The position numbers were made by a program, and so were the translations under genes. The notes under the pieces are model-generated. The model saw only the letters and a program-made list of their open reading frames with translations, was not told the DNA's origin and did no database searches. Shown here one piece after another: positions 1 through 64,000 of a stretch of 64,000 nucleotides of DNA. The DNA comes from an uncultured delta proteobacterium (GTDB taxonomy: Bacteria; Desulfobacterota; RBG-13-43-22), in contig CAWIRY010000091.1 in NCBI GenBank assembly GCA_963838485.1, forward strand, positions 128,658 to 192,657. Reading direction: 5' to 3'. Position 1 is the stretch's first letter, and each line of letters opens with the position of its first letter.

Positions 1-418
1 TTTTAACCCATTCCCGGAGCGTCCTTTTTTTGTCCCCTGTTTGCCGGTCCAGGTCCAAATAATAGGGCCGGTAGGCTTGAAAACCTGCCGAGTGGGCCAA
101 AAGATAACGGAGGGTGATCCCGGATTTTTCTGGACCCAGAAATCCTTCCCCCTTTGAATCCAATGGTTGATCCAGGGAAAGCCGGCCTTTTTCAATCAGG
201 TCCATGATCCCCAGGGTTGTGGCCAGGGGCTTGGTTAATGAGGCCAGGTCAAAAATAGTATTCTTTTGAAGGAGTTGTTTCTCAGGCACCAGAGCGGCAT
301 AGCCGAAGGACTGATGAAGCAATACTTCTTCACCCAGCCCTACTAATAAAACCGCTCCGGGAAAAACACCTTCTTTAACCCCGGCAGTCATTAGGGAATA
401 TAATTTAGGAAACAGCAT
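1..418 (-). CDS. Serine hydrolase of the beta-lactamase/PBP-like family, N-terminal part; the gene continues past the window start
   Basis: The minus-strand frame is open from an ATG (rc of 416-418) to the window edge. The translation MLFPKLYSLMTAGVKEGVFPGAVLLVGLGEEVLLHQSFGYAALVPEKQLLQKNTIFDLASLTKPLATT contains the S-x-x-K (SLTK) active-site motif typical of class C beta-lactamase-related hydrolases. Confidence 0.5.
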   Translation of the reverse strand, partial: MLFPKLYSLMTAGVKEGVFPGAVLLVGLGEEVLLHQSFGYAALVPEKQLLQKNTIFDLASLTKPLATTLGIMDLIEKGRLSLDQPLDSKGEGFLGPEKSGITLRYLLAHSAGFQAYRPYYLDLDRQTGDKKRTLREWVK

Positions 419-430
419 GAATCTTAAGCG

Positions 431-1339
431 TTAAAGATCTACGACCAGGAGTCCCTTTTTACCATCCAGAAAGGCCGGTGCTCCGATAGGGAGGGGAATA
501 TTCTGAGGTCCATGGCCAACGGGCAATCCGGTCCAAACCGGGATATTCAAGTCCTCCAATATTTCTTTAATCCTATTCATGGACAGTTCCCCTGTCTTGG
601 AACCGGTAAATTGTCCGAGCAGGATGGCGGAAACTTTTTCAAGACTCCCTCGCAATTTTAGATGCATAAAAAGGCGGTCCAGCCTATAAGGTTCTTCGCC
701 GCAATCCTCCAGGAAGAGGATGGCCCGATCCCAAGCCGGCTCATAAGGGGTCCCTATTAAATGGACCAACAAGGTCAAATTTCCACCCCAAAGCACTCCC
801 TCGGCGCCCCCGGGAAATAAAACTTTTTTTTTGTTTAAGGGGACTTCAAGATGGTAATGCCCAGCCAAAGTGGCCTGAAACTTGATCAGGGATTGGGGAT
901 TTAATCGGGACAGGCTGGTAACCATTGGGCCGTGAAAAGCCAGCAGGCCAGCTTTTTTCCACAAGGCCATCAGCAATACAGTGATGTCACTGAATCCCAT
1001 AAAGAGCTTGGGATGATCCTTGATTTTTCTAAAATCCAGATAATCCAGAATTCGCATGGCTCCGTAGCCCCCGCGGGAGCATAAGATGGCCTTGATCTCC
1101 TGGTTAAGGAAAAGCCCCATTAACTCCTCGGCCCGTTCCCGGTCCGTTCCGGCCAGATATCCAGCCCTGCTGATTCGTTTTCGGCCCAAGACGGTTTGAA
1201 AGCCCCATTGTTTGAGCAGATCAATGCCTTCCTGGAAGGCTTGGTGCTTATAAGGACTGGCCGGGGTGGCAATTCCGATGGTGTCTCCTTTTTGTAAAAA
1301 AGGGGGTACGATAATTTTTTGATTTCTTAATCCAGGCAT
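431..1339 (-). CDS. ldcA: LD-carboxypeptidase (peptidase S66, muramoyltetrapeptide carboxypeptidase)
   Basis: 302-aa ORF with S66 hallmarks: an N-terminal GDTIGIATPASP segment and a GFSDITVL nucleophile-elbow region. Confidence 0.8.
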   Translation of the reverse strand: MPGLRNQKIIVPPFLQKGDTIGIATPASPYKHQAFQEGIDLLKQWGFQTVLGRKRISRAGYLAGTDRERAEELMGLFLNQEIKAILCSRGGYGAMRILDYLDFRKIKDHPKLFMGFSDITVLLMALWKKAGLLAFHGPMVTSLSRLNPQSLIKFQATLAGHYHLEVPLNKKKVLFPGGAEGVLWGGNLTLLVHLIGTPYEPAWDRAILFLEDCGEEPYRLDRLFMHLKLRGSLEKVSAILLGQFTGSKTGELSMNRIKEILEDLNIPVWTGLPVGHGPQNIPLPIGAPAFLDGKKGLLVVDL

Positions 1340-1358
1340 ATGGTTATGGCTGCCTTTT

Positions 1359-1559
1359 TCATTCCGGCAATATTTCCAAAAAAACCCGATCTCCGAAACG
1401 GCCCTTTAATCGTTGGCCGATCCGGTCGACGATTTCTTCAGAGTCGGCTTCCACGATGAGTTGCCCTTGATCATCAACTTTTAAAAAGCCCTCCGGTTTA
1501 ATCAAAAGGATCACTTCCTTGGGATCTACGGTAACCCAGCCTTTCATTCGTGAAAGCAA
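1359..1559 (-). CDS. Hypothetical small protein (66 aa)
   Basis: ORF only; no recognisable motif. Confidence 0.3.
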   Translation of the reverse strand: MLSRMKGWVTVDPKEVILLIKPEGFLKVDDQGQLIVEADSEEIVDRIGQRLKGRFGDRVFLEILPE

Positions 1560-1714
1560 CTCTTCCCCTTGAATGGCCGCTCGATGGTCAACTCAACTGA
1601 ACGATTTTTCCCTTCCCAACCGATAACCGCCGGCCGGACCTGGATGGGAGAAACAGGATCCTTCATGGCCGCACATTGCAGCCAAAGTCTGGCTCGAATC
1701 ATGTTTTGATTTTC

Positions 1715-2230
1715 CTATATCTTATAACCAAATTTTCTCAAAATTTCCTTCCGCCAGGTCCGATCTTCTTCTCCCTCAACTCCCTTGGGAGAAAAGCCGT
1801 CCACCACACCAAGGACACCCCGTCCCTGCTCAGTCTGAGCCAGGATGACCTCTGTCGGGTTGGCTGTTGCACAATAGATCGAACAGACTTCCGGACAATT
1901 TTTGACGGCATTCATGACATTAATCGGAAAGGCCTGACGAATGAGAATATTAAAAGTATGGCCTGCTCCGATATTCCTGGCGTTGTTAACGGTCGCTGTT
2001 TCTAATTCCGGATCATTGCCGATGGTTCGAATCAGACAATCACCTGAAGCCTCACAAAAAGCCAGTCCGAATTTAATCCCCGGGACTGATCCGATAAGGA
2101 TTTCGTAAAGGTCCTCCACGGTTTTAATAAAGTGGGTTTGACCAAAAATAAGGTTGGCCCCTTCCGGAATTTCCAATTTCTGTACGATCAGTTCCATGGT
2201 ATCCTCCTCGGTAACGCTCAAAGATTTCAT
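1715..2230 (-). CDS. DUF355 / adenosine-specific-kinase-like protein (putative)
   Basis: 171-aa ORF whose sequence resembles, from memory, PF04008-family proteins; not verified. Confidence 0.45.
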   Translation of the reverse strand: MKSLSVTEEDTMELIVQKLEIPEGANLIFGQTHFIKTVEDLYEILIGSVPGIKFGLAFCEASGDCLIRTIGNDPELETATVNNARNIGAGHTFNILIRQAFPINVMNAVKNCPEVCSIYCATANPTEVILAQTEQGRGVLGVVDGFSPKGVEGEEDRTWRKEILRKFGYKI

Positions 2231-2285
2231 GCCCCGGGGTGACCCGGAAAGCGTGGATTACATCTAACATTGAACGTTATTTTCG

Positions 2286-2363
2286 AACTAAGCTCTCATG
2301 CCCCTGGTGCACTACGAATCATGAAAATAATCTGTAGGGGCGGGTTTTAAACCCGCCCCTACA
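2286..2363. repeat. REP-like intergenic element, copy 1, ending in a near-perfect 29-bp palindrome
   Basis: aactaagctctcatgcccctggtgcactacgaatcatgaaaataatctGTAGGGGCGGGTTTTAAACCCGCCCCTACa. A second copy lies at 35051-35130 and partial copies lie near 55300 and 55410. Confidence 0.7.
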
Positions 2364-2398
2364 ACGTTCCTACGGAGGTCGAGGGTTAGTAAAACGGG

Positions 2399-2428
2399 TT
2401 TTCTCCGAACTCCGAACTCCGAACTCCG
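2399..2428. repeat. Tandem heptamer repeat (tccgaac) x4
   Basis: ctccgaactccgaactccgaactccgaact; a related ctccgaact/cctaact cluster lies at 27040-27062. Confidence 0.7.
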
Positions 2429-2443
2429 AACTTTATTTACGTG

Positions 2444-2953
2444 TTACGGCATGTTTAGGACTTCTCTGACCTTTTTTGATAATTCCGAAACCGTATAAGG
2501 TTTTTGGATAAAAGCCTTACACCCTCTTTCTATAAGGGAGGCGGCTTGTCCGTCAATGCTGTAACCGCTGGAGAGAAGCACCTTTACCTGGGGATATACT
2601 TCTTTTAAGCCATCGTAGGTCTGACTCCCTTTTAGGTCCGGCATGATCATGTCCAAAATAATCAGGTCAATTTCCTGATATTTTTTCTTGAACAGGGATA
2701 AAGCTTCTTGACCACTATTAGCCGACATTACCTGATATCCCAGGCTCTCCAGGATTTCTCGAGTTACTTTCAGGATGACTTCCTCATCATCCACCAGGAG
2801 GACAGTTTCCTGCCCGCGAACCAGTTTCTCCGGGGGTTTTTCTTCAAGGACCACCTTTTTATCAGAGGCCGGGAGATAAATGGAAAAGGTGCTTCCTTGC
2901 CCTTTTTTGACTCTTGGCAAAAATGCTTCCCCCATGGCTTTTGACAATACCAT
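2444..2953 (-). CDS. Response-regulator receiver domain, the C-terminal part of the hybrid kinase
   Basis: The translation starts with the end of the HATPase domain (GQGSTFSIYLP) and continues into a CheY-like receiver (VLLVDDEEVIL...IILDMIMP...KVLLSSGY). It overlaps the kinase ORF in another frame across a T6/A6 run at 2904-2909. Confidence 0.75.
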   Translation of the reverse strand: MVLSKAMGEAFLPRVKKGQGSTFSIYLPASDKKVVLEEKPPEKLVRGQETVLLVDDEEVILKVTREILESLGYQVMSANSGQEALSLFKKKYQEIDLIILDMIMPDLKGSQTYDGLKEVYPQVKVLLSSGYSIDGQAASLIERGCKAFIQKPYTVSELSKKVREVLNMP

Positions 2954-5282
2954 AAACCATAGCCAATCCTAACCCCGTGCCCCGTCCCATCTCTTTGGTA
3001 GTAAAAAAGGGTTCGAAAACTCTCTCAATAACGTTTTTATCCATCCCTTCGCCCGTATCGATTATGGAAATCATGACATATTTTCCAGGATTAGGGTGGT
3101 CGGAACTGCGGTAGGTTATCACAATATTTTGGGTCTTCAAATAAAGGGACCCTCCCCCGGGCATGGCTTGCCAGGCATTAACAAACAGGTTCAGCAAGGC
3201 TTGTTCAATCTGTCCCTGATCAACCTCCACAGACCAGAGATCTTCCTGGAATTGTCGATGAATGCGTATTTCTTTTTTAGTCCTCCCGAACATTTCAGAA
3301 GAATTATGGAGAATTTGGTTTATATCTACCGGCTTGACCTCATACTTGCCGCCTCTGGCAAACCCGAGCAATTGTCGGGTCAAATCCACTCCACTCTGGA
3401 CTTGTTGGTTGATCCCGACCAGTTTTTCATAAAAAGGATCGGTCTCATCCGTTTTCAAGAGGATAAGCGAAGTATATCCCTGAATACCCATCAGAAGGTT
3501 ATTAAAATCGTGGGCAATCCCGCCGGCCAATGTGCCGATGGCTTCCATTTTTTTGGCTTGACGGAGCTGATTCTCTAAAAGGACCTGTTCGGTTATATCC
3601 CTTAAAATACCAACTAAACTGATCACATTTCCATCAGGGTCAAAATTAGGGGCCCCGCTGGCACTAAAGATCTTCTTTTCCCCGTCTTTGTGTAAAAAAG
3701 TCCCCAGGACATCCCGGATGATTTTCTTCTCACTCCAAACCTGGTCAAAAAGTTGTTGGAATTTTTTGGAATCTTCTTCCTTTAGAAATTCGACGAATTT
3801 TTTCCCAATTACTTCAGACGGGGAATGTCCTAATATCCTTTCCCAGGCCGGATTTACATAAGAAAAAACCCCCTCATTATTCAATGCATAGACAATATCC
3901 GGCGTGTTTTCGCTTAAGGATCGAAACCGTTCTTCGCTTTCTCTTATTTTGGTATAGGTCACGGCGTTATTGATACAGATGGCGATCTGGGGAGCGATCC
4001 CCATAAGGAGGTTCAGGTCTCCCTTGGTTAAAGGCCTTTTGGAAGTCAGGTTATCTACCAGAAGAATGCCTAAAGACTCATCTTTGTAGACGATGGGCAC
4101 ACAAATAAAAGCCCGGGTGCCGACTCGGTGGAGAAATTCCATACTTTTGGCAGAAAGCTTTTTTTCGACTTCTTCGGTATTGTCGATTAAAAATGGAGTT
4201 TGCTTCTGAAAGGATTCAACTGCCATCCCGGTGGATTGGGGATTGTCCAAACGAAATTCAACTTTTCTAAAATACTTTTCCTCGTCTTGGTTGTATCCGT
4301 AGCCAATGGTAAAATGTAGCCGGGTTTTTTCTTTGTCGGCCAACATGATCAATCCCCGGTCAAAATCCAGCCGTTTTTTCATCGCTTCCATGATATTTTG
4401 AAAGGATTCTTCAATATCCATCGTCATGGAAAGGGTCTGGCCGATTTCCTGCACCAACAGGACTTCGTTATAACGCCTGTTGGTTTGATTAAGTAAATTC
4501 TGGGTGGCTTCACTTTCAGTCGTAATAATTTCGATGAGGTCCTTTTTTTCTAAATGTTCCGAAACGATTACAACCCCCATATTGATCAGAATAGAAATCT
4601 TGAGAAGCAAAAACCAAGAATCGAAGGGTAAAATAAAATAAAAGCCCAAATTGAAGAGAAAATTTAAAGGAATACTCCAGTTCCGGATTAACTTCCAGAC
4701 ATAAGATGGGGTCATTTCCCAAGAAACAATATACTTACAGAACTCTCCCCCTTTATGGATACAAATCGGATGCTCAACCATAGCTAATTTTTTAGTGTAA
4801 ACTTTGGCTAAAACTTCCAACGTTCCAATGCGATTTTGACACTGGAAAGGTTTTTCTTGTACCCCGGGTTTTATTAATGTTCGAATCTCAACTTTTCGCC
4901 CGCCTAATTTTTTCACTTTAAAGGTGACCGCCGTGGTAATCTTTGAGCAAAGCTTTTCAAAAAAGAAATAGCCCGTAGCCGGGGACAAAAAACCAGTGAC
5001 CAAGTTTTTTATTGGCCCATAAGAAGAACCCGCAACTGAAAACCTCCCCACTTCCCTGGAAATATTGGAATCACCGGTAAGCAAATCGAGCATCTCATGA
5101 AATCGGTCTATCTGTTTTTGAGATAACCATTGCCCGCTTTCTTCGATTTCATAGGATTCGATTCCCGCATAACCTAAAATGTCATTGGGATCTATTTGGG
5201 GATAAAATTTTTGGAGGTATTCGATATAATTTTTTAGCAGTCGGCTATTGTAAAGAGGGATTTCTTCCATTTTTAATTCCAA
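2862..5282 (-). CDS. Hybrid sensor histidine kinase (N-terminal sensor, TM segments, GAF, PAS, HisKA, HATPase_c); continues by frameshift into the receiver domain below
   Basis: 806-aa ORF with an H-box (GIAHDFNNLL) and G-boxes (GRGTGLGLAMVYG). It ends out of frame just after SHGGSI, where a kinase would continue as ...GKGSTF. Confidence 0.85.
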   Translation of the reverse strand: MELKMEEIPLYNSRLLKNYIEYLQKFYPQIDPNDILGYAGIESYEIEESGQWLSQKQIDRFHEMLDLLTGDSNISREVGRFSVAGSSYGPIKNLVTGFLSPATGYFFFEKLCSKITTAVTFKVKKLGGRKVEIRTLIKPGVQEKPFQCQNRIGTLEVLAKVYTKKLAMVEHPICIHKGGEFCKYIVSWEMTPSYVWKLIRNWSIPLNFLFNLGFYFILPFDSWFLLLKISILINMGVVIVSEHLEKKDLIEIITTESEATQNLLNQTNRRYNEVLLVQEIGQTLSMTMDIEESFQNIMEAMKKRLDFDRGLIMLADKEKTRLHFTIGYGYNQDEEKYFRKVEFRLDNPQSTGMAVESFQKQTPFLIDNTEEVEKKLSAKSMEFLHRVGTRAFICVPIVYKDESLGILLVDNLTSKRPLTKGDLNLLMGIAPQIAICINNAVTYTKIRESEERFRSLSENTPDIVYALNNEGVFSYVNPAWERILGHSPSEVIGKKFVEFLKEEDSKKFQQLFDQVWSEKKIIRDVLGTFLHKDGEKKIFSASGAPNFDPDGNVISLVGILRDITEQVLLENQLRQAKKMEAIGTLAGGIAHDFNNLLMGIQGYTSLILLKTDETDPFYEKLVGINQQVQSGVDLTRQLLGFARGGKYEVKPVDINQILHNSSEMFGRTKKEIRIHRQFQEDLWSVEVDQGQIEQALLNLFVNAWQAMPGGGSLYLKTQNIVITYRSSDHPNPGKYVMISIIDTGEGMDKNVIERVFEPFFTTKEMGRGTGLGLAMVYGIVKSHGGSIFAKSQKRARKHLFHLSPGL

Positions 5283-5337
5283 ATTTTAGGGATGAGACGC
5301 ATGCAAAAATCTCAAAGGATATTTATTAAACCTTAAA

Positions 5338-6630
5338 TTAATTCCCCGCAATATCCAACTTCTCAATTCTAACAGCCTCCGGCCCAAGGTAAGCCTCTCT
5401 TTGGATCCTTTCTCGAGAAAAAAAGGCTTCTTTAAAGGCTTCTTGCATGGTTCCGGAAACTGATCCTCCTTTAATCGAGATCTTCTGCCCATGATTAAGG
5501 AAATACCCGGTTCGGATCTCCCCGGAAAAGGCCCCGGTAACTGGGTTGGGCTCAAAGGTAGAAAATCGCAGTAAATGGTAACAAGAACCTTCAAATAATT
5601 CCTTAGACGATCTTGGACCTGTAGCCACCTCTATGTTGGAGAAATCTCCTGTGGCATCTTCGCCAAGATAATCGGCATATCGTTTGCTATTCATCCGGCT
5701 TTTAAAAATATTATCTTGAATGACGTTAACCCGATAAAGAGGCAGGCCGTTGTCGTCAAAGGCCCGACTCTTGATACCTCCGGGAAGGCCAGGGTTGCTG
5801 GCCAAGGTCAAGGGTTCTCCTTTGATATCGGCTATGACTGGCTCTCCGATGACCAGTTGTGACCAGTGCTGAAAATGGGCTTGGCCAGAGGCCTGGAGGC
5901 AAAAAAAATTAAAAAGTGTATCTAACGCTTCTTCCGAAAAGATAACCGGATATATTCCGCCCTGGGGAAGCCGGGCCTCCAAAGATTCACGGGCATATTG
6001 GGCGTATTGGCCGACCATATCAGTCAGATGGAGGTCCTTATAAAACCGGACCCGTTTTGCGCCTTGACTTTCCCCTTCCAACGACTGACCTTTTTCAGCT
6101 AATAAAACAAAATCAACCAGGATCTCCGTAGCAGCCGTCTCTTTTTCCAACCCTCTGGAATTGAGTAAAAAAACTTCGTAGTCCTCAATAAAGATTTCCG
6201 CTGAACTTCTCTTAACCTTGTCTAAAGGGATTTCCCTGAAATCTTCCTGAATTCGGTCCAGATATAAAAGGGGGTTCTTCCTGACTTCCGGATCTACAAT
6301 TTGAACCTTGCCATAACTGAGCCCCTTTTCAGGCAGATGGAAAATAGGATTGGCCACCAAAGCAGCCAACTCTAATCCCGAAGCAAGCCGTTCTCGGGCA
6401 TCATCCCCTTCCGAGAGAGGAATTGTGGATTCACCTAGGCCCTTTTCCTTTTGATAGTCATATTCTTTATAAAGAGTAACAATAAATTTTTCAGTTTCTA
6501 CCAGGCGCTGAGATTCGATTTGGTCAAAAATAAGATACCTTTGATAACTTTTCTTTCTTAGTCGGCGAATCTCCCAGGCCGATACCCCGGAAAAATTTTG
6601 TGTCACCAAAATTATTTCTTTTACGGTCAT
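5338..6630 (-). CDS. TldD/PmbA-family metalloprotease-like protein
   Basis: 430-aa ORF whose C-terminal region carries family-typical motifs (RAFDDNGLP; FEPNPVTGAFSGEIRTGYFLNHGQ). Confidence 0.55.
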   Translation of the reverse strand: MTVKEIILVTQNFSGVSAWEIRRLRKKSYQRYLIFDQIESQRLVETEKFIVTLYKEYDYQKEKGLGESTIPLSEGDDARERLASGLELAALVANPIFHLPEKGLSYGKVQIVDPEVRKNPLLYLDRIQEDFREIPLDKVKRSSAEIFIEDYEVFLLNSRGLEKETAATEILVDFVLLAEKGQSLEGESQGAKRVRFYKDLHLTDMVGQYAQYARESLEARLPQGGIYPVIFSEEALDTLFNFFCLQASGQAHFQHWSQLVIGEPVIADIKGEPLTLASNPGLPGGIKSRAFDDNGLPLYRVNVIQDNIFKSRMNSKRYADYLGEDATGDFSNIEVATGPRSSKELFEGSCYHLLRFSTFEPNPVTGAFSGEIRTGYFLNHGQKISIKGGSVSGTMQEAFKEAFFSRERIQREAYLGPEAVRIEKLDIAGN

Positions 6631-6935
6631 GTTAAGACTTAGTTGGAGGTTTTACCTTATGGATGAGGTTAACATACAATGTCAAAAAATAGCAGTCAAG
6701 GAAAGAAATAGGAAGGTCTTATCAAAAATAGGTTATCTTCCGGCATCGATTAATAAAAAAGAGAGGGTTCCGTTTAAACCCATCAGGTTCATTCGGTGTC
6801 CTTGCCTGAAATTCTTTGATATTTAAAATTCGCAGGGCCGAGAAGGAGAAAGGGACGATTGAGGTGCACAGCTCAAATCCAGCAGGCAAAGGGCAAAAGG
6901 AACAAAGGGATCCTTTTCATTTTATTTTCCTGGAG

Positions 6936-7928
6936 TTAGATTCTTAGATGTACATCTCCGGTTAATATGGTTTCCATTCGGCCGTCATCCAAAAGAACGA
7001 TCAGTCCGCCATGGTCATCAATGCCTTGGGCAAGGCCTGTCCGGGAAGTCTGGCCGGTTAAAATAGTTACCCTTCGGTTTTTAATTAAGGAATAATGATC
7101 CCATTCTTCCCGCAAAAACTCAACCCCTTCGATCCGGGCCTTTTCATAAAGGGCTTCTCCGTGAATCAAAAACCGGGCGAGAAGTTGAAGGCGGGAAATC
7201 TTCTTACCCGCCTCCTGTAAAATACTGGTGGCTGGCTGCCCTCCATAAGGGACCTCCAGGGGCGCCCAATGACAATTGACCCCTATCCCGATAATCATAT
7301 ATTCCAAACGATCCGGGTCGGTGGCGAATTCGGTCAGGATACCGGCCAATTTTTTATCCCGGCAATAAATATCGTTGGGCCATTTGATGCCCACGGGAAT
7401 ATCAACGATTTCTTGAATGGCCCGACAGAGAGAAATCGAGGCCAGGACGGTACCATAAAAAGCCTGTCGGGGCGGCCAGTTCGGCCGGAGGATCAGAGAA
7501 AAAAGGAGATTTTGACCCGAAGGAGATTCCCAGACGCGGCTGAGCCGGCCTTTGCCTTTTTCTTGATATTCGGCTACGACCAAGGTCCCCTCCGAAGCCC
7601 CTTCGGTGGCCAGGCTCCTGGCCTGTATATTGGTGGAATCGGTGCGCAGGAAATGACGGATTTTTTGGCCGAAACAGTGGGTGCTGATCTGCTGACGGAT
7701 CAGATCGGGGAACAAAATATCCGGGACTGATTTCAAGCGATAGCCTTTCCCTTTATGGGCTTCGATCACAAAACCATCTTCTTTCAATTGTCCTATGTGT
7801 TTCCAGATCGCCGGGCGGGTGACTTTCATTTCCATAGACAACCGTTCTCCGGAGACATAATCCCCGGGGAACAAGGCTTTCAGGATGGTTTCTTTCAGGT
7901 TACGGCCGGATCTATCGAAGGTTACCAT
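6936..7928 (-). CDS. birA: Bifunctional biotin-[acetyl-CoA-carboxylase] ligase and biotin operon repressor
   Basis: N-terminal HTH (VSGERLSMEMKVTRPAIWKHIGQLKEDGFVIE), a BPL catalytic core (GKGRLSRVWESPSGQNLLFSLIL) and a C-terminal domain. Confidence 0.9.
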   Translation of the reverse strand: MVTFDRSGRNLKETILKALFPGDYVSGERLSMEMKVTRPAIWKHIGQLKEDGFVIEAHKGKGYRLKSVPDILFPDLIRQQISTHCFGQKIRHFLRTDSTNIQARSLATEGASEGTLVVAEYQEKGKGRLSRVWESPSGQNLLFSLILRPNWPPRQAFYGTVLASISLCRAIQEIVDIPVGIKWPNDIYCRDKKLAGILTEFATDPDRLEYMIIGIGVNCHWAPLEVPYGGQPATSILQEAGKKISRLQLLARFLIHGEALYEKARIEGVEFLREEWDHYSLIKNRRVTILTGQTSRTGLAQGIDDHGGLIVLLDDGRMETILTGDVHLRI

Positions 7929-8106
7929 ATAAAAATTATGGCCTGACTGGATTTACATGTTTTTGCTCAGGCTCCAAAAGGACCCTGAGCACTTCTATCC
8001 GTGCTTGCTGAGGGTAAAGCTTTTGTCCATAGGACAACGGCTTATGCCTTTCTTCTGGAAAGGCATAAAAATCCAGATAATCCGGTAAATCCTGTCTGAA
8101 AAAGGT

Positions 8107-9394
8107 TTATTTCTTTTTCAAAAAATCCCGGACCATTTTGATGGCACAAAACTCTCCGCACATGGTGCAGACCTCCGATTCGCTGGGACTGCTCTCGGCC
8201 CTCATTCTGCGGGCCTTTTCCGGGTCCAGGCACAGACTGATCTGTCTTTCCCAGTTCAAGGCCTTGCGGGCCAAGGCCATTTGCCGATCCTGTTCCCAGG
8301 CCCTGCCCTGACCTCGGGCCAGATCGGCGGCATGGGCGGCGATGCGGGTGGCGATGATCCCTTCCCGGACATCTTCCGGTGTCGGGAGCTTTAAATGTTC
8401 GGAAGGGGTGACATAGCAGAGAAAGTCGGCCCCGGCCATACCGGCTAAGGCGCCCCCGATGGCACAGGCAATATGGTCGTAACCGGCTGCAATATCCGTA
8501 ACCAAAGGGCCAAGGACATAAAAAGGGGCCCCTTGGCAGAGCTGTTTCTGAAGCAGGATATTGGCCTCGATCTGATTCAAAGGGACATGCCCCGGCCCTT
8601 CAATCATAACCTGAACGCCGGCTTTTAAGGCCTGTTCCCGCAATTCACCCAGGTGGATCAATTCCTGGACCTGGGCTCGATCGGTGGCATCGGCCAGACA
8701 ACCGGGACGCAGGCCGTCACCGAGGCTCAAGGTCAAGTCATATTTCCGGGCCAATTCAATTAACCGATCATATTCCGTAAAGAGGGGGTTCTCTTTTTCG
8801 TGATAAACCATCCAGGTGGCCAGGAAGGCCCCCCCCCCGGCTGACGATATCGGTGATCCGGCCCTGCTTTTGCAAGCGCTCCAAGGAATTAAGGGTGACC
8901 CCGCAATGGACGGTAATAAAATCGACCCCGGCCTGGGCCTGATCTTCAATCACCTCAAAGATCTTATCTGCTGTCAGGTGGATAATCCCCCCTTTTTCCC
9001 TGACCGTCTCGACCACCGCCTGGTAGATAGGGACCGTGCCCACAGGCAAAGGAGAATGGGCGATCAGGGTCCGGAGGATCTCCTTCAGATCCCCTCCTGT
9101 ACTTAAGTCCATGACCGTATCGGCCTTGGCTTCCACACAGATATTCAACTTGCGCAATTCCTGGTCCAGATCCACCCGATCGGAAGAGGTCCCGATATTG
9201 GCGTTGACCTTGATCGTCAACCCTTGCCCGATCCCGACGGGCCTGGCCTTCTTTTTTCTAAGATTAGCCGGGACAACAACTGTCCCCTGGGCTACTCTTT
9301 TTTGGATCTCTCCCGCTTCCAGCCCTTCTTGAAGGGCTATTTCCTGCATTTCAGGGGTTATAATCCCCTTTCTGGCTGATTCAATCTGGGTCAA
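8107..9394 (-). CDS. thiC: Phosphomethylpyrimidine synthase ThiC, interrupted by a frameshift at a C10/G10 homopolymer (8829-8838)
   Basis: Two overlapping ORFs (8768-9394 N-terminal part; 8107-8949 C-terminal part) together give a contiguous ThiC of about 429 aa (…[23 protein letters not shown]…CTMCGEFCA). The frames switch exactly at the G-run encoding RGGG. Confidence 0.85.
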
Positions 9395-10236
9395 GACAGC
9401 ACCTCATTTATTCGTTCCGTTTTATTTTGAATCCCGGCATAAGGATCGGTCGGCCACTGACCATGCCCCACCGGTTGAGCCCCGGCAATGGCCCTGGTTA
9501 TAAAATCCTTGGCCATCTCTACTGATTTAATCAAGGGATGTCCCTGGGCCCAAAAAACGGCCATGGCCGCCGAAAAGGTACAGCCGGTCCCATGAGTATC
9601 GGGGATTTGGATTCGAGGGCTGGGGAATTCCCTAAAAGACGTTCCGTCATAAAAGAGGTCTACGGCCGCCCCGGTTAAATGTCCCCCTTTGATCAAGACA
9701 CTCCCCCGAGTCTTCTTTTTAATCGCTTCGGCCGCTTTTTTCATTTCAGTTAAGGTCCCAACCGGTAACCCGGTTAAGGCGGCGGCCTCGAAAAGATTAG
9801 GGGTTATCAAACCGGCCAAAGGGAAAAGGTCCTCCTTTAGAGTTTGAAGGGCTTTTTCTTCTAATAATGGGTATCCCTTCCCGGAGACCATGACCGGATC
9901 CAGAATCACTTTTTTAATCTTGAATTTCTTTATGGTCTGAGCTACCAGGGTAATGATTTCGGCTTGGGCCAACATACCTGTTTTTACGGCATCGATCCTG
10001 ATATCGGAAAGGACCGCTTGGAGTTGTTCCCGAATGACGTTCAGGGGGACCGGAAAGATTCCCAGAACCCCCAGGGTGTTCTGGGCCGTTATAGCCGTTA
10101 TGACCGAGGTTCCATAGGCCCCCAGCAGGGCAATGACCTTCAGGTCGGCCTGGACGCCGGCACCGCCGCTCGGGTCCGATCCGGCAATGGTCAAGATGCG
10201 TGTTTTAATAATCCCCCCAATAATAAAACAGGCCAT
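9391..10236 (-). CDS. thiD: Hydroxymethylpyrimidine/phosphomethylpyrimidine kinase
   Basis: 281-aa ORF with ThiD/PfkB-family motifs (LTIAGSDPSGGAGVQADLK; GTGCTFSAAMA). Its stop overlaps the thiC start. Confidence 0.9.
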   Translation of the reverse strand: MACFIIGGIIKTRILTIAGSDPSGGAGVQADLKVIALLGAYGTSVITAITAQNTLGVLGIFPVPLNVIREQLQAVLSDIRIDAVKTGMLAQAEIITLVAQTIKKFKIKKVILDPVMVSGKGYPLLEEKALQTLKEDLFPLAGLITPNLFEAAALTGLPVGTLTEMKKAAEAIKKKTRGSVLIKGGHLTGAAVDLFYDGTSFREFPSPRIQIPDTHGTGCTFSAAMAVFWAQGHPLIKSVEMAKDFITRAIAGAQPVGHGQWPTDPYAGIQNKTERINEVLS

Positions 10237-10350
10237 ACCCGAAGGGATGGCCTGTATAGAAAGAGAATCATTTCATTTTTAATACTACAGGGGACGATCC
10301 AGGAAAAACAACCTGGAATGATCAGAAACAATGCCCTTACCCTTAATGGA

Positions 10351-10452
10351 TTACTTGCCTCTCTTCTTTCGCTGATGCCGTGTTTTCCTCATCAACTTTT
10401 TATGCTTATGCTTCCGCATCTTTTTCCGTCTTTTCTTGACTACGCTGCCCAT
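10351..10452 (-). CDS. 33-aa highly basic protein resembling bacterial ribosomal protein bS22 (AURKAIP1/COX24-like); below the ORF-track cutoff
   Basis: The minus-strand ORF reads MGSVVKKRRKKMRKHKHKKLMRKTRHQRKKRGK. A GAGGGG ribosome-binding site lies 6 nt upstream. It matches the MGSV(I/V)KKRRKRM.KKKHRKLL..TR.QRR pattern of bS22. Confidence 0.55.
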   Translation of the reverse strand: MGSVVKKRRKKMRKHKHKKLMRKTRHQRKKRGK

Positions 10453-10622
10453 CCAGTTCCCCTCTTGAGAAATTTCTGAATCGATTTATTAAAAATACCT
10501 TTTATAATCGATTTAACCGTTATTGGCAAGAAAAATAATTTTTCAAATAACTTCTTGACAATATTCTTTTTTTTATTAAATTATAAAAATAAGACTTAAA
10601 TTTGCCCCTGAGGAGGAAAAAA

Positions 10623-10808
10623 ATGGCCATGACGAAAAAACCGGTTACCAAAGCTGCTCCCAAAAAAACTTCCCGGGTAGGGACCAAATACGCCTGTAGC
10701 GACTGCGGGCTGTTGGTCACCGTTGATCAAGACTGCGGTTGTGATACCGTGGATCTGATTTGTTGTGGGACTCCCATGAAGAAAAAACGGGCCGCTGCCA
10801 AAAAATAA
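10623..10808 (+). CDS. Small cysteine-rich, lysine-rich protein (61 aa), a putative metal-binding or zinc-ribbon protein
   Basis: A GAGGAGG ribosome-binding site sits 7 nt upstream of the ATG. The Cys pattern is CSDCG..(9)..CGCD..(6)..CCG. Confidence 0.45.
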   Translation: MAMTKKPVTKAAPKKTSRVGTKYACSDCGLLVTVDQDCGCDTVDLICCGTPMKKKRAAAKK

Positions 10809-11055
10809 AAACGCCAGGCAGTCCTTTTTATACTTTTTCCCTCTCCCGTACTAACTCCCGTACTGCTTACTAATGATGCGAGCAAGTACAAACGGATATT
10901 TTTGCCCTGCCTTTCTTTCCCCTTTTGGTTTTGTCGTCTTATTGTTTCAAACCGGCGTATGTGGTCGGAGAGAAACCTTCTTTTGATTTGTTGAGTTTAT
11001 AATTTCCTCATCCCCCAGGGATATTTGGTGGACGAAGAATGACACAAAGGAGCCT

Positions 11056-11178
11056 ATGAATCCCGAATCTCTTGAACTGATGGAGTTGACCAGAGAACCT
11101 AAGATCGCCTATTTTTCCATGGAAATTAATACCCATCGCATGATGCGGCGTTATGATACCGAAGCCTATATCAGGTAG
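11056..11178 (+). pseudogene. Remnant of the N-terminus of an alpha-glucan (glycogen) phosphorylase gene (40 codons, then a stop)
   Basis: MNPESLELMELTREPKIAYFSMEINTHRMMRRYDTEAYIR*. The IAYFSME signature matches the GlgP-family N-terminus; an AGGAG ribosome-binding site precedes it; the gene body is absent. Confidence 0.4.
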
Positions 11179-11200
11179 AGGGCGGGGGAAGATGTTTTAT

Positions 11201-12304
11201 TCAGGAGAACAGCTTGGATAGACGGGAACCTGATTTTTTATGCTCCGATTCCTCAAATTCCCGCAATAGTTCTTCTTGTTTTTTGCTCAAATGGGTGGGG
11301 ATTTTTATCGATACTTGGATGATCTGATCCCCTTTGCCCGACCCTCGAAGGTGAGGGAATCCTTCTCCTTTCAGGCGCAGGGTCTGGCCGTTCTGAGTCC
11401 CTTTGGGGATGGTCAGTTTTTTAGGATTAGTCAAAGTGGGAACCTCAATGACCGCTCCCAGAGCGGCCTGGGTGATGGAAATAGGTATTGAGCAGACCAC
11501 ATCGTCCCCTTCTCGGTGAAAGAAATCATGTTCTTCGACATAAACGACGACATATAAGTCCCCCGGCGGACCCCCGTTGATTCCCCCCTCGCCCTGGCCC
11601 CGGAAACGCAATCGGGACCCATTGGAAATTCCAGGGGGGATCTTTACTGACAGGGTTTTGGTCTCTTCGATCCGTCCCTGACCGTGACAGGCTTTACAGG
11701 GATGGCTGATCACCTGTCCCTGTCCATGACACCTGGGGCAAGGGGTGCTTATTCGAAAAAACCCCTGGGCTTGGACAACCTGCCCTCTTCCGCCGCAGGT
11801 AGGGCAGTATTCAGGGCTTGTCCCGGGCTCCAGACCGCTTCCCTGACAGACGGAACAGGTTTCCAGGCGGGGAATTTTTAACTCAAGCTCCTTCCCATTG
11901 GCCGCCTCCATAAAAGAAACGGAAAGATCGTATCGAAGATCCGCCCCTTCCCTGGCCCGGGAAGCGCCTCCCCGGCCCCTTCGGCCAAGGCCGAAAAAGT
12001 CTTCAAAGATATCACCAAAACTGGAAAAAATATCTTCAAAGCCTCCAAACCCGCTGAAACCGGTACTCTTTAACCCCTCATGGCCGAACCGGTCATAGAT
12101 TTCCCTTTTCTGGGAATCATGCAAAACTTCATAAGCCTCGGCCGCCTCTTTAAACCGCTCTTCAGCCTCTTTGTCTCCGGGATTTCGGTCCGGGTGATAT
12201 TGGAGGGCCATTTTCCGGTAAGCCTTTTTGATCTCTTCTTCATTGGCCTGCCTGGAAAGCCCCAGGATCTCGTAATAATCTCTTTTATGGTTATTGTTGG
12301 GCAT
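11201..12304 (-). CDS. dnaJ: Molecular chaperone DnaJ
   Basis: J-domain (YYEILGL...HPDRN), a G/F-rich region, four CxxCxGxG zinc-finger repeats and a C-terminal domain. Confidence 0.95.
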
Positions 12305-12311
12305 AAAAATA

Positions 12312-12683
12312 TTAAGACCTCAGCATCATCTGAATTTTTAAGGTTTGTTCCTCGTCATGAACGGCCTTAAAGGCCATCAGGGCCTGCTGAAATCTTCCAT
12401 TGGCCAGGGCCTTTTCCCCTACTTTTCGCCAGGCCTCGTCGGTAGCGACTTCCTTCAACAGTTTGCTTGATTGGTGCAATAAAAAAGGATCTCCTTCTTC
12501 GATACTTTGCTCCATAATTCGCCGAATCCCTTCCGTATCCTTGGCCTTCTCGAAAAAATCAAGGGTGTCCGCCAGACGATCCTGGTTAAAATATTCATGG
12601 CCGTATTGGACCAGTTGATCGCTGTTGATCTGAGGATTATGAAGTAAGTCTCTTTTTTTTAAACAGCTTAAGATTTTGGGCAT
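12312..12683 (-). CDS. Hypothetical protein (123 aa) co-oriented immediately upstream of dnaJ
   Basis: ORF only. Confidence 0.4.
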
Positions 12684-12779
12684 CAGGGACCTTTCTCGAC
12701 CGTTTTTTCTCTCAAGGACAACAGATTGCCCTTACCCCCGATTAAGGCTGGTTATTCAATAATCATTTAGCAGAATCTT

Positions 12780-13135
12780 GTCAAGACAATCATGATGAAC
12801 TCGTAAAAAGTCCGCAAGCACCCATTTTAGTCATTCCCGTAAAAAGGGAATCCAGTGTTTTTAATTGGTTACGCCTGGCCTGGATTCCCGCCTGCGCGGG
12901 AATGACGACTTTTTACAGGACCATCAATCATGATGAACTCGTAAAAAGTCATCAAAGAGACGGCACAGTAAAAAGCTCCAGATGCAAGGCGCGCAAATCC
13001 TGAGGAGTGAGGCGTACTTATATGTACGCTGCAACGACGAAGGATGCCGCGCAACACAGCAGGTGGACTTTTTACGAAGCCGTCAATCATTAATTCTTCC
13101 CGCCACGGAGAGGGTTAATTCCCTTTATTTTTCAG
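12780..13135. repeat. Non-coding region dense in direct and inverted repeats
   Basis: An exact 26-nt direct repeat (caatcatgatgaactcgtaaaaagtc) occurs at 12787-12812 and 12925-12950. gactttttac/gtaaaaagtc inverted arms and a ttcccgc-ctgc-gcgggaa hairpin occur at 12886-12903. Confidence 0.7.
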
Positions 13136-13210
13136 GACCATCGGATTAAAAATGTGTTAAAATGATTTTCATGACCGGTTTGTTAATATTGGGCAAGGCC
13201 GAGTATCTTT

Positions 13211-14302
13211 ATGAAAAGAGAGACGATGAAAGATATTTATCAAGAAATAGCACAAGAGCTTAACCAGGGCCGGGAAATAATCCTGGCCACCATCATCAGG
13301 CAGAAAGGGTCTGCCCCACGGGCCCAGGGCACGCAATTCCTGATCCGGCCTGACGGGACCTTTCTCGGTACCATCGGCGGGGGGAGATTGGAGGCCGAGG
13401 TCCTGATCCAGGCCCCCCAGGTATTTTCCAAAAGGAAAAATAAGATTCTCTATTTCCGTTTGAGAGGGGAAGAGGTGGCCGAAACCGAGATGATCTGCGG
13501 CGGAGAAGTCGATATTTACCTGGAACTCTTTTCCGGTCTGAACCCCCAAGACCTTAATCTTTTTCGGAAGGCTTTGGAGCTTCGTGAGAAAGGACGGCCC
13601 TGCCTGTTGGCCACTTTGCTGGAGGATGGGATATCGGCCGATCGGCAGGACAAAAAATTCCTCTATGTCCCGGAAGAAAGCCAGGACCCGGATGCCTTTC
13701 CCTGGATAACCCCGCTCCTCAAAAACCTTCCTCAAATTTTGGAGGGAAACAAACCCCATCTGATGAAAACCCTGATTCAGGGTGAAGAGAAGGGGATATT
13801 TCTGGAACCCTTAATACCCATTCCAGGCTTATATATCTTCGGGGCGGGTCACATCTCCTTGTATCTTTGCACCTTGGGCAAGATGGTCGGTTTCCGGGTT
13901 ACGGTCTTTGATGATCGAGCCGAATTCGCCAACCGGGAGCGTTTTCCCGAGGCCGATGAAATTTGCGTTCGGCCTTTTGAACAAATGCTCGAGGGATATT
14001 CTTTCGGCCCCAATGCCTTTATTGTGATCGTCACCCGCGGTCATTTGCACGATCATCAACTATTGCGAGAGCTCCTTAAAGATCATCCCCGTGATATCGG
14101 CCCCGGTTATATCGGAATGATCGGCAGCCGGCATAAAAGGGGGGTTATTTTCAAGGCCTTGAAAGAGGAAGGATTTCCGGAAGACCTGATCCATTCCATC
14201 CACGCCCCCATCGGGCTGGACATCCATGCCGAAACTCCGGAAGAAATTGCCGTGTCCATCACGGCCGAACTCATCCAGGTTCGAGGACAGGGAAAAGTCT
14301 AA
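13211..14302 (+). CDS. XdhC/CoxI-family accessory protein (Mo-hydroxylase maturation factor-like)
   Basis: 363-aa ORF with an N-terminal XdhC_CoxI region (ILATIIRQKGSAPR) and a C-terminal Rossmann-like XdhC_C region (IFGAGHIS...VFDDR). Confidence 0.7.
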   Translation: MKRETMKDIYQEIAQELNQGREIILATIIRQKGSAPRAQGTQFLIRPDGTFLGTIGGGRLEAEVLIQAPQVFSKRKNKILYFRLRGEEVAETEMICGGEVDIYLELFSGLNPQDLNLFRKALELREKGRPCLLATLLEDGISADRQDKKFLYVPEESQDPDAFPWITPLLKNLPQILEGNKPHLMKTLIQGEEKGIFLEPLIPIPGLYIFGAGHISLYLCTLGKMVGFRVTVFDDRAEFANRERFPEADEICVRPFEQMLEGYSFGPNAFIVIVTRGHLHDHQLLRELLKDHPRDIGPGYIGMIGSRHKRGVIFKALKEEGFPEDLIHSIHAPIGLDIHAETPEEIAVSITAELIQVRGQGKV

Positions 14303-14320
14303 CAGGAAAGAAAAAACAAG

Positions 14321-14352
14321 TGGTGGGCGATGCGGGACTTGAACCCACGGCC
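14321..14352 (-). tRNA. 3'-terminal fragment of a tRNA gene (T-arm, acceptor 3' strand, discriminator and CCA); no 5' half is present
   Basis: The rc reads ...GGCCGUGGGUUCAAGUCCCGCAUCGCCCACCA. It has a canonical T-loop UUCAAGU with a 5-bp T-stem, a 7-nt acceptor strand and an encoded CCA. The expected 5' acceptor strand GGGCGAU is absent upstream. A G3:C70 pair argues against tmRNA. Confidence 0.6.
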
Positions 14353-15028
14353 TTTGGTTCCGGAGACTCTCCCGAAGAATCAGACAACATAAAAGAAAAG
14401 CCAAAAAAAGATGGGAACTCAACCCCTTAATTCATGGGGAAGGTTCCTTTTTTTATGTTATTTTTGGTTATTTGACAATGGTTCATTAGAAAGTCGTTAG
14501 AAAGTTTAGCTTGTAGAGAGGGAGGAATGACCAAAAACTAAAGAAGGAATTACCTTTGCCGAACCCATTCTTCTGAGGACCTTCACCTGGTCCATGGGAT
14601 AAAAATTCATAGTGTCACTCTCTAATGTTTGACCATATTTCACTCGAAACAGGCCCTTCAGGCTTCCCAGGTTGGCCTGTAATCAACGATCTCCAATTTA
14701 GGCTAAGTTCCACAATCGTCAAAAGCCCACATTAAAACCCATTTATTTCCTCAAAAAAGTTCATATAGGGGCTGTTTTTTAAATAAATATTAATCCCCCT
14801 ATAAGATTTATATATCCCAAAAATTCAGCTATCGATTATCCTTGTCTGTTTTATTGTTTTATCAATTAAATTAGGCGATTAAGTAATACCCAGGCAAATA
14901 ATCCGGAAATATATAAAAGGAAAATGTTTCAGGGACAAAAATCCTTTTAAATTTCATGATTTCGGACTATAAATGAGCCATAGGTCCGGGTGGACTGAAG
15001 GTGGACACCTGGTGGATGTTTCGCTAAT

Positions 15029-15655
15029 ATGAATAAAGAAAAAACAATAGATCAACCTTTAATCAAAAAGGCTATACAACATCTAAAATCTTCAGATGAA
15101 GTTCTTTCAAAATTAATAAAAAAACATGGCCAATGTACCCTAAGCCCTGCCAAAAATAATCCATTTCACGCTCTCACGTCTTCTATAATTAGCCAACAGC
15201 TTTCAGCCGCAGCCGCAAGGTCAATAAAAGGTAAACTTTTTTCGTTTCTTGCCTCGGAGCAATTCACACCCGAAGGCATATTAAAAATGATCCCGAGAAG
15301 TTTTAAGGAAGCGGGGTTGTCACGGACCAAGCAGAATTATATTATGGGGATAGCCTTTGCAGTTCAACATGGTGAACTCGATTTCGCCTCACTTGCCGAA
15401 TGTGGGGATGAAGATATTATTTCTCAGCTTGTTGCTCTGAAAGGAGTTGGAAGGTGGACAGCGGAAATGTTTCTTATATTCGGACTTGGAAGGCCAGATA
15501 TTTTATCGCTTGGTGATGCTGGCCTAAAAAGAGGCTTTAGGTTAGCATATGGGCTCCAGCAGACCCCTTCTGCCGATGAAATGATTTCAATTAGTGAACC
15601 ATGGAGACCATACAGGAGCTTTGCAAGCTGGTATTTGTGGCGGGCAATTGATTAA
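15029..15655 (+). CDS. HhH-GPD superfamily DNA glycosylase (AlkA / 3-methyladenine glycosylase II-like, short form)
   Basis: Helix-hairpin-helix with GVG (LVALKGVGRWTAEMFLIFGLGRPD) followed by a catalytic Asp region (LSLGDAGLKRG). The codon usage is AT-rich and island-like. Confidence 0.75.
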   Translation: MNKEKTIDQPLIKKAIQHLKSSDEVLSKLIKKHGQCTLSPAKNNPFHALTSSIISQQLSAAAARSIKGKLFSFLASEQFTPEGILKMIPRSFKEAGLSRTKQNYIMGIAFAVQHGELDFASLAECGDEDIISQLVALKGVGRWTAEMFLIFGLGRPDILSLGDAGLKRGFRLAYGLQQTPSADEMISISEPWRPYRSFASWYLWRAID

Positions 15656-15707
15656 TCACAAAGGCACTAAGTCTCAATTGATTATAAATCATAATTGGAG
15701 ATACAAA

Positions 15708-16187
15708 ATGTTCATAATGGGCCATGAATATAATCGTAGGGATCTCCATAAAGAATATGGTGGTCAACGTCAGGGTGGTATTAGCACGCCTCAAAAATTC
15801 CCCATTATAATTCTCTTTACGGGAGAAGCAGGGGAGGAGTTTGGGTATAAAGATCGTTGGGATTCGTCTGGTGAATTTCTTTATACGGGAGAAGGGCAAA
15901 AAGGGAATATGACTTTTGTTCGTGGTAACAAGGCAATCAATGATCATATAGCTAATGGAAAAGATATTCATCTATTTAAATATGTCCGATCCGGAACCGT
16001 TCGATACCTTGATCAAATGATTTGCAATAGCTTTGAAATACGGCGTGGTCCCGATTTGAACGGTAACCAAAGAAATATTATTATTTTTCGTCTCATGCCT
16101 CTTTCTGCCTTCCAGTCCAACTATGAAAGACAAGAAGACCGGGAAGATTTTTTTCTAAATTATCCTTGGCAGAATTACGGAAGGTGA
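15708..16187 (+). CDS. SRA/YDG-like modified-cytosine-binding domain protein, the N-terminal part of a frameshifted SRA-HNH nuclease
   Basis: GYKDRWDSSGEFLYTGEGQKGNMTFVRGNKAINDHIANGKDIHLF matches the SRA pattern G..D..D.G.F.YTG.GG......N......N.AL. The ORF overlaps the HNH ORF out of frame across a T7 run (16148-16154). Confidence 0.55.
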   Translation: MFIMGHEYNRRDLHKEYGGQRQGGISTPQKFPIIILFTGEAGEEFGYKDRWDSSGEFLYTGEGQKGNMTFVRGNKAINDHIANGKDIHLFKYVRSGTVRYLDQMICNSFEIRRGPDLNGNQRNIIIFRLMPLSAFQSNYERQEDREDFFLNYPWQNYGR

Positions 16188-16522
16188 CCATTGGGAAGTC
16201 ACTGGACTCTGTTAAATCAACCGAGCGGACAGTAATGGTCTTTGAAAGATCAATAGCAATAAAGATATATGTTCATAAAAGGGCCGATGGAAAATGTGAG
16301 GCCTGTAATAGCGAAGCGCCTTTCTTTACTTTTACTGGAAATCCCTACTTAGAAGTCCACCATATACGGCGTCTTTCTGATGGAGGTCCTGACCATCCAG
16401 AATGGGTTATCGGGGTTTGTCCGAATTGCCATAGACGTTCTCATTTTAGTGTGGATAAAGATCAAGTTAATGAAAGGATGAAACTTATTGTCTTTGCAAA
16501 AGAAAATCAACTTTATAGTTGA
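16166..16522 (+). CDS. HNH endonuclease domain, the C-terminal part of the putative SRA-HNH Type IV restriction enzyme
   Basis: HNH motif CEAC...(N)...HHIRRLSDGGPDHPEWVIGVCPNCHRRSH. The frame is open upstream to 16127, so a single indel in the T7 run would fuse it to the SRA ORF. Confidence 0.7.
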   Translation: MAELRKVTIGKSLDSVKSTERTVMVFERSIAIKIYVHKRADGKCEACNSEAPFFTFTGNPYLEVHHIRRLSDGGPDHPEWVIGVCPNCHRRSHFSVDKDQVNERMKLIVFAKENQLYS

Positions 16523-16704
16523 AATATCCTTACTCGACGACGAATATCGGGAAACCTTCATGAAGGGCCTGAAATTGACCCTCTTAATGAAATATTCGTT
16601 CAGCTTGGAAAGGATTTATTACAAGAGATCCATTAGATCATGGTTTTCGGAAAGGCCAGCCTCCTTAAATCAAGGACCGCCTAATATCAAGAGGCATTAG
16701 CGTT

Positions 16705-17454
16705 ATGTGTGCAGACCCGATTAGAGAATTTACTCATTTTTTTGGAATTGAGGAAGAAAATGTCATTATAAACATTGCTAATTTAGGCGAAAATTTTTTT
16801 CTCATCCATAACTTGGATATACTATTCAGAACTTCCTTGGAAATAAAACCTCTTGATGACGTTAATCTTAATATTCCCATTTTTCTTTATCTTATTATAC
16901 ATGGTGAATTTTATCAGGGGATGGCAGCATTTTTGCGAATGCACCATTCCAAATCTTTTGTTAGTCTTCGGATAGCTCTTGACTGTGCGTTTACGGCATA
17001 CTACTTAATGAAACATCCGGACAAGACAGACATTTACCTGAGCAAATTGAATAACGATAAAAACCCAGAATGGAACAAAGTATTCCTCAATATTAAAAAA
17101 ACTATTAAACAAGATATTGATAATTATCCTTTAGCCAAAGGGCTACCTGAAATTCACCAGTTTTGCAGTATTTTTTCCCATTCAGACCCCATAGGCCTTC
17201 TGCATAGATACAGAATTAGTGAATCAAAATTAGAAGCGACATATTTTGACTATGAACCTAAGCTTGATGATTACAATAAATGGCTTGCACGATTGATAGG
17301 ACCATTTTTTAGTATTTACTTAGTATTCTGGCAAGAAATATTTAAGCATAAACTGGGGGCGAAAAGAGAACAGGTTGAAACTTCATTAAGCGAATATCTT
17401 TTACGGATAAACTCTTTTATTAAGCGGTATCCTCTGAGTGAGATCGGAACATAA
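16705..17454 (+). CDS. Hypothetical protein (up to 249 aa) with no recognisable domain; AT-rich, part of the island
   Basis: ORF only; the true start may be an internal Met. Confidence 0.4.
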   Translation: MCADPIREFTHFFGIEEENVIINIANLGENFFLIHNLDILFRTSLEIKPLDDVNLNIPIFLYLIIHGEFYQGMAAFLRMHHSKSFVSLRIALDCAFTAYYLMKHPDKTDIYLSKLNNDKNPEWNKVFLNIKKTIKQDIDNYPLAKGLPEIHQFCSIFSHSDPIGLLHRYRISESKLEATYFDYEPKLDDYNKWLARLIGPFFSIYLVFWQEIFKHKLGAKREQVETSLSEYLLRINSFIKRYPLSEIGT

Positions 17455-17670
17455 GATTCCAGCAGAAGCCTTCCTTTTTTCTCAAATCCCCATAAAATAT
17501 AATCCTAAATCCTCCTTATTACCCTTTCAAACAATAAGCCCATCTACCTGATATTTAATAATAATCAGGCATTATTTGCTTGACTTCATACTTTATCATG
17601 ATTATCGTTATAATGTAAATCATATAAATACCAAAGGTGATAGAGATGGTAAAGTCAAAATATTCTTGCT

Positions 17671-17753
17671 GTTTTATATTGAGTTCAGGGCTTCCGGAGG
17701 TCAAAAACCCAATGATTTTGACTCAGATTCGACCTAAAAACTCAATATAAAAC
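17671..17753. promoter_or_regulatory. Perfect 15-bp inverted repeat (gttttatattgagtt / aactcaatataaaac) flanking a 53-bp spacer that contains a nested 7-bp inverted repeat, 33 bp upstream of the small recombinase gene
   Basis: Read directly: 17671-17685 and 17739-17753 are exact reverse complements; the inner ggtcaaaa...ttttgact lies at 17699-17724. Confidence 0.6.
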
Positions 17754-17785
17754 TTTATTAAGCCAAAATAAGGGGGTAAAAAGCC

Positions 17786-18457
17786 ATGGATCGAACCCAT
17801 AATGTTATCAAGTTCCCGGCCACCAGAGGCAAAAGGAGGGACAGGATAAAGAAGATTGATGGGGTAAAATACTTCAACCCTAACCAGATCAAGTTACTCC
17901 GTAGGACGGTCAGGGATAAGGCCGAATTGGACCTAAAGAAGGGGAAAGTAACCGGGGTCAGGGAATGGATGGCCATAGACTTATTGACCTGTACTGGATT
18001 AAGAGTCTCGGAAGCGGCCAACCTCTGCTGTGGGGATCTCAGATTAGGCTATGGAGAGAATAAGGTCTTCGTCAGGAAGGGGAAGGGGTCAATTTCCGGG
18101 TCTGTTGTTATTAATGAATCCCTGAAAAAACATCTAAAGCAGTTCCTGGCCTGGAAAACTGACAGGAAGGAACCCATAGGGGGGGAGGATCCTTTATTTG
18201 TTGGTCAAAGGGGGAAATGGACCAGTCAAGCCATTCAGCAGACAGTAAAAAAATTTTTGAAGGCTTTGGGCCTTTATGAGGCTGGGAAATCGGCCCATTC
18301 CTTACGGCATTCCTACGGGGTCGAACTCTATGCCAAGGAAAAGGATCTCCGGGCTGTCCAGAAACAGTTACGGCACATTTCCATTCAGTCAACCCTGATC
18401 TATGCCGACGTGACGGATGAGAATATTTCACACCAAATAAAAGGGCTGTGGCAATAG
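17786..18457 (+). CDS. Small tyrosine recombinase (catalytic domain only, 223 aa; FimB/FimE- or shufflon-like size)
   Basis: Catalytic tetrad context: GLRVSEAANL (R), HSLRHSYGVELY (H-x-x-R) and STLIYADV (Y). An AGGGGG ribosome-binding site lies upstream. Confidence 0.8.
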   Translation: MDRTHNVIKFPATRGKRRDRIKKIDGVKYFNPNQIKLLRRTVRDKAELDLKKGKVTGVREWMAIDLLTCTGLRVSEAANLCCGDLRLGYGENKVFVRKGKGSISGSVVINESLKKHLKQFLAWKTDRKEPIGGEDPLFVGQRGKWTSQAIQQTVKKFLKALGLYEAGKSAHSLRHSYGVELYAKEKDLRAVQKQLRHISIQSTLIYADVTDENISHQIKGLWQ

Positions 18458-18469
18458 GAGGGGATAGCT

Positions 18470-19087
18470 ATGATAGTAAAGCGTAGAAAAAGTATCCAGC
18501 AGGTTCAACAGACAAATCAGGATAAACGAGTCAATATCGGTGTGAAAATCCGAGTGGACTTATGGCGGGAGTTAAGGGCACTTTCTATCAAGCAGGGTCG
18601 GTTATCCGGGGAATTGCTGGATGAGGCCATATCCGATTATCTAAAAAAAATGGATAAACTTAGCTTATCAAACCAAGATTTTAAACTACGGCTGCACCAC
18701 GTCCATATCTTTGCTTCGGACATAAGGACCACTCTTAAATTCTGGCAGGACATGTTTGGAGCCCAAATCCTTTTTGATGCAAAAATTGCCGGTGTCCGAA
18801 ATGTCATGATCGCTGTCGGTTCAGGAAGAATCAATATTTACGATCAGGTTCCACGACCAGGCGGGGGCGGTGCATATCATCATTTGGGAATAAAAACGGA
18901 TGCCCTGGAGAGTTTGATCACCCATATGGAAGAGAAAGGTTTCTCATTCCAGGGATCGGTTCGGGAATATGGTTATCTACGGTATATGATGGCAATGGCC
19001 CCGGACAACATTTTGCTTGAACTCTTCCAGATTTTACCGGAAAATGCCCCGGCCTCTTTCCAGCAGATCATAGAGGCATTTGATTAA
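18470..19087 (+). CDS. VOC/glyoxalase-family domain protein with an N-terminal ribbon-helix-helix-like basic region
   Basis: HHVHIFASDIRTTLKFWQDMFGAQILFD...GGGAYHHLGIKTD is typical of VOC (glyoxalase/bleomycin-resistance/dioxygenase) domains. Confidence 0.55.
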   Translation: MIVKRRKSIQQVQQTNQDKRVNIGVKIRVDLWRELRALSIKQGRLSGELLDEAISDYLKKMDKLSLSNQDFKLRLHHVHIFASDIRTTLKFWQDMFGAQILFDAKIAGVRNVMIAVGSGRINIYDQVPRPGGGGAYHHLGIKTDALESLITHMEEKGFSFQGSVREYGYLRYMMAMAPDNILLELFQILPENAPASFQQIIEAFD

Positions 19088-19297
19088 AAACTTTGCTCGG
19101 AGCTTATTCCCATGTTCAGGGTGTTGAACTCCCTGGGGTCACCCCCGATGTCTATGAAAAAAAATCGTTGCCATGGTAGGAAGCCCGAGAGGGGCTACGG
19201 GTTCCTTTCAAAGATAGGGTTTTTTATGAAGGGCAATCAAAGTTAGCTATTAATAACGAAATTGACTAATAAAAAATAACCAACTAAAATTGCAAAC

Positions 19298-19714
19298 ATG
19301 ACTTCTAAGGATGGGCCGGGCAACATAACCCACAAAGAAACCTCTCAGCCCGAAGGTGGGAAAGAACAGGTATATAGAGCAAGGGCTCTCCAAGATGCGA
19401 TTGATATGCGGAAGGTTGAACCTAATGGTAGTCTTGCCAATTATGATGAACAAAGCCAGAAAGAATGGTTGAGAGGTCAGGCTCCACCCGAAGACGGAAA
19501 GCTTACCTTATACAGAGCCACTCCATCTGGAGAGAAAATCAAACCGGGCGATTACGTCACAAATAGTCTGCAATACGCCAAGGATCATATAAAAAATAAT
19601 CTTGGGGGAGAAGGCAAGATAACGAAAATTGAGGCTACCCTTGATGATATTTACCCTGCCGACGGTCCGGGAGAATTTTGGTATGCCCCTATGAGCCTGG
19701 AATCCCTTAAATGA
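19298..19714 (+). CDS. Hypothetical protein (138 aa)
   Basis: ORF only. Confidence 0.4.
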   Translation: MTSKDGPGNITHKETSQPEGGKEQVYRARALQDAIDMRKVEPNGSLANYDEQSQKEWLRGQAPPEDGKLTLYRATPSGEKIKPGDYVTNSLQYAKDHIKNNLGGEGKITKIEATLDDIYPADGPGEFWYAPMSLESLK

Positions 19715-19975
19715 TCCTCCTTGAACGAATTCGCATCAGCAGGATATTTACCTGCCACCAGAGGGGCCAAGGGTTTCACCTTTTCCAACGCCCTATGGTC
19801 AAGCAAGTTAAGAATTTATTCCTTGGCCGGGTACTGGGAAGGTACGGGCGCCATTGGATTTCGAGGTTTTAAATGGCCATTTTCCTTCGCCGTTCGACAA
19901 ACTATTGCATTATTAATATAATTATAATAAGTTATTTGGGCAATAAATTCTATTAGAGTTGTTTAAGGATTCCCG

Positions 19976-20866
19976 GTGGACAAATTTAAAAAGGCTCTTG
20001 AGCATTTGAGGAAAAAGGAACTCCCGCAGGCCAAGGCTATCTTGGAAAGACTACTCCAGGAAGAGCCTAATAATGTAGAGACCCGTTACAATCTTGGCAT
20101 GATCTATACAGAATTAGGTGATCCCCAAAAAGCGGTAAATACCCTTTCAAAATTGTTAGAATGGAGAGACTGCGGCCCAAATGTTTATGTAGCCCTTGGG
20201 TTCGCCTATTCCCGTTTGCAGAATTATAAAAAGGCAAAGGAATTATTCCTTAACGCCTTGGCAATGGACCCTGATAATCCCTATGCCCACAGGAATATCG
20301 GGGGTCTATACGGTAAAGAAAACGACCATAAGAATGCTATCCTGCACCTTGAGAAAGCATTAAAGGTGAATCCAAAAGATCCGAATACCACCTATGGTCT
20401 GGGATTGTCCTGTTTTAATATAGGCGATCTTGTAAACGCTGACCACTATCTTCGACAGACCGTGGAGATAACACCAGATTCTTCCCTTGCCGAATTGGCC
20501 AAAGACCTGTTGAGGGAAATAGCGGAGCTTAATCTTAAGGAAAAAGGTTTTAGGCCCGACGCTATGTTCTATTGTATTCACGCCATGAACCTGTTTGATA
20601 GGGTCGGTCCGGCGGAGACACAAAAAATATCCTTTGAAATAGCCCTAAAGGGAAGAGAGGGGTTGGATATTAATAATCCAGAAAAAAAATATACATTAGA
20701 TTCTCTGGAAGGCACCTTCACGGGTTTGCAACTTCTTAGCTATATGTATGTTGGTTTTAAACTTATCGCCCCAGAGAAAGATATTGGGATAGACCTCTCC
20801 GAAGAGTACAATACGGCACGCAATCTTAGAAACTTAAAAGGACTAAATGGGCCTACAATTCATTGA
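19976..20866 (+). CDS. TPR-repeat protein
   Basis: Several 34-residue TPR-like repeats (e.g. RYNLGMIYTELGDPQKAVNTLSKLLE; AHRNIGGLYGKENDHKNAILHLEKALKVNP). Confidence 0.7.
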   Translation: MDKFKKALEHLRKKELPQAKAILERLLQEEPNNVETRYNLGMIYTELGDPQKAVNTLSKLLEWRDCGPNVYVALGFAYSRLQNYKKAKELFLNALAMDPDNPYAHRNIGGLYGKENDHKNAILHLEKALKVNPKDPNTTYGLGLSCFNIGDLVNADHYLRQTVEITPDSSLAELAKDLLREIAELNLKEKGFRPDAMFYCIHAMNLFDRVGPAETQKISFEIALKGREGLDINNPEKKYTLDSLEGTFTGLQLLSYMYVGFKLIAPEKDIGIDLSEEYNTARNLRNLKGLNGPTIH

Positions 20867-21653
20867 TGCGGTTTACTCAATTCTTGATAAGGTAAAGCAA
20901 GAGACCGGGAAGGGTTTTGAATATATAGAGAAGGATGACCTTCCCACGCTCGCAGGTCTGAAGATGGCCCGGAAGAATATGCCTTCTCATATCATCGTTT
21001 ATCGCAGCGAATATGATGAGATCATTAACCACCTTGTGGCCCATGAATGCGGCCATATACTGAGGATGTTTAAAACGCCGGAAGAAAAGAGACTCATTCC
21101 TTTTTCTGATAATACAATAAAACTTGCAGCACTGGGCCAGATCGAAACCGAGATAACCGATATCTCACATATATTGCCTCTCGATAAACTCGCTCACATA
21201 GTAAATTTGTGGTATGAAGGGACGATTAGACAGGTAACTAACCAGCCTCCTGACATCATGATCGAGAAATGGTTGTTTGATGATTATCCGGCACTCCGCC
21301 CATTCCAGAGAAAATCCATCGAGAAGCAGCTAAACGAATCCCTGGCAGGGCTCAAAGACGAGGTGAAGCAGATAACACCCAAGACTATCCTGGATGCTTC
21401 TAACATTATGAATTATGTCTTCTTCCGACTCCTGGGGCTCCACCTCGGTACGAATTATATCCGACCGTACAATAACACCACATACATAAACCGGGGGAAA
21501 GAACTAACTGCCATCACAGAAAAGGAATATGTGAACACCTATGAAGGTGACATACAAATGGCAAACAGATGGGCTCAGTTCCTGGGATTAGCCAATTGGT
21601 TCAAGTGGATAGATTTTGAGGATACACCCAAGGGCTATATCCAGCAATTTTGA
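20847..21653 (+). CDS. Hypothetical protein with an HExxH motif (putative zinc metallopeptidase); overlaps the TPR gene stop
   Basis: HLVAHECGHILRMF. Confidence 0.4.
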   Translation: MGLQFIDAVYSILDKVKQETGKGFEYIEKDDLPTLAGLKMARKNMPSHIIVYRSEYDEIINHLVAHECGHILRMFKTPEEKRLIPFSDNTIKLAALGQIETEITDISHILPLDKLAHIVNLWYEGTIRQVTNQPPDIMIEKWLFDDYPALRPFQRKSIEKQLNESLAGLKDEVKQITPKTILDASNIMNYVFFRLLGLHLGTNYIRPYNNTTYINRGKELTAITEKEYVNTYEGDIQMANRWAQFLGLANWFKWIDFEDTPKGYIQQF

Positions 21654-21839
21654 TTATATACGGTCCGTTTTTAAAATTGTTGCATTAAATCTCTTCATGG
21701 GATCGGTTAAAAATTATGGGATACCGAATATTACATTGCGGCAATTCTTTAGAAAACTATAGGCTGTGTCTTGAAAATAAAGTCGCTGGATTTCTCATGA
21801 GAGTGGTGTATATCTTCAGACCTTTTTGGACAGATTTTG

Positions 21840-22856
21840 TCATAGCGAGTTTGCACTTTGATACTGATCTGAGCCATCATTGTTAATCCCATTGCCGTAT
21901 AAATTGTACTGTTTCCTCCGCTGCATGGTCAATTGTTTTTTTTCTTTTCTCTTCTGTAGAATGGCCTCCTTTCTTCCCGCATAGACATCATTGGGGGATA
22001 CGTTGTTCAATGCTTCATGCGGGGTAGCGTTATAGATTGCTATGGCCTCATCAATTGCCTTTTTGAGCTCATCGGGAGAGCAGTAAACCATAAGGCATAG
22101 CTTCTCCTTGATCCTCCGATTGAATCGCTCAATCTTCCCTCTGCCCTGAGGATGATATGGGGTGCCGAAGATATGTCTTATCCCATGGACGTCCAGATAC
22201 CCGGCAAGGACCTTTGAGGCAAAGCCTGAGCCATTGTCTGTGTAAAGTTTCGGCATGGCGGCAACCAGATGCCCTTCTCTTCTGGCGTTCTCTATGCCCA
22301 TCTCCATTATGTCCGATACGCTGAATCCTGTTTCATCAGGCCGTAAGTCATGAGCTATTATTTTTCGTGAGTAATCATCCTCAACAGGGATGAGCTTGTA
22401 GTATCCCCATCCTATGACAAAAAGGCTTGTTCCGTCACACTGCCAAAGTTCATCAGGATGAGCGGTCTTATGCCTCCACTGTTTCTCAGCCGGCATCTCC
22501 GGAAGTGGACGGGGAGCTATCAGGTTATTGTCCCTCAGTATCCGATAGACCGTTGATTCTGACACTGAGAAGACCTCTTCATCGCTGATCTTCACAGCCA
22601 GAAGCCTTGGAGAAAGCTCTGGAGTAAGGCGAGCAATTTCAAGCACCTGCTCGACCTCAACCGCTCTCAGTCGGTTCCATATACGTTTGGCTGAGGGTTT
22701 TGTCTTGGTAACGCCTTCTATCCCCTGTGACTGATAGGCCTTCCGCCAGGTGTAATAGGTAGACCTTGGTATATCCAGGTCTCTGAGCGCCTCACCCTTC
22801 TTGCCTTCCTGCTTCTCTATCTTCACGATCAGATCCTCTCTGCTCTTCCCATCCAT
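21840..22856 (-). CDS. IS3-family transposase OrfB (HTH plus DDE integrase core, rve)
   Basis: D...D...E core: LWQCDGT, YTDNGSGFAS, PYHPQGRGKIERF. Confidence 0.85.
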   Translation of the reverse strand: MDGKSREDLIVKIEKQEGKKGEALRDLDIPRSTYYTWRKAYQSQGIEGVTKTKPSAKRIWNRLRAVEVEQVLEIARLTPELSPRLLAVKISDEEVFSVSESTVYRILRDNNLIAPRPLPEMPAEKQWRHKTAHPDELWQCDGTSLFVIGWGYYKLIPVEDDYSRKIIAHDLRPDETGFSVSDIMEMGIENARREGHLVAAMPKLYTDNGSGFASKVLAGYLDVHGIRHIFGTPYHPQGRGKIERFNRRIKEKLCLMVYCSPDELKKAIDEAIAIYNATPHEALNNVSPNDVYAGRKEAILQKRKEKKQLTMQRRKQYNLYGNGINNDGSDQYQSANSL

Positions 22857-22876
22857 CTTCCGGTACCAGCCTTCCG

Positions 22877-23257
22877 CTACGGATTCAGACTTTTTTTAAA
22901 AAGCTGCAGATGCAGGGCCTGTTCTCCTACCAGCTCTTTCAGCCTGCCGTTTTCTGACCGGAGTTCCTTGACTTCAATATTGTTTGCCTCTCTCAGGCTG
23001 TCACCCTTAAGGCGCGCCTTGCCTGCTTCCATGAAATCCTTGAGCCATGAATAGTAAAGGGCAGATGAAATGCCCTCTCTTCTACAGAGGTCTGAGATGG
23101 GTTGTTCCTTTCGGAATCCTTCAAGTACAATCCTGATCTTGTCTTCTGAGGAGAACTTCCTGCGGTTCTTAGTCCGAATTTCCCTGATGAGTTTTGCCGC
23201 GCTTCCCTGCGGTGCTCTTTCTTCCTGATCCACTTTCTGGGCGATTGCTGTTTCCAT
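22877..23257 (-). CDS. IS3-family transposase OrfA (HTH, leucine zipper)
   Basis: 126-aa ORF. Its 3' end contains the slippery heptamer A AAA AAG (rc of 22880-22892) used for the programmed -1 frameshift into orfB. Confidence 0.8.
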   Translation of the reverse strand: METAIAQKVDQEERAPQGSAAKLIREIRTKNRRKFSSEDKIRIVLEGFRKEQPISDLCRREGISSALYYSWLKDFMEAGKARLKGDSLREANNIEVKELRSENGRLKELVGEQALHLQLFKKSLNP

Positions 23258-23399
23258 CCTCTTGTTCCTTTCTATGGCTATTTAAATTATAGCCACTTTT
23301 GCCCAGACCAGCTATCTAAATGCAAACTCCTTTAATGCTAACTTTGTCCAATCGTGGCTGAAGACGCACACTTTAAAAAAATGTCTTCAACGGGCTTTT

Positions 23400-24575
23400 A
23401 TGGCTGCGAAGAGTGATGCTAATATTCTAATAACAGGCAAAACAGGTACTGGTAAGGAACTTTTAGCAGATTTTATTTTTAAAAATAGTGATTGTTCAAA
23501 AAAAGTCTTCATGAAACTTAATTGTGGAGGTTTCACCGAAACTTTAGCTGAAAGTGAGCTCTTTGGTCATGTAAAAGGTGCCTTTACCGGTGCCCATATA
23601 GATAAACAAGGTATATTAGAAAAGGTCAATGGAGGGATTTTATTTTTAGACGAAATTGGTGATCTGCCTTTATCAATTCAAGTTAAACTTCTTCGAGTGT
23701 TAGTGGTGGGCAAATTTAACAAGGTTGGGAGTACTAAGGTAATTGAAACAAAATTTCGTCTCTTATCTGCGACAAATCAAGACCTTGAAAAAATGGTTGA
23801 AGAGAAACGATTTCGGTCTGACTTGCTATATCGTATTAATGCGGTAACAATTAATCTACCATCTTTAAAATCTCGTAGAGAAGATATTGCAGAATTAGTT
23901 AGTTATTTCTTAAAAAAAGAAATGAAAAATGGAAAACGGATAAAGGTCAATGAGGATTTTTATAAACCCTTAAAAATTTATCATTGGCCTGGGAATATCA
24001 GGGAACTTAAAAATGTCATTAAGAATGTTTTATTAATGAACGACAATGATAAAGAGCTATGTTATTTTCACCTTCCGAAAGCAATCTATTCAGCTTTTAC
24101 AATTTTTAATGAAGTTCTCTCAGATATTTATCTGAATTTTCATTGGTCTAACATGATTTCGAGTTTGTATAGATATAACAGGCTCATAGATTACCTGTTA
24201 GATGAAAATGTAGATGAGATAGAGAGCAATCAAGATATAAAAACAGATACCGTGGTAGACATATTTAAAGAATTAGCAAAAAATATATCTGATAATAATG
24301 AGATTAATGAAGGTCCTATAACGGCACAAGAACCCACTGACACCCAAACAGAAATCGAAAAACCATTGCCACAAATTCCATTTAATGAAGATGGTAAAGA
24401 GATATCCTTAAAAGAAAAAAAAACTAATACTGAGAAGAAAGAATTGGAAGAGCTTGCGGAAAGATACCATTATAATATTAAAAAAATAGCAGAAATCTAT
24501 GGACAATCACCTCCTACTGTTTATAGAAAACTAAAAAAATATGGAATACCCACAAAACCAAAATTCGAAGATTAA
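23400..24575 (+). pseudogene. Sigma54-dependent transcriptional activator truncated at its N-terminus by the IS3 insertion; atypical long C-terminus
   Basis: The ORF starts 30 bp after the IS end, directly at Walker A (ILITGKTGTGKE). GAFTGA (KGAFTGA) and a C-terminal HTH (IAEIYGQSPPTVYRKLKKYGI) are present; the receiver or sensor domain is missing. Confidence 0.7.
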
Positions 24576-24745
24576 TAATATTTTATTGATTTATTTTTTA
24601 TACGATAAAAAATCTAATTTTTAATAATATTTTATCATCTAAACTGAATAAGTCCTGCCTGCCACGACTCTAAAACTCATCAAAAAACCTCCGCATTCAC
24701 TAACTTATTAATATAATTAATTAATTTTAATGTGACGTATATGGC

Positions 24746-25153
24746 ATGGTGTCTGCATATATTTATTGCATGACCAGAGCCGACCTTGAAGATATGCTTG
24801 GACGATCCATAATACCCCAAGAATTGGCTGATTTTCTGGGTGTTGACCGTCGGACTATTATCAAGTATGCTTCTTACTGGGGTGGTGTGGAAGTCACACC
24901 CGGTACCTATCGGTTCTTTGAAAACAGAATAATGGAGGTCCTCAATGCCGAGCAAAATAAAGAAAAGAGGAATATCGAGATATCGGGCCAGCGTAACCAT
25001 CCAAGGTCAGACCCGGCAAAAGGTTTTCCAAGACGAGAGCAAAAGCTCTTACAAGGAGGCCCTAATTTGGGAAAAAGAAACAAAAAAAGACCTGGAGAAG
25101 GCACTATCCCAGATAAATTCGGTATCTTTGAAACTGGTTCAATGGTCCAATGA
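24746..25153 (+). CDS. Excisionase/AlpA-like HTH DNA-binding protein, copy A; the real stop is probably before the int start, since the C-terminal overlap is out of frame
   Basis: LADFLGVDRRTIIKYASYWGGVEVTPGTYRFFENRIMEVLN; the copy-B paralog is at 40695-41078. Confidence 0.55.
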   Translation: MVSAYIYCMTRADLEDMLGRSIIPQELADFLGVDRRTIIKYASYWGGVEVTPGTYRFFENRIMEVLNAEQNKEKRNIEISGQRNHPRSDPAKGFPRREQKLLQGGPNLGKRNKKRPGEGTIPDKFGIFETGSMVQ

Positions 25154-26096
25154 ATATTTAACAGAAGCTGAAAATCGATTCGTAAAGAACACCTTCCTTC
25201 AAAAGAAGGTAACGTTTAAACGATTCTTCGAGGATACTGGGTTTCAGCCTGAATTTCTGGTTCAAGATTTGACGATAACCATCTGTAGAAGTTTTCTTTT
25301 AAAACAGTCGAGGGAGAGATCAGGTTATGCCGCTAACAAGGACAGAAAAAACCTTGGAGCGGCATGGCGCTGGGGTTCTGAAAATATGGAGGGTTGGCCC
25401 AAGGGTGTTAATCCCTTCCTGTCAATTAAAAAGTATCCAGAAGAGCGACAACCGAGATATGTTCCTCCGGAAGAAGACTTTTGGAAGGTATATGACCAGG
25501 CAGAAGGTCAAGACAAGGTAATGCTGTTGACGTTCCTTCATTTGGCAGCCAGGAAGTCCGAGGTGTTTCGGATCAAATGGTCGGATGTAGATTTTCCAAA
25601 CAAAAAAATTCGCCTTTGGACCCAGAAACGCGAAGGTGGTCATAAAGAATATGATTGGTTGCCCATGACCTCGGATCTGAAACAAGCCCTGCTTCAATGG
25701 TGGCAGGAACGATTGAAACAGTCCACCATTGACAAGGAACATGTCTTTGTCTGTCTGGAAGAAGCCCCTTTTTGTGAAGAGTATTTTGGAAAGCCCTTTA
25801 AAAGAAGACAACTTTTCATGGAGCGCCTATGCACCAAAGCGGGAGTTATCCCTTTTGGGTTCCATGGAATCAGGCATTTGACTGCTTCGATTCTCTATCA
25901 AAAAGGATATCCTTTGTCAGTTATTCAAACGATCTTGCGTCATGCCAGTCCCAATACGACGGCACGCTATATACACAGTCTGGGATTGGAAGAAACAAGG
26001 GGAGCACTTGAGGAAGGTCTTAAAGGGCCAGCTCAAGTGATCGAGTTGAAGAAGGCAAAAAGTTGGATAAAAAAAGCCCCCGAGGCTCATCCCTGA
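24945..26096 (+). CDS. Tyrosine integrase, copy A (N-terminal arm-type domain, core-binding domain and catalytic domain)
   Basis: 383 aa with catalytic residues in ...FGFHGIRHLTASILYQKGYPLSVIQTILRHASPNTTARYIHSL. It is about 93% identical in protein to copy B (39752-40903, opposite strand). Confidence 0.9.
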   Translation: MPSKIKKRGISRYRASVTIQGQTRQKVFQDESKSSYKEALIWEKETKKDLEKALSQINSVSLKLVQWSNEYLTEAENRFVKNTFLQKKVTFKRFFEDTGFQPEFLVQDLTITICRSFLLKQSRERSGYAANKDRKNLGAAWRWGSENMEGWPKGVNPFLSIKKYPEERQPRYVPPEEDFWKVYDQAEGQDKVMLLTFLHLAARKSEVFRIKWSDVDFPNKKIRLWTQKREGGHKEYDWLPMTSDLKQALLQWWQERLKQSTIDKEHVFVCLEEAPFCEEYFGKPFKRRQLFMERLCTKAGVIPFGFHGIRHLTASILYQKGYPLSVIQTILRHASPNTTARYIHSLGLEETRGALEEGLKGPAQVIELKKAKSWIKKAPEAHP

Positions 26097-26164
26097 GAAC
26101 ATTTTGTGTCCTGATTTGTGTCCGAGGTTATAGAATGGAAGTTATGATTTGTAACCTTATGATT

Positions 26165-26674
26165 TTATTTGATGTCCCTAACTGAAATGAACCCCCTGTT
26201 ACCGACTTCCGGAAGCACGCCCAGGTCTTCGGCCGTGGCCCGGTTAAGCGGAATGGGTCGACCGAGAATCCACAGGGCTTTCCCCGAGAGGGGGCTTTGC
26301 TGGAGGAAAACCTCTCCGTTATCTTTTTGAAGTACCGTGAGGGACAAATCGCTCTCTATGACCATGGTTGCTGCGGTCGCGGCAAGTCCCCGGTTCTGCC
26401 TAAGCCCTCCGGCATCCTGAATCACCTGTTGAACCGTCGGCGGCTGAGAATAGCTGAGGAGACCTGGCCTTTTGACCTTACCCTTTAGTTCAATGGTTAT
26501 TCTTTTTTCGAACCGTGGATTATGAATCGCCAAGTCTGCTTTTTGGCCTAATCTCCAATATTGAAAACCTAAAAAAACAAAAATCAACAGCGAAAAAAGA
26601 AAGAGTCCTTTTTGTTGGGCCCGGGTTAATTGAGGAATGGGGTAGTGCTTGAGAGTGCTTGGCATTTTAAACAA
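26165..26674 (-). CDS. ComEA-like protein (TM anchor, SLBB domain and the start of an HhH motif), C-terminally truncated at the integrase-element junction
   Basis: KVKRPGLLSYSQPPTVQQVIQDAGGL (SLBB) and IPLNRATAEDLGVLPEVG (HhH start). The last 12 codons (GNRGFISVRDIK*) are encoded inside the sequence shared with copy B. Confidence 0.6.
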   Translation of the reverse strand: MFKMPSTLKHYPIPQLTRAQQKGLFLFSLLIFVFLGFQYWRLGQKADLAIHNPRFEKRITIELKGKVKRPGLLSYSQPPTVQQVIQDAGGLRQNRGLAATAATMVIESDLSLTVLQKDNGEVFLQQSPLSGKALWILGRPIPLNRATAEDLGVLPEVGNRGFISVRDIK

Positions 26675-26782
26675 ATTAGAGCCTCTGGCTTAATCCAAGT
26701 TTGATACTGGATACTTGATCCTGGGTTCTGGATATAGAAATCTTGGTTTTGTCCTGTATCCGGCATCCCGTATCTGTGTTCG

Positions 26783-26977
26783 TTAATCTTCCCAATGAAT
26801 ACAACTCACCGGGCAGGTTTCTATGGCCTCGTTGATTTTTTCTTCCGTACAACCAGAAAAGTTGATAACTTGTGCTTTTTCAAGGCTTTCATTTAAGACA
26901 AAGACCTGGGGACAGATCTCCACACAGCTTCCACAGCCCACGCAGTCTTCGGTTTCAATCACAGGAATGGATACCAT
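26783..26977 (-). CDS. 4Fe-4S ferredoxin (64 aa)
   Basis: CVGCGSCVEICP plus a second CTEE...CPVSC cluster. Confidence 0.8.
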   Translation of the reverse strand: MVSIPVIETEDCVGCGSCVEICPQVFVLNESLEKAQVINFSGCTEEKINEAIETCPVSCIHWED

Positions 26978-27041
26978 ACTTGATGTTGAGTTTTGAGTTC
27001 GGGTTTCGGAGTTCTAAGTAATTCTTCCTAACTCCGAACTC

Positions 27042-28638
27042 CTAACTAATCACTCCGAACTTATTTTTCTTTTCTTCCTTATACAGTTTGTAAGTAATGC
27101 TGTCCACCAGGGCCTGCCAGGAGGCCTCAAAAATATCGGTGGAGACCCCGACCGTTCCCCATTTGTCCTCCTGGTCCCCTGATTCGATCAACACCCTGAC
27201 CCGGGCGGCGGTTCCTTCCACGCTGGAGAGGACCCGGACTTTATAATCGTCTAAGCGCATCTCCTTCAGTTCCGGGTAAAAACGCTCCAAGGCTTTGCGC
27301 AGGGCATTGTCTAAGGCATTGACCGGACCGTTGCCGATGGCGGCCGTATGTTCGACCCGGCCTCCGACCTTGACCATAATGGTGGCCTCGGCCATGGGCG
27401 GCTGGTCTTCTTTGGCCTTGTGGTCCATGACCCGAAATCCCAATAATTGAAAATACCTTTTCTGAGTCCCTAAGGCCCGATTCATGAGCAGCTCGAAGGA
27501 GCCTTCGGCCCCTTCGAATTGGAAGCCCTGATGTTCCAAAACCTTAAGCTGGGAAAGGATCTTTAAGACCGCCGGATCCTTGCTGCTGACATCCAGGCCG
27601 TATCCCTTGGCCTTGGAAAGGATGTTGCTCCTGCCGGCCAGTTCCGAAATAAGGATCCCTCTGCACATTCCCCACCAACTCGGGACGGATGTGCTCATAG
27701 GTTTCCGGGTTTTTGGAAACGGCACTGACATGGATTCCTCCCTTATGGGAAAAGGCACTGGCCCCTACATAAGGTTGATATTTATTGTGACGCACATTGG
27801 CCAATTCGTTTACAAACCGCGAGACCTCGCTGATCATCCTGAGCCGAGCGGGACTCAAGACCGGCATCCCCAGTTTCAATTGCAGGTTGGGGATGATGGT
27901 ACAAAGGTTGGCATTGCCGCAGCGGTCCCCGAAACCGTTGATCGTCCCCTGGACATGGGCGATCCCTGATTCCACGGCCGCCATGACATTAGCCACCGAA
28001 CAGTCGCAGTCATTGTGGGCGTGAATCCCCAGGGGAAAGCCTTTGACTTCTTTTTTTACCGCCTGGATGATCGGGATCAAACGGCCGGGCAAGGTCCCGC
28101 CGTTGGTATCGCAAAGGACCAGGCAATCCACCTTGGAGCGCATCGCCGCCTTAAGAGTGGCCAGGGCGTATTCCGGGTTGGCCTGATAACCATCGAAAAA
28201 ATGTTCGGCGTCGTAAAAAAGCTTACTGACTTTAGGCCGGACCAGGGAAAGGGAATCTTCGATAATCCGGAGGTTTGTTTCTAAAGACACCCGTAAGGCA
28301 TCCCGAACATGAACGTCCCAACTCTTGCCGAAGATGGTGATGACCGGGGTTTGGGCCTGAAGCAAGGCCTTCAGGTTGGGGTCTTTCTCCGGTTGGGTTT
28401 TCGGATTATGGGTACTGCCAAAGGCCGCCAACCGGGCCTGTTTCAGGGAGACTTCCTTCATGGCTTGAAAAAATTCCACGTCCTTGGGATTGGAGCCCGG
28501 CCAGCCCCCTTCAATATAAGACAAGCCGAGTTCATCCAATTTTTTTGCAATTCGGATTTTATCCTCTACCGATAAATTAAAATCTTCGGCCTGGGTTCCG
28601 TCCCGAAGGGTACAATCATAGATTTCGATGGGCTTCAT
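27042..28638 (-). CDS. Citramalate synthase / 2-isopropylmalate synthase family enzyme (CimA/LeuA-like), interrupted by a frameshift near 27655-27662
   Basis: The N-terminal ORF (27544-28638) has a DRE-TIM HMGL-like domain (YDCTLRDGTQ...HAHND). The C-terminal ORF (27042-27758) has a LeuA_dimer regulatory domain. The junction reads ...PELVGNVQR | ILISELAGRS.... Confidence 0.8.
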
Positions 28639-28810
28639 GATTTTCTATTATGTTGAGTTATGGTACAAGGTACAAGGTTTACGGTACAGGGCACACGGCT
28701 CATGGTTAAGGTCTTCTATATGGTGGTGATGCTTTGGATTTTAGCCCCGCACCTTAAACCGTACACCTTACACCTCGTTCCTTGCACCTTGAACCTTTAG
28801 CCTTGCGCCT

Positions 28811-30040
28811 TTATTTGTTGATCGGTTCCTTGTCCAAATTAAAAACACTGTGCAAGGTGCGGACGGCCAATTCGGTGTATTTCTCATCGATGACACAGGA
28901 GATTTTGATCTCGGAGGTGGAAATCATCATGATGTTGATTCCTTCCTTGGCCAGGGCCGCAAACATGGTGGTGGCCACACCGGCGTGGTTGCGCATGCCC
29001 AATCCGATGATGGAGACCTTGGCGATATTTTCGTCTCCCATGACCCGTTCGGCCTTGATCTCCTTGGCCATTTTTTTGATGGTACTCATGGTTTTTTTAA
29101 AGTCGACTTTGGGGACCGTAAAGGTCAGATCGGTTAACCCTTCGGCACTGGTATTCTGGATGATCATATCCACCACCACCCCGGCCTCGGAGATGGGGGT
29201 AAAAATTTTGGAAGCTATACCCGGACGGTCCGGCACTTTGGTAATGGTAATACGGGCCTCGTTTTTATTATAGGTGACCCCTGAAACCAAGATTTTTTCC
29301 ATGCTCTTATCTTCTTGAACCACCATCGTTCCCTCCTTATCGGTAAAGGTTGACCGTACATGCACCGGGACCTTAAATTTTTTGGCGAATTCGACCGAAC
29401 GGATCTCCAGGACTTTGGCGCCCAGACTGGCCATTTCCAACATTTCTTCATAGGAGATCTTTTTCATCTTTCGGGCCTTGGGGCAGATATTCGGATCGGT
29501 CGTATATACCCCCTCCACATCGGTGAAGATTTCACAGACCTGGGCCTTTAAGGCCGCGGCTACGGCTACGGCGGTTGTGTCCGAACCGCCCCGGCCCAGA
29601 GTGGTGATATTCCCTTTTTCATCCAGTCCTTGGAAACCGGCCACGGCTACAATCTTGTCGTTTCGTATCTCCCCCATTATTCGCCGGGTATCGATCTCAT
29701 TGATTCGGGCCCGACCATAGGCATCATCGGTGGCAATTTTGACCTGATGGCCCAGAAGAGAGGTGGCCTTGAAACCCAGACTTTGGACGGCCATACAAAA
29801 CAGGGCTACTGAAATCTGTTCTCCGGTGGAGATCAGGACATCCAATTCACGGGGATCGGGATTTTCCGACATCTCTTTGGCCAGACGGATAAGTTTGTCC
29901 GTTTCTCCGGACATGGCCGACAGAACGACCACTATATCGTGGCCTTTCTTCTTCATGGCGATAACCCGTTCGGCCACATTTCGAATCTTTTCTATGGAGC
30001 CGACCGAGGTCCCTCCATATTTCTGAACAATCAAAGACAT
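28811..30040 (-). CDS. lysC: Aspartate kinase
   Basis: KYGGTSVGS N-terminus, kinase domain and two C-terminal ACT domains. The probable start is the second ATG (MSLIVQKYGG), with GGAGG 8 nt upstream. Confidence 0.9.
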   Translation of the reverse strand: MSLIVQKYGGTSVGSIEKIRNVAERVIAMKKKGHDIVVVLSAMSGETDKLIRLAKEMSENPDPRELDVLISTGEQISVALFCMAVQSLGFKATSLLGHQVKIATDDAYGRARINEIDTRRIMGEIRNDKIVAVAGFQGLDEKGNITTLGRGGSDTTAVAVAAALKAQVCEIFTDVEGVYTTDPNICPKARKMKKISYEEMLEMASLGAKVLEIRSVEFAKKFKVPVHVRSTFTDKEGTMVVQEDKSMEKILVSGVTYNKNEARITITKVPDRPGIASKIFTPISEAGVVVDMIIQNTSAEGLTDLTFTVPKVDFKKTMSTIKKMAKEIKAERVMGDENIAKVSIIGLGMRNHAGVATTMFAALAKEGINIMMISTSEIKISCVIDEKYTELAVRTLHSVFNLDKEPINK

Positions 30041-30046
30041 GAACAT

Positions 30047-30326
30047 GCCTCCTTATCTAAAATATTAACCGTCTCATTATAGTTTTGATCAGGTGAGGCA
30101 ACCTTTTCTTCCGTCTGTAGCTTTCGGGCTGGTCTTTTCTTCGGACTTATCCACGGGGGATGCTTTGCCCCCTCTGCATTCTCGCCCGCTAAAAAATCAG
30201 CGGACGAGCTGCGGTCTCCCCCGTTAATAAGTCCTTAAAAGACAACGCCCTTTCGCCAATGACTCCAGAAAAAGCAGCCTCACCTGACGGAGTCAAGGTG
30301 TTATTATTATGAGACGGTTAATAACG
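30047..30326 (-). promoter_or_regulatory. About 280-nt structured 5' leader of lysC, closed by a 13-bp and a nested 10-bp long-range helix; candidate lysine riboswitch (L-box), unverified
   Basis: ttaaccgtctcat (30066-30078) pairs with atgagacggttaa (30309-30321). tcaggtgaggc (30090-30100) pairs with gcctcacctga (30275-30285). The interior has several hairpins and GAGGC-GC, GAAAGG and CCGAAG motifs reminiscent of L-box elements. Confidence 0.4.
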
Positions 30327-30786
30327 GTTGTATCACTTTCATCCGCTGGACCATTTTACCATTAGGGCTTATTCGGATATGCCGTTCGGTTTCGTCCAGA
30401 ATCGTGAAAACAATGTCCAGCCTATCTTCCGGTAAATCTTTTATCCGTTCGGCCCATTCAATGACCGTGATTCCCGGCCCGTCAAAATATTCTTCCAGCC
30501 CGAGTTCCTCTATCTCTTCATCCAGATGAAGTCGGTAGCAATCCAGATGAAAGAGGGGCATAGGCCCCGGGTATTCGTTAATCAAGGAAAAAGAAGGACT
30601 GGCCACCTGGCCTTCGGCAATGGTCAGTCCTTTGGCCAGGCCGCGGACCAAACAGGTCTTGCCGGCACCCAGTTCCCCGTAGAGGGCAACGACATCCCCG
30701 CCCTTAAGCAGGGAAGCCAACCTTTGGCCCAGTTGCATAGTGGCTTGTTCACCTTCAACCACCTGCTCGAGAATGAACCCTTCCAA
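30307..30786 (-). CDS. tsaE: tRNA threonylcarbamoyladenosine biosynthesis ATPase TsaE
   Basis: P-loop GELGAGKT in a 159-aa YjeE-family protein. Confidence 0.85.
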   Translation of the reverse strand: MEGFILEQVVEGEQATMQLGQRLASLLKGGDVVALYGELGAGKTCLVRGLAKGLTIAEGQVASPSFSLINEYPGPMPLFHLDCYRLHLDEEIEELGLEEYFDGPGITVIEWAERIKDLPEDRLDIVFTILDETERHIRISPNGKMVQRMKVIQPLLTVS

Positions 30787-30799
30787 GACCCCAGACCTC

Positions 30800-31249
30800 T
30801 TATCGCGCCATTGAACGGACGATATCCTTCTTGCCTATTATTCCAACCAGAGTTCTTCCCTCCAGCACCGGAATGGAATGCACCTTGTGCTCGGCCATCA
30901 GGGTAGCTATTTCCTCTATCGGGGTTTCAGGGGTAACGGTTTTAACCGGTGAACTCATAATATCCAGGGCCACTACCCCGGTTATTTTTTTTAATTCTTT
31001 CTCAAATTTTTTCCCGCTTTCAAGAAAAACGATGTAACCCATGAAATTGACTACCGGGGGCCCATGAAATTTTTTGGTTTGGTCAATGATGTCGCTTTCG
31101 CAGACAATCCCAACTATCTCTTTGCTCGGGTTTAAAACAGGCACCCCGCTGATATGGTTTTCCGTCAAGGTTTGAGCTACATCAGCAATGGGCGTGTATT
31201 CCTGAACGGTAATTACTTTCTGAGTCATGATGTCTTTGGCCAGGGTCAT
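30800..31249 (-). CDS. CBS-domain pair protein
   Basis: Two CBS motifs (HISGVPVL; HSIPVL) in a 149-aa ORF. Confidence 0.8.
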   Translation of the reverse strand: MTLAKDIMTQKVITVQEYTPIADVAQTLTENHISGVPVLNPSKEIVGIVCESDIIDQTKKFHGPPVVNFMGYIVFLESGKKFEKELKKITGVVALDIMSSPVKTVTPETPIEEIATLMAEHKVHSIPVLEGRTLVGIIGKKDIVRSMAR

Positions 31250-31370
31250 GATAGGCTCCTAAAAAAAGGGTTCCAGGATTCAAGGATTCAAGGGTTAAAG
31301 GGTTAGGGGATGGAGCTGTGTCGTCCGTCGCCGAACGCCGAACCCTGAACGCTTAACGGTTTTAGACCGG

Positions 31371-32969
31371 TTATAGTTTCACCTCTCGTATCAGCGGCAT
31401 GGTTTCTTTTTCCATCCCTTCCCAAGAGCCTTTTTGAGAAATTAGGGTGGGGATCTTATCTAATAATTCCGAAGCCAGAATCCCCTGGCCGCCTCGTTCC
31501 CGGGCCAGCCAGACACCGGCCTGTCCATGCAGAAAAACCCCCAGGCAGGCGGACTGGATCAGGGACATTCCCTGGGATAAAAAACCGAGGATCAATCCCG
31601 TTAAGATATCCCCGGTGCCCCCGGCAGCCAAAACCGAGTGGGCCACGGGATTCAAGTACACTGGCCCTTCGGGATCGGCAATGACGGTCCTGGCCCCTTT
31701 CAGGACTACGACCACCCCGTATTTTTGGGAAAATGCCCGAGCTGCCTCAATCCTGTCGGCCTGGATTTCTTTAACCGGCCGGCTTAATAAGCGGGACATC
31801 TCGCCGGGATGGGGGGTAAGGACGGCCCTGCCGGCCAGGTTCTTTAAACTTTCCGGGGCCTCGGCCAAGGCATTCAATCCGTCGGCATCGATCACCATCG
31901 GGATGTTTTTTAATTGTCCCAATAAGGATTGCACTAAAGAAGATGTCCCCGGTGATTGGGAAAGCCCCGGTCCGATGGCCAGGCCTTTTTTGCCTTCCAG
32001 TAGCTTCATGATGGGACCCAGGGCATCAGGACCCAAATGCCCCGGTTCTCCTTCCGGCAGGGGTTCGGTCATGGACTCGGTCAGTTTGACTTCCATGATG
32101 GGATTCAAACTTTCCGCTATGCCCAGGGTCACCAAGCCGGCCCCGGCCCTCAAAGCCCCTAAACAGGTCATGGCCGCGGCCCCGGTTTTTCCCCTGGACC
32201 CGGCCAGGACCAGGACGTGGCCATAGGAACCCTTGTGGCCTTCAGGGTCTCTTTCTGTCAGTAAAGGGGCCAATAGATCTCTTTCCAATAATTCCACCCG
32301 TTCCCTGGGGGCCGGCCAAAGGTCCGGGGGAAACCCGATGTCTATTACGAAAAGCCTTGCTACAAAACGGCAGCCGGGAAAAAGGACCTGACCGATTTTA
32401 GGCTGGCCGAAAGTGACGGTCAGATCAGCCTTTACACAAAGACCGAGGGGCCGGCCTGTGTCGGAAGACAGACCGGAAGGGATGTCCACGGCGGCCTTGG
32501 GAATTGGAATTTCGTTCATCAGAACGATCAGGTCCCGGAAAAGGCCTTTAACTTCCTTGTCTATTCCCGTGCCCAAAAGGGCATCTACCAGGAGGTCAAA
32601 ACCGGAGACTTCCTGTTTCAAGGAGGACCGGTTTGACTTTTCGTCCAATTCGGTCAGGGGAATTTTTAACCGGTCGACCAGGCCGAGTTGATGGGCCGCA
32701 TCTCCTTTGAGTCCTTCCCTCGGACCGGCTAAATAGACCCGGACCTTAAGGCCCAGGGACTGGAAATAACGAGCCATGGCCAACCCGTCACCGCCGTTAT
32801 TCCCTTTTCCGCAAAAAATGGCTATCGACCGGGCATTGGGATACAGACACCCGATGACCTGTACCGCCCCCCGGGCGGCATTTTCCATCAGGACCTGTCC
32901 GGGCAGGCCGAAATCTTCAATGGCCTGTCGATCTAATCGTCTCATTTGTTGGGCTGTGGTCAGGATCAT
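31371..32969 (-). CDS. nnr: Bifunctional NAD(P)H-hydrate repair enzyme (epimerase plus ADP-dependent dehydratase)
   Basis: N-terminal YjeF_N (GKGNNGGDG) and C-terminal carbohydrate-kinase-like domain (GPGLS...GGTGD). Confidence 0.85.
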   Translation of the reverse strand: MILTTAQQMRRLDRQAIEDFGLPGQVLMENAARGAVQVIGCLYPNARSIAIFCGKGNNGGDGLAMARYFQSLGLKVRVYLAGPREGLKGDAAHQLGLVDRLKIPLTELDEKSNRSSLKQEVSGFDLLVDALLGTGIDKEVKGLFRDLIVLMNEIPIPKAAVDIPSGLSSDTGRPLGLCVKADLTVTFGQPKIGQVLFPGCRFVARLFVIDIGFPPDLWPAPRERVELLERDLLAPLLTERDPEGHKGSYGHVLVLAGSRGKTGAAAMTCLGALRAGAGLVTLGIAESLNPIMEVKLTESMTEPLPEGEPGHLGPDALGPIMKLLEGKKGLAIGPGLSQSPGTSSLVQSLLGQLKNIPMVIDADGLNALAEAPESLKNLAGRAVLTPHPGEMSRLLSRPVKEIQADRIEAARAFSQKYGVVVVLKGARTVIADPEGPVYLNPVAHSVLAAGGTGDILTGLILGFLSQGMSLIQSACLGVFLHGQAGVWLARERGGQGILASELLDKIPTLISQKGSWEGMEKETMPLIREVKL

Positions 32970-33078
32970 AATTAAAACCTTGGATTCAAGGGGTCCAGGG
33001 GTCCAGGATTCAAGTGAAAGGCGTTGAGATTAAAATACTTGAACCTCGAATCTTGAAATCCTTGAACCCTATTTTTGA

Positions 33079-33459
33079 CTAAATCTCAAGCACCACCACT
33101 GCCAAAGCATATCCATCCTCATCGGTCAGGGTCAAAAAACTGTTTTTAATCCCGGCCTGCATACAGATTTCCCTGGCCCGGCCTTGGAGGATCAGTTCCG
33201 GTTTGCCGAAGGCATTGGAGGTGACTTCGATATCCTTCCAATGGATTCCCTGCCGCATCCCCAGGCCAATAGCCTTGGAGAAGGCCTCTTTGGCGGCGAA
33301 ACGCATGGCCCAATAGCGTGTGGGACGGGGTTTGCCAAGGCAAAGGGCGCGCTCTTTTTCGGTAAAGATCTTCTCCTGAAATCGTTTTCCCCAGGTTTCC
33401 ATGGCCTTTTCGAGCCGGGAAATTTTAACCAAATCGACTCCGATGCCGTAAATCATCAT
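33079..33459 (-). CDS. acpS: Holo-[acyl-carrier-protein] synthase
   Basis: MIYGIGVDLVKISR...FAAKEAFSKA in a 126-aa ORF. Confidence 0.9.
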   Translation of the reverse strand: MMIYGIGVDLVKISRLEKAMETWGKRFQEKIFTEKERALCLGKPRPTRYWAMRFAAKEAFSKAIGLGMRQGIHWKDIEVTSNAFGKPELILQGRAREICMQAGIKNSFLTLTDEDGYALAVVVLEI

Positions 33460-33716
33460 TCTCCATAAAACAGGAATTCGAATTATCTATTTCTTTTATA
33501 TAACAAGCTATTATCCTGGTCAAGGAGAAACGGCAGGATTCTTTCCAAAAGCCACGAGGATGGAGCCTAAAAAAAATTTATTAGAAAACTGGATTATTTT
33601 CCGATTTATTGGTACAAATAAATTTTAAAGGAGTCCAGGAAGGCAATTTTTAATTCTCGCATATTGTCTTGAAAGAAAAAGTAATCATAAAAAAAAATTT
33701 ACCAAAGGGGGATACC

Positions 33717-35006
33717 ATGGAAAAGAAAAAAATGAAAGGGTCTGGAATCAGTCGAAGGGATTTTTTAAAGACTTCAGCCGCAGTGGGCGCGGCCGCCACC
33801 ATTACCGGTTTTCCGGCCATCTTACGCGGGGCCGCACCTAAGGAGATCATTATCGGCTCTATCCAGCCGGTTACCGGCCCTTTGCCGGATATCGGCATCG
33901 CCGCGCAGCGCGCTAATAAACTGGCCGCCGACGAAGTCAACGCCCGGGGGGGGATCAAGTCCATGGGCGAAGCCAAGTTAAAGCTCCTTCTGGGCGATTG
34001 TGAGGCCAAGGAAGAAGTGGGCCGGACCGTGGCTGAGCGGCAGATCAATGAAGGGGCGGTTTGTCTGGTAGGGCCATTTTTAAGCGGGGTGGCCATGGCC
34101 ATCGCCACCTTGGCCGAGCAACGCAATATTCCTTTTGTTATCGATGTGGCCGCCCTGGACGCCATTACCGCCAAAGGGTACAAAAATGTTTTTCGTTGCT
34201 TTGCCAAGACCGAAGCCTTCATGACCAGCATGGCCAAATACCTGGACGAGATCATCAAAGAGAAAAAGGTGACCATCAAACGGATCGCTGTCACCAATGC
34301 CGGCGATGCCTTCGGCCGGGGACAGGGGGCGTCTTTTATACAATTTGTCAAGGATAGAAAATTGCCCTTTGAAATCGTCGAACATATCGAATACCCTTTG
34401 GGCGTTAAGGACCTCTCAGCAGAAGTAGCTAAACTCAAGGCTTCTAAGCCCGACCTCCTTTGTCCCGTAGCCCGTCCCGGAGATGCCAAACTCCTGATCC
34501 GGGAGCTCTATAAGCAGCGGGTAGAATTGTTGGGCATCATCAGCCCGGGCAGCCCGGGCTGGTACGAGCCGGAATTCATCAGGGACATGGACAAGCTGGC
34601 CTATTATGTCCTGGACAACGTGCCCTGGTACAACCCCAAGAGCAAAAAATTCCAGGAAGCCAATGCCCGTTTTGAAAAACTCTATCCCGGAAAATACCTG
34701 GATTGCAATTCCGGATACTCCTACACCGCGGTGCTGATCATCGCCGATGCTTTGGAACGGGCCAAATCAACCGATCCCCAGGCCCTGCGGGAGGCCCTGC
34801 GCAAGACCCATTTCAAAGACAATCCCATGATCGGCGGGCCGGTGATCTTTGATGAAAAGGGGGATAATATCAATGCCATCACGGCCATGGTCCAGGTCCT
34901 GCCTGATCCTAATATGGATAACCGGGTCAAGGTGGTTCTGCCCAAGGAAGGGGCCCAGGCTTCTTATGTCTTCCCCTGGAAACAACTCTGGGAACGGGGA
35001 GCCTAA
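33717..35006 (+). CDS. ABC transporter substrate-binding protein (branched-chain amino acid / Liv-type, Tat signal)
   Basis: Twin-arginine signal SRRDFLKTSAAVGAAAT on a type I periplasmic-binding fold. The start is placed at MEKKKMKGSG, with AGGGGG 5 nt upstream. Confidence 0.8.
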   Translation: MEKKKMKGSGISRRDFLKTSAAVGAAATITGFPAILRGAAPKEIIIGSIQPVTGPLPDIGIAAQRANKLAADEVNARGGIKSMGEAKLKLLLGDCEAKEEVGRTVAERQINEGAVCLVGPFLSGVAMAIATLAEQRNIPFVIDVAALDAITAKGYKNVFRCFAKTEAFMTSMAKYLDEIIKEKKVTIKRIAVTNAGDAFGRGQGASFIQFVKDRKLPFEIVEHIEYPLGVKDLSAEVAKLKASKPDLLCPVARPGDAKLLIRELYKQRVELLGIISPGSPGWYEPEFIRDMDKLAYYVLDNVPWYNPKSKKFQEANARFEKLYPGKYLDCNSGYSYTAVLIIADALERAKSTDPQALREALRKTHFKDNPMIGGPVIFDEKGDNINAITAMVQVLPDPNMDNRVKVVLPKEGAQASYVFPWKQLWERGA

Positions 35007-35282
35007 TTGATTGCGGATTGCAGAATTATCGGACCATAACAAACAATCAGCACTAAGCTCTCATGCCCCTTTGGGGCGCCACGAAGAATGAAAATAACCG
35101 TAGAGGCGGGTTTTAAACCCGCCCCTACAGAGCCTCGACAAAGATTAAGGACGGTTTAAAATCTATTTTCGTACTGAACTCTCCAGAAGTAAACTATCCC
35201 CTCCCCAAGGCGGGAGGGGATAAAGGGAGGGGGAGAGGAAATTTTTGAAGATTTTTTGCCAAACTACTATGGGTGACCACCC

Positions 35283-36152
35283 ATGAATATGGATCTGGTT
35301 CTGCAATTGGCCGTGCAGGGGTTTTTGATGGGAGGGGTCTATAGCCTGATCGCCTTGGGCCTCTCCCTGATCTTCGGGGTCATGCGGGTCATCAACTTCG
35401 CCCACGGCGAGATGATGGTTTTTGCCATGTTCATCAGCATTACCCTTCTCCTCGGCCTGGGCCTTGATCCCTATCTGTCCCTGCCGATTTGTGCGGCCGT
35501 CATGTTCGGTATCGGCTATCTGGTTCAACGGGTCTTCATCAATCGCATATTGGACTTGCCCGAGGCCATGCAGGTATTGGTTCTGGTGGGCATGGCCATC
35601 ATCTTTGAAAACGGGACCTTGATGATCTGGGGGGGGAGCGATATCAGTCCCAAGACCAGCCTGGCCCTTTCCGCCATCCAACTGGGACCGTTGACCATCG
35701 ATGTCCCTCGTCTTATCGCCTTTGTTTTAGCCATTCTCATTACCTTGATCGTCATGATCTTTTTGAAGAAGACCACCATCGGTAAGGCCATCCGGGCCGC
35801 CGCCGACAACCGGTTCGGGGCCTTGATCATCGGAACCAATATTAACCGTCTCTACGGCATCTGTTTTGGAATCGGCACGGCCTGCGTGGGGGCCGCCGGG
35901 GCCCTGCTGGTGCCCTTGATGCCGGCCAAGGCCACCATGGGCGCCCCTTATACCATGATCTCTTTTGTTATCGTCATCCTGGGCGGCATGGGGAGCCTGA
36001 TCGGGGCCTTGGTCGGGGGGTTGATTATCGGGGTCGCCGAATCCCTGGGCACGGTCTTTTTGCCCAGTTCCATGAAGCAGGCGGTCAGTTTTACGATTAT
36101 GATCATTATCCTTCTTTTCCGGCCCCAGGGACTTTTTGGAGGGAAAGGATGA
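35283..36152 (+). CDS. livH: Branched-chain amino acid ABC transporter permease
   Basis: 289-aa polytopic membrane protein of the LivH family. Confidence 0.8.
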   Translation: MNMDLVLQLAVQGFLMGGVYSLIALGLSLIFGVMRVINFAHGEMMVFAMFISITLLLGLGLDPYLSLPICAAVMFGIGYLVQRVFINRILDLPEAMQVLVLVGMAIIFENGTLMIWGGSDISPKTSLALSAIQLGPLTIDVPRLIAFVLAILITLIVMIFLKKTTIGKAIRAAADNRFGALIIGTNINRLYGICFGIGTACVGAAGALLVPLMPAKATMGAPYTMISFVIVILGGMGSLIGALVGGLIIGVAESLGTVFLPSSMKQAVSFTIMIIILLFRPQGLFGGKG

Positions 36153-37120
36153 GGCGGCTTTATCTCTTCCTGGCCTTTGTTCTGGCGATCCTGCTCTTTT
36201 TGCCCACTGTGCTCAGTAATTACTGGGAGGAGATCTTTATCCTTATTTTTTACTATGCCTATCTGGGCCAGTGCTGGAACATCCTGACCGGCTATACGGG
36301 CAACATCTCCCTGGGTCATGCCCTGTACCTCGGAATCGGGGCCTATACTTCCACCCGGCTGGCCATGGTCTTTGGCCTGAGTCCCTGGGTCGGGATGTTC
36401 GTCGGGGCCTTGCTGGCCATGGCCGTCGGCCTGTTTATCGGCTATTTAGGGTTTCGCTTCGGCCTCAAAGGGGTCTATTTCGTTTTGATCACCATTGCCG
36501 TTGCCGAACTCGGTCGGTTGATTGCCTTGCACATGAACAGCCTGGGTTCTTTCATGGGGCTGTTTATCGATTTTAAACCGGGCTTTTGGAACATGCAGTT
36601 TAGGGGAAATCGGCACTATTATTACATTGCCCTGGGACTGCTCCTCTTTTCCGTGATTGTGGTTCGGGCCCTGGAGGTCTCCAAGGTAGGCCGTTATCTG
36701 GTGGCCATCCGGGAGGACGAGGACGCGGCTGAAAGCCTGGGAGTCAATACCTTTAAATACAAGATGTGGGCCATTGCCTTAAGCGCCTTTATGACCGCCC
36801 TGGGCGGAACCTTCGACGCCAATCGGATTTTTCATTTGAGCCCCGACCGGGTCATGAGTATGGGCATGTCCATTGAGATCATCCTCCGCCCGATCATCGG
36901 GGGGATGGGCACGGTTTTGGGGCCTGTCGTCGGGTCCTTTTTGATCACCTTGCCGGCCGAATGGTCCAGGGCCTACCTGTCGGAAGTAGGCCCGCCCGGG
37001 TTGCACATGGTCATTTACGGCTTTGTGCTGATTTTTGCCGTTTTCTTTTTCCCCAGGGGGGTCATGCCTTTTTTGAACAGGATTCTAAGACCGTTTTTCG
37101 TTAAAGGAAACGACCGGTGA
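36149..37120 (+). CDS. livM: Branched-chain amino acid ABC transporter permease
   Basis: 323-aa LivM-family permease; the starts and stops of adjacent genes overlap. Confidence 0.8.
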   Translation: MRRLYLFLAFVLAILLFLPTVLSNYWEEIFILIFYYAYLGQCWNILTGYTGNISLGHALYLGIGAYTSTRLAMVFGLSPWVGMFVGALLAMAVGLFIGYLGFRFGLKGVYFVLITIAVAELGRLIALHMNSLGSFMGLFIDFKPGFWNMQFRGNRHYYYIALGLLLFSVIVVRALEVSKVGRYLVAIREDEDAAESLGVNTFKYKMWAIALSAFMTALGGTFDANRIFHLSPDRVMSMGMSIEIILRPIIGGMGTVLGPVVGSFLITLPAEWSRAYLSEVGPPGLHMVIYGFVLIFAVFFFPRGVMPFLNRILRPFFVKGNDR

Positions 37121-37842
37121 ATTTGTTAACCATAGAGGAGGTAGGAAAAAATTTCGGCGGTCTTCGGGCCTTGAATGATATTTCCCTGCTGATCAATTCC
37201 CGGGAAATAGTGGCCGTCATTGGCCCGAACGGCGCCGGGAAGACCACCTTGTTCAATTGTCTGACCGGATTTCTTTCCCCGGACAGAGGCCGGGTTTCAT
37301 TTCAAGGGCAATCGGTCTTGGGTTTGAAACCCCATCAGGTCTGCCGTCTGGGGGTGGTGCGGACCTTCCAGATCGTCAAGCCCTTTCTGGAATTGTCGGT
37401 TTTAGATAATGTCATCGTGGCCGCTTACAACCGGCGGCCCTCTCTGGCCGAGGCGACCCGAAAGGCCAGAGAAGTCATTGCCTTTGTGGGCCTGGATGAT
37501 AAACGTTCGGCCCTGGCTAATGAATTGACCTTGCCTCACCGTAAACGTCTGGAACTGGCCCGGGCCCTGGCCACCGAACCCACCCTCCTCATGCTCGACG
37601 AGGTTATGGCCGGCATCAATCCCACGGAAACCGATACCCTGATCAAGCTGATCCAAGAGATCAATGAACAAGGGGTGGCCATCCTTATGATCGAGCATGT
37701 CATGCGCGGGGTTATGGCCTTGTCGCAACGGATTGCGGTCCTCAACTTCGGGGAAAAGATCGCCGAGGGATTGCCGGAAGAGGTGACCCAAAATCCCTTG
37801 GTGATCGAAGCTTATTTGGGAGAGGATTATAAACCGTGCTGA
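37117..37842 (+). CDS. livG: ABC transporter ATP-binding protein
   Basis: Walker A GPNGAGKTT and signature/Walker B LLMLDEVMAGIN. Confidence 0.85.
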   Translation: MNLLTIEEVGKNFGGLRALNDISLLINSREIVAVIGPNGAGKTTLFNCLTGFLSPDRGRVSFQGQSVLGLKPHQVCRLGVVRTFQIVKPFLELSVLDNVIVAAYNRRPSLAEATRKAREVIAFVGLDDKRSALANELTLPHRKRLELARALATEPTLLMLDEVMAGINPTETDTLIKLIQEINEQGVAILMIEHVMRGVMALSQRIAVLNFGEKIAEGLPEEVTQNPLVIEAYLGEDYKPC

Positions 37843-38540
37843 AGGTGGAAAAGGTCGATGTCTTTTACAGGGATTTGCTGGCCCTGCGCGGTATTTCCCT
37901 GGAGGTAGCCGAGGGAGAGATCGTCACCGTCATCGGTTCCAACGGGGCCGGGAAGTCCACGATGATCAAAACCATCTCCGGCATGCTCCGGGCCCGCAGC
38001 GGTTCCATCACCTGGTACGACCGGCCCATCACTTCTTGTTCCACTTCGGATATCGTCGCTATGGGGCTCATCCAGATCCCCGAAGGCCGGCAGCTTTTTC
38101 CCTCCATGTCGGTTTTGGAAAATTTGGAATTGGGGGCCTTGAATTCCAAGGCCCGTAAAGACAAGGCGGAAAACCTGAAAAAAATTTTTAATCTTTTTCC
38201 CCGTCTGGAGGAAAGAAAAGTGCAGACCGCCGGCACCTTGTCCGGCGGGGAACAACAGATGCTGGCCATCGGGCGGGGTCTGATGTCCAAGCCCAAGATC
38301 CTCATGTTGGACGAACCTTCATTGGGTCTGTCCCCGATTTTAGTTAAGACCATCTTCGATATCATCCGGCAAATCAATGGGGATGGGACCACGATTCTTT
38401 TGGTGGAACAAAACGTCCACCATGCCTTGCGCATGGCCCATCGGGCCTATATCCTGGAAAACGGGGAAATCGTCATGCACGGCCCGGCCCAGGATCTGAT
38501 GCAGAACGACCACGTTTGCCGGGCCTATCTGGGGTTATAA
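37836..38540 (+). CDS. livF: ABC transporter ATP-binding protein
   Basis: Walker A GSNGAGKST, signature LSGGEQQM and Walker B ILMLDEPS. Confidence 0.85.
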   Translation: MLKVEKVDVFYRDLLALRGISLEVAEGEIVTVIGSNGAGKSTMIKTISGMLRARSGSITWYDRPITSCSTSDIVAMGLIQIPEGRQLFPSMSVLENLELGALNSKARKDKAENLKKIFNLFPRLEERKVQTAGTLSGGEQQMLAIGRGLMSKPKILMLDEPSLGLSPILVKTIFDIIRQINGDGTTILLVEQNVHHALRMAHRAYILENGEIVMHGPAQDLMQNDHVCRAYLGL

Positions 38541-38629
38541 AGGGTTCCCCATCACAACCCTTTCTTGCCGTCGAAGGTCCATATTGAATCATTCAATTTC
38601 ATGTCAAGCATAGATAGGAGCTCAGCACT

Positions 38630-39046
38630 TTGGAAATAACGCCGATTATCGTTGAACAGGGCAATCAGAATTCTTTATACCAGACTATGGGCATTCGCCT
38701 CGAAGAGGCCGTCGACGGGAAGGCCCGCACCATCTTAAACCCCCGGACCGAAGTCTGTTGGCCCTTTTCGGACCAGCCTCACGGAGGCGTTCTCTTTACG
38801 ACCATGGATACCTCCATGGCCTGGGCCGTACTCTCCGTGGTGGAGCCGGGCCACGGCTGTTCCACCATTGACTTCAACATCCAGTATCTGGCTCCGGCCA
38901 ATAAAGGTCCCTACCAATGTCAGGCCTGGATAACCCACCGGTCCGGCCGAATGGCCTTTTTGCGGGCTGAAATCAGGGATTCTCATCATTCTTTGTTGGC
39001 CAACGGCCAAGCCGTATTCCGAATCATCAAAAGGCCGATTATTTAG
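38630..39046 (+). CDS. Hotdog-fold thioesterase (PaaI-like)
   Basis: 138 aa containing HGGVLFTTMDTSMAWAV. Confidence 0.65.
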   Translation: MEITPIIVEQGNQNSLYQTMGIRLEEAVDGKARTILNPRTEVCWPFSDQPHGGVLFTTMDTSMAWAVLSVVEPGHGCSTIDFNIQYLAPANKGPYQCQAWITHRSGRMAFLRAEIRDSHHSLLANGQAVFRIIKRPII

Positions 39047-39264
39047 GAGGGAAATACGGTTCAAGGTTCAGGGTTCAAGGATTCCAGGATTCAAGGGTTC
39101 AAGGGTTTTAATTCCCAAGCCTTTCACTTAAATCCTCGACCCCTTGACTCCTGGAATCCTTTTCTTTTGACCTTGGTCCAGCTTTTATTTTCCGAGCCAC
39201 CAAGGCAAAATCACGGGTTCCGATCGATAAAGTTGGGAGACTTCCTGGTCAGTCGGCCGGTTTA

Positions 39265-39660
39265 TCATTTTGAGGATGGACCGCCATAGCGATTGTTTAG
39301 AAAAGAACTGATCTGATTTAGATTGGTTGGATTGTCAAAGGCCGCTGTTTTGTTACCAAGCTGGTTATCCAATTGCCTCTGAACAGCTTCGGACAGCACC
39401 CATCCGAGAGGAAAGCCCATTTTATTTTTGCATAGCCCGAAGTGCAGGAAGTTTTCCTGGCCCACATGCCACATCACGGTTTCGCAAGCATAGACGGCCC
39501 GGGCGTTGCGGGTGTTCAACATGGCCCTCACCGGAGAAAGGGCTTCGTTGAGAAAGGGCCCCGGGCTGGATGCCTTGTCCTTGTCTTTAGTGGCCAGACG
39601 GATAGTCTTATCTCGGGGATCGACCGGTTCATTGCTGATGTGGACGGTAACAGGGTTCAA
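39265..39660 (-). CDS. Hypothetical ORF whose start lies inside the int-element terminal sequence; possibly the 3' part of a gene disrupted by integration
   Basis: TTG start inside the shared core (ttgaaccctgttaccg); no recognisable domain. Confidence 0.3.
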   Translation of the reverse strand: MNPVTVHISNEPVDPRDKTIRLATKDKDKASSPGPFLNEALSPVRAMLNTRNARAVYACETVMWHVGQENFLHFGLCKNKMGFPLGWVLSEAVQRQLDNQLGNKTAAFDNPTNLNQISSFLNNRYGGPSSK

Positions 39661-39751
39661 ATTATGTTAGGGGCATCAAATAAAATCAAAAGGTTACAAA
39701 TCATAACCCCCATTTTATAACCTCGGACACAAATCTGGACACAAAATGTCC

Positions 39752-40903
39752 TCAGGGATGAGCCTCGGGGGCTTTTTTTATCCAACTTTTTGCCTTCTTC
39801 AACTCGATCACTTGAGCTGGCCCCTTAAGACCTTCCTCAAGTGCTCCCCTTGTTTCTTCCAATCCCAGACTGTGTATGTAGCGTGCCGTCGTATTGGGAC
39901 TAACATGACGCAGGATCGTTTGAATAACCGACAAAGGATATCCTTTTTGGTAAAGTATCGAAGCAGTCAAATGTCTGATTCCATGGAACCCAAAATGGTT
40001 AACATTTGCCTTTGTACACAGGCGTTCCATGAAACGATGCCTGGCCGTAAAGGGCTTTCCAAAATGCTCTTCACAAAAAAGGGCTTCTTCTAAACAGACA
40101 AAGACGTGCTCCTTGTCAATGGTCGACTGTTTCAATCTTTCTTGCCACCATTGAAGCAGGGCTTGTTTCAGATCCGATGTCATGGGCAACCAATCATACT
40201 CTCTATGACCACCTTTGCGTTTCTGGGTCCAAAGGCGGATTTTATTGTTTAGAAAATCAACATCCGACCATTTAATTCTAAACACCTCGGACTTCCTGGC
40301 TGCCAAATGAAGGAACGTCAACAGCATTACCTTGTCTTGACCTTCTGTCTGCTCATATACCTTCCAAAAGTCTTCTTCCGGAGGAACATATCTCGGTTGC
40401 CGCTCTTCTGGATACTTTTTGATGGACATGAAGGGATTAACATCCTTGGGCCAGCCCTCCATATTTTCAGAACCCCAGCGCCATGCCGCTCCAAGGGATT
40501 TTCTATCCGTATTAGCGGCGCAACCTGATCTCTCCCTCGACTGTTTCAAAAGAAAACTTCTACAAATGGTTATTGTCAGATCTTGAACCGGAAATTCAGG
40601 CTGAAGCCCCGTATCTTTAAAGAATCGTTCAAACGTTACCTTCTTTTGATGGAACGTATCTTTAACGAACCTATTTTCAGCCTCAGTTAAATATTCATTG
40701 GACCATTGAACCAATTTCAAAGATACCAAACTTATCTGGGATAGTGCCTTCTCCAGGTCTTTTTTTGTTTCTTTTTCCCAAATTAGGGCCTCCTTGTAAG
40801 AGCTTTTGCTCTCGTCTCGGAAAACCTTTTGCCGGGTCTGACCTTGGATGGTTACGCTGGCCCGATATCTCAATATTCCTCTTTTCTTTATTTTGCTCGG
40901 CAT
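39752..40903 (-). CDS. Tyrosine integrase, copy B (inverted paralog of 24945-26096)
   Basis: 383 aa, about 93% identical to copy A, with the same HGIRHLTASILYQ...RYIHSL catalytic region. Confidence 0.9.
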   Translation of the reverse strand: MPSKIKKRGILRYRASVTIQGQTRQKVFRDESKSSYKEALIWEKETKKDLEKALSQISLVSLKLVQWSNEYLTEAENRFVKDTFHQKKVTFERFFKDTGLQPEFPVQDLTITICRSFLLKQSRERSGCAANTDRKSLGAAWRWGSENMEGWPKDVNPFMSIKKYPEERQPRYVPPEEDFWKVYEQTEGQDKVMLLTFLHLAARKSEVFRIKWSDVDFLNNKIRLWTQKRKGGHREYDWLPMTSDLKQALLQWWQERLKQSTIDKEHVFVCLEEALFCEEHFGKPFTARHRFMERLCTKANVNHFGFHGIRHLTASILYQKGYPLSVIQTILRHVSPNTTARYIHSLGLEETRGALEEGLKGPAQVIELKKAKSWIKKAPEAHP

Positions 40904-41078
40904 TGAGGACCTCCATTATTCTGTTTTCAAAGAACCGATAGGTACCGGGTGTGACTTCCACACCACCCCAGTAAGAAGCATACTTGATAATGGTCCGGCG
41001 GTCAACACCCAGAAAATCAGCAAGTTCTTTAGGGGTCAGGCAGCGTCCGTATACATTTTTTAGAAATTCAGCTGGCAT
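40695..41078 (-). CDS. Excisionase/AlpA-like HTH protein, copy B
   Basis: It is identical to copy A from ELADFLGVDRRTIIKYASYWGG onward and has a different N-terminus (MPAEFLKNVYGRCLTPK). Confidence 0.55.
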   Translation of the reverse strand: MPAEFLKNVYGRCLTPKELADFLGVDRRTIIKYASYWGGVEVTPGTYRFFENRIMEVLNAEQNKEKRNIEISGQRNHPRSDPAKGFPRREQKLLQGGPNLGKRNKKRPGEGTIPDKFGIFEIGSMVQ

Positions 41079-41084
41079 ATTTAT

Positions 41085-41336
41085 TTACAAAACTAAAGTC
41101 CTAGGACCTCTTCGGCGCCCTCTTTTCTGTTTTTTGCCATCAGAAGGTTTTAGGGCTTTCTCGTGCTTGGCCGCTTGATCGATTGCCTCTATTATGATTG
41201 TTTCAGGACGACGACGGAAACCGGTAGCTTGTTTAATAGTGAGCCTTCCTTTTCCTTGTCCGTTGCCCATTATCTGCTTTGTACAGAGGAAACTTCTCAA
41301 TTGCTCATTCGCGGCATTTTGGATATAATTCATCAT
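41085..41336 (-). CDS. Hypothetical basic protein (83 aa)
   Basis: ORF only; the C-terminus is arginine-rich (KKQKRGRRRGPR). Confidence 0.3.
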   Translation of the reverse strand: MMNYIQNAANEQLRSFLCTKQIMGNGQGKGRLTIKQATGFRRRPETIIIEAIDQAAKHEKALKPSDGKKQKRGRRRGPRTLVL

Positions 41337-41477
41337 AACCTCCCATCTGTTTCGCTCTCACCTCGTTTCGAGGGGGCGCCTTTATTGATTTTAACTAAGT
41401 TATACTTTTCTTTTACAGTTCGTCGAGGGTTTAGTAGGTAACCCCATGTAATTATTGAGCCGTTCTTTGAAAATCTC

Positions 41478-43245
41478 AAAAACGTAGTGCCACGGATAAA
41501 TGGTATTTTGTTTGACAGAAGTGAACATAATGGTTATTAATGAAGTGTCCTATAAAGGAGACTTCTTATGTTTGCTCGTGTCAAAAAATCCGGGAACAAT
41601 CAATATCTCCAGATTGTCGAGAATCGCCGTGAAGGCCGGAAGATCCACCAACGGGTCCTGGTTACCTTGGGCCGCATGGATCAGCTTCAAGCCCGGGGTG
41701 AGATTGAGACCTTGATTAGATCGCTATCCCGTTTTTCGGAAAAAGCCCTTTTGATCCTCTCAGGCAAAGGGGATATCCAGGCCTCAGCGAAGAAGATTGG
41801 CCCCGGTCTTATCTTTGAACGGCTGTGGAAAGAACTCCAAATAGGGAAAGTGATTAAGTCCCATCTGGGTGAGAGGAAGTTTGAGTTTAGAGTGGAACGG
41901 GCCATCTTCCTCACCGTTGTCCACCGTTTAATGGTTTCCGGTTCTGATCGTTTCTGCGACAAGTGGCATCGGGATTATCGTTTAGAGGGAGTAGACCATC
42001 TTTCTTTGCATCACTTATACCGGGCCATGGCCTTTCTGGGGGAGGAGATGGCCGATCAGCAAGACCGGACCCCTTTTTCTCCCCGCTGTATTAAGGACTT
42101 GATGGAAGAAGATTTGTTTCAGGTCACTCGTACTCTTTTCACTGGCCTGGACTTATTCTTTCTGGATACTACTTCCCTCTATTTTGAAGGGGAAGGGGGG
42201 CAGACCCTGGGTGAAAAGGGACACAGTAAAGATCATCGTCCAGATCTGAATCAGATGGTGGTTGGCACCCTTATCGACGACACGGGAAGGCCGGTTTGCT
42301 GTGAGATCTGGCCTGGAAACACGGCGGATGTGAAGACCTTGGTCCCCGTAGCCGACCGTGTCCGCCATCGGTTTGGGGTCGGCTCTTTTTGCCTGGTAGC
42401 TGATCGGGGTATGATCAGTCAGGAGACGATGAAGGAACTGGAAGATAGAAAGCTCCCCTATATCCTGGGCGCTCGAATGCGTCTGGTCAAGGAAATCAGG
42501 GAAGAGGTCCTCTCCAGGGCGGGACGCTATCAGGAAGTCGTTCCCGAAGGGATCTCTTCCAAAGACCCGGCTCCGCTTAAAGTCAAAGAAGTTTTCCTGG
42601 AAGGCAAACGCTATATCGTCTGCCTTAATGCCAAACAGGCCCGCAAGGAGGCCTGGGATCGCCAGGTCATTTTAGAAGCCCTGGGAGAGAAGCTGAAAAA
42701 CAATCCCAAGGCCCTGATTGGCAATAAGGGATACCGGAAGTATCTCACTCTGGACCGGGATCTCCTGACCATCAATCAAAACAAAGTAGACGATGAGGCC
42801 CGTTTTGACGGCAAATGGGTCCTCCAGACCAACACCGACCTGCCAGCGGCCAGGGTGGCTCTGAAGTACAAGGAACTTTGGCAGGTCGAGCAAGTCTTTC
42901 GGGATATAAAGTCTGTGTTGGAAACCCGACCCATCTTTCATCAAAAAGACGAAACGATCCGGGGCCATGTGTTTTGCAGTTTCCTGGCTTTGGTCCTGAG
43001 GAAAGAATTGCAAAACCGTTTAGAGAAATCAGGATACTCTTTCGAGTGGTCCGATATCAAACAGGATTTAAAGGCCCTTCAGGAAGTCACCATTACCGAC
43101 CAGGGCAAGCAGTTCGCCATTCGCACAGAATGCCTTAGGACTTGCGGCAAGGTCTTCCAGGCTGTGGGGGTGGCTATCCCTCCCACTATCCGTGAATTAT
43201 AAGATTTTCAAAGAGCAAAATGTAGTGCCAAGAACATTTTGAGGA
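41478..43245 (+). mobile_element. IS1634-family (IS4-like) insertion sequence, about 1.77 kb
   Basis: Transposase gene 41568-43202. The termini contain related palindromic motifs (acgtagtgccacggataaatggtattttg at 41479-41507; caaaatgtagtgccaagaacattttg at 43215-43240). Confidence 0.6.
41568..43202 (+). CDS. IS1634/IS4-family DDE transposase
   Basis: 544 aa with DDE_Tnp_1-like motifs (FFLDTTSLYFEG; VADRGMISQ). Confidence 0.8.
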   Translation: MFARVKKSGNNQYLQIVENRREGRKIHQRVLVTLGRMDQLQARGEIETLIRSLSRFSEKALLILSGKGDIQASAKKIGPGLIFERLWKELQIGKVIKSHLGERKFEFRVERAIFLTVVHRLMVSGSDRFCDKWHRDYRLEGVDHLSLHHLYRAMAFLGEEMADQQDRTPFSPRCIKDLMEEDLFQVTRTLFTGLDLFFLDTTSLYFEGEGGQTLGEKGHSKDHRPDLNQMVVGTLIDDTGRPVCCEIWPGNTADVKTLVPVADRVRHRFGVGSFCLVADRGMISQETMKELEDRKLPYILGARMRLVKEIREEVLSRAGRYQEVVPEGISSKDPAPLKVKEVFLEGKRYIVCLNAKQARKEAWDRQVILEALGEKLKNNPKALIGNKGYRKYLTLDRDLLTINQNKVDDEARFDGKWVLQTNTDLPAARVALKYKELWQVEQVFRDIKSVLETRPIFHQKDETIRGHVFCSFLALVLRKELQNRLEKSGYSFEWSDIKQDLKALQEVTITDQGKQFAIRTECLRTCGKVFQAVGVAIPPTIREL

Positions 43246-43397
43246 CTTCTATGTCCCCGTTATTGCTAGGTTTGTTTTTTACAAGTGTTGAAGATCAGTT
43301 ATAAGATAGGACCCGCGGGTTTTTTTTGGAAGATGGATAAATATAGAATATTGTGGAATATTGTGTAGTTAAACAAAATTGATCCATATGGAAAAAT

Positions 43398-44786
43398 ATG
43401 GAAAAAGGAGGAATAGTGGCCGACAAAATCTCGGGGGAACGATTTAAGAAGGCTAGAAACTTGAAACATTATGTTCTTATAAGATTGGCTAAAAAATTTG
43501 AGCTTGATTTATCGACATTACAAAAATGGCAAAGAGATGGCATCCCGGATAGTAGGTTAAGCCTTGTAGCACATCACTTTGGTGTGGAAGAATGGGTTTT
43601 CACTGACAAAAACCTTTCAACTGATGATTTTATAAAAATCATCTTTGACCCTAAGTTAATGGATAAATTCAGACCGGTAAAAGAGAAACCTTCCCCATTA
43701 CCAGAAATCACAGGTTCTTTACCTGAACCAAATATAGTTTCAGTCCAATCGCAAAAGGAAAAAGAACCCGGTCCTAATGACAAGATTCCCAATCAAGATT
43801 TTAAAAATATTATTGGTGAATCGGTGCTTGACTTTAAAAACCCCGAGGAAATGTTTTTACTTGGAGAAAAATATTATTTAGGGAACGAATTAAAAAAGGA
43901 TCATACAAAGGCCTTTGAATTATTTTCGGAATCCGCTAAACAAGGCTATGCCAAGGCCTACATGAGACTAGCTGAAATGTATGAGGATAAAAAGTATGAG
44001 ACTAATGATGTTGATAATTATGATATAAATATGACTAAAGCCATTGAATCATACTCAAAAGCCTCAGAACTGGGCGATCATGAAGCTGAAGTTATATTAG
44101 GAAATTTATATTCTTTGGGAGAGGACGTTACAAAAGACCAACAGAAAGCATTCGAATGGTTCTCAAAAGCAGCGGAAGGTGAAAATCCGGAAGGACTAAA
44201 TAGTTTGGCACTTGATTACCTTAGTGGAGATTATGTCAAACAGGACTATACAAAAGCTATCGAATTACTTTCTAAAGCTGCAGAACAAAATCATGTCGAT
44301 TCTTTAATTGACCTTGGAAATATTTATTATCATGGTACGGGTGTTGCTCAAAATATATCTGAAGCCCTCAAATATTACTTAAAAGCAGAGGAATTAGGCG
44401 AAAAATCTGTTCAAGCCCGATTAGGATTGATTTATAGAAATGACCACGAGGGCGAGAAGGCATTTAAATGGTTTTCAAAAGCTGCAGAAAGAGGAGATCC
44501 AGAAGGACTAGAAGAATTGGGGTTACTATATTATGACGGAATATTTGTTAAAAAAGACCTAGATAGGGCAAGAATGTATTTTGAGAAAGCATCTGATAGA
44601 GGATCTATTTTTGCAACTTGTCAACTGGCATCAAACTATTTATGTGGTGGATTTGGCCATATAAATTTTTATATGGCGGAAAAATTTATAGATAAATGGT
44701 TGTCTTTCATAGGAGGTTCCAAGAAATTTATTTGTAAAGAATTTGTAACTACCCAGGTACTTTTCTTAAAACAACTTAATTTTTAA
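43398..44786 (+). CDS. Sel1-like repeat (SLR) protein with an N-terminal HTH-like segment
   Basis: At least six Sel1 repeats (e.g. KAFEWFSKAAEGENPEGLNSLALDYLSG; KAFKWFSKAAERGDPEGLEELGLLYYDG) in an AT-rich gene. Confidence 0.75.
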   Translation: MEKGGIVADKISGERFKKARNLKHYVLIRLAKKFELDLSTLQKWQRDGIPDSRLSLVAHHFGVEEWVFTDKNLSTDDFIKIIFDPKLMDKFRPVKEKPSPLPEITGSLPEPNIVSVQSQKEKEPGPNDKIPNQDFKNIIGESVLDFKNPEEMFLLGEKYYLGNELKKDHTKAFELFSESAKQGYAKAYMRLAEMYEDKKYETNDVDNYDINMTKAIESYSKASELGDHEAEVILGNLYSLGEDVTKDQQKAFEWFSKAAEGENPEGLNSLALDYLSGDYVKQDYTKAIELLSKAAEQNHVDSLIDLGNIYYHGTGVAQNISEALKYYLKAEELGEKSVQARLGLIYRNDHEGEKAFKWFSKAAERGDPEGLEELGLLYYDGIFVKKDLDRARMYFEKASDRGSIFATCQLASNYLCGGFGHINFYMAEKFIDKWLSFIGGSKKFICKEFVTTQVLFLKQLNF

Positions 44787-44823
44787 CTGGACTCGCGTAC
44801 CCTGTTTATAGTATAACGGGTCC

Positions 44824-45720
44824 ATGTCAAACACATTTGTCTGTCAAGGGCGTCATGTTAATGATGACGACCTCATCTGGTTGCGTTCATGGATAGTAAC
44901 TCATTCTGACTGGAGCCGCTTTCGCCTTGCGAAAGAACTCTGCAAACTTTGGAACTGGTCGACCCCCACCGGACAATTGAAGGATTTCGCCGCCCGAACC
45001 TTTCTACGCAAGCTTTTTGAGCGCGGTTTGATTACGCTGCCACCCATTCGCACTGACCAGCAACGCAAAAATGGATTTGCAGCGCCAGCAACAATCATAG
45101 CCGCGCCCCTTCCTCTTGCCTCGACCATTGAGACGTCATTGGCAACCTTGGTCCCGCTGTCCTTCATCGTACCCCGAGGCGGTTCAGATGAAGAACAACG
45201 GTTTCATCATTACCTCGCACGTCATCACTATCTGGGCTTCCACCGCACGGTGGGAGAGAACATGAAGTACCTGGTGCGCGACCGCCAGGGACGCGATCTG
45301 GCCTGCGTCCTTTTCGGTTCTGCCGCCTGGAAAACCAAGCCTCGGGATCAATTCATTGGCTGGAGCCATGAGACCCGTGCCCGGAACCTTTTGTGGATGA
45401 CGAACAATACCCGATTCCTTATCCTCCCTTGGGTGCGCGTCCCGCATCTGGCCTCCCATGTGCTGGGCCGGATTATCCGGAGAATCAGGACCGACTGGCA
45501 AACCAAATACGGCCATCCGGTGCACCTGGTCGAAACGTTCGTCGAGCGGGATCGGTTCGTCGGGACCTGTTACAAAGCGGCTAACTGGATGCGCGTCGGC
45601 AGCACTAAGGGTCGCAGCCGTCAGGACCGATATACCGCTCTCGCCTTGCCGATCAAAGACATTTACCTCTACCCGCTCATCCCTCATTTTCGAGAGGCCC
45701 TCTGTCATGAAAACGGCTGA
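44824..45720 (+). CDS. Conserved hypothetical protein (DUF4338-like, assigned from memory) whose stop overlaps the IS66 transposase start
   Basis: 298-aa ORF; GC-rich, unlike the flanking AT-rich DNA. Confidence 0.5.
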   Translation: MSNTFVCQGRHVNDDDLIWLRSWIVTHSDWSRFRLAKELCKLWNWSTPTGQLKDFAARTFLRKLFERGLITLPPIRTDQQRKNGFAAPATIIAAPLPLASTIETSLATLVPLSFIVPRGGSDEEQRFHHYLARHHYLGFHRTVGENMKYLVRDRQGRDLACVLFGSAAWKTKPRDQFIGWSHETRARNLLWMTNNTRFLILPWVRVPHLASHVLGRIIRRIRTDWQTKYGHPVHLVETFVERDRFVGTCYKAANWMRVGSTKGRSRQDRYTALALPIKDIYLYPLIPHFREALCHENG

Positions 45721-47098
45721 CGAACTTCTCGCCTTGGGCCAGCGCAATCTTCCCGAGTTGGTCGACTATTGCCTTATCCTCCAGGAGCAACTGGCCCAAA
45801 ACAGCCAAAATAGCAGCAAGCCGCCATCTTCAGACGGTTATCAAAAACCAGCGCCAAAATCGGAGCGCAAAAAGTCCGGGAAGAAGTCCGGCGGCCAGCC
45901 GGGACATAAGGGGTACACCCTCAAACCGGTAGAAAAACCGGATCATACCATTGTTCATAAGTTAACCCTCTGTCCCTGTGGATGCGGCACGGATTTAAGT
46001 TGCTGTCCAGTCATCCGCCATGAGAGAAGGCAAGTCTTCGACCTGCCACCACAAAAACTCGACGTTACTGAGCACGTTGTCGAGGTCAAAGTATGCCCAA
46101 GCTCGGGAAAAGAGGTCCATCCTCCATGGCCGGAAGGCGTGAACGCCCCCGTGCAATATGGGGTGCATTTCCTGGCCTGGCTCGCCTATCTCTCCGTCCA
46201 GCAGCTCCTGCCGGTGGAGCGCATCGGCCAAATGGGCGCGGATCTCTTCGGGCACGGCGTGAGCGACGCCACCGTCCAAGCCGCTGTTCAGGCCACTGAA
46301 CAGTCCCTCGCCCCCTTCAAAAACGCCGTCGCCCGGCACATCCGGCAATCCTCTGTCGCCCACGCCGATGAATCCGGTGTTCGGGTAAACCATAAACTCC
46401 ATTGGCTCCATGTCATCTGCACGAACCTGGTCACCTGGTATGGCCTCCATGCCAAAAGAGGGAGGAAAGCTATTGCTTCCTTCGGCATCCTGCTCGCCTA
46501 TCAGGGCATTCTTATTCACGATTGCTGGGCTTCTTATCTCGAACTCGGCTGCAAACACGGCCTGTGCAACGGCCATATCCTTCGGGAACTGACCTTCGTT
46601 TATGAGGTGCTTCATCAATCCTGGGCCGGTGCGCTTCACCAACTGCTTCTCAACATGAAGGAGGCCGTAGTCGAGCATAAAGACCGGAATACAGTACCGA
46701 GTCCAGCAGAGCTTTCACTCTGGCGCCGCCGTTACCGTACGCTCATCCGCAAAGGACGAGCGGCCAACCCACCATCCGCTGATCCTCCCGATCATGGGAA
46801 GCGCGGACGAAAAAAGAAGTCAAAGCCTCAAAACCTCCTGGGTCGCCTGGAAAACCATGAATCCTGGATAATGGCTTTTCTCTACGACTTCAACATTCCC
46901 TTTACCAATAACCTCGCCGAACAGGATATCCGCATGATCAAGGTAAAACAGAAAATCTCCGGTTCTTTTAGAACAATCAGGGGCGCGGAGTGTTTCCTTG
47001 CCATCCGTAGCTATATTTCCTCTGCCCGCAAAAACAGACTTCAGATCTTCCCCGCAATCGTGTCTGCTCTCAGCGGTAATCCCTTTACCCCTTTGTGA
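45707..47098 (+). CDS. IS66-family transposase (TnpC-like: leucine-zipper N-terminus, zf-IS66, DDE_Tnp_IS66)
   Basis: LCPCGCGTDL zinc finger and HADESGVRVN...HDCWASY DDE region. The start is placed at MKTADELL (45707) rather than at the ORF-track Met. Confidence 0.85.
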   Translation: MKTADELLALGQRNLPELVDYCLILQEQLAQNSQNSSKPPSSDGYQKPAPKSERKKSGKKSGGQPGHKGYTLKPVEKPDHTIVHKLTLCPCGCGTDLSCCPVIRHERRQVFDLPPQKLDVTEHVVEVKVCPSSGKEVHPPWPEGVNAPVQYGVHFLAWLAYLSVQQLLPVERIGQMGADLFGHGVSDATVQAAVQATEQSLAPFKNAVARHIRQSSVAHADESGVRVNHKLHWLHVICTNLVTWYGLHAKRGRKAIASFGILLAYQGILIHDCWASYLELGCKHGLCNGHILRELTFVYEVLHQSWAGALHQLLLNMKEAVVEHKDRNTVPSPAELSLWRRRYRTLIRKGRAANPPSADPPDHGKRGRKKKSKPQNLLGRLENHESWIMAFLYDFNIPFTNNLAEQDIRMIKVKQKISGSFRTIRGAECFLAIRSYISSARKNRLQIFPAIVSALSGNPFTPL

Positions 47099-47325
47099 CT
47101 CCTAATTGACCTGAGTAGTTACAAGGATTATTAGAATAAGAATGAAAAAATCTACTACTTGGTTACGTTCTTCCGTTTCGTTATATTTTTTATAACTATT
47201 TCGAGGATAATTAATCATAATTTTATTCCCCAATTAAAAAAGGTTTATAAAATTTCAAATCTCCCCAGCTTCAAATTGCAGCCCCTTATTAATGTGCACC
47301 CTCCCGAACTTAGTTTGCCTATTCC

Positions 47326-47416
47326 ACGCCATCCGGCCACTCAATCCACGAGCATCCGGCCACCTAATCCATGATTGTCCGGCCGGCCAGTCCACGGTCA
47401 TCCGGCCAGTAAGCGG
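47326..47416. repeat. Tandem 22-24-bp repeats (catccggccac.taatcca.ga, about 3.7 copies) immediately downstream of istB; these are IS21-type terminal multiple repeats
   Basis: ccatccggccactcaatccacga / gcatccggccacctaatccatgat / tgtccggccggccagtccacggt / catccggccagtaagcgg. Confidence 0.65.
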
Positions 47417-47461
47417 AGCGAAGCGACGCGGGTAAATTCATGGTTACTCCAAAGCCGTACC

Positions 47462-48148
47462 TCAAGTCAACGAAGATTTTAGTTTTCGCATCGAGTCTCC
47501 TTTCAGAGGTATTTTATGGGCGTTGTGGATCAGGCGATCCAGGATGGCATCGGCCAGGGTAGGATCCCCGATCTGGGCGTGCCATTTATCCACCAGGAGT
47601 TGGGCAGCCACGAGAGTGGAGCGGAGGCCGTGACGATCTTCGAGAAGTTCCAGAAGGTCCCGGCGCTGATCGTCGGCCAGGGGGGCCAGGCCCCAGTCAT
47701 CCAAGACGATCAGCTCGGTTTTCGCCAAGGCGGCCAAGAGCTTGGGATAACGCCCATCCCCTTTGGCGATCTGAAGGTCCTGGAAGAGACGGGGGAGACG
47801 GAGATAGCGAACCGTGTAGCCCTCTCGACAGGCTTTGTGGGCCAGCGCACAAGCCATGAAGGTTTTACCGCATCCGGTAGGGCCGGTAATGAGGATATTG
47901 TGGTGCTGAGCGATCCAGTGGCAGGAACCCAACTGGGCGATCAGGGATTTATCCAGGCCGCGGGGATGGCGGAAGTCGACATCCTCCAGGGCCGCTTGTT
48001 GGCGCAACCGGGCCTGATGGAGACGGGTTTTCAGACGGCGATTTTCCCGGTCGGTTATTTCCCGATCGACGAGCAGACCCAGGCGTTCCTCTGTAATGGG
48101 GGGGGTCTGGCCATGGTAACTAGTTGATATGACATGTAATGATGTCAA
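47462..48148 (-). CDS. istB: IS21-family helper ATPase IstB (orphan; no istA upstream)
   Basis: Walker A GPTGCGKT, Walker B LIVLDDWG and an IstB C-terminal region. Confidence 0.85.
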   Translation of the reverse strand: MTSLHVISTSYHGQTPPITEERLGLLVDREITDRENRRLKTRLHQARLRQQAALEDVDFRHPRGLDKSLIAQLGSCHWIAQHHNILITGPTGCGKTFMACALAHKACREGYTVRYLRLPRLFQDLQIAKGDGRYPKLLAALAKTELIVLDDWGLAPLADDQRRDLLELLEDRHGLRSTLVAAQLLVDKWHAQIGDPTLADAILDRLIHNAHKIPLKGDSMRKLKSSLT

Positions 48149-48233
48149 GTTTCTCCTTTAATATAGGCCTATATCGAGTTTTTTGGGGGCAAAAAAGAAA
48201 GTTATTCAAAATAAAATAGCAAGGGCAAACTGA

Positions 48234-48496
48234 ATTTAGCGCCGGCAGAGATATCATCGATGAAATCGGTACTTTCTCTAATCTTGGTTGTGGCAACCTT
48301 TTTCTATTTTCCGCCCTTTGCCCAATCCAATACGCCGAGCCCCCGTATTGTCAGGCTGGGGGATTCCATAACCGCCTGGGGGAACTGGCCGTCCTTATTG
48401 AACCGACAGGATGTTGGGAATCAGGGCGTGGCCGGAGACCGGACCGGTGATGTCCTGGCCAGAATGGAGAAGGTGGTCCGGGTCCAAAGCTTCTAA
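48234..48496 (+). repeat. Duplicated copy of the GDSL-hydrolase gene 5' region (signal peptide plus first 78 codons); partner at 49696-49950
   Basis: About 255 nt near-identical to 49696-49950 (gcgccggcagagatatca.cgatgaaa...gtcctggccagaatggagaaggtggtcc); it diverges afterwards. Confidence 0.75.
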
Positions 48497-48752
48497 GCAG
48501 TGCGCCCATGCTGAGAGCTAATCGATATTCTATTTGAACTAATTGAAGTGGTTAGAATCCGCCCCCACCAAGGGTACTATCTCAACTTGACGATGAATTA
48601 TTTTTATAATAAAATTAGAGTTAATGGGTTAAGGATTTGAAGATTGAAGTATAATCCTAAAACCACAAGAATTTTTAGATTAAGCTAAACACAAGGCATT
48701 GACCATAAAGTCTCATTTGCCATAGCAATAATGATTCACCCGTCACCGGTTT

Positions 48753-49004
48753 TTGAAAGGGGGAGAAATGGAGAAGAAAGTAATTGTTTCAGATCCTGCG
48801 GTAATGATGGGCAAACCGGTAATAACCGGGACAAGGATAACCGTTGAGTTCATTTTAGAAAAAATGGCTTCTGGGGAAACGATGGAACAGATTCTCGAAG
48901 CCCATCCGCGATTGACACTTGAAGGAATTCAGGCTGCTCTGGCTTATGCGGCCGAGGTCTTAAAGTGTGACGTAGTTTATCCGACTACCGAGGTCGCCGC
49001 GTGA
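48753..49004 (+). CDS. DUF433-family antitoxin-like protein
   Basis: MGKPVITGTRITVEFIL core typical of DUF433. Confidence 0.6.
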   Translation: MKGGEMEKKVIVSDPAVMMGKPVITGTRITVEFILEKMASGETMEQILEAHPRLTLEGIQAALAYAAEVLKCDVVYPTTEVAA

Positions 49005-49366
49005 ACTTCCTTGCCGATGAAAGTATCGACAAACCGATTGTCGAAGCGCTTCGTGGGAAGGATTTTGTTGTAGGCTACGTTGCCGAAATGGAACCCGGAA
49101 TTTCTGATGACGTTGTGCTGGATTTGGCAAACATAGAAAAGGCACTTTTATTAACGGCTGATAAAGACTTTGGCGAATTAGTTTTCCGCCTTAGACGCCT
49201 TTCTTCGGGAGTTGTGCTGATCAGATTGGCCGGTCTGTCTCCCTCCAAAAAGGCCAACATCGTCGTTTCTTTTATCACTAAACACTTCAAACAATTAATT
49301 GGATTCTTTTCAGTCATTACCCCTACGGGGATTCGGATTAGACAACAACCCAATGATGAGTCGTGA
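49001..49366 (+). CDS. DUF5615 / Mut7-C-like PIN-domain toxin-like protein
   Basis: MNFLADESID...LLTADKDFGEL acidic PIN-like signature; 4-bp overlap with the DUF433 gene. Confidence 0.6.
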   Translation: MNFLADESIDKPIVEALRGKDFVVGYVAEMEPGISDDVVLDLANIEKALLLTADKDFGELVFRLRRLSSGVVLIRLAGLSPSKKANIVVSFITKHFKQLIGFFSVITPTGIRIRQQPNDES

Positions 49367-49726
49367 TCGGCGTCAAAACCTTCGTGGGGATATTTATCTT
49401 TTGAGTTAAGGACCTATCCTGCCGAATGCTGATTGGTGCGCGAGCTTTCAGATAAAGAACTACCACGCATGGAATCCCGTCACATCATCGACGCGAGATT
49501 GAAGGAGGGGCCGATCCATTTCGACGAAAGACCTCTCCCGAGATATGAGCTAGACAAAAACCTGACCTCGGAGATTTGGGCTCGCTTTGCCTCACGGGCC
49601 AGGATTCCCGGGAATATGTAAACCCCGCGGGACGTTTTCCACTGAGTTCACAAAAGGGACCTTATCCTGATACTTGAAAGAGTTGGCCTGGTCCGACCTA
49701 ATTTAACGCCGGCAGAGATATCACCG

Positions 49727-50360
49727 ATGAAACATCTTCTTTCTCTGATCTTGATTGTGGCAACCTTTTTCTATTTTCCGCCCTTTGCCCAATCCAATAC
49801 GCCAGAGCCCCCGTATCGTCATGCTGGGGGATTCCATAACCGCCTGGGGGAACTGGACGTCCTTATTGAGCCGAAGGGATGTTCGGAATCAAGGCGTGGC
49901 CGGAGACCGGACCGGTGATGTCCTGGCCAGAATGGAGAAGGTGGTCCTGGTCAAACCGAAATACTGCTTCGTCATGATCGGGATCAATGACATCTTACAC
50001 GGTCAGCCTGTTGATGGGATCTTCGACAATTACCGGAAAATCATCGATGGTTTGATAAAGGAGGGGATTATTCCCATTATCCAATCCACCCTCTATCTGG
50101 CCGGACCTGACCCCCAGAACAAATCGGTTGAAGCCTTGAACACGAAAATTAAACAACTGGCTGTGGAGCGTAAGATCCTCTTTCTGGATTTGAATCGACG
50201 CCTGGCCCCCAACAAACAATTACTGCCTGCCTTTACCAATGACGGCCTCCATTTAAACAAAGCCGGGTATCAGGCCTGGAAGGATGAACTGGCAAAGTCC
50301 CAATTTTCGGAATCTTGGCCGGAACCGGCTGCCAACCGTATCTATCACCAAGGAGAATGA
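49727..50360 (+). CDS. SGNH/GDSL hydrolase (lipase/acylhydrolase) with an N-terminal signal peptide; the signal peptide and mature domain are in different frames (1-nt indel near 49800)
   Basis: Block I GDSITAWGN, block III/V (GINDIL; DGLHLN). The signal peptide MKHLLSLILIVATFFYFPPFAQSNTP is in frame in the truncated duplicate, but here it is offset by one base (ccagagcccccg here versus ccgagcccccg in the duplicate). Confidence 0.7.
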
Positions 50361-50612
50361 TAAAATTGGGTTTTGGTGATAACCTCTGACATCTCGCTAT
50401 CTCTCCGAGGCAGATGTCCATAGTCTTCTGGTCAAGTTGAGTTTCCTCGTTGACCCCCAGCGCAAATCCACATCCTGAAAGCTCGCCCCTTTGCTCTCAC
50501 AAAGCGACCTGAGCCGGGGGAAGACATCCTCCTGCAGAATCCTCCGCTCCTGCCTCATATCGGTAAAGGTGGAATTGACAAATACTCTGAAGGTTTTGGT
50601 TGCCTGCGGCAC
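50233..50612 (-). pseudogene. Remnant of the N-terminus of a DUF4062-domain (NTPase-associated) gene, frameshifted and truncated
   Basis: FRVFVNSTFTDMRQERRIL and IILLGDRYGWQP motifs, split over two overlapping ORFs and running into the GDSL gene. Confidence 0.4.
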
Positions 50613-50681
50613 GGGCTATTTTATTCTTTTCCATGAAAATTATTCATCACAGAATTCAATGAAAAATAATAAATCTCCTTT

Positions 50682-51872
50682 TCACATCAGTGATTGTGGG
50701 CTCAGGCTAAAAAAATCTTCAAAGGACAAACCTTGTGCCCCGATCAATAGCTTCTTAGAAACATGATACTCCTTGGAAAAGGCATCGATGCCGGGCAGAC
50801 TTGTCTTCTGGCCCCCACTCTTCACTTCAATAACGGTAAGTTGCTTGCCCCTGCTGAGGACAAAATCAACCTCCCGATTGCGTCCTGCCCAGTAATAAAC
50901 CTTTATATCTGTTCCGGTGGTCCCGTTGACCAGTGCCCCTCCAATCGCAGTTTCGACTATCCTTCCCCAAAAATCCGGATTTCTTCGTGCCTCCTGGAAG
51001 TTGAGAGTGGAAGAGGCGGTCATAAAGGCATTATTTAGAACAATAAGTTTTGGGCTTGAACCACGCCGTCTTGCCTCCCCTCCGGCATATTTCGGCAGCC
51101 CCGTAATAAGCCCTGCCCCACGGAGCAGTTCCAGATAATGAGCCAAAGTTACCGTATTCCCGGCATCCTGCAATTGACCCAGCATCTTCTGATAGGAAAG
51201 AATCCGCCGTGAATAATGACATCCAAGGTCGAAAAGACGGCGTAAAAGTGCCGGCTTGTCAACCCTGGTCATAAGGAGCACATCGCGGGAGACTGTCGTT
51301 TCGATGAGAGAGTCGTGTATATATCGCGCCCATCGCTCCCGATCCCCGGTAAGGGTTACCGCTCCAGGATATCCTCCATAATACAGGAACTTCTCAAGAC
51401 CCCAGCCAAAGGCATTGCGCATCTCAGGAAAAGACCAGTGGGTGACCGGTATGGTCTCGAACCGCCCCGCCAGGCTTTCGGTCAGTCCCTGCTGAACAAG
51501 CAAAGGAGATGAACCGAGAATAAGGACATGAAGCCGGAGTTTTTTGGCCGTATCCTGATCCCAGTGGTATTTCACCGTTTCCGACCAGCCGGGTATCTTT
51601 TGGATTTCATCGAGGATCAAAAGACCCCTTTGGCCTTTTTTGCCGGCACTAATCATCAAACGGGCATTATCCCATTGTTGTTCTATCCATAAGTGGTTTT
51701 TCAAGGCAGGTTCATCCGCCGAGGCATAATGGGTTTTCCCAGGATATTCTTCCATGATCTGATGGGCCAGCGTGGTTTTTCCACTCTGTCTGGGTCCAGC
51801 CAAGACCTGCAAAAACCGTCTTGGCTCAGTCAGTCGCGCCAGTAACACCTTAAAGCAAGGTCGCTTATACAT
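50682..51872 (-). CDS. AAA+ ATPase of the AAA_14 / DUF4143 family
   Basis: Walker A GPRQSGKTT and Walker B LLILDEIQ in a 396-aa ORF. Confidence 0.75.
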   Translation of the reverse strand: MYKRPCFKVLLARLTEPRRFLQVLAGPRQSGKTTLAHQIMEEYPGKTHYASADEPALKNHLWIEQQWDNARLMISAGKKGQRGLLILDEIQKIPGWSETVKYHWDQDTAKKLRLHVLILGSSPLLVQQGLTESLAGRFETIPVTHWSFPEMRNAFGWGLEKFLYYGGYPGAVTLTGDRERWARYIHDSLIETTVSRDVLLMTRVDKPALLRRLFDLGCHYSRRILSYQKMLGQLQDAGNTVTLAHYLELLRGAGLITGLPKYAGGEARRRGSSPKLIVLNNAFMTASSTLNFQEARRNPDFWGRIVETAIGGALVNGTTGTDIKVYYWAGRNREVDFVLSRGKQLTVIEVKSGGQKTSLPGIDAFSKEYHVSKKLLIGAQGLSFEDFFSLSPQSLM

Positions 51873-52538
51873 TTTTACTTCCTGTTAAGTGCTATTACAA
51901 TTTACTCAATATGATGAGTAAATATACTCTGAAAAAATAGTAACCGTCAAGCCTATTTTTTTATCTCAGATGCCTACAATGTTACAGAGTACTCAGAGGA
52001 AATTTTGTACAGATCGCCGGTGATGGGCTGGCAATCTGTAAGCTTCGCTGCCCTTCGGGCAAATAGTAGGCCGGAGGCCAGGGCTGATTTATTCAATACC
52101 GCCTCTCACGGGATTGAACAAAAAAAGGACTTTCCTCTACGTTCTCTAAGAATACAGCACCGGAAAGAAGTTTATAAGTAAATTCGGCACCGCAGCAGCA
52201 CCAACCAGGCCATTGGACGTCGATGCCCGTCGCTCGCATGGACCTTCGGCCTCCGCAAGCTGCAGGCCAAGGGTCAACTTCTGTTCCCATGTAATTGAGA
52301 CACTCCCCTAAGCGGAACCCGCAGTGCCCTGAAGTTAGCCAACCAAAAACATGAGTTTAAACTTTAAGCCCTCGGATTTCCCAGATAAACATTCATTGAG
52401 TAATTTGTTTGATTTTTCCTAATTTCATGTAATATAAAGCCATTATGACTCATGAACGTCCGGAGGAAGAGGGATCAAGAGGTGGATGAGGTTGTTAAAC
52501 TTTTTAACTATCGAATTGAAAAATGACTGGAGTGTACT

Positions 52539-53007
52539 ATGCCGGATAGAGCCGTTCAGGATTGTTATCCTGAAGAGTTTGCCCATTGTTACGGTTGCGG
52601 AAGACTCAATCGAGACGGGATGAAGATTAAGAGCTACTGGGACGGAAAGGAATGCGTCTGCCATTATAAGCCGAGACCTTATTACACTGGTGGTTTCCCA
52701 GGATTTTCCTATGGAGGACTTATCAGCTCATTAATAGACTGTCATAGCGCCGCTACCGCATCTGTCGCTAAATTACAGTCCGAAGGCTTTACTCTTAATG
52801 ACCGCCCCCTTCCCGCTTTGTTACAGCATCATTGAAAGTCGATTTTCTTAAACCAACCCCATTGACAAAGTCCTTGAGTTGAAAGGACGGCCCAAAGAAA
52901 TCTCGGACCGAAAAGTCATCGTGGCCGTCACCTTATCTGCCGAAGGTGAGATGTGTGCGAAAGGTGAGGCTGTCATGGTAAAGCTTCCAGACGAGGTCAA
53001 GAAATGA
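52539..53007 (+). CDS. Hotdog-fold (PaaI-like) thioesterase-family protein with an N-terminal CxxC segment; frameshifted at a C5 run (52805-52809)
   Basis: The ORF 52539-52835 stops after LLQHH. The -1 frame reopens at 52802 and continues ...KPTPIDKVLELKGRPKEISDRKVIVAVTLSAEGEMCAKGEAVMVKLPDEVKK*. Confidence 0.5.
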
Positions 53008-53369
53008 GGGGCATTTTCATTAACGATAAGATCGGAGGCAAACGAGTCATTGGTTCTTTGGTCTTCCTGGTCCTAATCTACCTATTCATATCCTTGGGGC
53101 ATAATGCTTTTTCTGTGCGAGGAAATAAAGAATCCAAGGTGATTTTTGTCGTGAAGTGATACAATGTTGGCAAAGAAGCCTTGGGCAGACATTGGGTCCG
53201 ACCCCAGGGACACGAAAAGCCGCGTTACTGAGCTAATGCAAAAGGCAATCCCTTCAACTTAAACCCTGAATATCTAACACAAAAATAGGGTTCGAGGGTT
53301 CACAGGTTAAATACTGCCGGCGGCGTGATTGGCCCCTTAAATCTCAGAATCTTTTGTTCTTTCGTTTGT

Positions 53370-53398
53370 TTTTGACAATTGTATTTTCTTTCAGTATG
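53370..53398 (+). promoter_or_regulatory. Consensus sigma70-type promoter (TTGACA-17 bp-TATGAT) for the 53448 gene
   Basis: TTGACA at 53370-53375, a 17-nt spacer and TATGAT at 53393-53398, followed by an AAAGGAA ribosome-binding site before the ATG at 53448. Confidence 0.5.
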
Positions 53399-53447
53399 AT
53401 TTACTAAAATCATTGGGATCTAACATGAGATGGTAACTTAGAAAGGA

Positions 53448-54098
53448 ATGAACATGAAGAAAAGCAACCGGAAACAATACCTGCAAACTTGGCTGAATTA
53501 TCTTAAAGGGAAAGCAGAGATTAACTATAAAGTACTGAGAAAGCTGATGGAAAAGAAGTTCAAAGACCAATATTCCAGCATAACCTTGAAACGGTATAAT
53601 ACCACCCTGAAAGGTAATCTTTTGGAAAACGGGTATATTTCAGGGAAAAAGGGCAAGGGAGTTAAGGTTGAGTCCTTTCCCATTGTTAAACCGATTACCC
53701 TGTCGGTATTGGATAAATGTCTTTCCCGTGATACTAAAAAGGTCCATTTTGAAGAAAAGGATTTAACCCCGGTAGTCAAGAAACGAGTCTCTCTTCCTCC
53801 TGAAAAAGCTCAAAAGAAAAGGGCCAAGGCAACAAAGAAGAAGATTAAAGCCTCAAGCGTTCTCAAGAAAGCACCCAAAGGGAAAAAAGTTAAGTTACCG
53901 GTTCTACGGGTCTCCAAAGGGGAACAGAGTGAATCCGAACAAACCGCTTTTTATGTTGCCCAACAATTAGCTGAACACATAGGTGAACTGGAAAGTCGAC
54001 TGGCGGCGTATGAACGGATTTTTGAAAACCTGAGAGGGTTATTCAGCATGGAGATTCTCGAAATGGAGGATTGGATGGAAGAGAATCTTTTTAAATAA
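53448..54098 (+). CDS. Hypothetical lysine-rich protein (216 aa)
   Basis: ORF with a good promoter and ribosome-binding site; no recognisable domain. Confidence 0.5.
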   Translation: MNMKKSNRKQYLQTWLNYLKGKAEINYKVLRKLMEKKFKDQYSSITLKRYNTTLKGNLLENGYISGKKGKGVKVESFPIVKPITLSVLDKCLSRDTKKVHFEEKDLTPVVKKRVSLPPEKAQKKRAKATKKKIKASSVLKKAPKGKKVKLPVLRVSKGEQSESEQTAFYVAQQLAEHIGELESRLAAYERIFENLRGLFSMEILEMEDWMEENLFK

Positions 54099-54140
54099 AA
54101 GGCAATCATTTTAAACTTTATTATTTTTTGGGAGGGTCCA

Positions 54141-54470
54141 ATGCCGACGTTTGAGTATGAAGGAAAGGAAATCAATGTTGATGATGAAGGGTATCTTAAG
54201 AATTTTGATGAGTGGAATGAAACCGTTGCCTGTGCTCTGGCTGAGAAAGAAGGAGTTAGCAAAACCTGTCCACTGAACCAAGAACAGATGGAAATATTAA
54301 AATTTATTAGAGAATATTATAAAAAGTTCAATTCGGTCCCAATAGTCCGTGCTGTGTGCACCAATGTACACCAACCAAAGGTCTGTGAATATATTCAGTT
54401 CCCAGATCCGGTCACCACCTGTAAGATCGCGGGAATACCTAAACTTAATACTGGATATCCCCTAATGTAA
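54141..54470 (+). CDS. TusE/DsrC-family sulfur-relay-like protein lacking the usual penultimate cysteine
   Basis: 109 aa. The family-typical C-terminal arm has only one Cys (TTCKIAGIPKLNTGYPLM) instead of the C...C-V ending of DsrC. Confidence 0.55.
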   Translation: MPTFEYEGKEINVDDEGYLKNFDEWNETVACALAEKEGVSKTCPLNQEQMEILKFIREYYKKFNSVPIVRAVCTNVHQPKVCEYIQFPDPVTTCKIAGIPKLNTGYPLM

Positions 54471-54711
54471 TCAAGTTGTAGCCCCGTGGGACGTTGTCCA
54501 CTGAGTTCACAAAATACTTTGCAGAAAAGTCAAAAAGGGGGAGACTCCCCGCACCACGGTGCGGGAGCATTCCCGCGCATTTTGTGCAGGGAGCTTCATG
54601 TCCCGCTTGACATCAGAATGGAACCTACCATAATAAGGCGGTATTTCCGTTATCAACCCTTTTAAATCTTAAACCAATCGGCTTTCGAGGCCGGTGGTGG
54701 GGAGTGGACCA

Positions 54712-55296
54712 ATGGCAGAGAAATTATCCGGGAAAAAGGTAGTTATGATCGTAGCCAACGAATATGAGGATATCGAACTCCTGTATCCGTTACTTCGGCT
54801 GAGTGAAGAGGGGGCCGAAATTGTCGTCGTACCGGTGCAAATGGGTAACCATCCGCGCCCCTGGCTCGAAAGCAAGCCGGTCACCGGCCGCTTTGGTCAT
54901 CCGGTTCCCATTCCCATCATGCCCGAGGGGAGACGGCACAGTATTCGAAAAATCGAAGAGGTCAAGGCCGCAGAGATAGACTGTCTGCTCTTCCCCGGTG
55001 GATTCTCCCCTGATGCCTTGCGCCGGCACCCCGAGACCCTTGAGCTGACTCGCCAATGCCATCAGCAGGGTAAACTGATTGCAGCCATTTGCCACGCTCC
55101 CTGGATTCTGATCTCAGCCGGCCTGATGAAAGGAAAACGGGCGACCAGTTTCGCCGCCGTTAAAGATGACCTGATCAATGCCGGGGCTGAATTCGTGGAT
55201 GTACCGGCGGTAAGAGACGGCAACGTTATCACCAGCCGCACCCCCCTTGATTTGCCCGAGTTCTGCCAGGAGATTATCCGGGCTCTGACGGAATGA
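54712..55296 (+). CDS. DJ-1/PfpI-family protein
   Basis: Nucleophile elbow AICHAPWIL; the start is placed at MAEKLSGKKVVMIV. Confidence 0.8.
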   Translation: MAEKLSGKKVVMIVANEYEDIELLYPLLRLSEEGAEIVVVPVQMGNHPRPWLESKPVTGRFGHPVPIPIMPEGRRHSIRKIEEVKAAEIDCLLFPGGFSPDALRRHPETLELTRQCHQQGKLIAAICHAPWILISAGLMKGKRATSFAAVKDDLINAGAEFVDVPAVRDGNVITSRTPLDLPEFCQEIIRALTE

Positions 55297-55531
55297 GCCG
55301 GTGCACCACGAATCATGAAAATAGGATTCAAGGGGCCGAGGGGTCCAGGATTCAAGTGAACGGCTTGAAATTTGAAACCTTGAACCCTATTTTCGTATTG
55401 AACCGTCATGCCCCTAAAGGGCACCATGAAGTATGAAAATTAATTTCGCCGGGTATCGATTTTAATTATTCCTTGTTTGCTTTGAGCTTTCAGCTTTGAG
55501 CTATTTTCGTATTGAATTTCCGGGGGTCCTT

Positions 55532-57013
55532 ATGCCCAAATACATCGCGGCCGTCGATCAAGGCACCACCAGCACCCGCTGCATCCTTTTTGATCACGGG
55601 GGAAACATCGTCTCCGTGGCTCAGAAAGAGCACCGCCAAATTTATCCCCGGCCGGGATGGGTGGAACACGACCCGCTGGAAATCTGGGCCAACACCCAGG
55701 AGGTCATCCAGGGCGCCCTGGAAAAGGGAAAGTGTTCTTCCAAGGACATCGCCGCCGTAGGCGTGACCAACCAGAGGGAGACCACGGTGGTCTGGGAAAA
55801 ATCCACCGGCAAACCCATCACCCATGCCATCGTCTGGCAGGACACCCGCACCGACCTGCACTGCCAGGAATTGGCCAGAGAAGGAGGACAGGATCGTCTG
55901 CGTGGGAAAACCGGTCTCCCTTTGGCCACCTATTTCTCCGGCCCCAAGCTCAGATGGATCCTGGACCACGTTCCGGAGGCGCAAAAGAGAGCTGAAAACG
56001 GTGAGCTGCTTTTCGGGACCATCGACACCTGGGTCATCTGGAACCTGACCGGGGTCCACGTCACCGATGTGACCAATGCTTCCCGTACACTCATGATGGA
56101 TCTGAACCGCCTGGATTGGGATGACGAAATCCTCAAGCTGTTGAATATCCCCAAGGCCATGTTGCCGAAGATCGGCTCTTCCTCGGAAATCTATGGGTCG
56201 GCCAAGGGTGCGCTCGACGGAGTGCCGGTGGCCGGCGATTTAGGCGATCAGCAGGCGGCCCTCTTCGGCCAGACCTGTTTTAACCCCGGTGAGGCCAAGA
56301 ACACTTACGGCACGGGCTGTTTCATGCTTCTGAACCTGGGCGAGCTGCCGGTTCCCAGCACCAGCGGTCTGCTGACCACCGTTGCTTACAAGATCGGCAA
56401 TCAGAAGGCCGTCTATGCCCTGGAAGGATCGATCGCCATCACCGGAGCCCTGGTCCAGTGGCTACGCGACAATATGGGCCTGGTCCGGAGTTCTGTCGAA
56501 GTGGAGACCCTGGCCCGCACGGTCGGTGACAGCGGCGGCATCTACTTTGTGCCGGCCTTTTCCGGACTCTTCGCCCCCTATTGGCGGTCCGACGCCCGGG
56601 GGGTCATCGTCGGCCTGACCCGTTACATCAACAAAGGCCATCTGGCCCGGGCCGTCCTGGAGGCCACGGCCTATCAGACCCGAGAGGTGCTCGACGCCAT
56701 GGGAAAGGACTCTGGCGTCCAATTAAAGGCCCTCAAGGTGGACGGCGGCATGATCGGCAATAACCTTTTGATGCAATTCCAGGCGGACCTGTTGGACGTG
56801 CCCGTCATCTGTCCTAAAATAGCCGAGACCACGGCCCTGGGGGCTGCTTACGCCGCCGGTTTGGCCGTAGGTTTTTGGAAAAACTTCGACGAGCTGCGAC
56901 TCCACTGGGGCAAGGATCAAGAATGGAAACCAAGGATGGAAGCCGCCAAACGGGAACAACTTTATGCCGGCTGGAAAAAGGCGGTCACCCGGACTTTCGA
57001 CTGGGTAAAATAA
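55532..57013 (+). CDS. glpK: Glycerol kinase
   Basis: The N-terminus [18 protein letters not shown] and the length of about 493 aa are typical of GlpK; the start is placed at MPKYIAAV. Confidence 0.9.
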
Positions 57014-58292
57014 TTGGAATCTTCAATAAAAAGATCAAGCCGAAAGAAATGAGCATCGATAGGCAGAATACCGTAAAAACCTGTTGATAGGCCTCCAAAG
57101 GGTAGGCCGAACCGGTTCGGCCTACAGCGTCCATCAGGAAGCCGGTGAAAGGTTGAAAAAGGGCCGTGGCCAGAAAGGCGGCCGGGTTCATCAGACCCAT
57201 GGCCGTCCCCGTGAGCCGGGGGGGAAATATTTCTTTCACCATGGTCATGTACAGAGAGAGCGCACCCCAGCCGAAGAAGCCCAAGATAAAAAACAAGGGA
57301 CTGATAAAACCCTTATGCGGCTTCCCTCCAGCAAGAAAAAAAACGGTCCAGCAGGCTAATGATAAAAATAAGGAGATGACCAGGACCCTTTTCCGTTCCA
57401 TGTTCAACCGATCGGCCAGGAAGCCGATTAGTGGGGCACCGATGATCGATCCGAGAGGCATGATCATCAATAACCCTCCGGCCTGAAGGCGCGTGTAACC
57501 ATAAATATCCATCAGATAGGGGACTGCCCAGAGTCCCTGAAAGGTAAGGACCGGCCCGCCGAAAAAGAAGTAGGAGAGGGTGATTATCCAAAAACCCGAA
57601 CTTTTGAATATAATCCCAAGGCGCTTACCGGTTGACAGGCCATCCGAAACAGGGGTGGCTTGTTTTGGGGATATCGGGGTCGTTCCAACGATCGGCTGCC
57701 ACCCCTTGTCTTCCGGTCTGTCCCGCAGGATAATCCAGGCCAGGATCCCGAAAAGCAGGGAAACGCCCCCAATGCCGATAAAAGAGAGCCGCCAACCGAG
57801 AAGCAAAACCAGATAAGTCAGAGGCAGGGAAGCGGACAGATTCCCGGCGCCTCCAAGCCCCAGGAAGAGCCCTGTTATCCCGGCAAATTCTTTTGGTCTG
57901 TACCAACTGGAAAAAATCTTCAATCCGGGCACGAAAATGCCGCCCACACCGATACCGATCAAGGCCCGGCCGACACCGGCCATGAGCATATTCGGGGCAA
58001 GACCGAAAACCAGACAACCCAGGCAGGAAATTAGCGTAAAAATAGTCACCACCCGACGGGGCCCAATCGTATCGGACAACAGGCCTACAGGGGGTTGGAT
58101 GGCGGCATAGAGGTAGAAATAGGTCGAGGCCATCAGACCAAGGGCCGTGGCATCGGCCCCGAATTCGTTCACCAGGTCACGGGCGATAACCGTAGGAGAT
58201 ATGCGGTGAAGACAGGCCAGGAAATAAATCGCTCCCATGATACCCAGCATCCACCATCGATAGCGAACAGGATCTTTAAAAAAAGAAATCAT
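56985..58292 (-). CDS. MFS transporter
   Basis: 435 aa with about 12 TM segments and a conserved G-x-L-x-D-x-x-G-x-R motif ([11 protein letters not shown]). Confidence 0.8.
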
Positions 58293-58531
58293 GAATGTCC
58301 GTACCCAAATATTCTTCCGCGGTTGACCGTGTTGGCCCCCATGGCTGATTCATTTTCCTTCTACCGAAGATTTTTACACCGATTATCCTGATCTGACAAT
58401 GGAAAATAAATCCAACCCAATTTCTCAAACTCCGACGGGAAAATCATGGAGATTTCCGAATGCCGATGATATACTGATTTTTGCCAAAATTTTCAGATGA
58501 TAAAGGGAAACGGATAAATTCGGGACACAAT

Positions 58532-58756
58532 ATGAAATGGATAAAATTGATCACCCTGGATAATCGATTTCAGGCCGATCTTCTCACCGATGCCCTTGAA
58601 AAAAGCAAGATCCCTCTCTTAGTCAGAGAATATAAGGATACGGCCTATGACGGTCTGTTTGTGAGCCAGAAAGGCTGGGGGACCGTAATGGTAGACGCAG
58701 CCAGTCTGGAAGAGGCTAAAACAATAACGGAAGAGCTTTTCGGTAGTTTGTGCTGA
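58532..58756 (+). CDS. DUF2007-family small protein (putative signal-transducing protein)
   Basis: MKWIKLITLDNRFQADLLTDALEKSKIPLLV matches the DUF2007 N-terminal pattern. Confidence 0.55.
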   Translation: MKWIKLITLDNRFQADLLTDALEKSKIPLLVREYKDTAYDGLFVSQKGWGTVMVDAASLEEAKTITEELFGSLC

Positions 58757-60714
58757 AAGCGGATTGGGGTTGCCCAGAGTCGTTCAGCGATGTCCGACCA
58801 TTTATCGAAAGGAGGACGACCGTGAACAAATCAGGCATGGCTGCTTCCTTCACGGACCGGCTGGTAAAACGAGTCCAAATCGGCTTGGATTGGATTCACA
58901 CCTGGGCCAACGTAATCAAGCCCTGCCGTTTCTCTCTGATCATGGTCGGTGCCGGGGCGTTTTTTTTGCTCCTGGTCCCGCAGGGCCAGGATCTTCTGCG
59001 CGGCCTGGCTGAGCGCCTCTCGGGAACCACGGCAGACAATTATCTGCGTTTGTTTTTCTTCTTGAGCGCCCTCTTCTGGACCGTTTCGGCCTGGTATTGG
59101 TCGCGCGTCATGCTCTTCCTTAAGTTTCCGGGCGTGCCGTCCAATATTCCAAGATTTCACCCTTTCCGCACCAAGGCCCCGCGCACTATCGGCTTTTGTG
59201 CCGCCATGTGCATCGCCGCCGCCCTGTTTCGAGCCTCCTTCGGGTACGATGATCCGAATGACCCGGGACGCCTTCTCTTGTTGGAGTATGCCCTGGGAGC
59301 CTTTCTTGGGGCCCTTGTCTTCCTTTATTTAGTCACCAAGCGGCGCGTTTGGATGACCGTCCTATATAAGCGGCTAAGGCCACTCATTTCCCCGGGCAAT
59401 CGCCATCCCATCTTCACCCCTTTCGTGAACCTTTTCAAGATAACGCCCAGTAACGATCTCGAGTACGGCGTTTCTGCTGTTAGGGGTCTTCCCCGGCGAG
59501 TAAAGGTCTTTGCCGGAGGAACGCTGGTCCTGGCCTGCTTCCTCTTTTTTCTGTTCTGGCTGGTACCCCAGCAGACAGCGCCGCTCATAGGGGCCGCCGC
59601 GATCTTGCTACTTGCCGCCGCCGGCTGGATCGCGGGGGGCAGCATCCTGGACTTCATCGGAATGAGGCTCCGCATTCCGGTCCTCTCTTCACTGCTCATC
59701 CTGGCCATTATCTTCAGTCTCTGGAACGACAACCATGGGGTCCGCACCCTTCCAACGCCTCCACCCCTCTTAGAAAAACGTTGGAATGTCCGCGAAGCCC
59801 TTATGGCCTGGCACAAGCATCAGTTGCTGCGTCCTTCTCCGACCGGCTTTTATCCGCTTTTCGTCGTGGCCGCCGAGGGCGGCGGCATTCGAGCCGCCTA
59901 TTGGGCCGCCAGCGTGCTCGGCCGGATCACGGACAAAAACCCCTGCTTCCCCGATCAATTGTTCGCCATAAGCGGCGTTTCAGGGGGAAGTCTCGGTTCG
60001 GCCGTATTCATTGCTCAGTTGGCCGATGCCCCGGTAACCGCCGACGGCTTTTATGGCGACCGGGATGGTCGCCGGCCGCCGGCCGCAAAAGATATACTGC
60101 CGAACACTCAAAAAATGTTGAGTGAGGATTTTCTGGCGCCGGTCGTGGGGGCCATGCTTTACCCGGACCTTTTTCAGCGCTTTTGGTTCTGGCCGATGCC
60201 CAGCTTCGACCGAGCCCGGACTTTGGAAGGGGCCTGGGAGAAAGCCTGGAGCCAGACCATAAAGAATGATCGGTTCTCTAAACCCTTCGACGACCTTTGG
60301 AAGAATCAAGGGCGGAAATGGCTGCCGGCCCTGTTTTTGAATTCCACCTGGGTGGAAACCGGCAAACGGCTGATCGTCAGCAATCTGAGGCTAACGCCCG
60401 AAGACTTCAATGACGCCGAAGATCTGAACAATTTCTATACTGAGGAATCGTTACCCCTCAGCACCGCCGTACACTTAAGCGCCCGTTTCACCTATGTCAG
60501 CCCCGCCGGGACCCTTGAAAAGGAGGGCCGAATTTATGGACGCGCCGTGGATGGCGGCTATTTCGAAAACTCCGGGGAGACGACGGTCCTTGAAATCCTG
60601 CAGGCTATCGACGTTCTTGCTGATAATGATCCGGCTTGGAAGAAGGTGGAACCGGTCGTCATCCACATCAGGCATCCATACCACCCCACCAGTATTGAAT
60701 TTGCTGGATTTTAG
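58750..60714 (+). CDS. Patatin-like phospholipase with a large N-terminal multi-pass membrane domain
   Basis: Oxyanion hole GGGIRAAY and nucleophile GVSGGS (G-x-S-x-G) after about 8 hydrophobic segments; the real start may be MAASF (58837). Confidence 0.65.
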   Translation: MLKADWGCPESFSDVRPFIERRTTVNKSGMAASFTDRLVKRVQIGLDWIHTWANVIKPCRFSLIMVGAGAFFLLLVPQGQDLLRGLAERLSGTTADNYLRLFFFLSALFWTVSAWYWSRVMLFLKFPGVPSNIPRFHPFRTKAPRTIGFCAAMCIAAALFRASFGYDDPNDPGRLLLLEYALGAFLGALVFLYLVTKRRVWMTVLYKRLRPLISPGNRHPIFTPFVNLFKITPSNDLEYGVSAVRGLPRRVKVFAGGTLVLACFLFFLFWLVPQQTAPLIGAAAILLLAAAGWIAGGSILDFIGMRLRIPVLSSLLILAIIFSLWNDNHGVRTLPTPPPLLEKRWNVREALMAWHKHQLLRPSPTGFYPLFVVAAEGGGIRAAYWAASVLGRITDKNPCFPDQLFAISGVSGGSLGSAVFIAQLADAPVTADGFYGDRDGRRPPAAKDILPNTQKMLSEDFLAPVVGAMLYPDLFQRFWFWPMPSFDRARTLEGAWEKAWSQTIKNDRFSKPFDDLWKNQGRKWLPALFLNSTWVETGKRLIVSNLRLTPEDFNDAEDLNNFYTEESLPLSTAVHLSARFTYVSPAGTLEKEGRIYGRAVDGGYFENSGETTVLEILQAIDVLADNDPAWKKVEPVVIHIRHPYHPTSIEFAGF

Positions 60715-61276
60715 CCCACATTAGAGTCATTAGAGTAATTATGGACACTACGTTTTGTGTCCACGCTTGTGTCCGCGGATAAGGAGGTTTTAATTACAGA
60801 TTGGTTGAAGGAATGGATAACCAAGGCTCTTAATATATTAAAATGTCTACAAATTTCCATAAATTTCTATAAATTTCCATATCGACTAATAATCTTTCAG
60901 GGATTATATTTATTTTTAAGGATAAGGTTTATCACTTATTGTACGCCCCCTTTAATCGAGGAGAGGCGAAATTGGCTTGGCACCCGAGGTACGTCTTTAG
61001 TAAGGAGGGAAAGCCATTCCTGGAAACAATGACGGCTTTTTTATTTTTCACAACAACTTAAACCTAAATTGAGCGATTTTTTAGATTGGAAATAATACGA
61101 CTCATTTTTCTGAAAATATTTACAACCCAAAGACCATAATTTTCTATGCCGGAGCTTATTTTTTAAAAATAAACAGGAAAGATGTGATTAAAGGGAGACC
61201 CAAAAGCATCTGAGGGTATTTTTGGGCACACCGCACCATCGATATTCTATGACATAATAATGAGCCGACGGATTTC

Positions 61277-62689
61277 TTAGGTCTGTCCAATAGGTATGGG
61301 ATTTTCACTTTTTATCCATAAATGATAAAAATTAAGGGCCTGCCAGGCTGCTCGGGTAATTTTAAGGGTAATTCTATCAGCATGGTGAATAATCTTTCCA
61401 GCCACATCAAGAATTTTTCGTCTCAAGGTGGTAGCGTAGCTGCTCACTGCGACTACCGGCGCACAAACATCTTCTTTAAAAGCCTCATAAATAAAAAAAC
61501 CTATCAGCAGGGTAAAATAAAAGGCCGCATTTTGGTGAAATCGTTTAAACGGAAGCTGTTGGCTGCCAAAATCTTTCAAGGCCCGGTTAACCAACTCGTC
61601 TCCCCCTCGATCATGATACGACTCTACAATTCCTCCCGAGGTCAACAGGGTGCTCATTCCAGCCTCAACCAGCTCCTTATCCAGTTCTATCTCTCCACCC
61701 AGATTGGTGTAGATGATGGTATCCGGACGGGCAAAGTTCAGAAGCATCTGCCTGTCTTTGTACAGGGGACGGCAAAAAATCGCTCTTCGGCCCCGATCCC
61801 AACTATCCCGCTGGTCCACAAACTCCACATACTCCCAGACTTGTTCTCCATTTTTATAGGAACCCCAAGTCGAATGGTCTATCTGGGCTACCCGGTTCTT
61901 GATATCTTCGTAAAGCTTTCCTCCACAAATATATCCCACCTTCAGCGTTTCAAAAACTTTGAAGATCTTCTGATCAAAAAAACCACTGTCCAATCGAATG
62001 ATAATCGGCACCTCCGGTCTATATTTTTTCCGGATAAAGGTCACCATGCGACGGACCATCTTCTCGACATCCGTTCCGTGATTGGAGTGCTTATCCCCGC
62101 TACGGAAAAGAGCATCGACGATAAATCGACTCCAAGTCATCTGAAGCGGTTGGAATCCTTTTTCTTTCTTATAGGTCGGTTTGACTCCTTCCCGGATCGT
62201 AGCCTCGTCATTGTCCATGACCATCGTATCGATACCCAGGATGATCACCGCGGGTTTTGCTATTTGAAGCCGCCATCCAAAAAGTCTCAGCAACACTTGG
62301 CGAAATAAATGGGTCCAGTGAAACAAAAGGGATTGATAAAATCGCTTGATCGCATGCGAAGAAAGCATTTGGGAGCTATCGGTCTCAATGGTCTGGGCAT
62401 AGCCCTCGTCTTTTTTGAGCGTATCAAAATAAACCAAATGCCGACTGGTCCCATCCAACAAAAAACAGAACAATTGCTTAAATATCTCTGTAATGGCTTG
62501 CCCTTTACCACTCTTGCGCACCGGGCCAAAAAACTCCTCCAGGTATGGAAACAGGCCGATGTTTCTCAAATAACGAACAAACAACGTCAATCCCGCTCGA
62601 CTCGTCAACACGTTATCCGTTACTTCTACCTGATCGATTTTGGGGTTGCTTTTCTTTCCATCCGTAGTATGATTCATCTTTCCTCCCAC
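61277..62689 (-). CDS. IS1380-family (IS4-like) DDE transposase
   Basis: 470 aa; inferred from general similarity to DDE_Tnp_1-like IS1380 transposases (LGIDTM...; IRLDSGF...). Confidence 0.6.
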   Translation of the reverse strand: MGGKMNHTTDGKKSNPKIDQVEVTDNVLTSRAGLTLFVRYLRNIGLFPYLEEFFGPVRKSGKGQAITEIFKQLFCFLLDGTSRHLVYFDTLKKDEGYAQTIETDSSQMLSSHAIKRFYQSLLFHWTHLFRQVLLRLFGWRLQIAKPAVIILGIDTMVMDNDEATIREGVKPTYKKEKGFQPLQMTWSRFIVDALFRSGDKHSNHGTDVEKMVRRMVTFIRKKYRPEVPIIIRLDSGFFDQKIFKVFETLKVGYICGGKLYEDIKNRVAQIDHSTWGSYKNGEQVWEYVEFVDQRDSWDRGRRAIFCRPLYKDRQMLLNFARPDTIIYTNLGGEIELDKELVEAGMSTLLTSGGIVESYHDRGGDELVNRALKDFGSQQLPFKRFHQNAAFYFTLLIGFFIYEAFKEDVCAPVVAVSSYATTLRRKILDVAGKIIHHADRITLKITRAAWQALNFYHLWIKSENPIPIGQT

Positions 62690-62872
62690 CCATTGGGTTA
62701 CTGGGTCTTCAAGAGTGTTGTTTCCCGTTCTCTTGTTATACCAAATAGTTGCCCTTTTGGGTGGGTTTTTTTATGCAAAAAATAGATTTTATTAGGTTAA
62801 ACTTAATCAGGAGGTGAGGAAGGGATTTGATGGGGTAAAAAATTCTATTTGACTGGCAAGTGCAGGCCGATT

Positions 62873-62900
62873 CTTTCAAAAGGATCGGCCTTTTTGTTTT
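62873..62900. repeat. Terminator-like hairpin repeat (ggccgat...atcggccttttt), copy 1 of 3; the others are at 63706-63737 and 63822-63852
   Basis: caggccgattctttcaaaaggatcggcctttttgttttt, followed in copies 1 and 3 by cctttaaaccaatt. Confidence 0.6.
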
Positions 62901-63050
62901 TAAACCTTTAAACCAATTCCGGGGTAATCTCAAAGTTAAAATCCCCGTTTTTTTCTGGGTTAATGCGGAAGAATCTCTTTGGGATGAAACCACAGACCCA
63001 TCCTGCCGGTTTTAAGGCAGGGAACAATAAGAAGAAAGAGGTAAAGAAAA

Positions 63051-63638
63051 ATGGAGAATTTTAAAAAAAACGCGGACCAAATTTATAAGGAATTAAAGGC
63101 CAGGTTTATAGAGCTTGGGTTCCCTATCTATGGTGAAGAAAAAGATGATGAATATCCTCAATTTTCTTCCCTAATATTTTTTAAAAAACGTGAATCTTTT
63201 TTAAGAGTAGCAATCCTTCCCAATGATAGTTCTACTTTTGTTGGGATAGGGATCTGGCAAAGGGAGATTCCCCAAGAAAAGTTTGAGTTTGTTTCCGAGC
63301 TGATGAGAATCATTAACAAAAGCCTTGGTCAAAATAAGCTTGGTGCCTTTCAGGAAAATGGAACTTACGTTATAGGTACCGGAATGAACATAACCGGTAG
63401 GGCGATTGATAAACTTTTGTTCCACAAAACCTTATATCAATTGTTTTTGGAAGTAGATTTTTATGGGTCGCTCATTGAAGAACAATGTAAATCTGACAAG
63501 ACGCCAACTGTTCTTTGGAACCGGTTTTTACAAGACCATAAAGATCGTGAGCTTGAGAAGGAAAAAGGAAAGACCCCCAAATTAGTCACGGAATATATAT
63601 GTTTTGTCTCCATTGGGGAAGACTGTAACTATTTTTAA
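63051..63638 (+). CDS. Hypothetical protein (195 aa)
   Basis: ORF flanked by repeated terminator-like hairpins. Confidence 0.4.
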   Translation: MENFKKNADQIYKELKARFIELGFPIYGEEKDDEYPQFSSLIFFKKRESFLRVAILPNDSSTFVGIGIWQREIPQEKFEFVSELMRIINKSLGQNKLGAFQENGTYVIGTGMNITGRAIDKLLFHKTLYQLFLEVDFYGSLIEEQCKSDKTPTVLWNRFLQDHKDRELEKEKGKTPKLVTEYICFVSIGEDCNYF

Positions 63639-64000
63639 CCCAATTAACCCAGGGGCATTTTCAAATGAGATGTCCCTTTTTTATTTTCAAAATAATAAAA
63701 GGGAAGGCCGATTTCCTAAAGGAGTCGGCCTTTTTGTTTTAAAACGCTAAATAAAAAGAGAACGAAAGGGGGTGATGCGCATGTAATTAATTGATAATCA
63801 CAGAAAGAGTAAACTGGGGTGGCCGATTCTCATCATAGGGATCGGCCTTTTTTATTTCTAAGGCCTTTAACCAATTAAAAACTGAAAGGACAAGACAGAT
63901 GAGTAATAAGAAACCAAAGATTCAGAAAGATGTTGGACCGGTTTTGGAGAATACTGTTAACTCTGATCCAAAGCCATTAGAAACACCTCAAAACTTAGAA

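Follow-up and report, generated by a model that had tools for sequence, protein, structure and literature searches.

Background

Gene-interrupting switches include the Listeria comK prophage, the skin element in sigK of B. subtilis and the nifD element of Anabaena. In each of these regulatory switches, an element splits a gene that precise site-specific recombination can rebuild, features that recur at the locus described here. Its integrases also recall the lambda-type islands and ICEs that target tRNA genes, such as ICEBs1 in tRNA-Leu (PMC3715440). As in our locus, these elements have a small HTH gene immediately before int and arm-type repeats on both arms of the attachment site. Their attP contains the 3' part of the target tRNA and crossover falls in the anticodon loop, an organization shared by about 17 relatives of the integrase studied here.

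Integration at secondary sites has been described for ICEBs1 (Menard and Grossman 2013, PMC3715440) and for phage lambda (Shimada 1975, as cited in PMC8637289). Like the modules below, the element then lies within a gene at a non-primary site that partly resembles the normal att, and insertions of this kind, for which poor excision is expected, should end up trapped. A precedent also exists for inversions that an integrase catalyses between att sites in inverted orientation: in Thermococcales, chromosomal inversions are driven by the Int of pTN3 (Cossu et al. 2017, PMC5495485). That enzyme, too, is the integrase of a tRNA-targeting element, its inversions end at oppositely oriented att-type sites, and related integrated elements coexist in one genome. 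The pTN3 system is archaeal, its inversion ends are tRNA gene pairs and the enzyme also performs low-specificity homology-dependent recombination, whereas the present locus belongs to a bacterium and its inversion ends where attP-derived arms meet an ORF.

Two integration modules in inverted orientation

The window analysed is a stretch of 64,000 nt on one assembled contig, in which one arrangement was seen. A repeat search of the window returned a pair of inverted copies (24800-26195 and 39653-41048; 1396 nt, 92%) and no other long inverted repeat in the 64 kb, which excludes chance. With the flanks aligned, the limits become 24800-26204 on the plus strand (copy A) and 39645-41048 on the minus strand (copy B), with 116 differences in 1405 columns. 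The identity of 91.7% confirms the original prediction of two inverted xis-int modules, then put at about 93%. Each copy consists of an HTH gene, an intact 383-aa tyrosine integrase and a tail of 108 nt (26097-26204 in A), which had been estimated at roughly 100 nt.

The integrases, IntA (24945-26096, plus strand) and IntB (39752-40903, minus strand; identical to the database protein P0001, which is recorded on a 210-kb contig), are full length as anticipated, with matches to PF00589 (E=2e-22; 80.1 bits against a cut-off of 27.1) and to the phrog_1 integrase (E=4e-43). Both copies and six relatives all share the catalytic residues R203, K228, H307, R310, H333 and Y342, and the HxxR..H..Y portion aligns to XerH (PDB 5jjv). 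Residues 1-185 matched no Pfam domain at the default threshold (E<=0.001); the N-terminus is highly conserved across the aligned relatives of the family.

The HTH genes of copy A (24746-25153, plus strand) and copy B (40695-41078, minus strand) encode a candidate excisionase or regulator, with weak matches to HTH_17 (E=7.8e-5; 23.3 bits, under the Pfam cut-off of 27) and to phrog_66, 'excisionase and transcriptional regulator' (E=0.0025). The place directly upstream of int, which is kept in L083, L084 and L112, fits the Xis-like half of the earlier description. For the AlpA half, the Pfam search returned no match to Phage_AlpA. The translations bear out that the N-termini are unlike between the copies. 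In copy A the functional part spans about 24746-24950, and the remainder overlaps int in another frame. Upstream of its HTH gene, element B has an 83-aa ORF (41085-41336, minus strand) that is kept in the closest relative, L112, in which positions 83-1842 align with 41393-39642 of the window at 83%.

Between the two int genes dS is 0.27 and dN/dS is 0.15. Judged by these rates, both integrases are under purifying selection, and the divergence supports the view that A and B are integration modules that come from two elements, related yet distinct, as one of the originally proposed readings held.

Genes split by the modules

The 13,440 nt between the copies (26205-39644) encode a comEA-like gene, a cimA/leuA-like gene, lysC, tsaE, a CBS protein, nnr, acpS, a liv ABC transporter and a thioesterase. 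GC content is about 50-55% here and 32-46% in the outer flanks, which are rich in IS. Gene content, GC and IS thus agree with the expectation that chromosomal core is flanked and accessory DNA lies outside.

Copy A abuts a truncated comEA-like gene (26165-26674, minus strand) at 26204/26205. The helix-hairpin-helix C-terminus, present in the relative L001, is missing; the 201-aa ORF of L001 runs on past the junction position. In characterised homologues, ComEA binds incoming DNA during natural transformation. In L001 the 3' end of comEA is followed by pfkA (L001 16590-18000). Neither a 3' piece of comEA nor the far end of element A was found anywhere in the window.

Copy B splits a patatin-like gene (pat) of about 740 aa when whole. 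A 3' fragment of about 125 codons lies at 39265-39644 on the minus strand and a 5' fragment at 58750-60671 on the plus strand, with homology to relatives from 58814; its ORF continues to a stop at 60714. In four relatives of about 90% nucleotide identity (L001, L081, L082 and L113) pat is whole and contiguous and both integrases are absent. L001, the only one of the four that reaches comEA, has this gene intact and no integrase at the site. Based on blastn against L001, L081 and L113 and on Pfam content, the 13.4 kb between A and B can be recognized as the ancestral comEA-pat interval, from the 5' part of comEA to the 3' part of pat. Of the outcome that the original prediction named as refuting, half is borne out: the relatives have the same internal gene order without the integrase genes, yet their outer connections differ. 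A composite transposon was considered and rejected, since the flanking units code for integrases rather than transposases and the block is internally ancestral with displaced outer partners.

Attachment sites and the tRNA-Glu family

Motif content and alignment with the tails of tRNA-Glu-integrated relatives identify the 108-nt tail as the P arm of the attachment site. P arm A (26097-26204, plus strand) contains arm-type repeats at 26103-26123 and a decayed stretch resembling a tRNA-Glu 3' half (about 26170-26204) that terminates in CCCTGTTACCG; P arm B (39645-39751, minus strand) has its repeats at 39725-39745. A P' arm of element B, unique in the window, lies at 60672-60790 on the plus strand and includes the stop codon of the pat 5' ORF. 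Within it are GCATCCATACCACC, the box TTTTAGCCCACATTAGAGTCAT (60709-60730) and, at 60754-60774, arm-type repeats, and it matches L102, which is an intact attP with a P arm joined directly to a P' arm homologous to 60672-60790. The motif TTTGTGTCC-N4-TTGTGTCC occurs in the window at 26103, 39745 (minus strand) and 60754, three sites against 0.15 expected. It is kept in relatives and present on both arms of the L102 attP, and the repeats of the P and P' arms each lie 81-83 nt from the core. Repeats on both arms mark the integrase as a predicted heterobivalent (lambda-type) enzyme, and we infer that it binds these arm-type sites.

In about 17 relatives of the integrase (60-80% identity), int has as its neighbour a tRNA-Glu gene (CTC or TTC) whose 3' end is about 100 nt away, together with the arm motif TTGTGTCC-N4-TTGTGTCC and a copy of the tRNA 3' half. 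L086 and L087 share 11,268 nt at 100% identity and then diverge exactly in the anticodon loop, which marks the crossover. On this comparison, the normal target of the family is the anticodon loop of a tRNA-Glu gene. Copies A and B belong to this family by integrase identity of 60-85%, by the conserved HTH gene and by the P' arm common to L102. Unlike the tRNA-targeting islands and ICEs, they sit in protein-coding genes, and the 64-kb window contains no tRNA gene, so that neither int lies beside tRNA-Glu. The tRNA 3' half in their P arms is degenerate and no longer folds as a T arm, the T-stem having lost its complementarity; it is not a usable copy. Where the anticodon-loop sequence should stand, A now has ACTTCCGGAA and B has TCCACATCAG.

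By these characters A, B and L112 form a sub-lineage that retains a decayed tRNA 3' half ending in CC(C)TGTTACCG. Its members have settled in protein-coding genes, A in comEA and B in the patatin-like gene; the host site of L112 is probably a tusA-like gene. The 10 bp at the anticodon-loop position differ among all three sites. Three unrelated overlap sequences in three members set this sub-lineage apart from the secondary-site insertions of ICEBs1 and lambda.

The 21-kb inversion

In L081, L082 and L113 one strand carries DJ-1, glpK, an MFS transporter gene, intact pat, the thioesterase and liv in that order. Relative to this order, the 21-kb segment 39645-60671 of the window is inverted. It holds the IntB module, IS-rich DNA (41049-48232), a GDSL lipase gene, DJ-1, glpK, the MFS transporter gene and the 5' part of pat. 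The reciprocal junction of element B (pat 5' part, TCCACATCAG and P' arm) lies 21 kb to the right. Because this other half of pat is on the opposite strand and is followed by the same 10 bp and the P' arm, the segment is inverted with att-precise ends: 39644/39645 and 60671/60672 correspond to attR and attL of element B. The 10-bp core TCCACATCAG stands in inverted orientation at 39635-39644 (attR, minus strand) and 60662-60671 (attL, plus strand) and IntB is encoded within the segment, as in an invertible switch of the Fim or shufflon type. The suspected chromosomal inversion is therefore real and ends in att sites. With the far end of B 21 kb away on the opposite strand and that of A missing from the window, neither A nor B is a simple insertion.

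The core occurs at the two junctions of B as well as at the uncut site of all four relatives, and the pat site resembles the end of the P arm beyond these 10 bp. Since both junctions carry the sequence of the target, there is no heteroduplex footprint, in contrast to secondary-site ICEBs1 and lambda, from which element B also differs in having junctions inverted relative to each other.

One alternative derives the present order from homologous recombination between the 1.4-kb repeats, either splitting one element or flipping 13.4 kb between two. The inverted copies have identical runs of up to 119 and 86 bp, their mismatches are clustered (P=0.002), and identity is mosaic along the repeat and in comparison with the outgroup L112, which suggests past gene conversion between A and B. 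Given this identity, it is plausible that the modules can recombine with each other and flip the 13.4-kb block. However, a crossover within the repeats changes none of the three att junctions, and comEA and pat stay split. After it is undone, the 3' part of pat is still on the wrong side of the 5' part, and a dS of 0.27 means that the copies are neither two halves of a single element nor its recent duplicates. The junction positions thus refute repeat recombination as an explanation of the split genes. The earlier suggestion of one element split by inversion between the repeats fails with it, because undoing an A x B crossover rejoins neither gene. A flip between the repeats may well happen, yet it does not account for the observed arrangement, of which it is an improbable source.

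We think it very improbable that the contig is chimeric or misjoined at the repeats and that the elements in the real genome are simply inserted or absent. In favour of an artefact, the source is probably a metagenome-assembled genome, every relative with the same core genes is a MAG or a metagenome contig, the region is rich in repeats and a cimA-like gene has a frameshift. Against an artefact, the junctions are att-precise with the same 10 bp at both, the P arm and the P' arm each have a counterpart in independent elements of other samples, and the observed positions of the pat halves cannot come from a misjoin at the int repeats. In addition, an ORF at 63051-63638 has an exact copy in an independent run.

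Discussion

We regard integrase-catalysed inversion between attP and a pseudo-attB as the likeliest cause of the arrangement, and as somewhat probable in itself. IntB would have recombined an attP of element B resident in the chromosome with an inversely oriented look-alike site within pat. This reaction would flip 39645-60671 in one step, with attR and attL arising as an inverted pair, and the reverse reaction would rebuild pat. Copy A most likely would have formed likewise at comEA, in which case the partner junction of A, where a reversed P' arm would meet the 3' end of comEA, is to be expected beyond the window; as that junction is unseen, the same mechanism is extrapolated to A from B. 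Combined, the events at A and B would amount to a cassette exchange. This model requires the putative chromosome-resident attP, plus a presumed overlap in which the pat sequence had already taken the place of that of the tRNA anticodon loop.

A possible though less probable history is ordinary insertion of a circle of B into pat, with attL and attR direct, followed by an unrelated IS-mediated or illegitimate inversion. That inversion would have flipped the pat 5'-attL junction and neighbouring chromosomal genes, with breakpoints inside the element and just upstream of the GDSL gene, and a separate rearrangement would have taken away the far end of A. At least five IS types lie close by in the window. 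The inner boundary of the inverted segment (about 48.2 kb) adjoins a truncated IS21 (istB only, 47462-48148) and a 255-nt duplication. The IS21 stands exactly where accessory and ancestral DNA meet, next to a duplicated 5' fragment of the GDSL gene. The window lacks the Na+/H+ exchanger, DUF1667 and GlpA-like genes situated upstream of GDSL/DJ-1 in one relative. Together with the IS21 and the duplication, their absence indicates that other rearrangements acted here. The reconstructed attP of B (a 32-mer) had no exact match in metagenome contigs, which speaks for this history and against the integrase model. On the other hand, insertion followed by inversion needs two extra independent rearrangements, each breaking inside an element, whereas integrase catalysis gives inverted attL and attR directly. 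No inverted IS pair surrounds the segment within the window, and it would be left unexplained why both modules face the same ancestral block.

Integrase-catalysed inversion can be taken further. A, B and L112 may have escaped tRNA-Glu with an overlap (7-10 bp) taken from the last target, and the two resident modules may form a reversible cassette-exchange or inversion switch of pat (and comEA) that flips 21 kb (and the 13.4-kb block). With arm and core-binding sequences kept and the overlap drawn from the last target, such elements could recombine with look-alike sites inside genes. We consider this extended reading improbable. Unlike the genes split by the comK, skin and nifD elements, pat would need inversion rather than excision to be rebuilt, and we found no evidence for regulation or an alternative state of the pat locus.

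The locus is an instructive case of a chromosome remodelled by integrases, though one with precedents. With the empty sites as controls, it offers a clean example from nature of how a family of bacterial integrases departed from its tRNA target, in which two chromosomal genes, comEA and a conserved patatin-like gene, were cut and an inversion with exact att-site ends was left. For annotation, an integrase found beside core genes in genomes of this kind is not necessarily the border of a simple island. If the integrase catalysed the flip, resident integration modules can rearrange bacterial chromosomes and toggle genes without entry or exit of an element, a capacity that has been documented experimentally mainly in Thermococcales.

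Two inverted integrase modules enclose core genes

The window contains a single long inverted repeat, placed by a repeat search at 24800-26195 and 39653-41048 (92%). Alignment with the flanks set its ends at 24800-26204 (copy A) and 39645-41048 (copy B), giving 1405 columns with 116 differences (91.7% identity), so that the two inverted integrase modules of the original prediction were found again. Both copies carry a gene for a 383-aa tyrosine integrase (IntA and IntB; PF00589, 80 bits, and a phrog_1 match), in which R203, K228, H307, R310, H333 and Y342 are unchanged in A, B and six relatives. Each integrase gene is followed by a conserved tail, predicted at roughly 100 nt and measured here at 108 nt. 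A small helix-turn-helix (HTH) ORF lies 5' of each integrase and, as predicted, its first 15-20 codons differ between A and B. As to its predicted AlpA/Xis-like character, the AlpA profile gave no match to it, its score against HTH_17 (excisionase-type) is under the Pfam cut-off, and the phrog_66 match is weak. The HTH ORF stays open for ~70 codons into int in another frame (24945-25153 and 40695-40903; 10001-10210 in L083, a 76%-identical relative), with an identical end point in all three. This overlap may be real or a by-product of the A-rich start of int.

Between A and B lie 13,440 nt of 50-55% GC that encode comEA-like and cimA/leuA-like genes, lysC, tsaE, a CBS protein, nnr, acpS, a liv ABC transporter and a thioesterase, while the DNA outside has 32-46% GC and is full of insertion sequences, in agreement with the predicted division between core and accessory DNA. 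The cimA/leuA-like gene (27042-28638, minus strand) consists of two overlapping ORFs (27042-27758 and 27544-28638) where the related genome L001 has one 529-aa ORF, the split being due to a sequencing error or to a frameshift in a pseudogene. Intergenic 8-nt-phased repeat arrays (AGGATTCAAGG / GGGTTCAAGG) occur at 31259-31312, 32981-33035, 39062-39123 and 55315-55377; they are also present in the related locus L081 and resemble a REP-type family. An identical 32-nt palindrome (GTAGGGGCGGGTTTTAAACCCGCCCCTAC), terminator- or REP-like, lies 3' of two unrelated genes (2331-2362 and 35100-35131).

In the AT-rich DNA left of A, a second, short tyrosine recombinase (17786-18457, plus strand; 223 aa, PF00589 E=1e-22) is unrelated to IntA, the likeness being limited to the catalytic box. 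Also left of A, an IS3 element (21847-23329) lies directly upstream of a sigma-54 activator (23400-24575, plus strand) that starts within its AAA+ domain, lacks a receiver or sensor domain and is probably 5'-truncated cargo. Adjoining B is an IS cluster (41464-48232) with an IS4-like element bearing 18-nt terminal repeats (41464-43214), a Sel1-repeat gene, a DruA-like (Druantia) gene (44824-45720) whose 3' end is overlapped by an IS66-family transposase ORF (45458-47098), and a truncated IS21, istB without istA (47462-48148). The truncated IS21 abuts the first unit of a ~92% identical, 255-nt direct duplication (48233-48487 and 49700-49955) of the upstream and 5' region of a GDSL-lipase gene; the 1.2 kb between the units holds a DUF5615 ORF.

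Related genomes with unoccupied sites

A genome scan with Nnr identified L001, an uncultured delta proteobacterium MAG with ~91% DNA identity that is colinear with the window from 39644 down to 26204, exactly the inter-repeat stretch. The comEA-liv block thus stands in the same order in this relative without integrases, none being present at either end of the block. At the B end of L001, the 271 nt before the block correspond to plus-strand positions 60401-60671 of the window. Three further related loci (L081, L082 and L113) agree with L001, having DJ-1, glpK, an MFS transporter, a patatin-like gene (pat), the thioesterase and liv on one strand. In these three, pat is a single intact gene of 737-739 aa; in L113 it is called as several ORFs, like many genes on the same contig, and is unbroken at the insertion site. 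The intact site reads ...GTCGTCATCCACATCAGCAATGAACC....

In the window, pat is split by B into a 5' part (58750-60671, plus strand) and a 3' part (39644-39265, minus strand). The junction toward the 3' part (J1) reads ...GAACCCTGTTACCG TCCACATCAG CAATGAACC... and the other (J2) ...GTCGTCA TCCACATCAG GCATCCATACCACC..., against ...GTCGTCA TCCACATCAG CAATGAACC... in the uninterrupted pat of all four relatives (GTGGTCA and CAATCAACC in L001 and L081). Copy A truncates comEA at 26204/26205; the last 12 codons are element-derived, and in L001 the gene runs 40 codons further, encoding a helix-hairpin-helix part.

The tails are attachment-site arms of a tRNA-Glu-targeting family

Database relatives of the integrase number ~1,470, and DNA was obtained for ~20. 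In 17 of these ~20, a distance of ~100 nt separates the end of int from the 3' end of tRNA-Glu (anticodon CTC or TTC). Their tails hold a terminator hairpin, then two copies of TTGTGTCC 4 bases apart and, ~80 nt past this pair, a duplicate of the 3' half of the tRNA, continuous with the genuine tRNA gene. The metagenome contigs L086 and L087 show 100% identity over 11,268 nt and diverge exactly in the anticodon loop (11268/11269), which sets the crossover point there. Beyond it, one continues into tRNA-Glu and the other into unrelated DNA, one element in two states from two samples. A further relative, L102, preserves an intact attP (the attachment site of the element), in which the P arm meets, at the loop position, a P' arm that starts GCATCCACACCACC and carries the box TTTTAGCCTACATTAGAGTCAT and a second GTGTCC repeat set.

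The window tails have the same layout. GTGTCC pairs lie at 26103 and 39745 (minus strand), and the window total is 3 such sites against 0.15 expected; each tail also carries a degenerate tRNA 3' half ending CC(C)TGTTACCG, one base from tRNA-Glu(TTC) CCCGGTTACCG. By this likeness to the tRNA-Glu relatives and to the L102 attP, the tails are P arms. A tRNA, tmRNA or Rfam RNA was rejected as the insertion target, none being found within the window. By tblastx, cargo common to the window and tRNA-integrated relatives is limited to the HTH-int module, apart from AAA and transposase matches of a generic kind. Searches of viral contigs with the integrase and P' arm gave no match, and nothing suggests a phage origin.

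Proposed recombination between inverted sites at copy B

To the right of J2 lies the P' arm of the family, with the box TTTTAGCCCACATTAGAGTCAT at 60709 and, 83 nt from the core, a GTGTCC pair at 60754. This arm occurs once in the window and recurs, box and repeat pair included, in the L102 attP. Given this arm and the 10 bp common to both junctions, J1 and J2 are attR and attL, the reciprocal products of recombination between the attP of B and the pat site. The 10 bp occupy the position of the anticodon stem-loop in ordinary family members, and the pat site resembles the end of the P arm for several bases past them, as expected of a look-alike site. attR and attL are 21 kb from each other and face opposite ways. 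Insertion of a circle into pat would have left them in direct orientation around the element; the observed topology is that expected when two inverted sites on one molecule recombine. The flipped segment (39645-60671) spans the IntB module, IS-rich DNA (7 kb) and a run of ancestral genes that extends from the GDSL lipase to pat 5'.

The original prediction had also offered one element split by an inversion between the repeats. This fails, as a crossover between A and B leaves every tail-gene junction as it is; when it is undone, pat 3' still lies upstream of pat 5' and comEA is still cut, and we rejected it as the origin of the split genes on these junction positions. We likewise rejected an inversion that joined the far ends of the two elements (attL x attL) or used homologous stretches within A and B, as either would bring pat 5' to the side of A, contrary to the observed order. 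A composite transposon was rejected because the flanking units encode integrases, not transposases. Closure of element A within the window was rejected as well, the window holding no direct repeat of its junction, no second P' arm and no comEA 3' fragment.

On balance we favour, with modest confidence, recombination catalysed by IntB between attP and an inverted pat site. If the attP of B was resident in the chromosome and inverted relative to the pat site, IntB would reach the observed state in one step. In Thermococcales, the Int of pTN3 has been shown to catalyse inversion between att sites in opposite orientation (PMC5495485), and the intact L102 attP, 4.4 kb from tRNA-Glu, inverted and with a second integrase alongside, indicates that resident attP sites exist in this integrase family. 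In L102 (1-4720), tRNA-Glu(TTC) and the adjacent minus-strand integrase are followed by the HTH-int module, with attP inverted relative to the tRNA, and then by a Prim-Pol/DnaB-type primase-helicase; such an arrangement could represent a composite island or the state before an inversion.

Ordinary insertion of B followed by an unrelated inversion is possible, though we consider it distinctly less probable. It is supported by the inner boundary at ~48.2 kb, where the truncated IS21 meets the duplicated GDSL fragment, and by the absence of a match to the reconstructed attP of B (CCCTGTTACCGTCCACATCAGGCATCCATACC) in metagenome contigs. The genes that one relative carries upstream of GDSL/DJ-1 (Na+/H+ exchanger, DUF1667, GlpA-like) are missing from the window, in keeping with such an inversion; the contig of another relative ends there, and this comparison does not separate the two models. 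If IntB-catalysed inversion explains B and A arose likewise, the DNA past the window should contain the comEA 3' end joined to a P' arm in reversed orientation (reverse complement of TTTTAGCCYACATTAGAGTCAT / GCATCCAYACCACC), and the two events together would amount to an exchange of two cassettes.

A sub-lineage with altered overlap sequences

The integrase genes of A and B differ by dS 0.27 (dN/dS 0.15), and an 83-aa upstream ORF is common to B and L112, the closest relative (integrase 85% identical; from the same sample as L082), and missing from A; A and B are therefore not recent duplicates. The differences between A and B fall in clusters, leaving an unbroken match of up to 119 bp (P=0.002 if placement were uniform); set against L112, the sequence alternates between tracts of A=B, of A=L112 and of B=L112. 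These sequence patterns suggest past gene conversion between A and B, which may interact.

The P arm of L112 is decayed like those of A and B and ends CCCTGTTACCG; GCCTCGATGA follows, and the DNA beyond is read as the antisense of a putative TusA-like gene. The overlap position differs in the three members (ACTTCCGGAA, TCCACATCAG and GCCTCGATGA), and of the canonical GCGTGA(G/A)AGG they retain in common no base but the C at position 2. At B, the 10 bp have the target's sequence at either junction, and conservative exchange by a tyrosine recombinase would then require that the attP of B already matched pat there. This implies that the overlap sequence of these elements changes over time, plausibly by taking along that of a previous secondary site. 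In ICEBs1, secondary-site insertions occur within genes and excise poorly (PMC3715440).

The locus belongs to known kinds, namely lambda-type integrases of tRNA-targeting islands, secondary-site insertion and integrase-bounded inversion. Its interest lies in an inversion bounded precisely by att sites, for which four relatives supply empty-site controls, and in the apparent escape of this sub-lineage from tRNA targeting.
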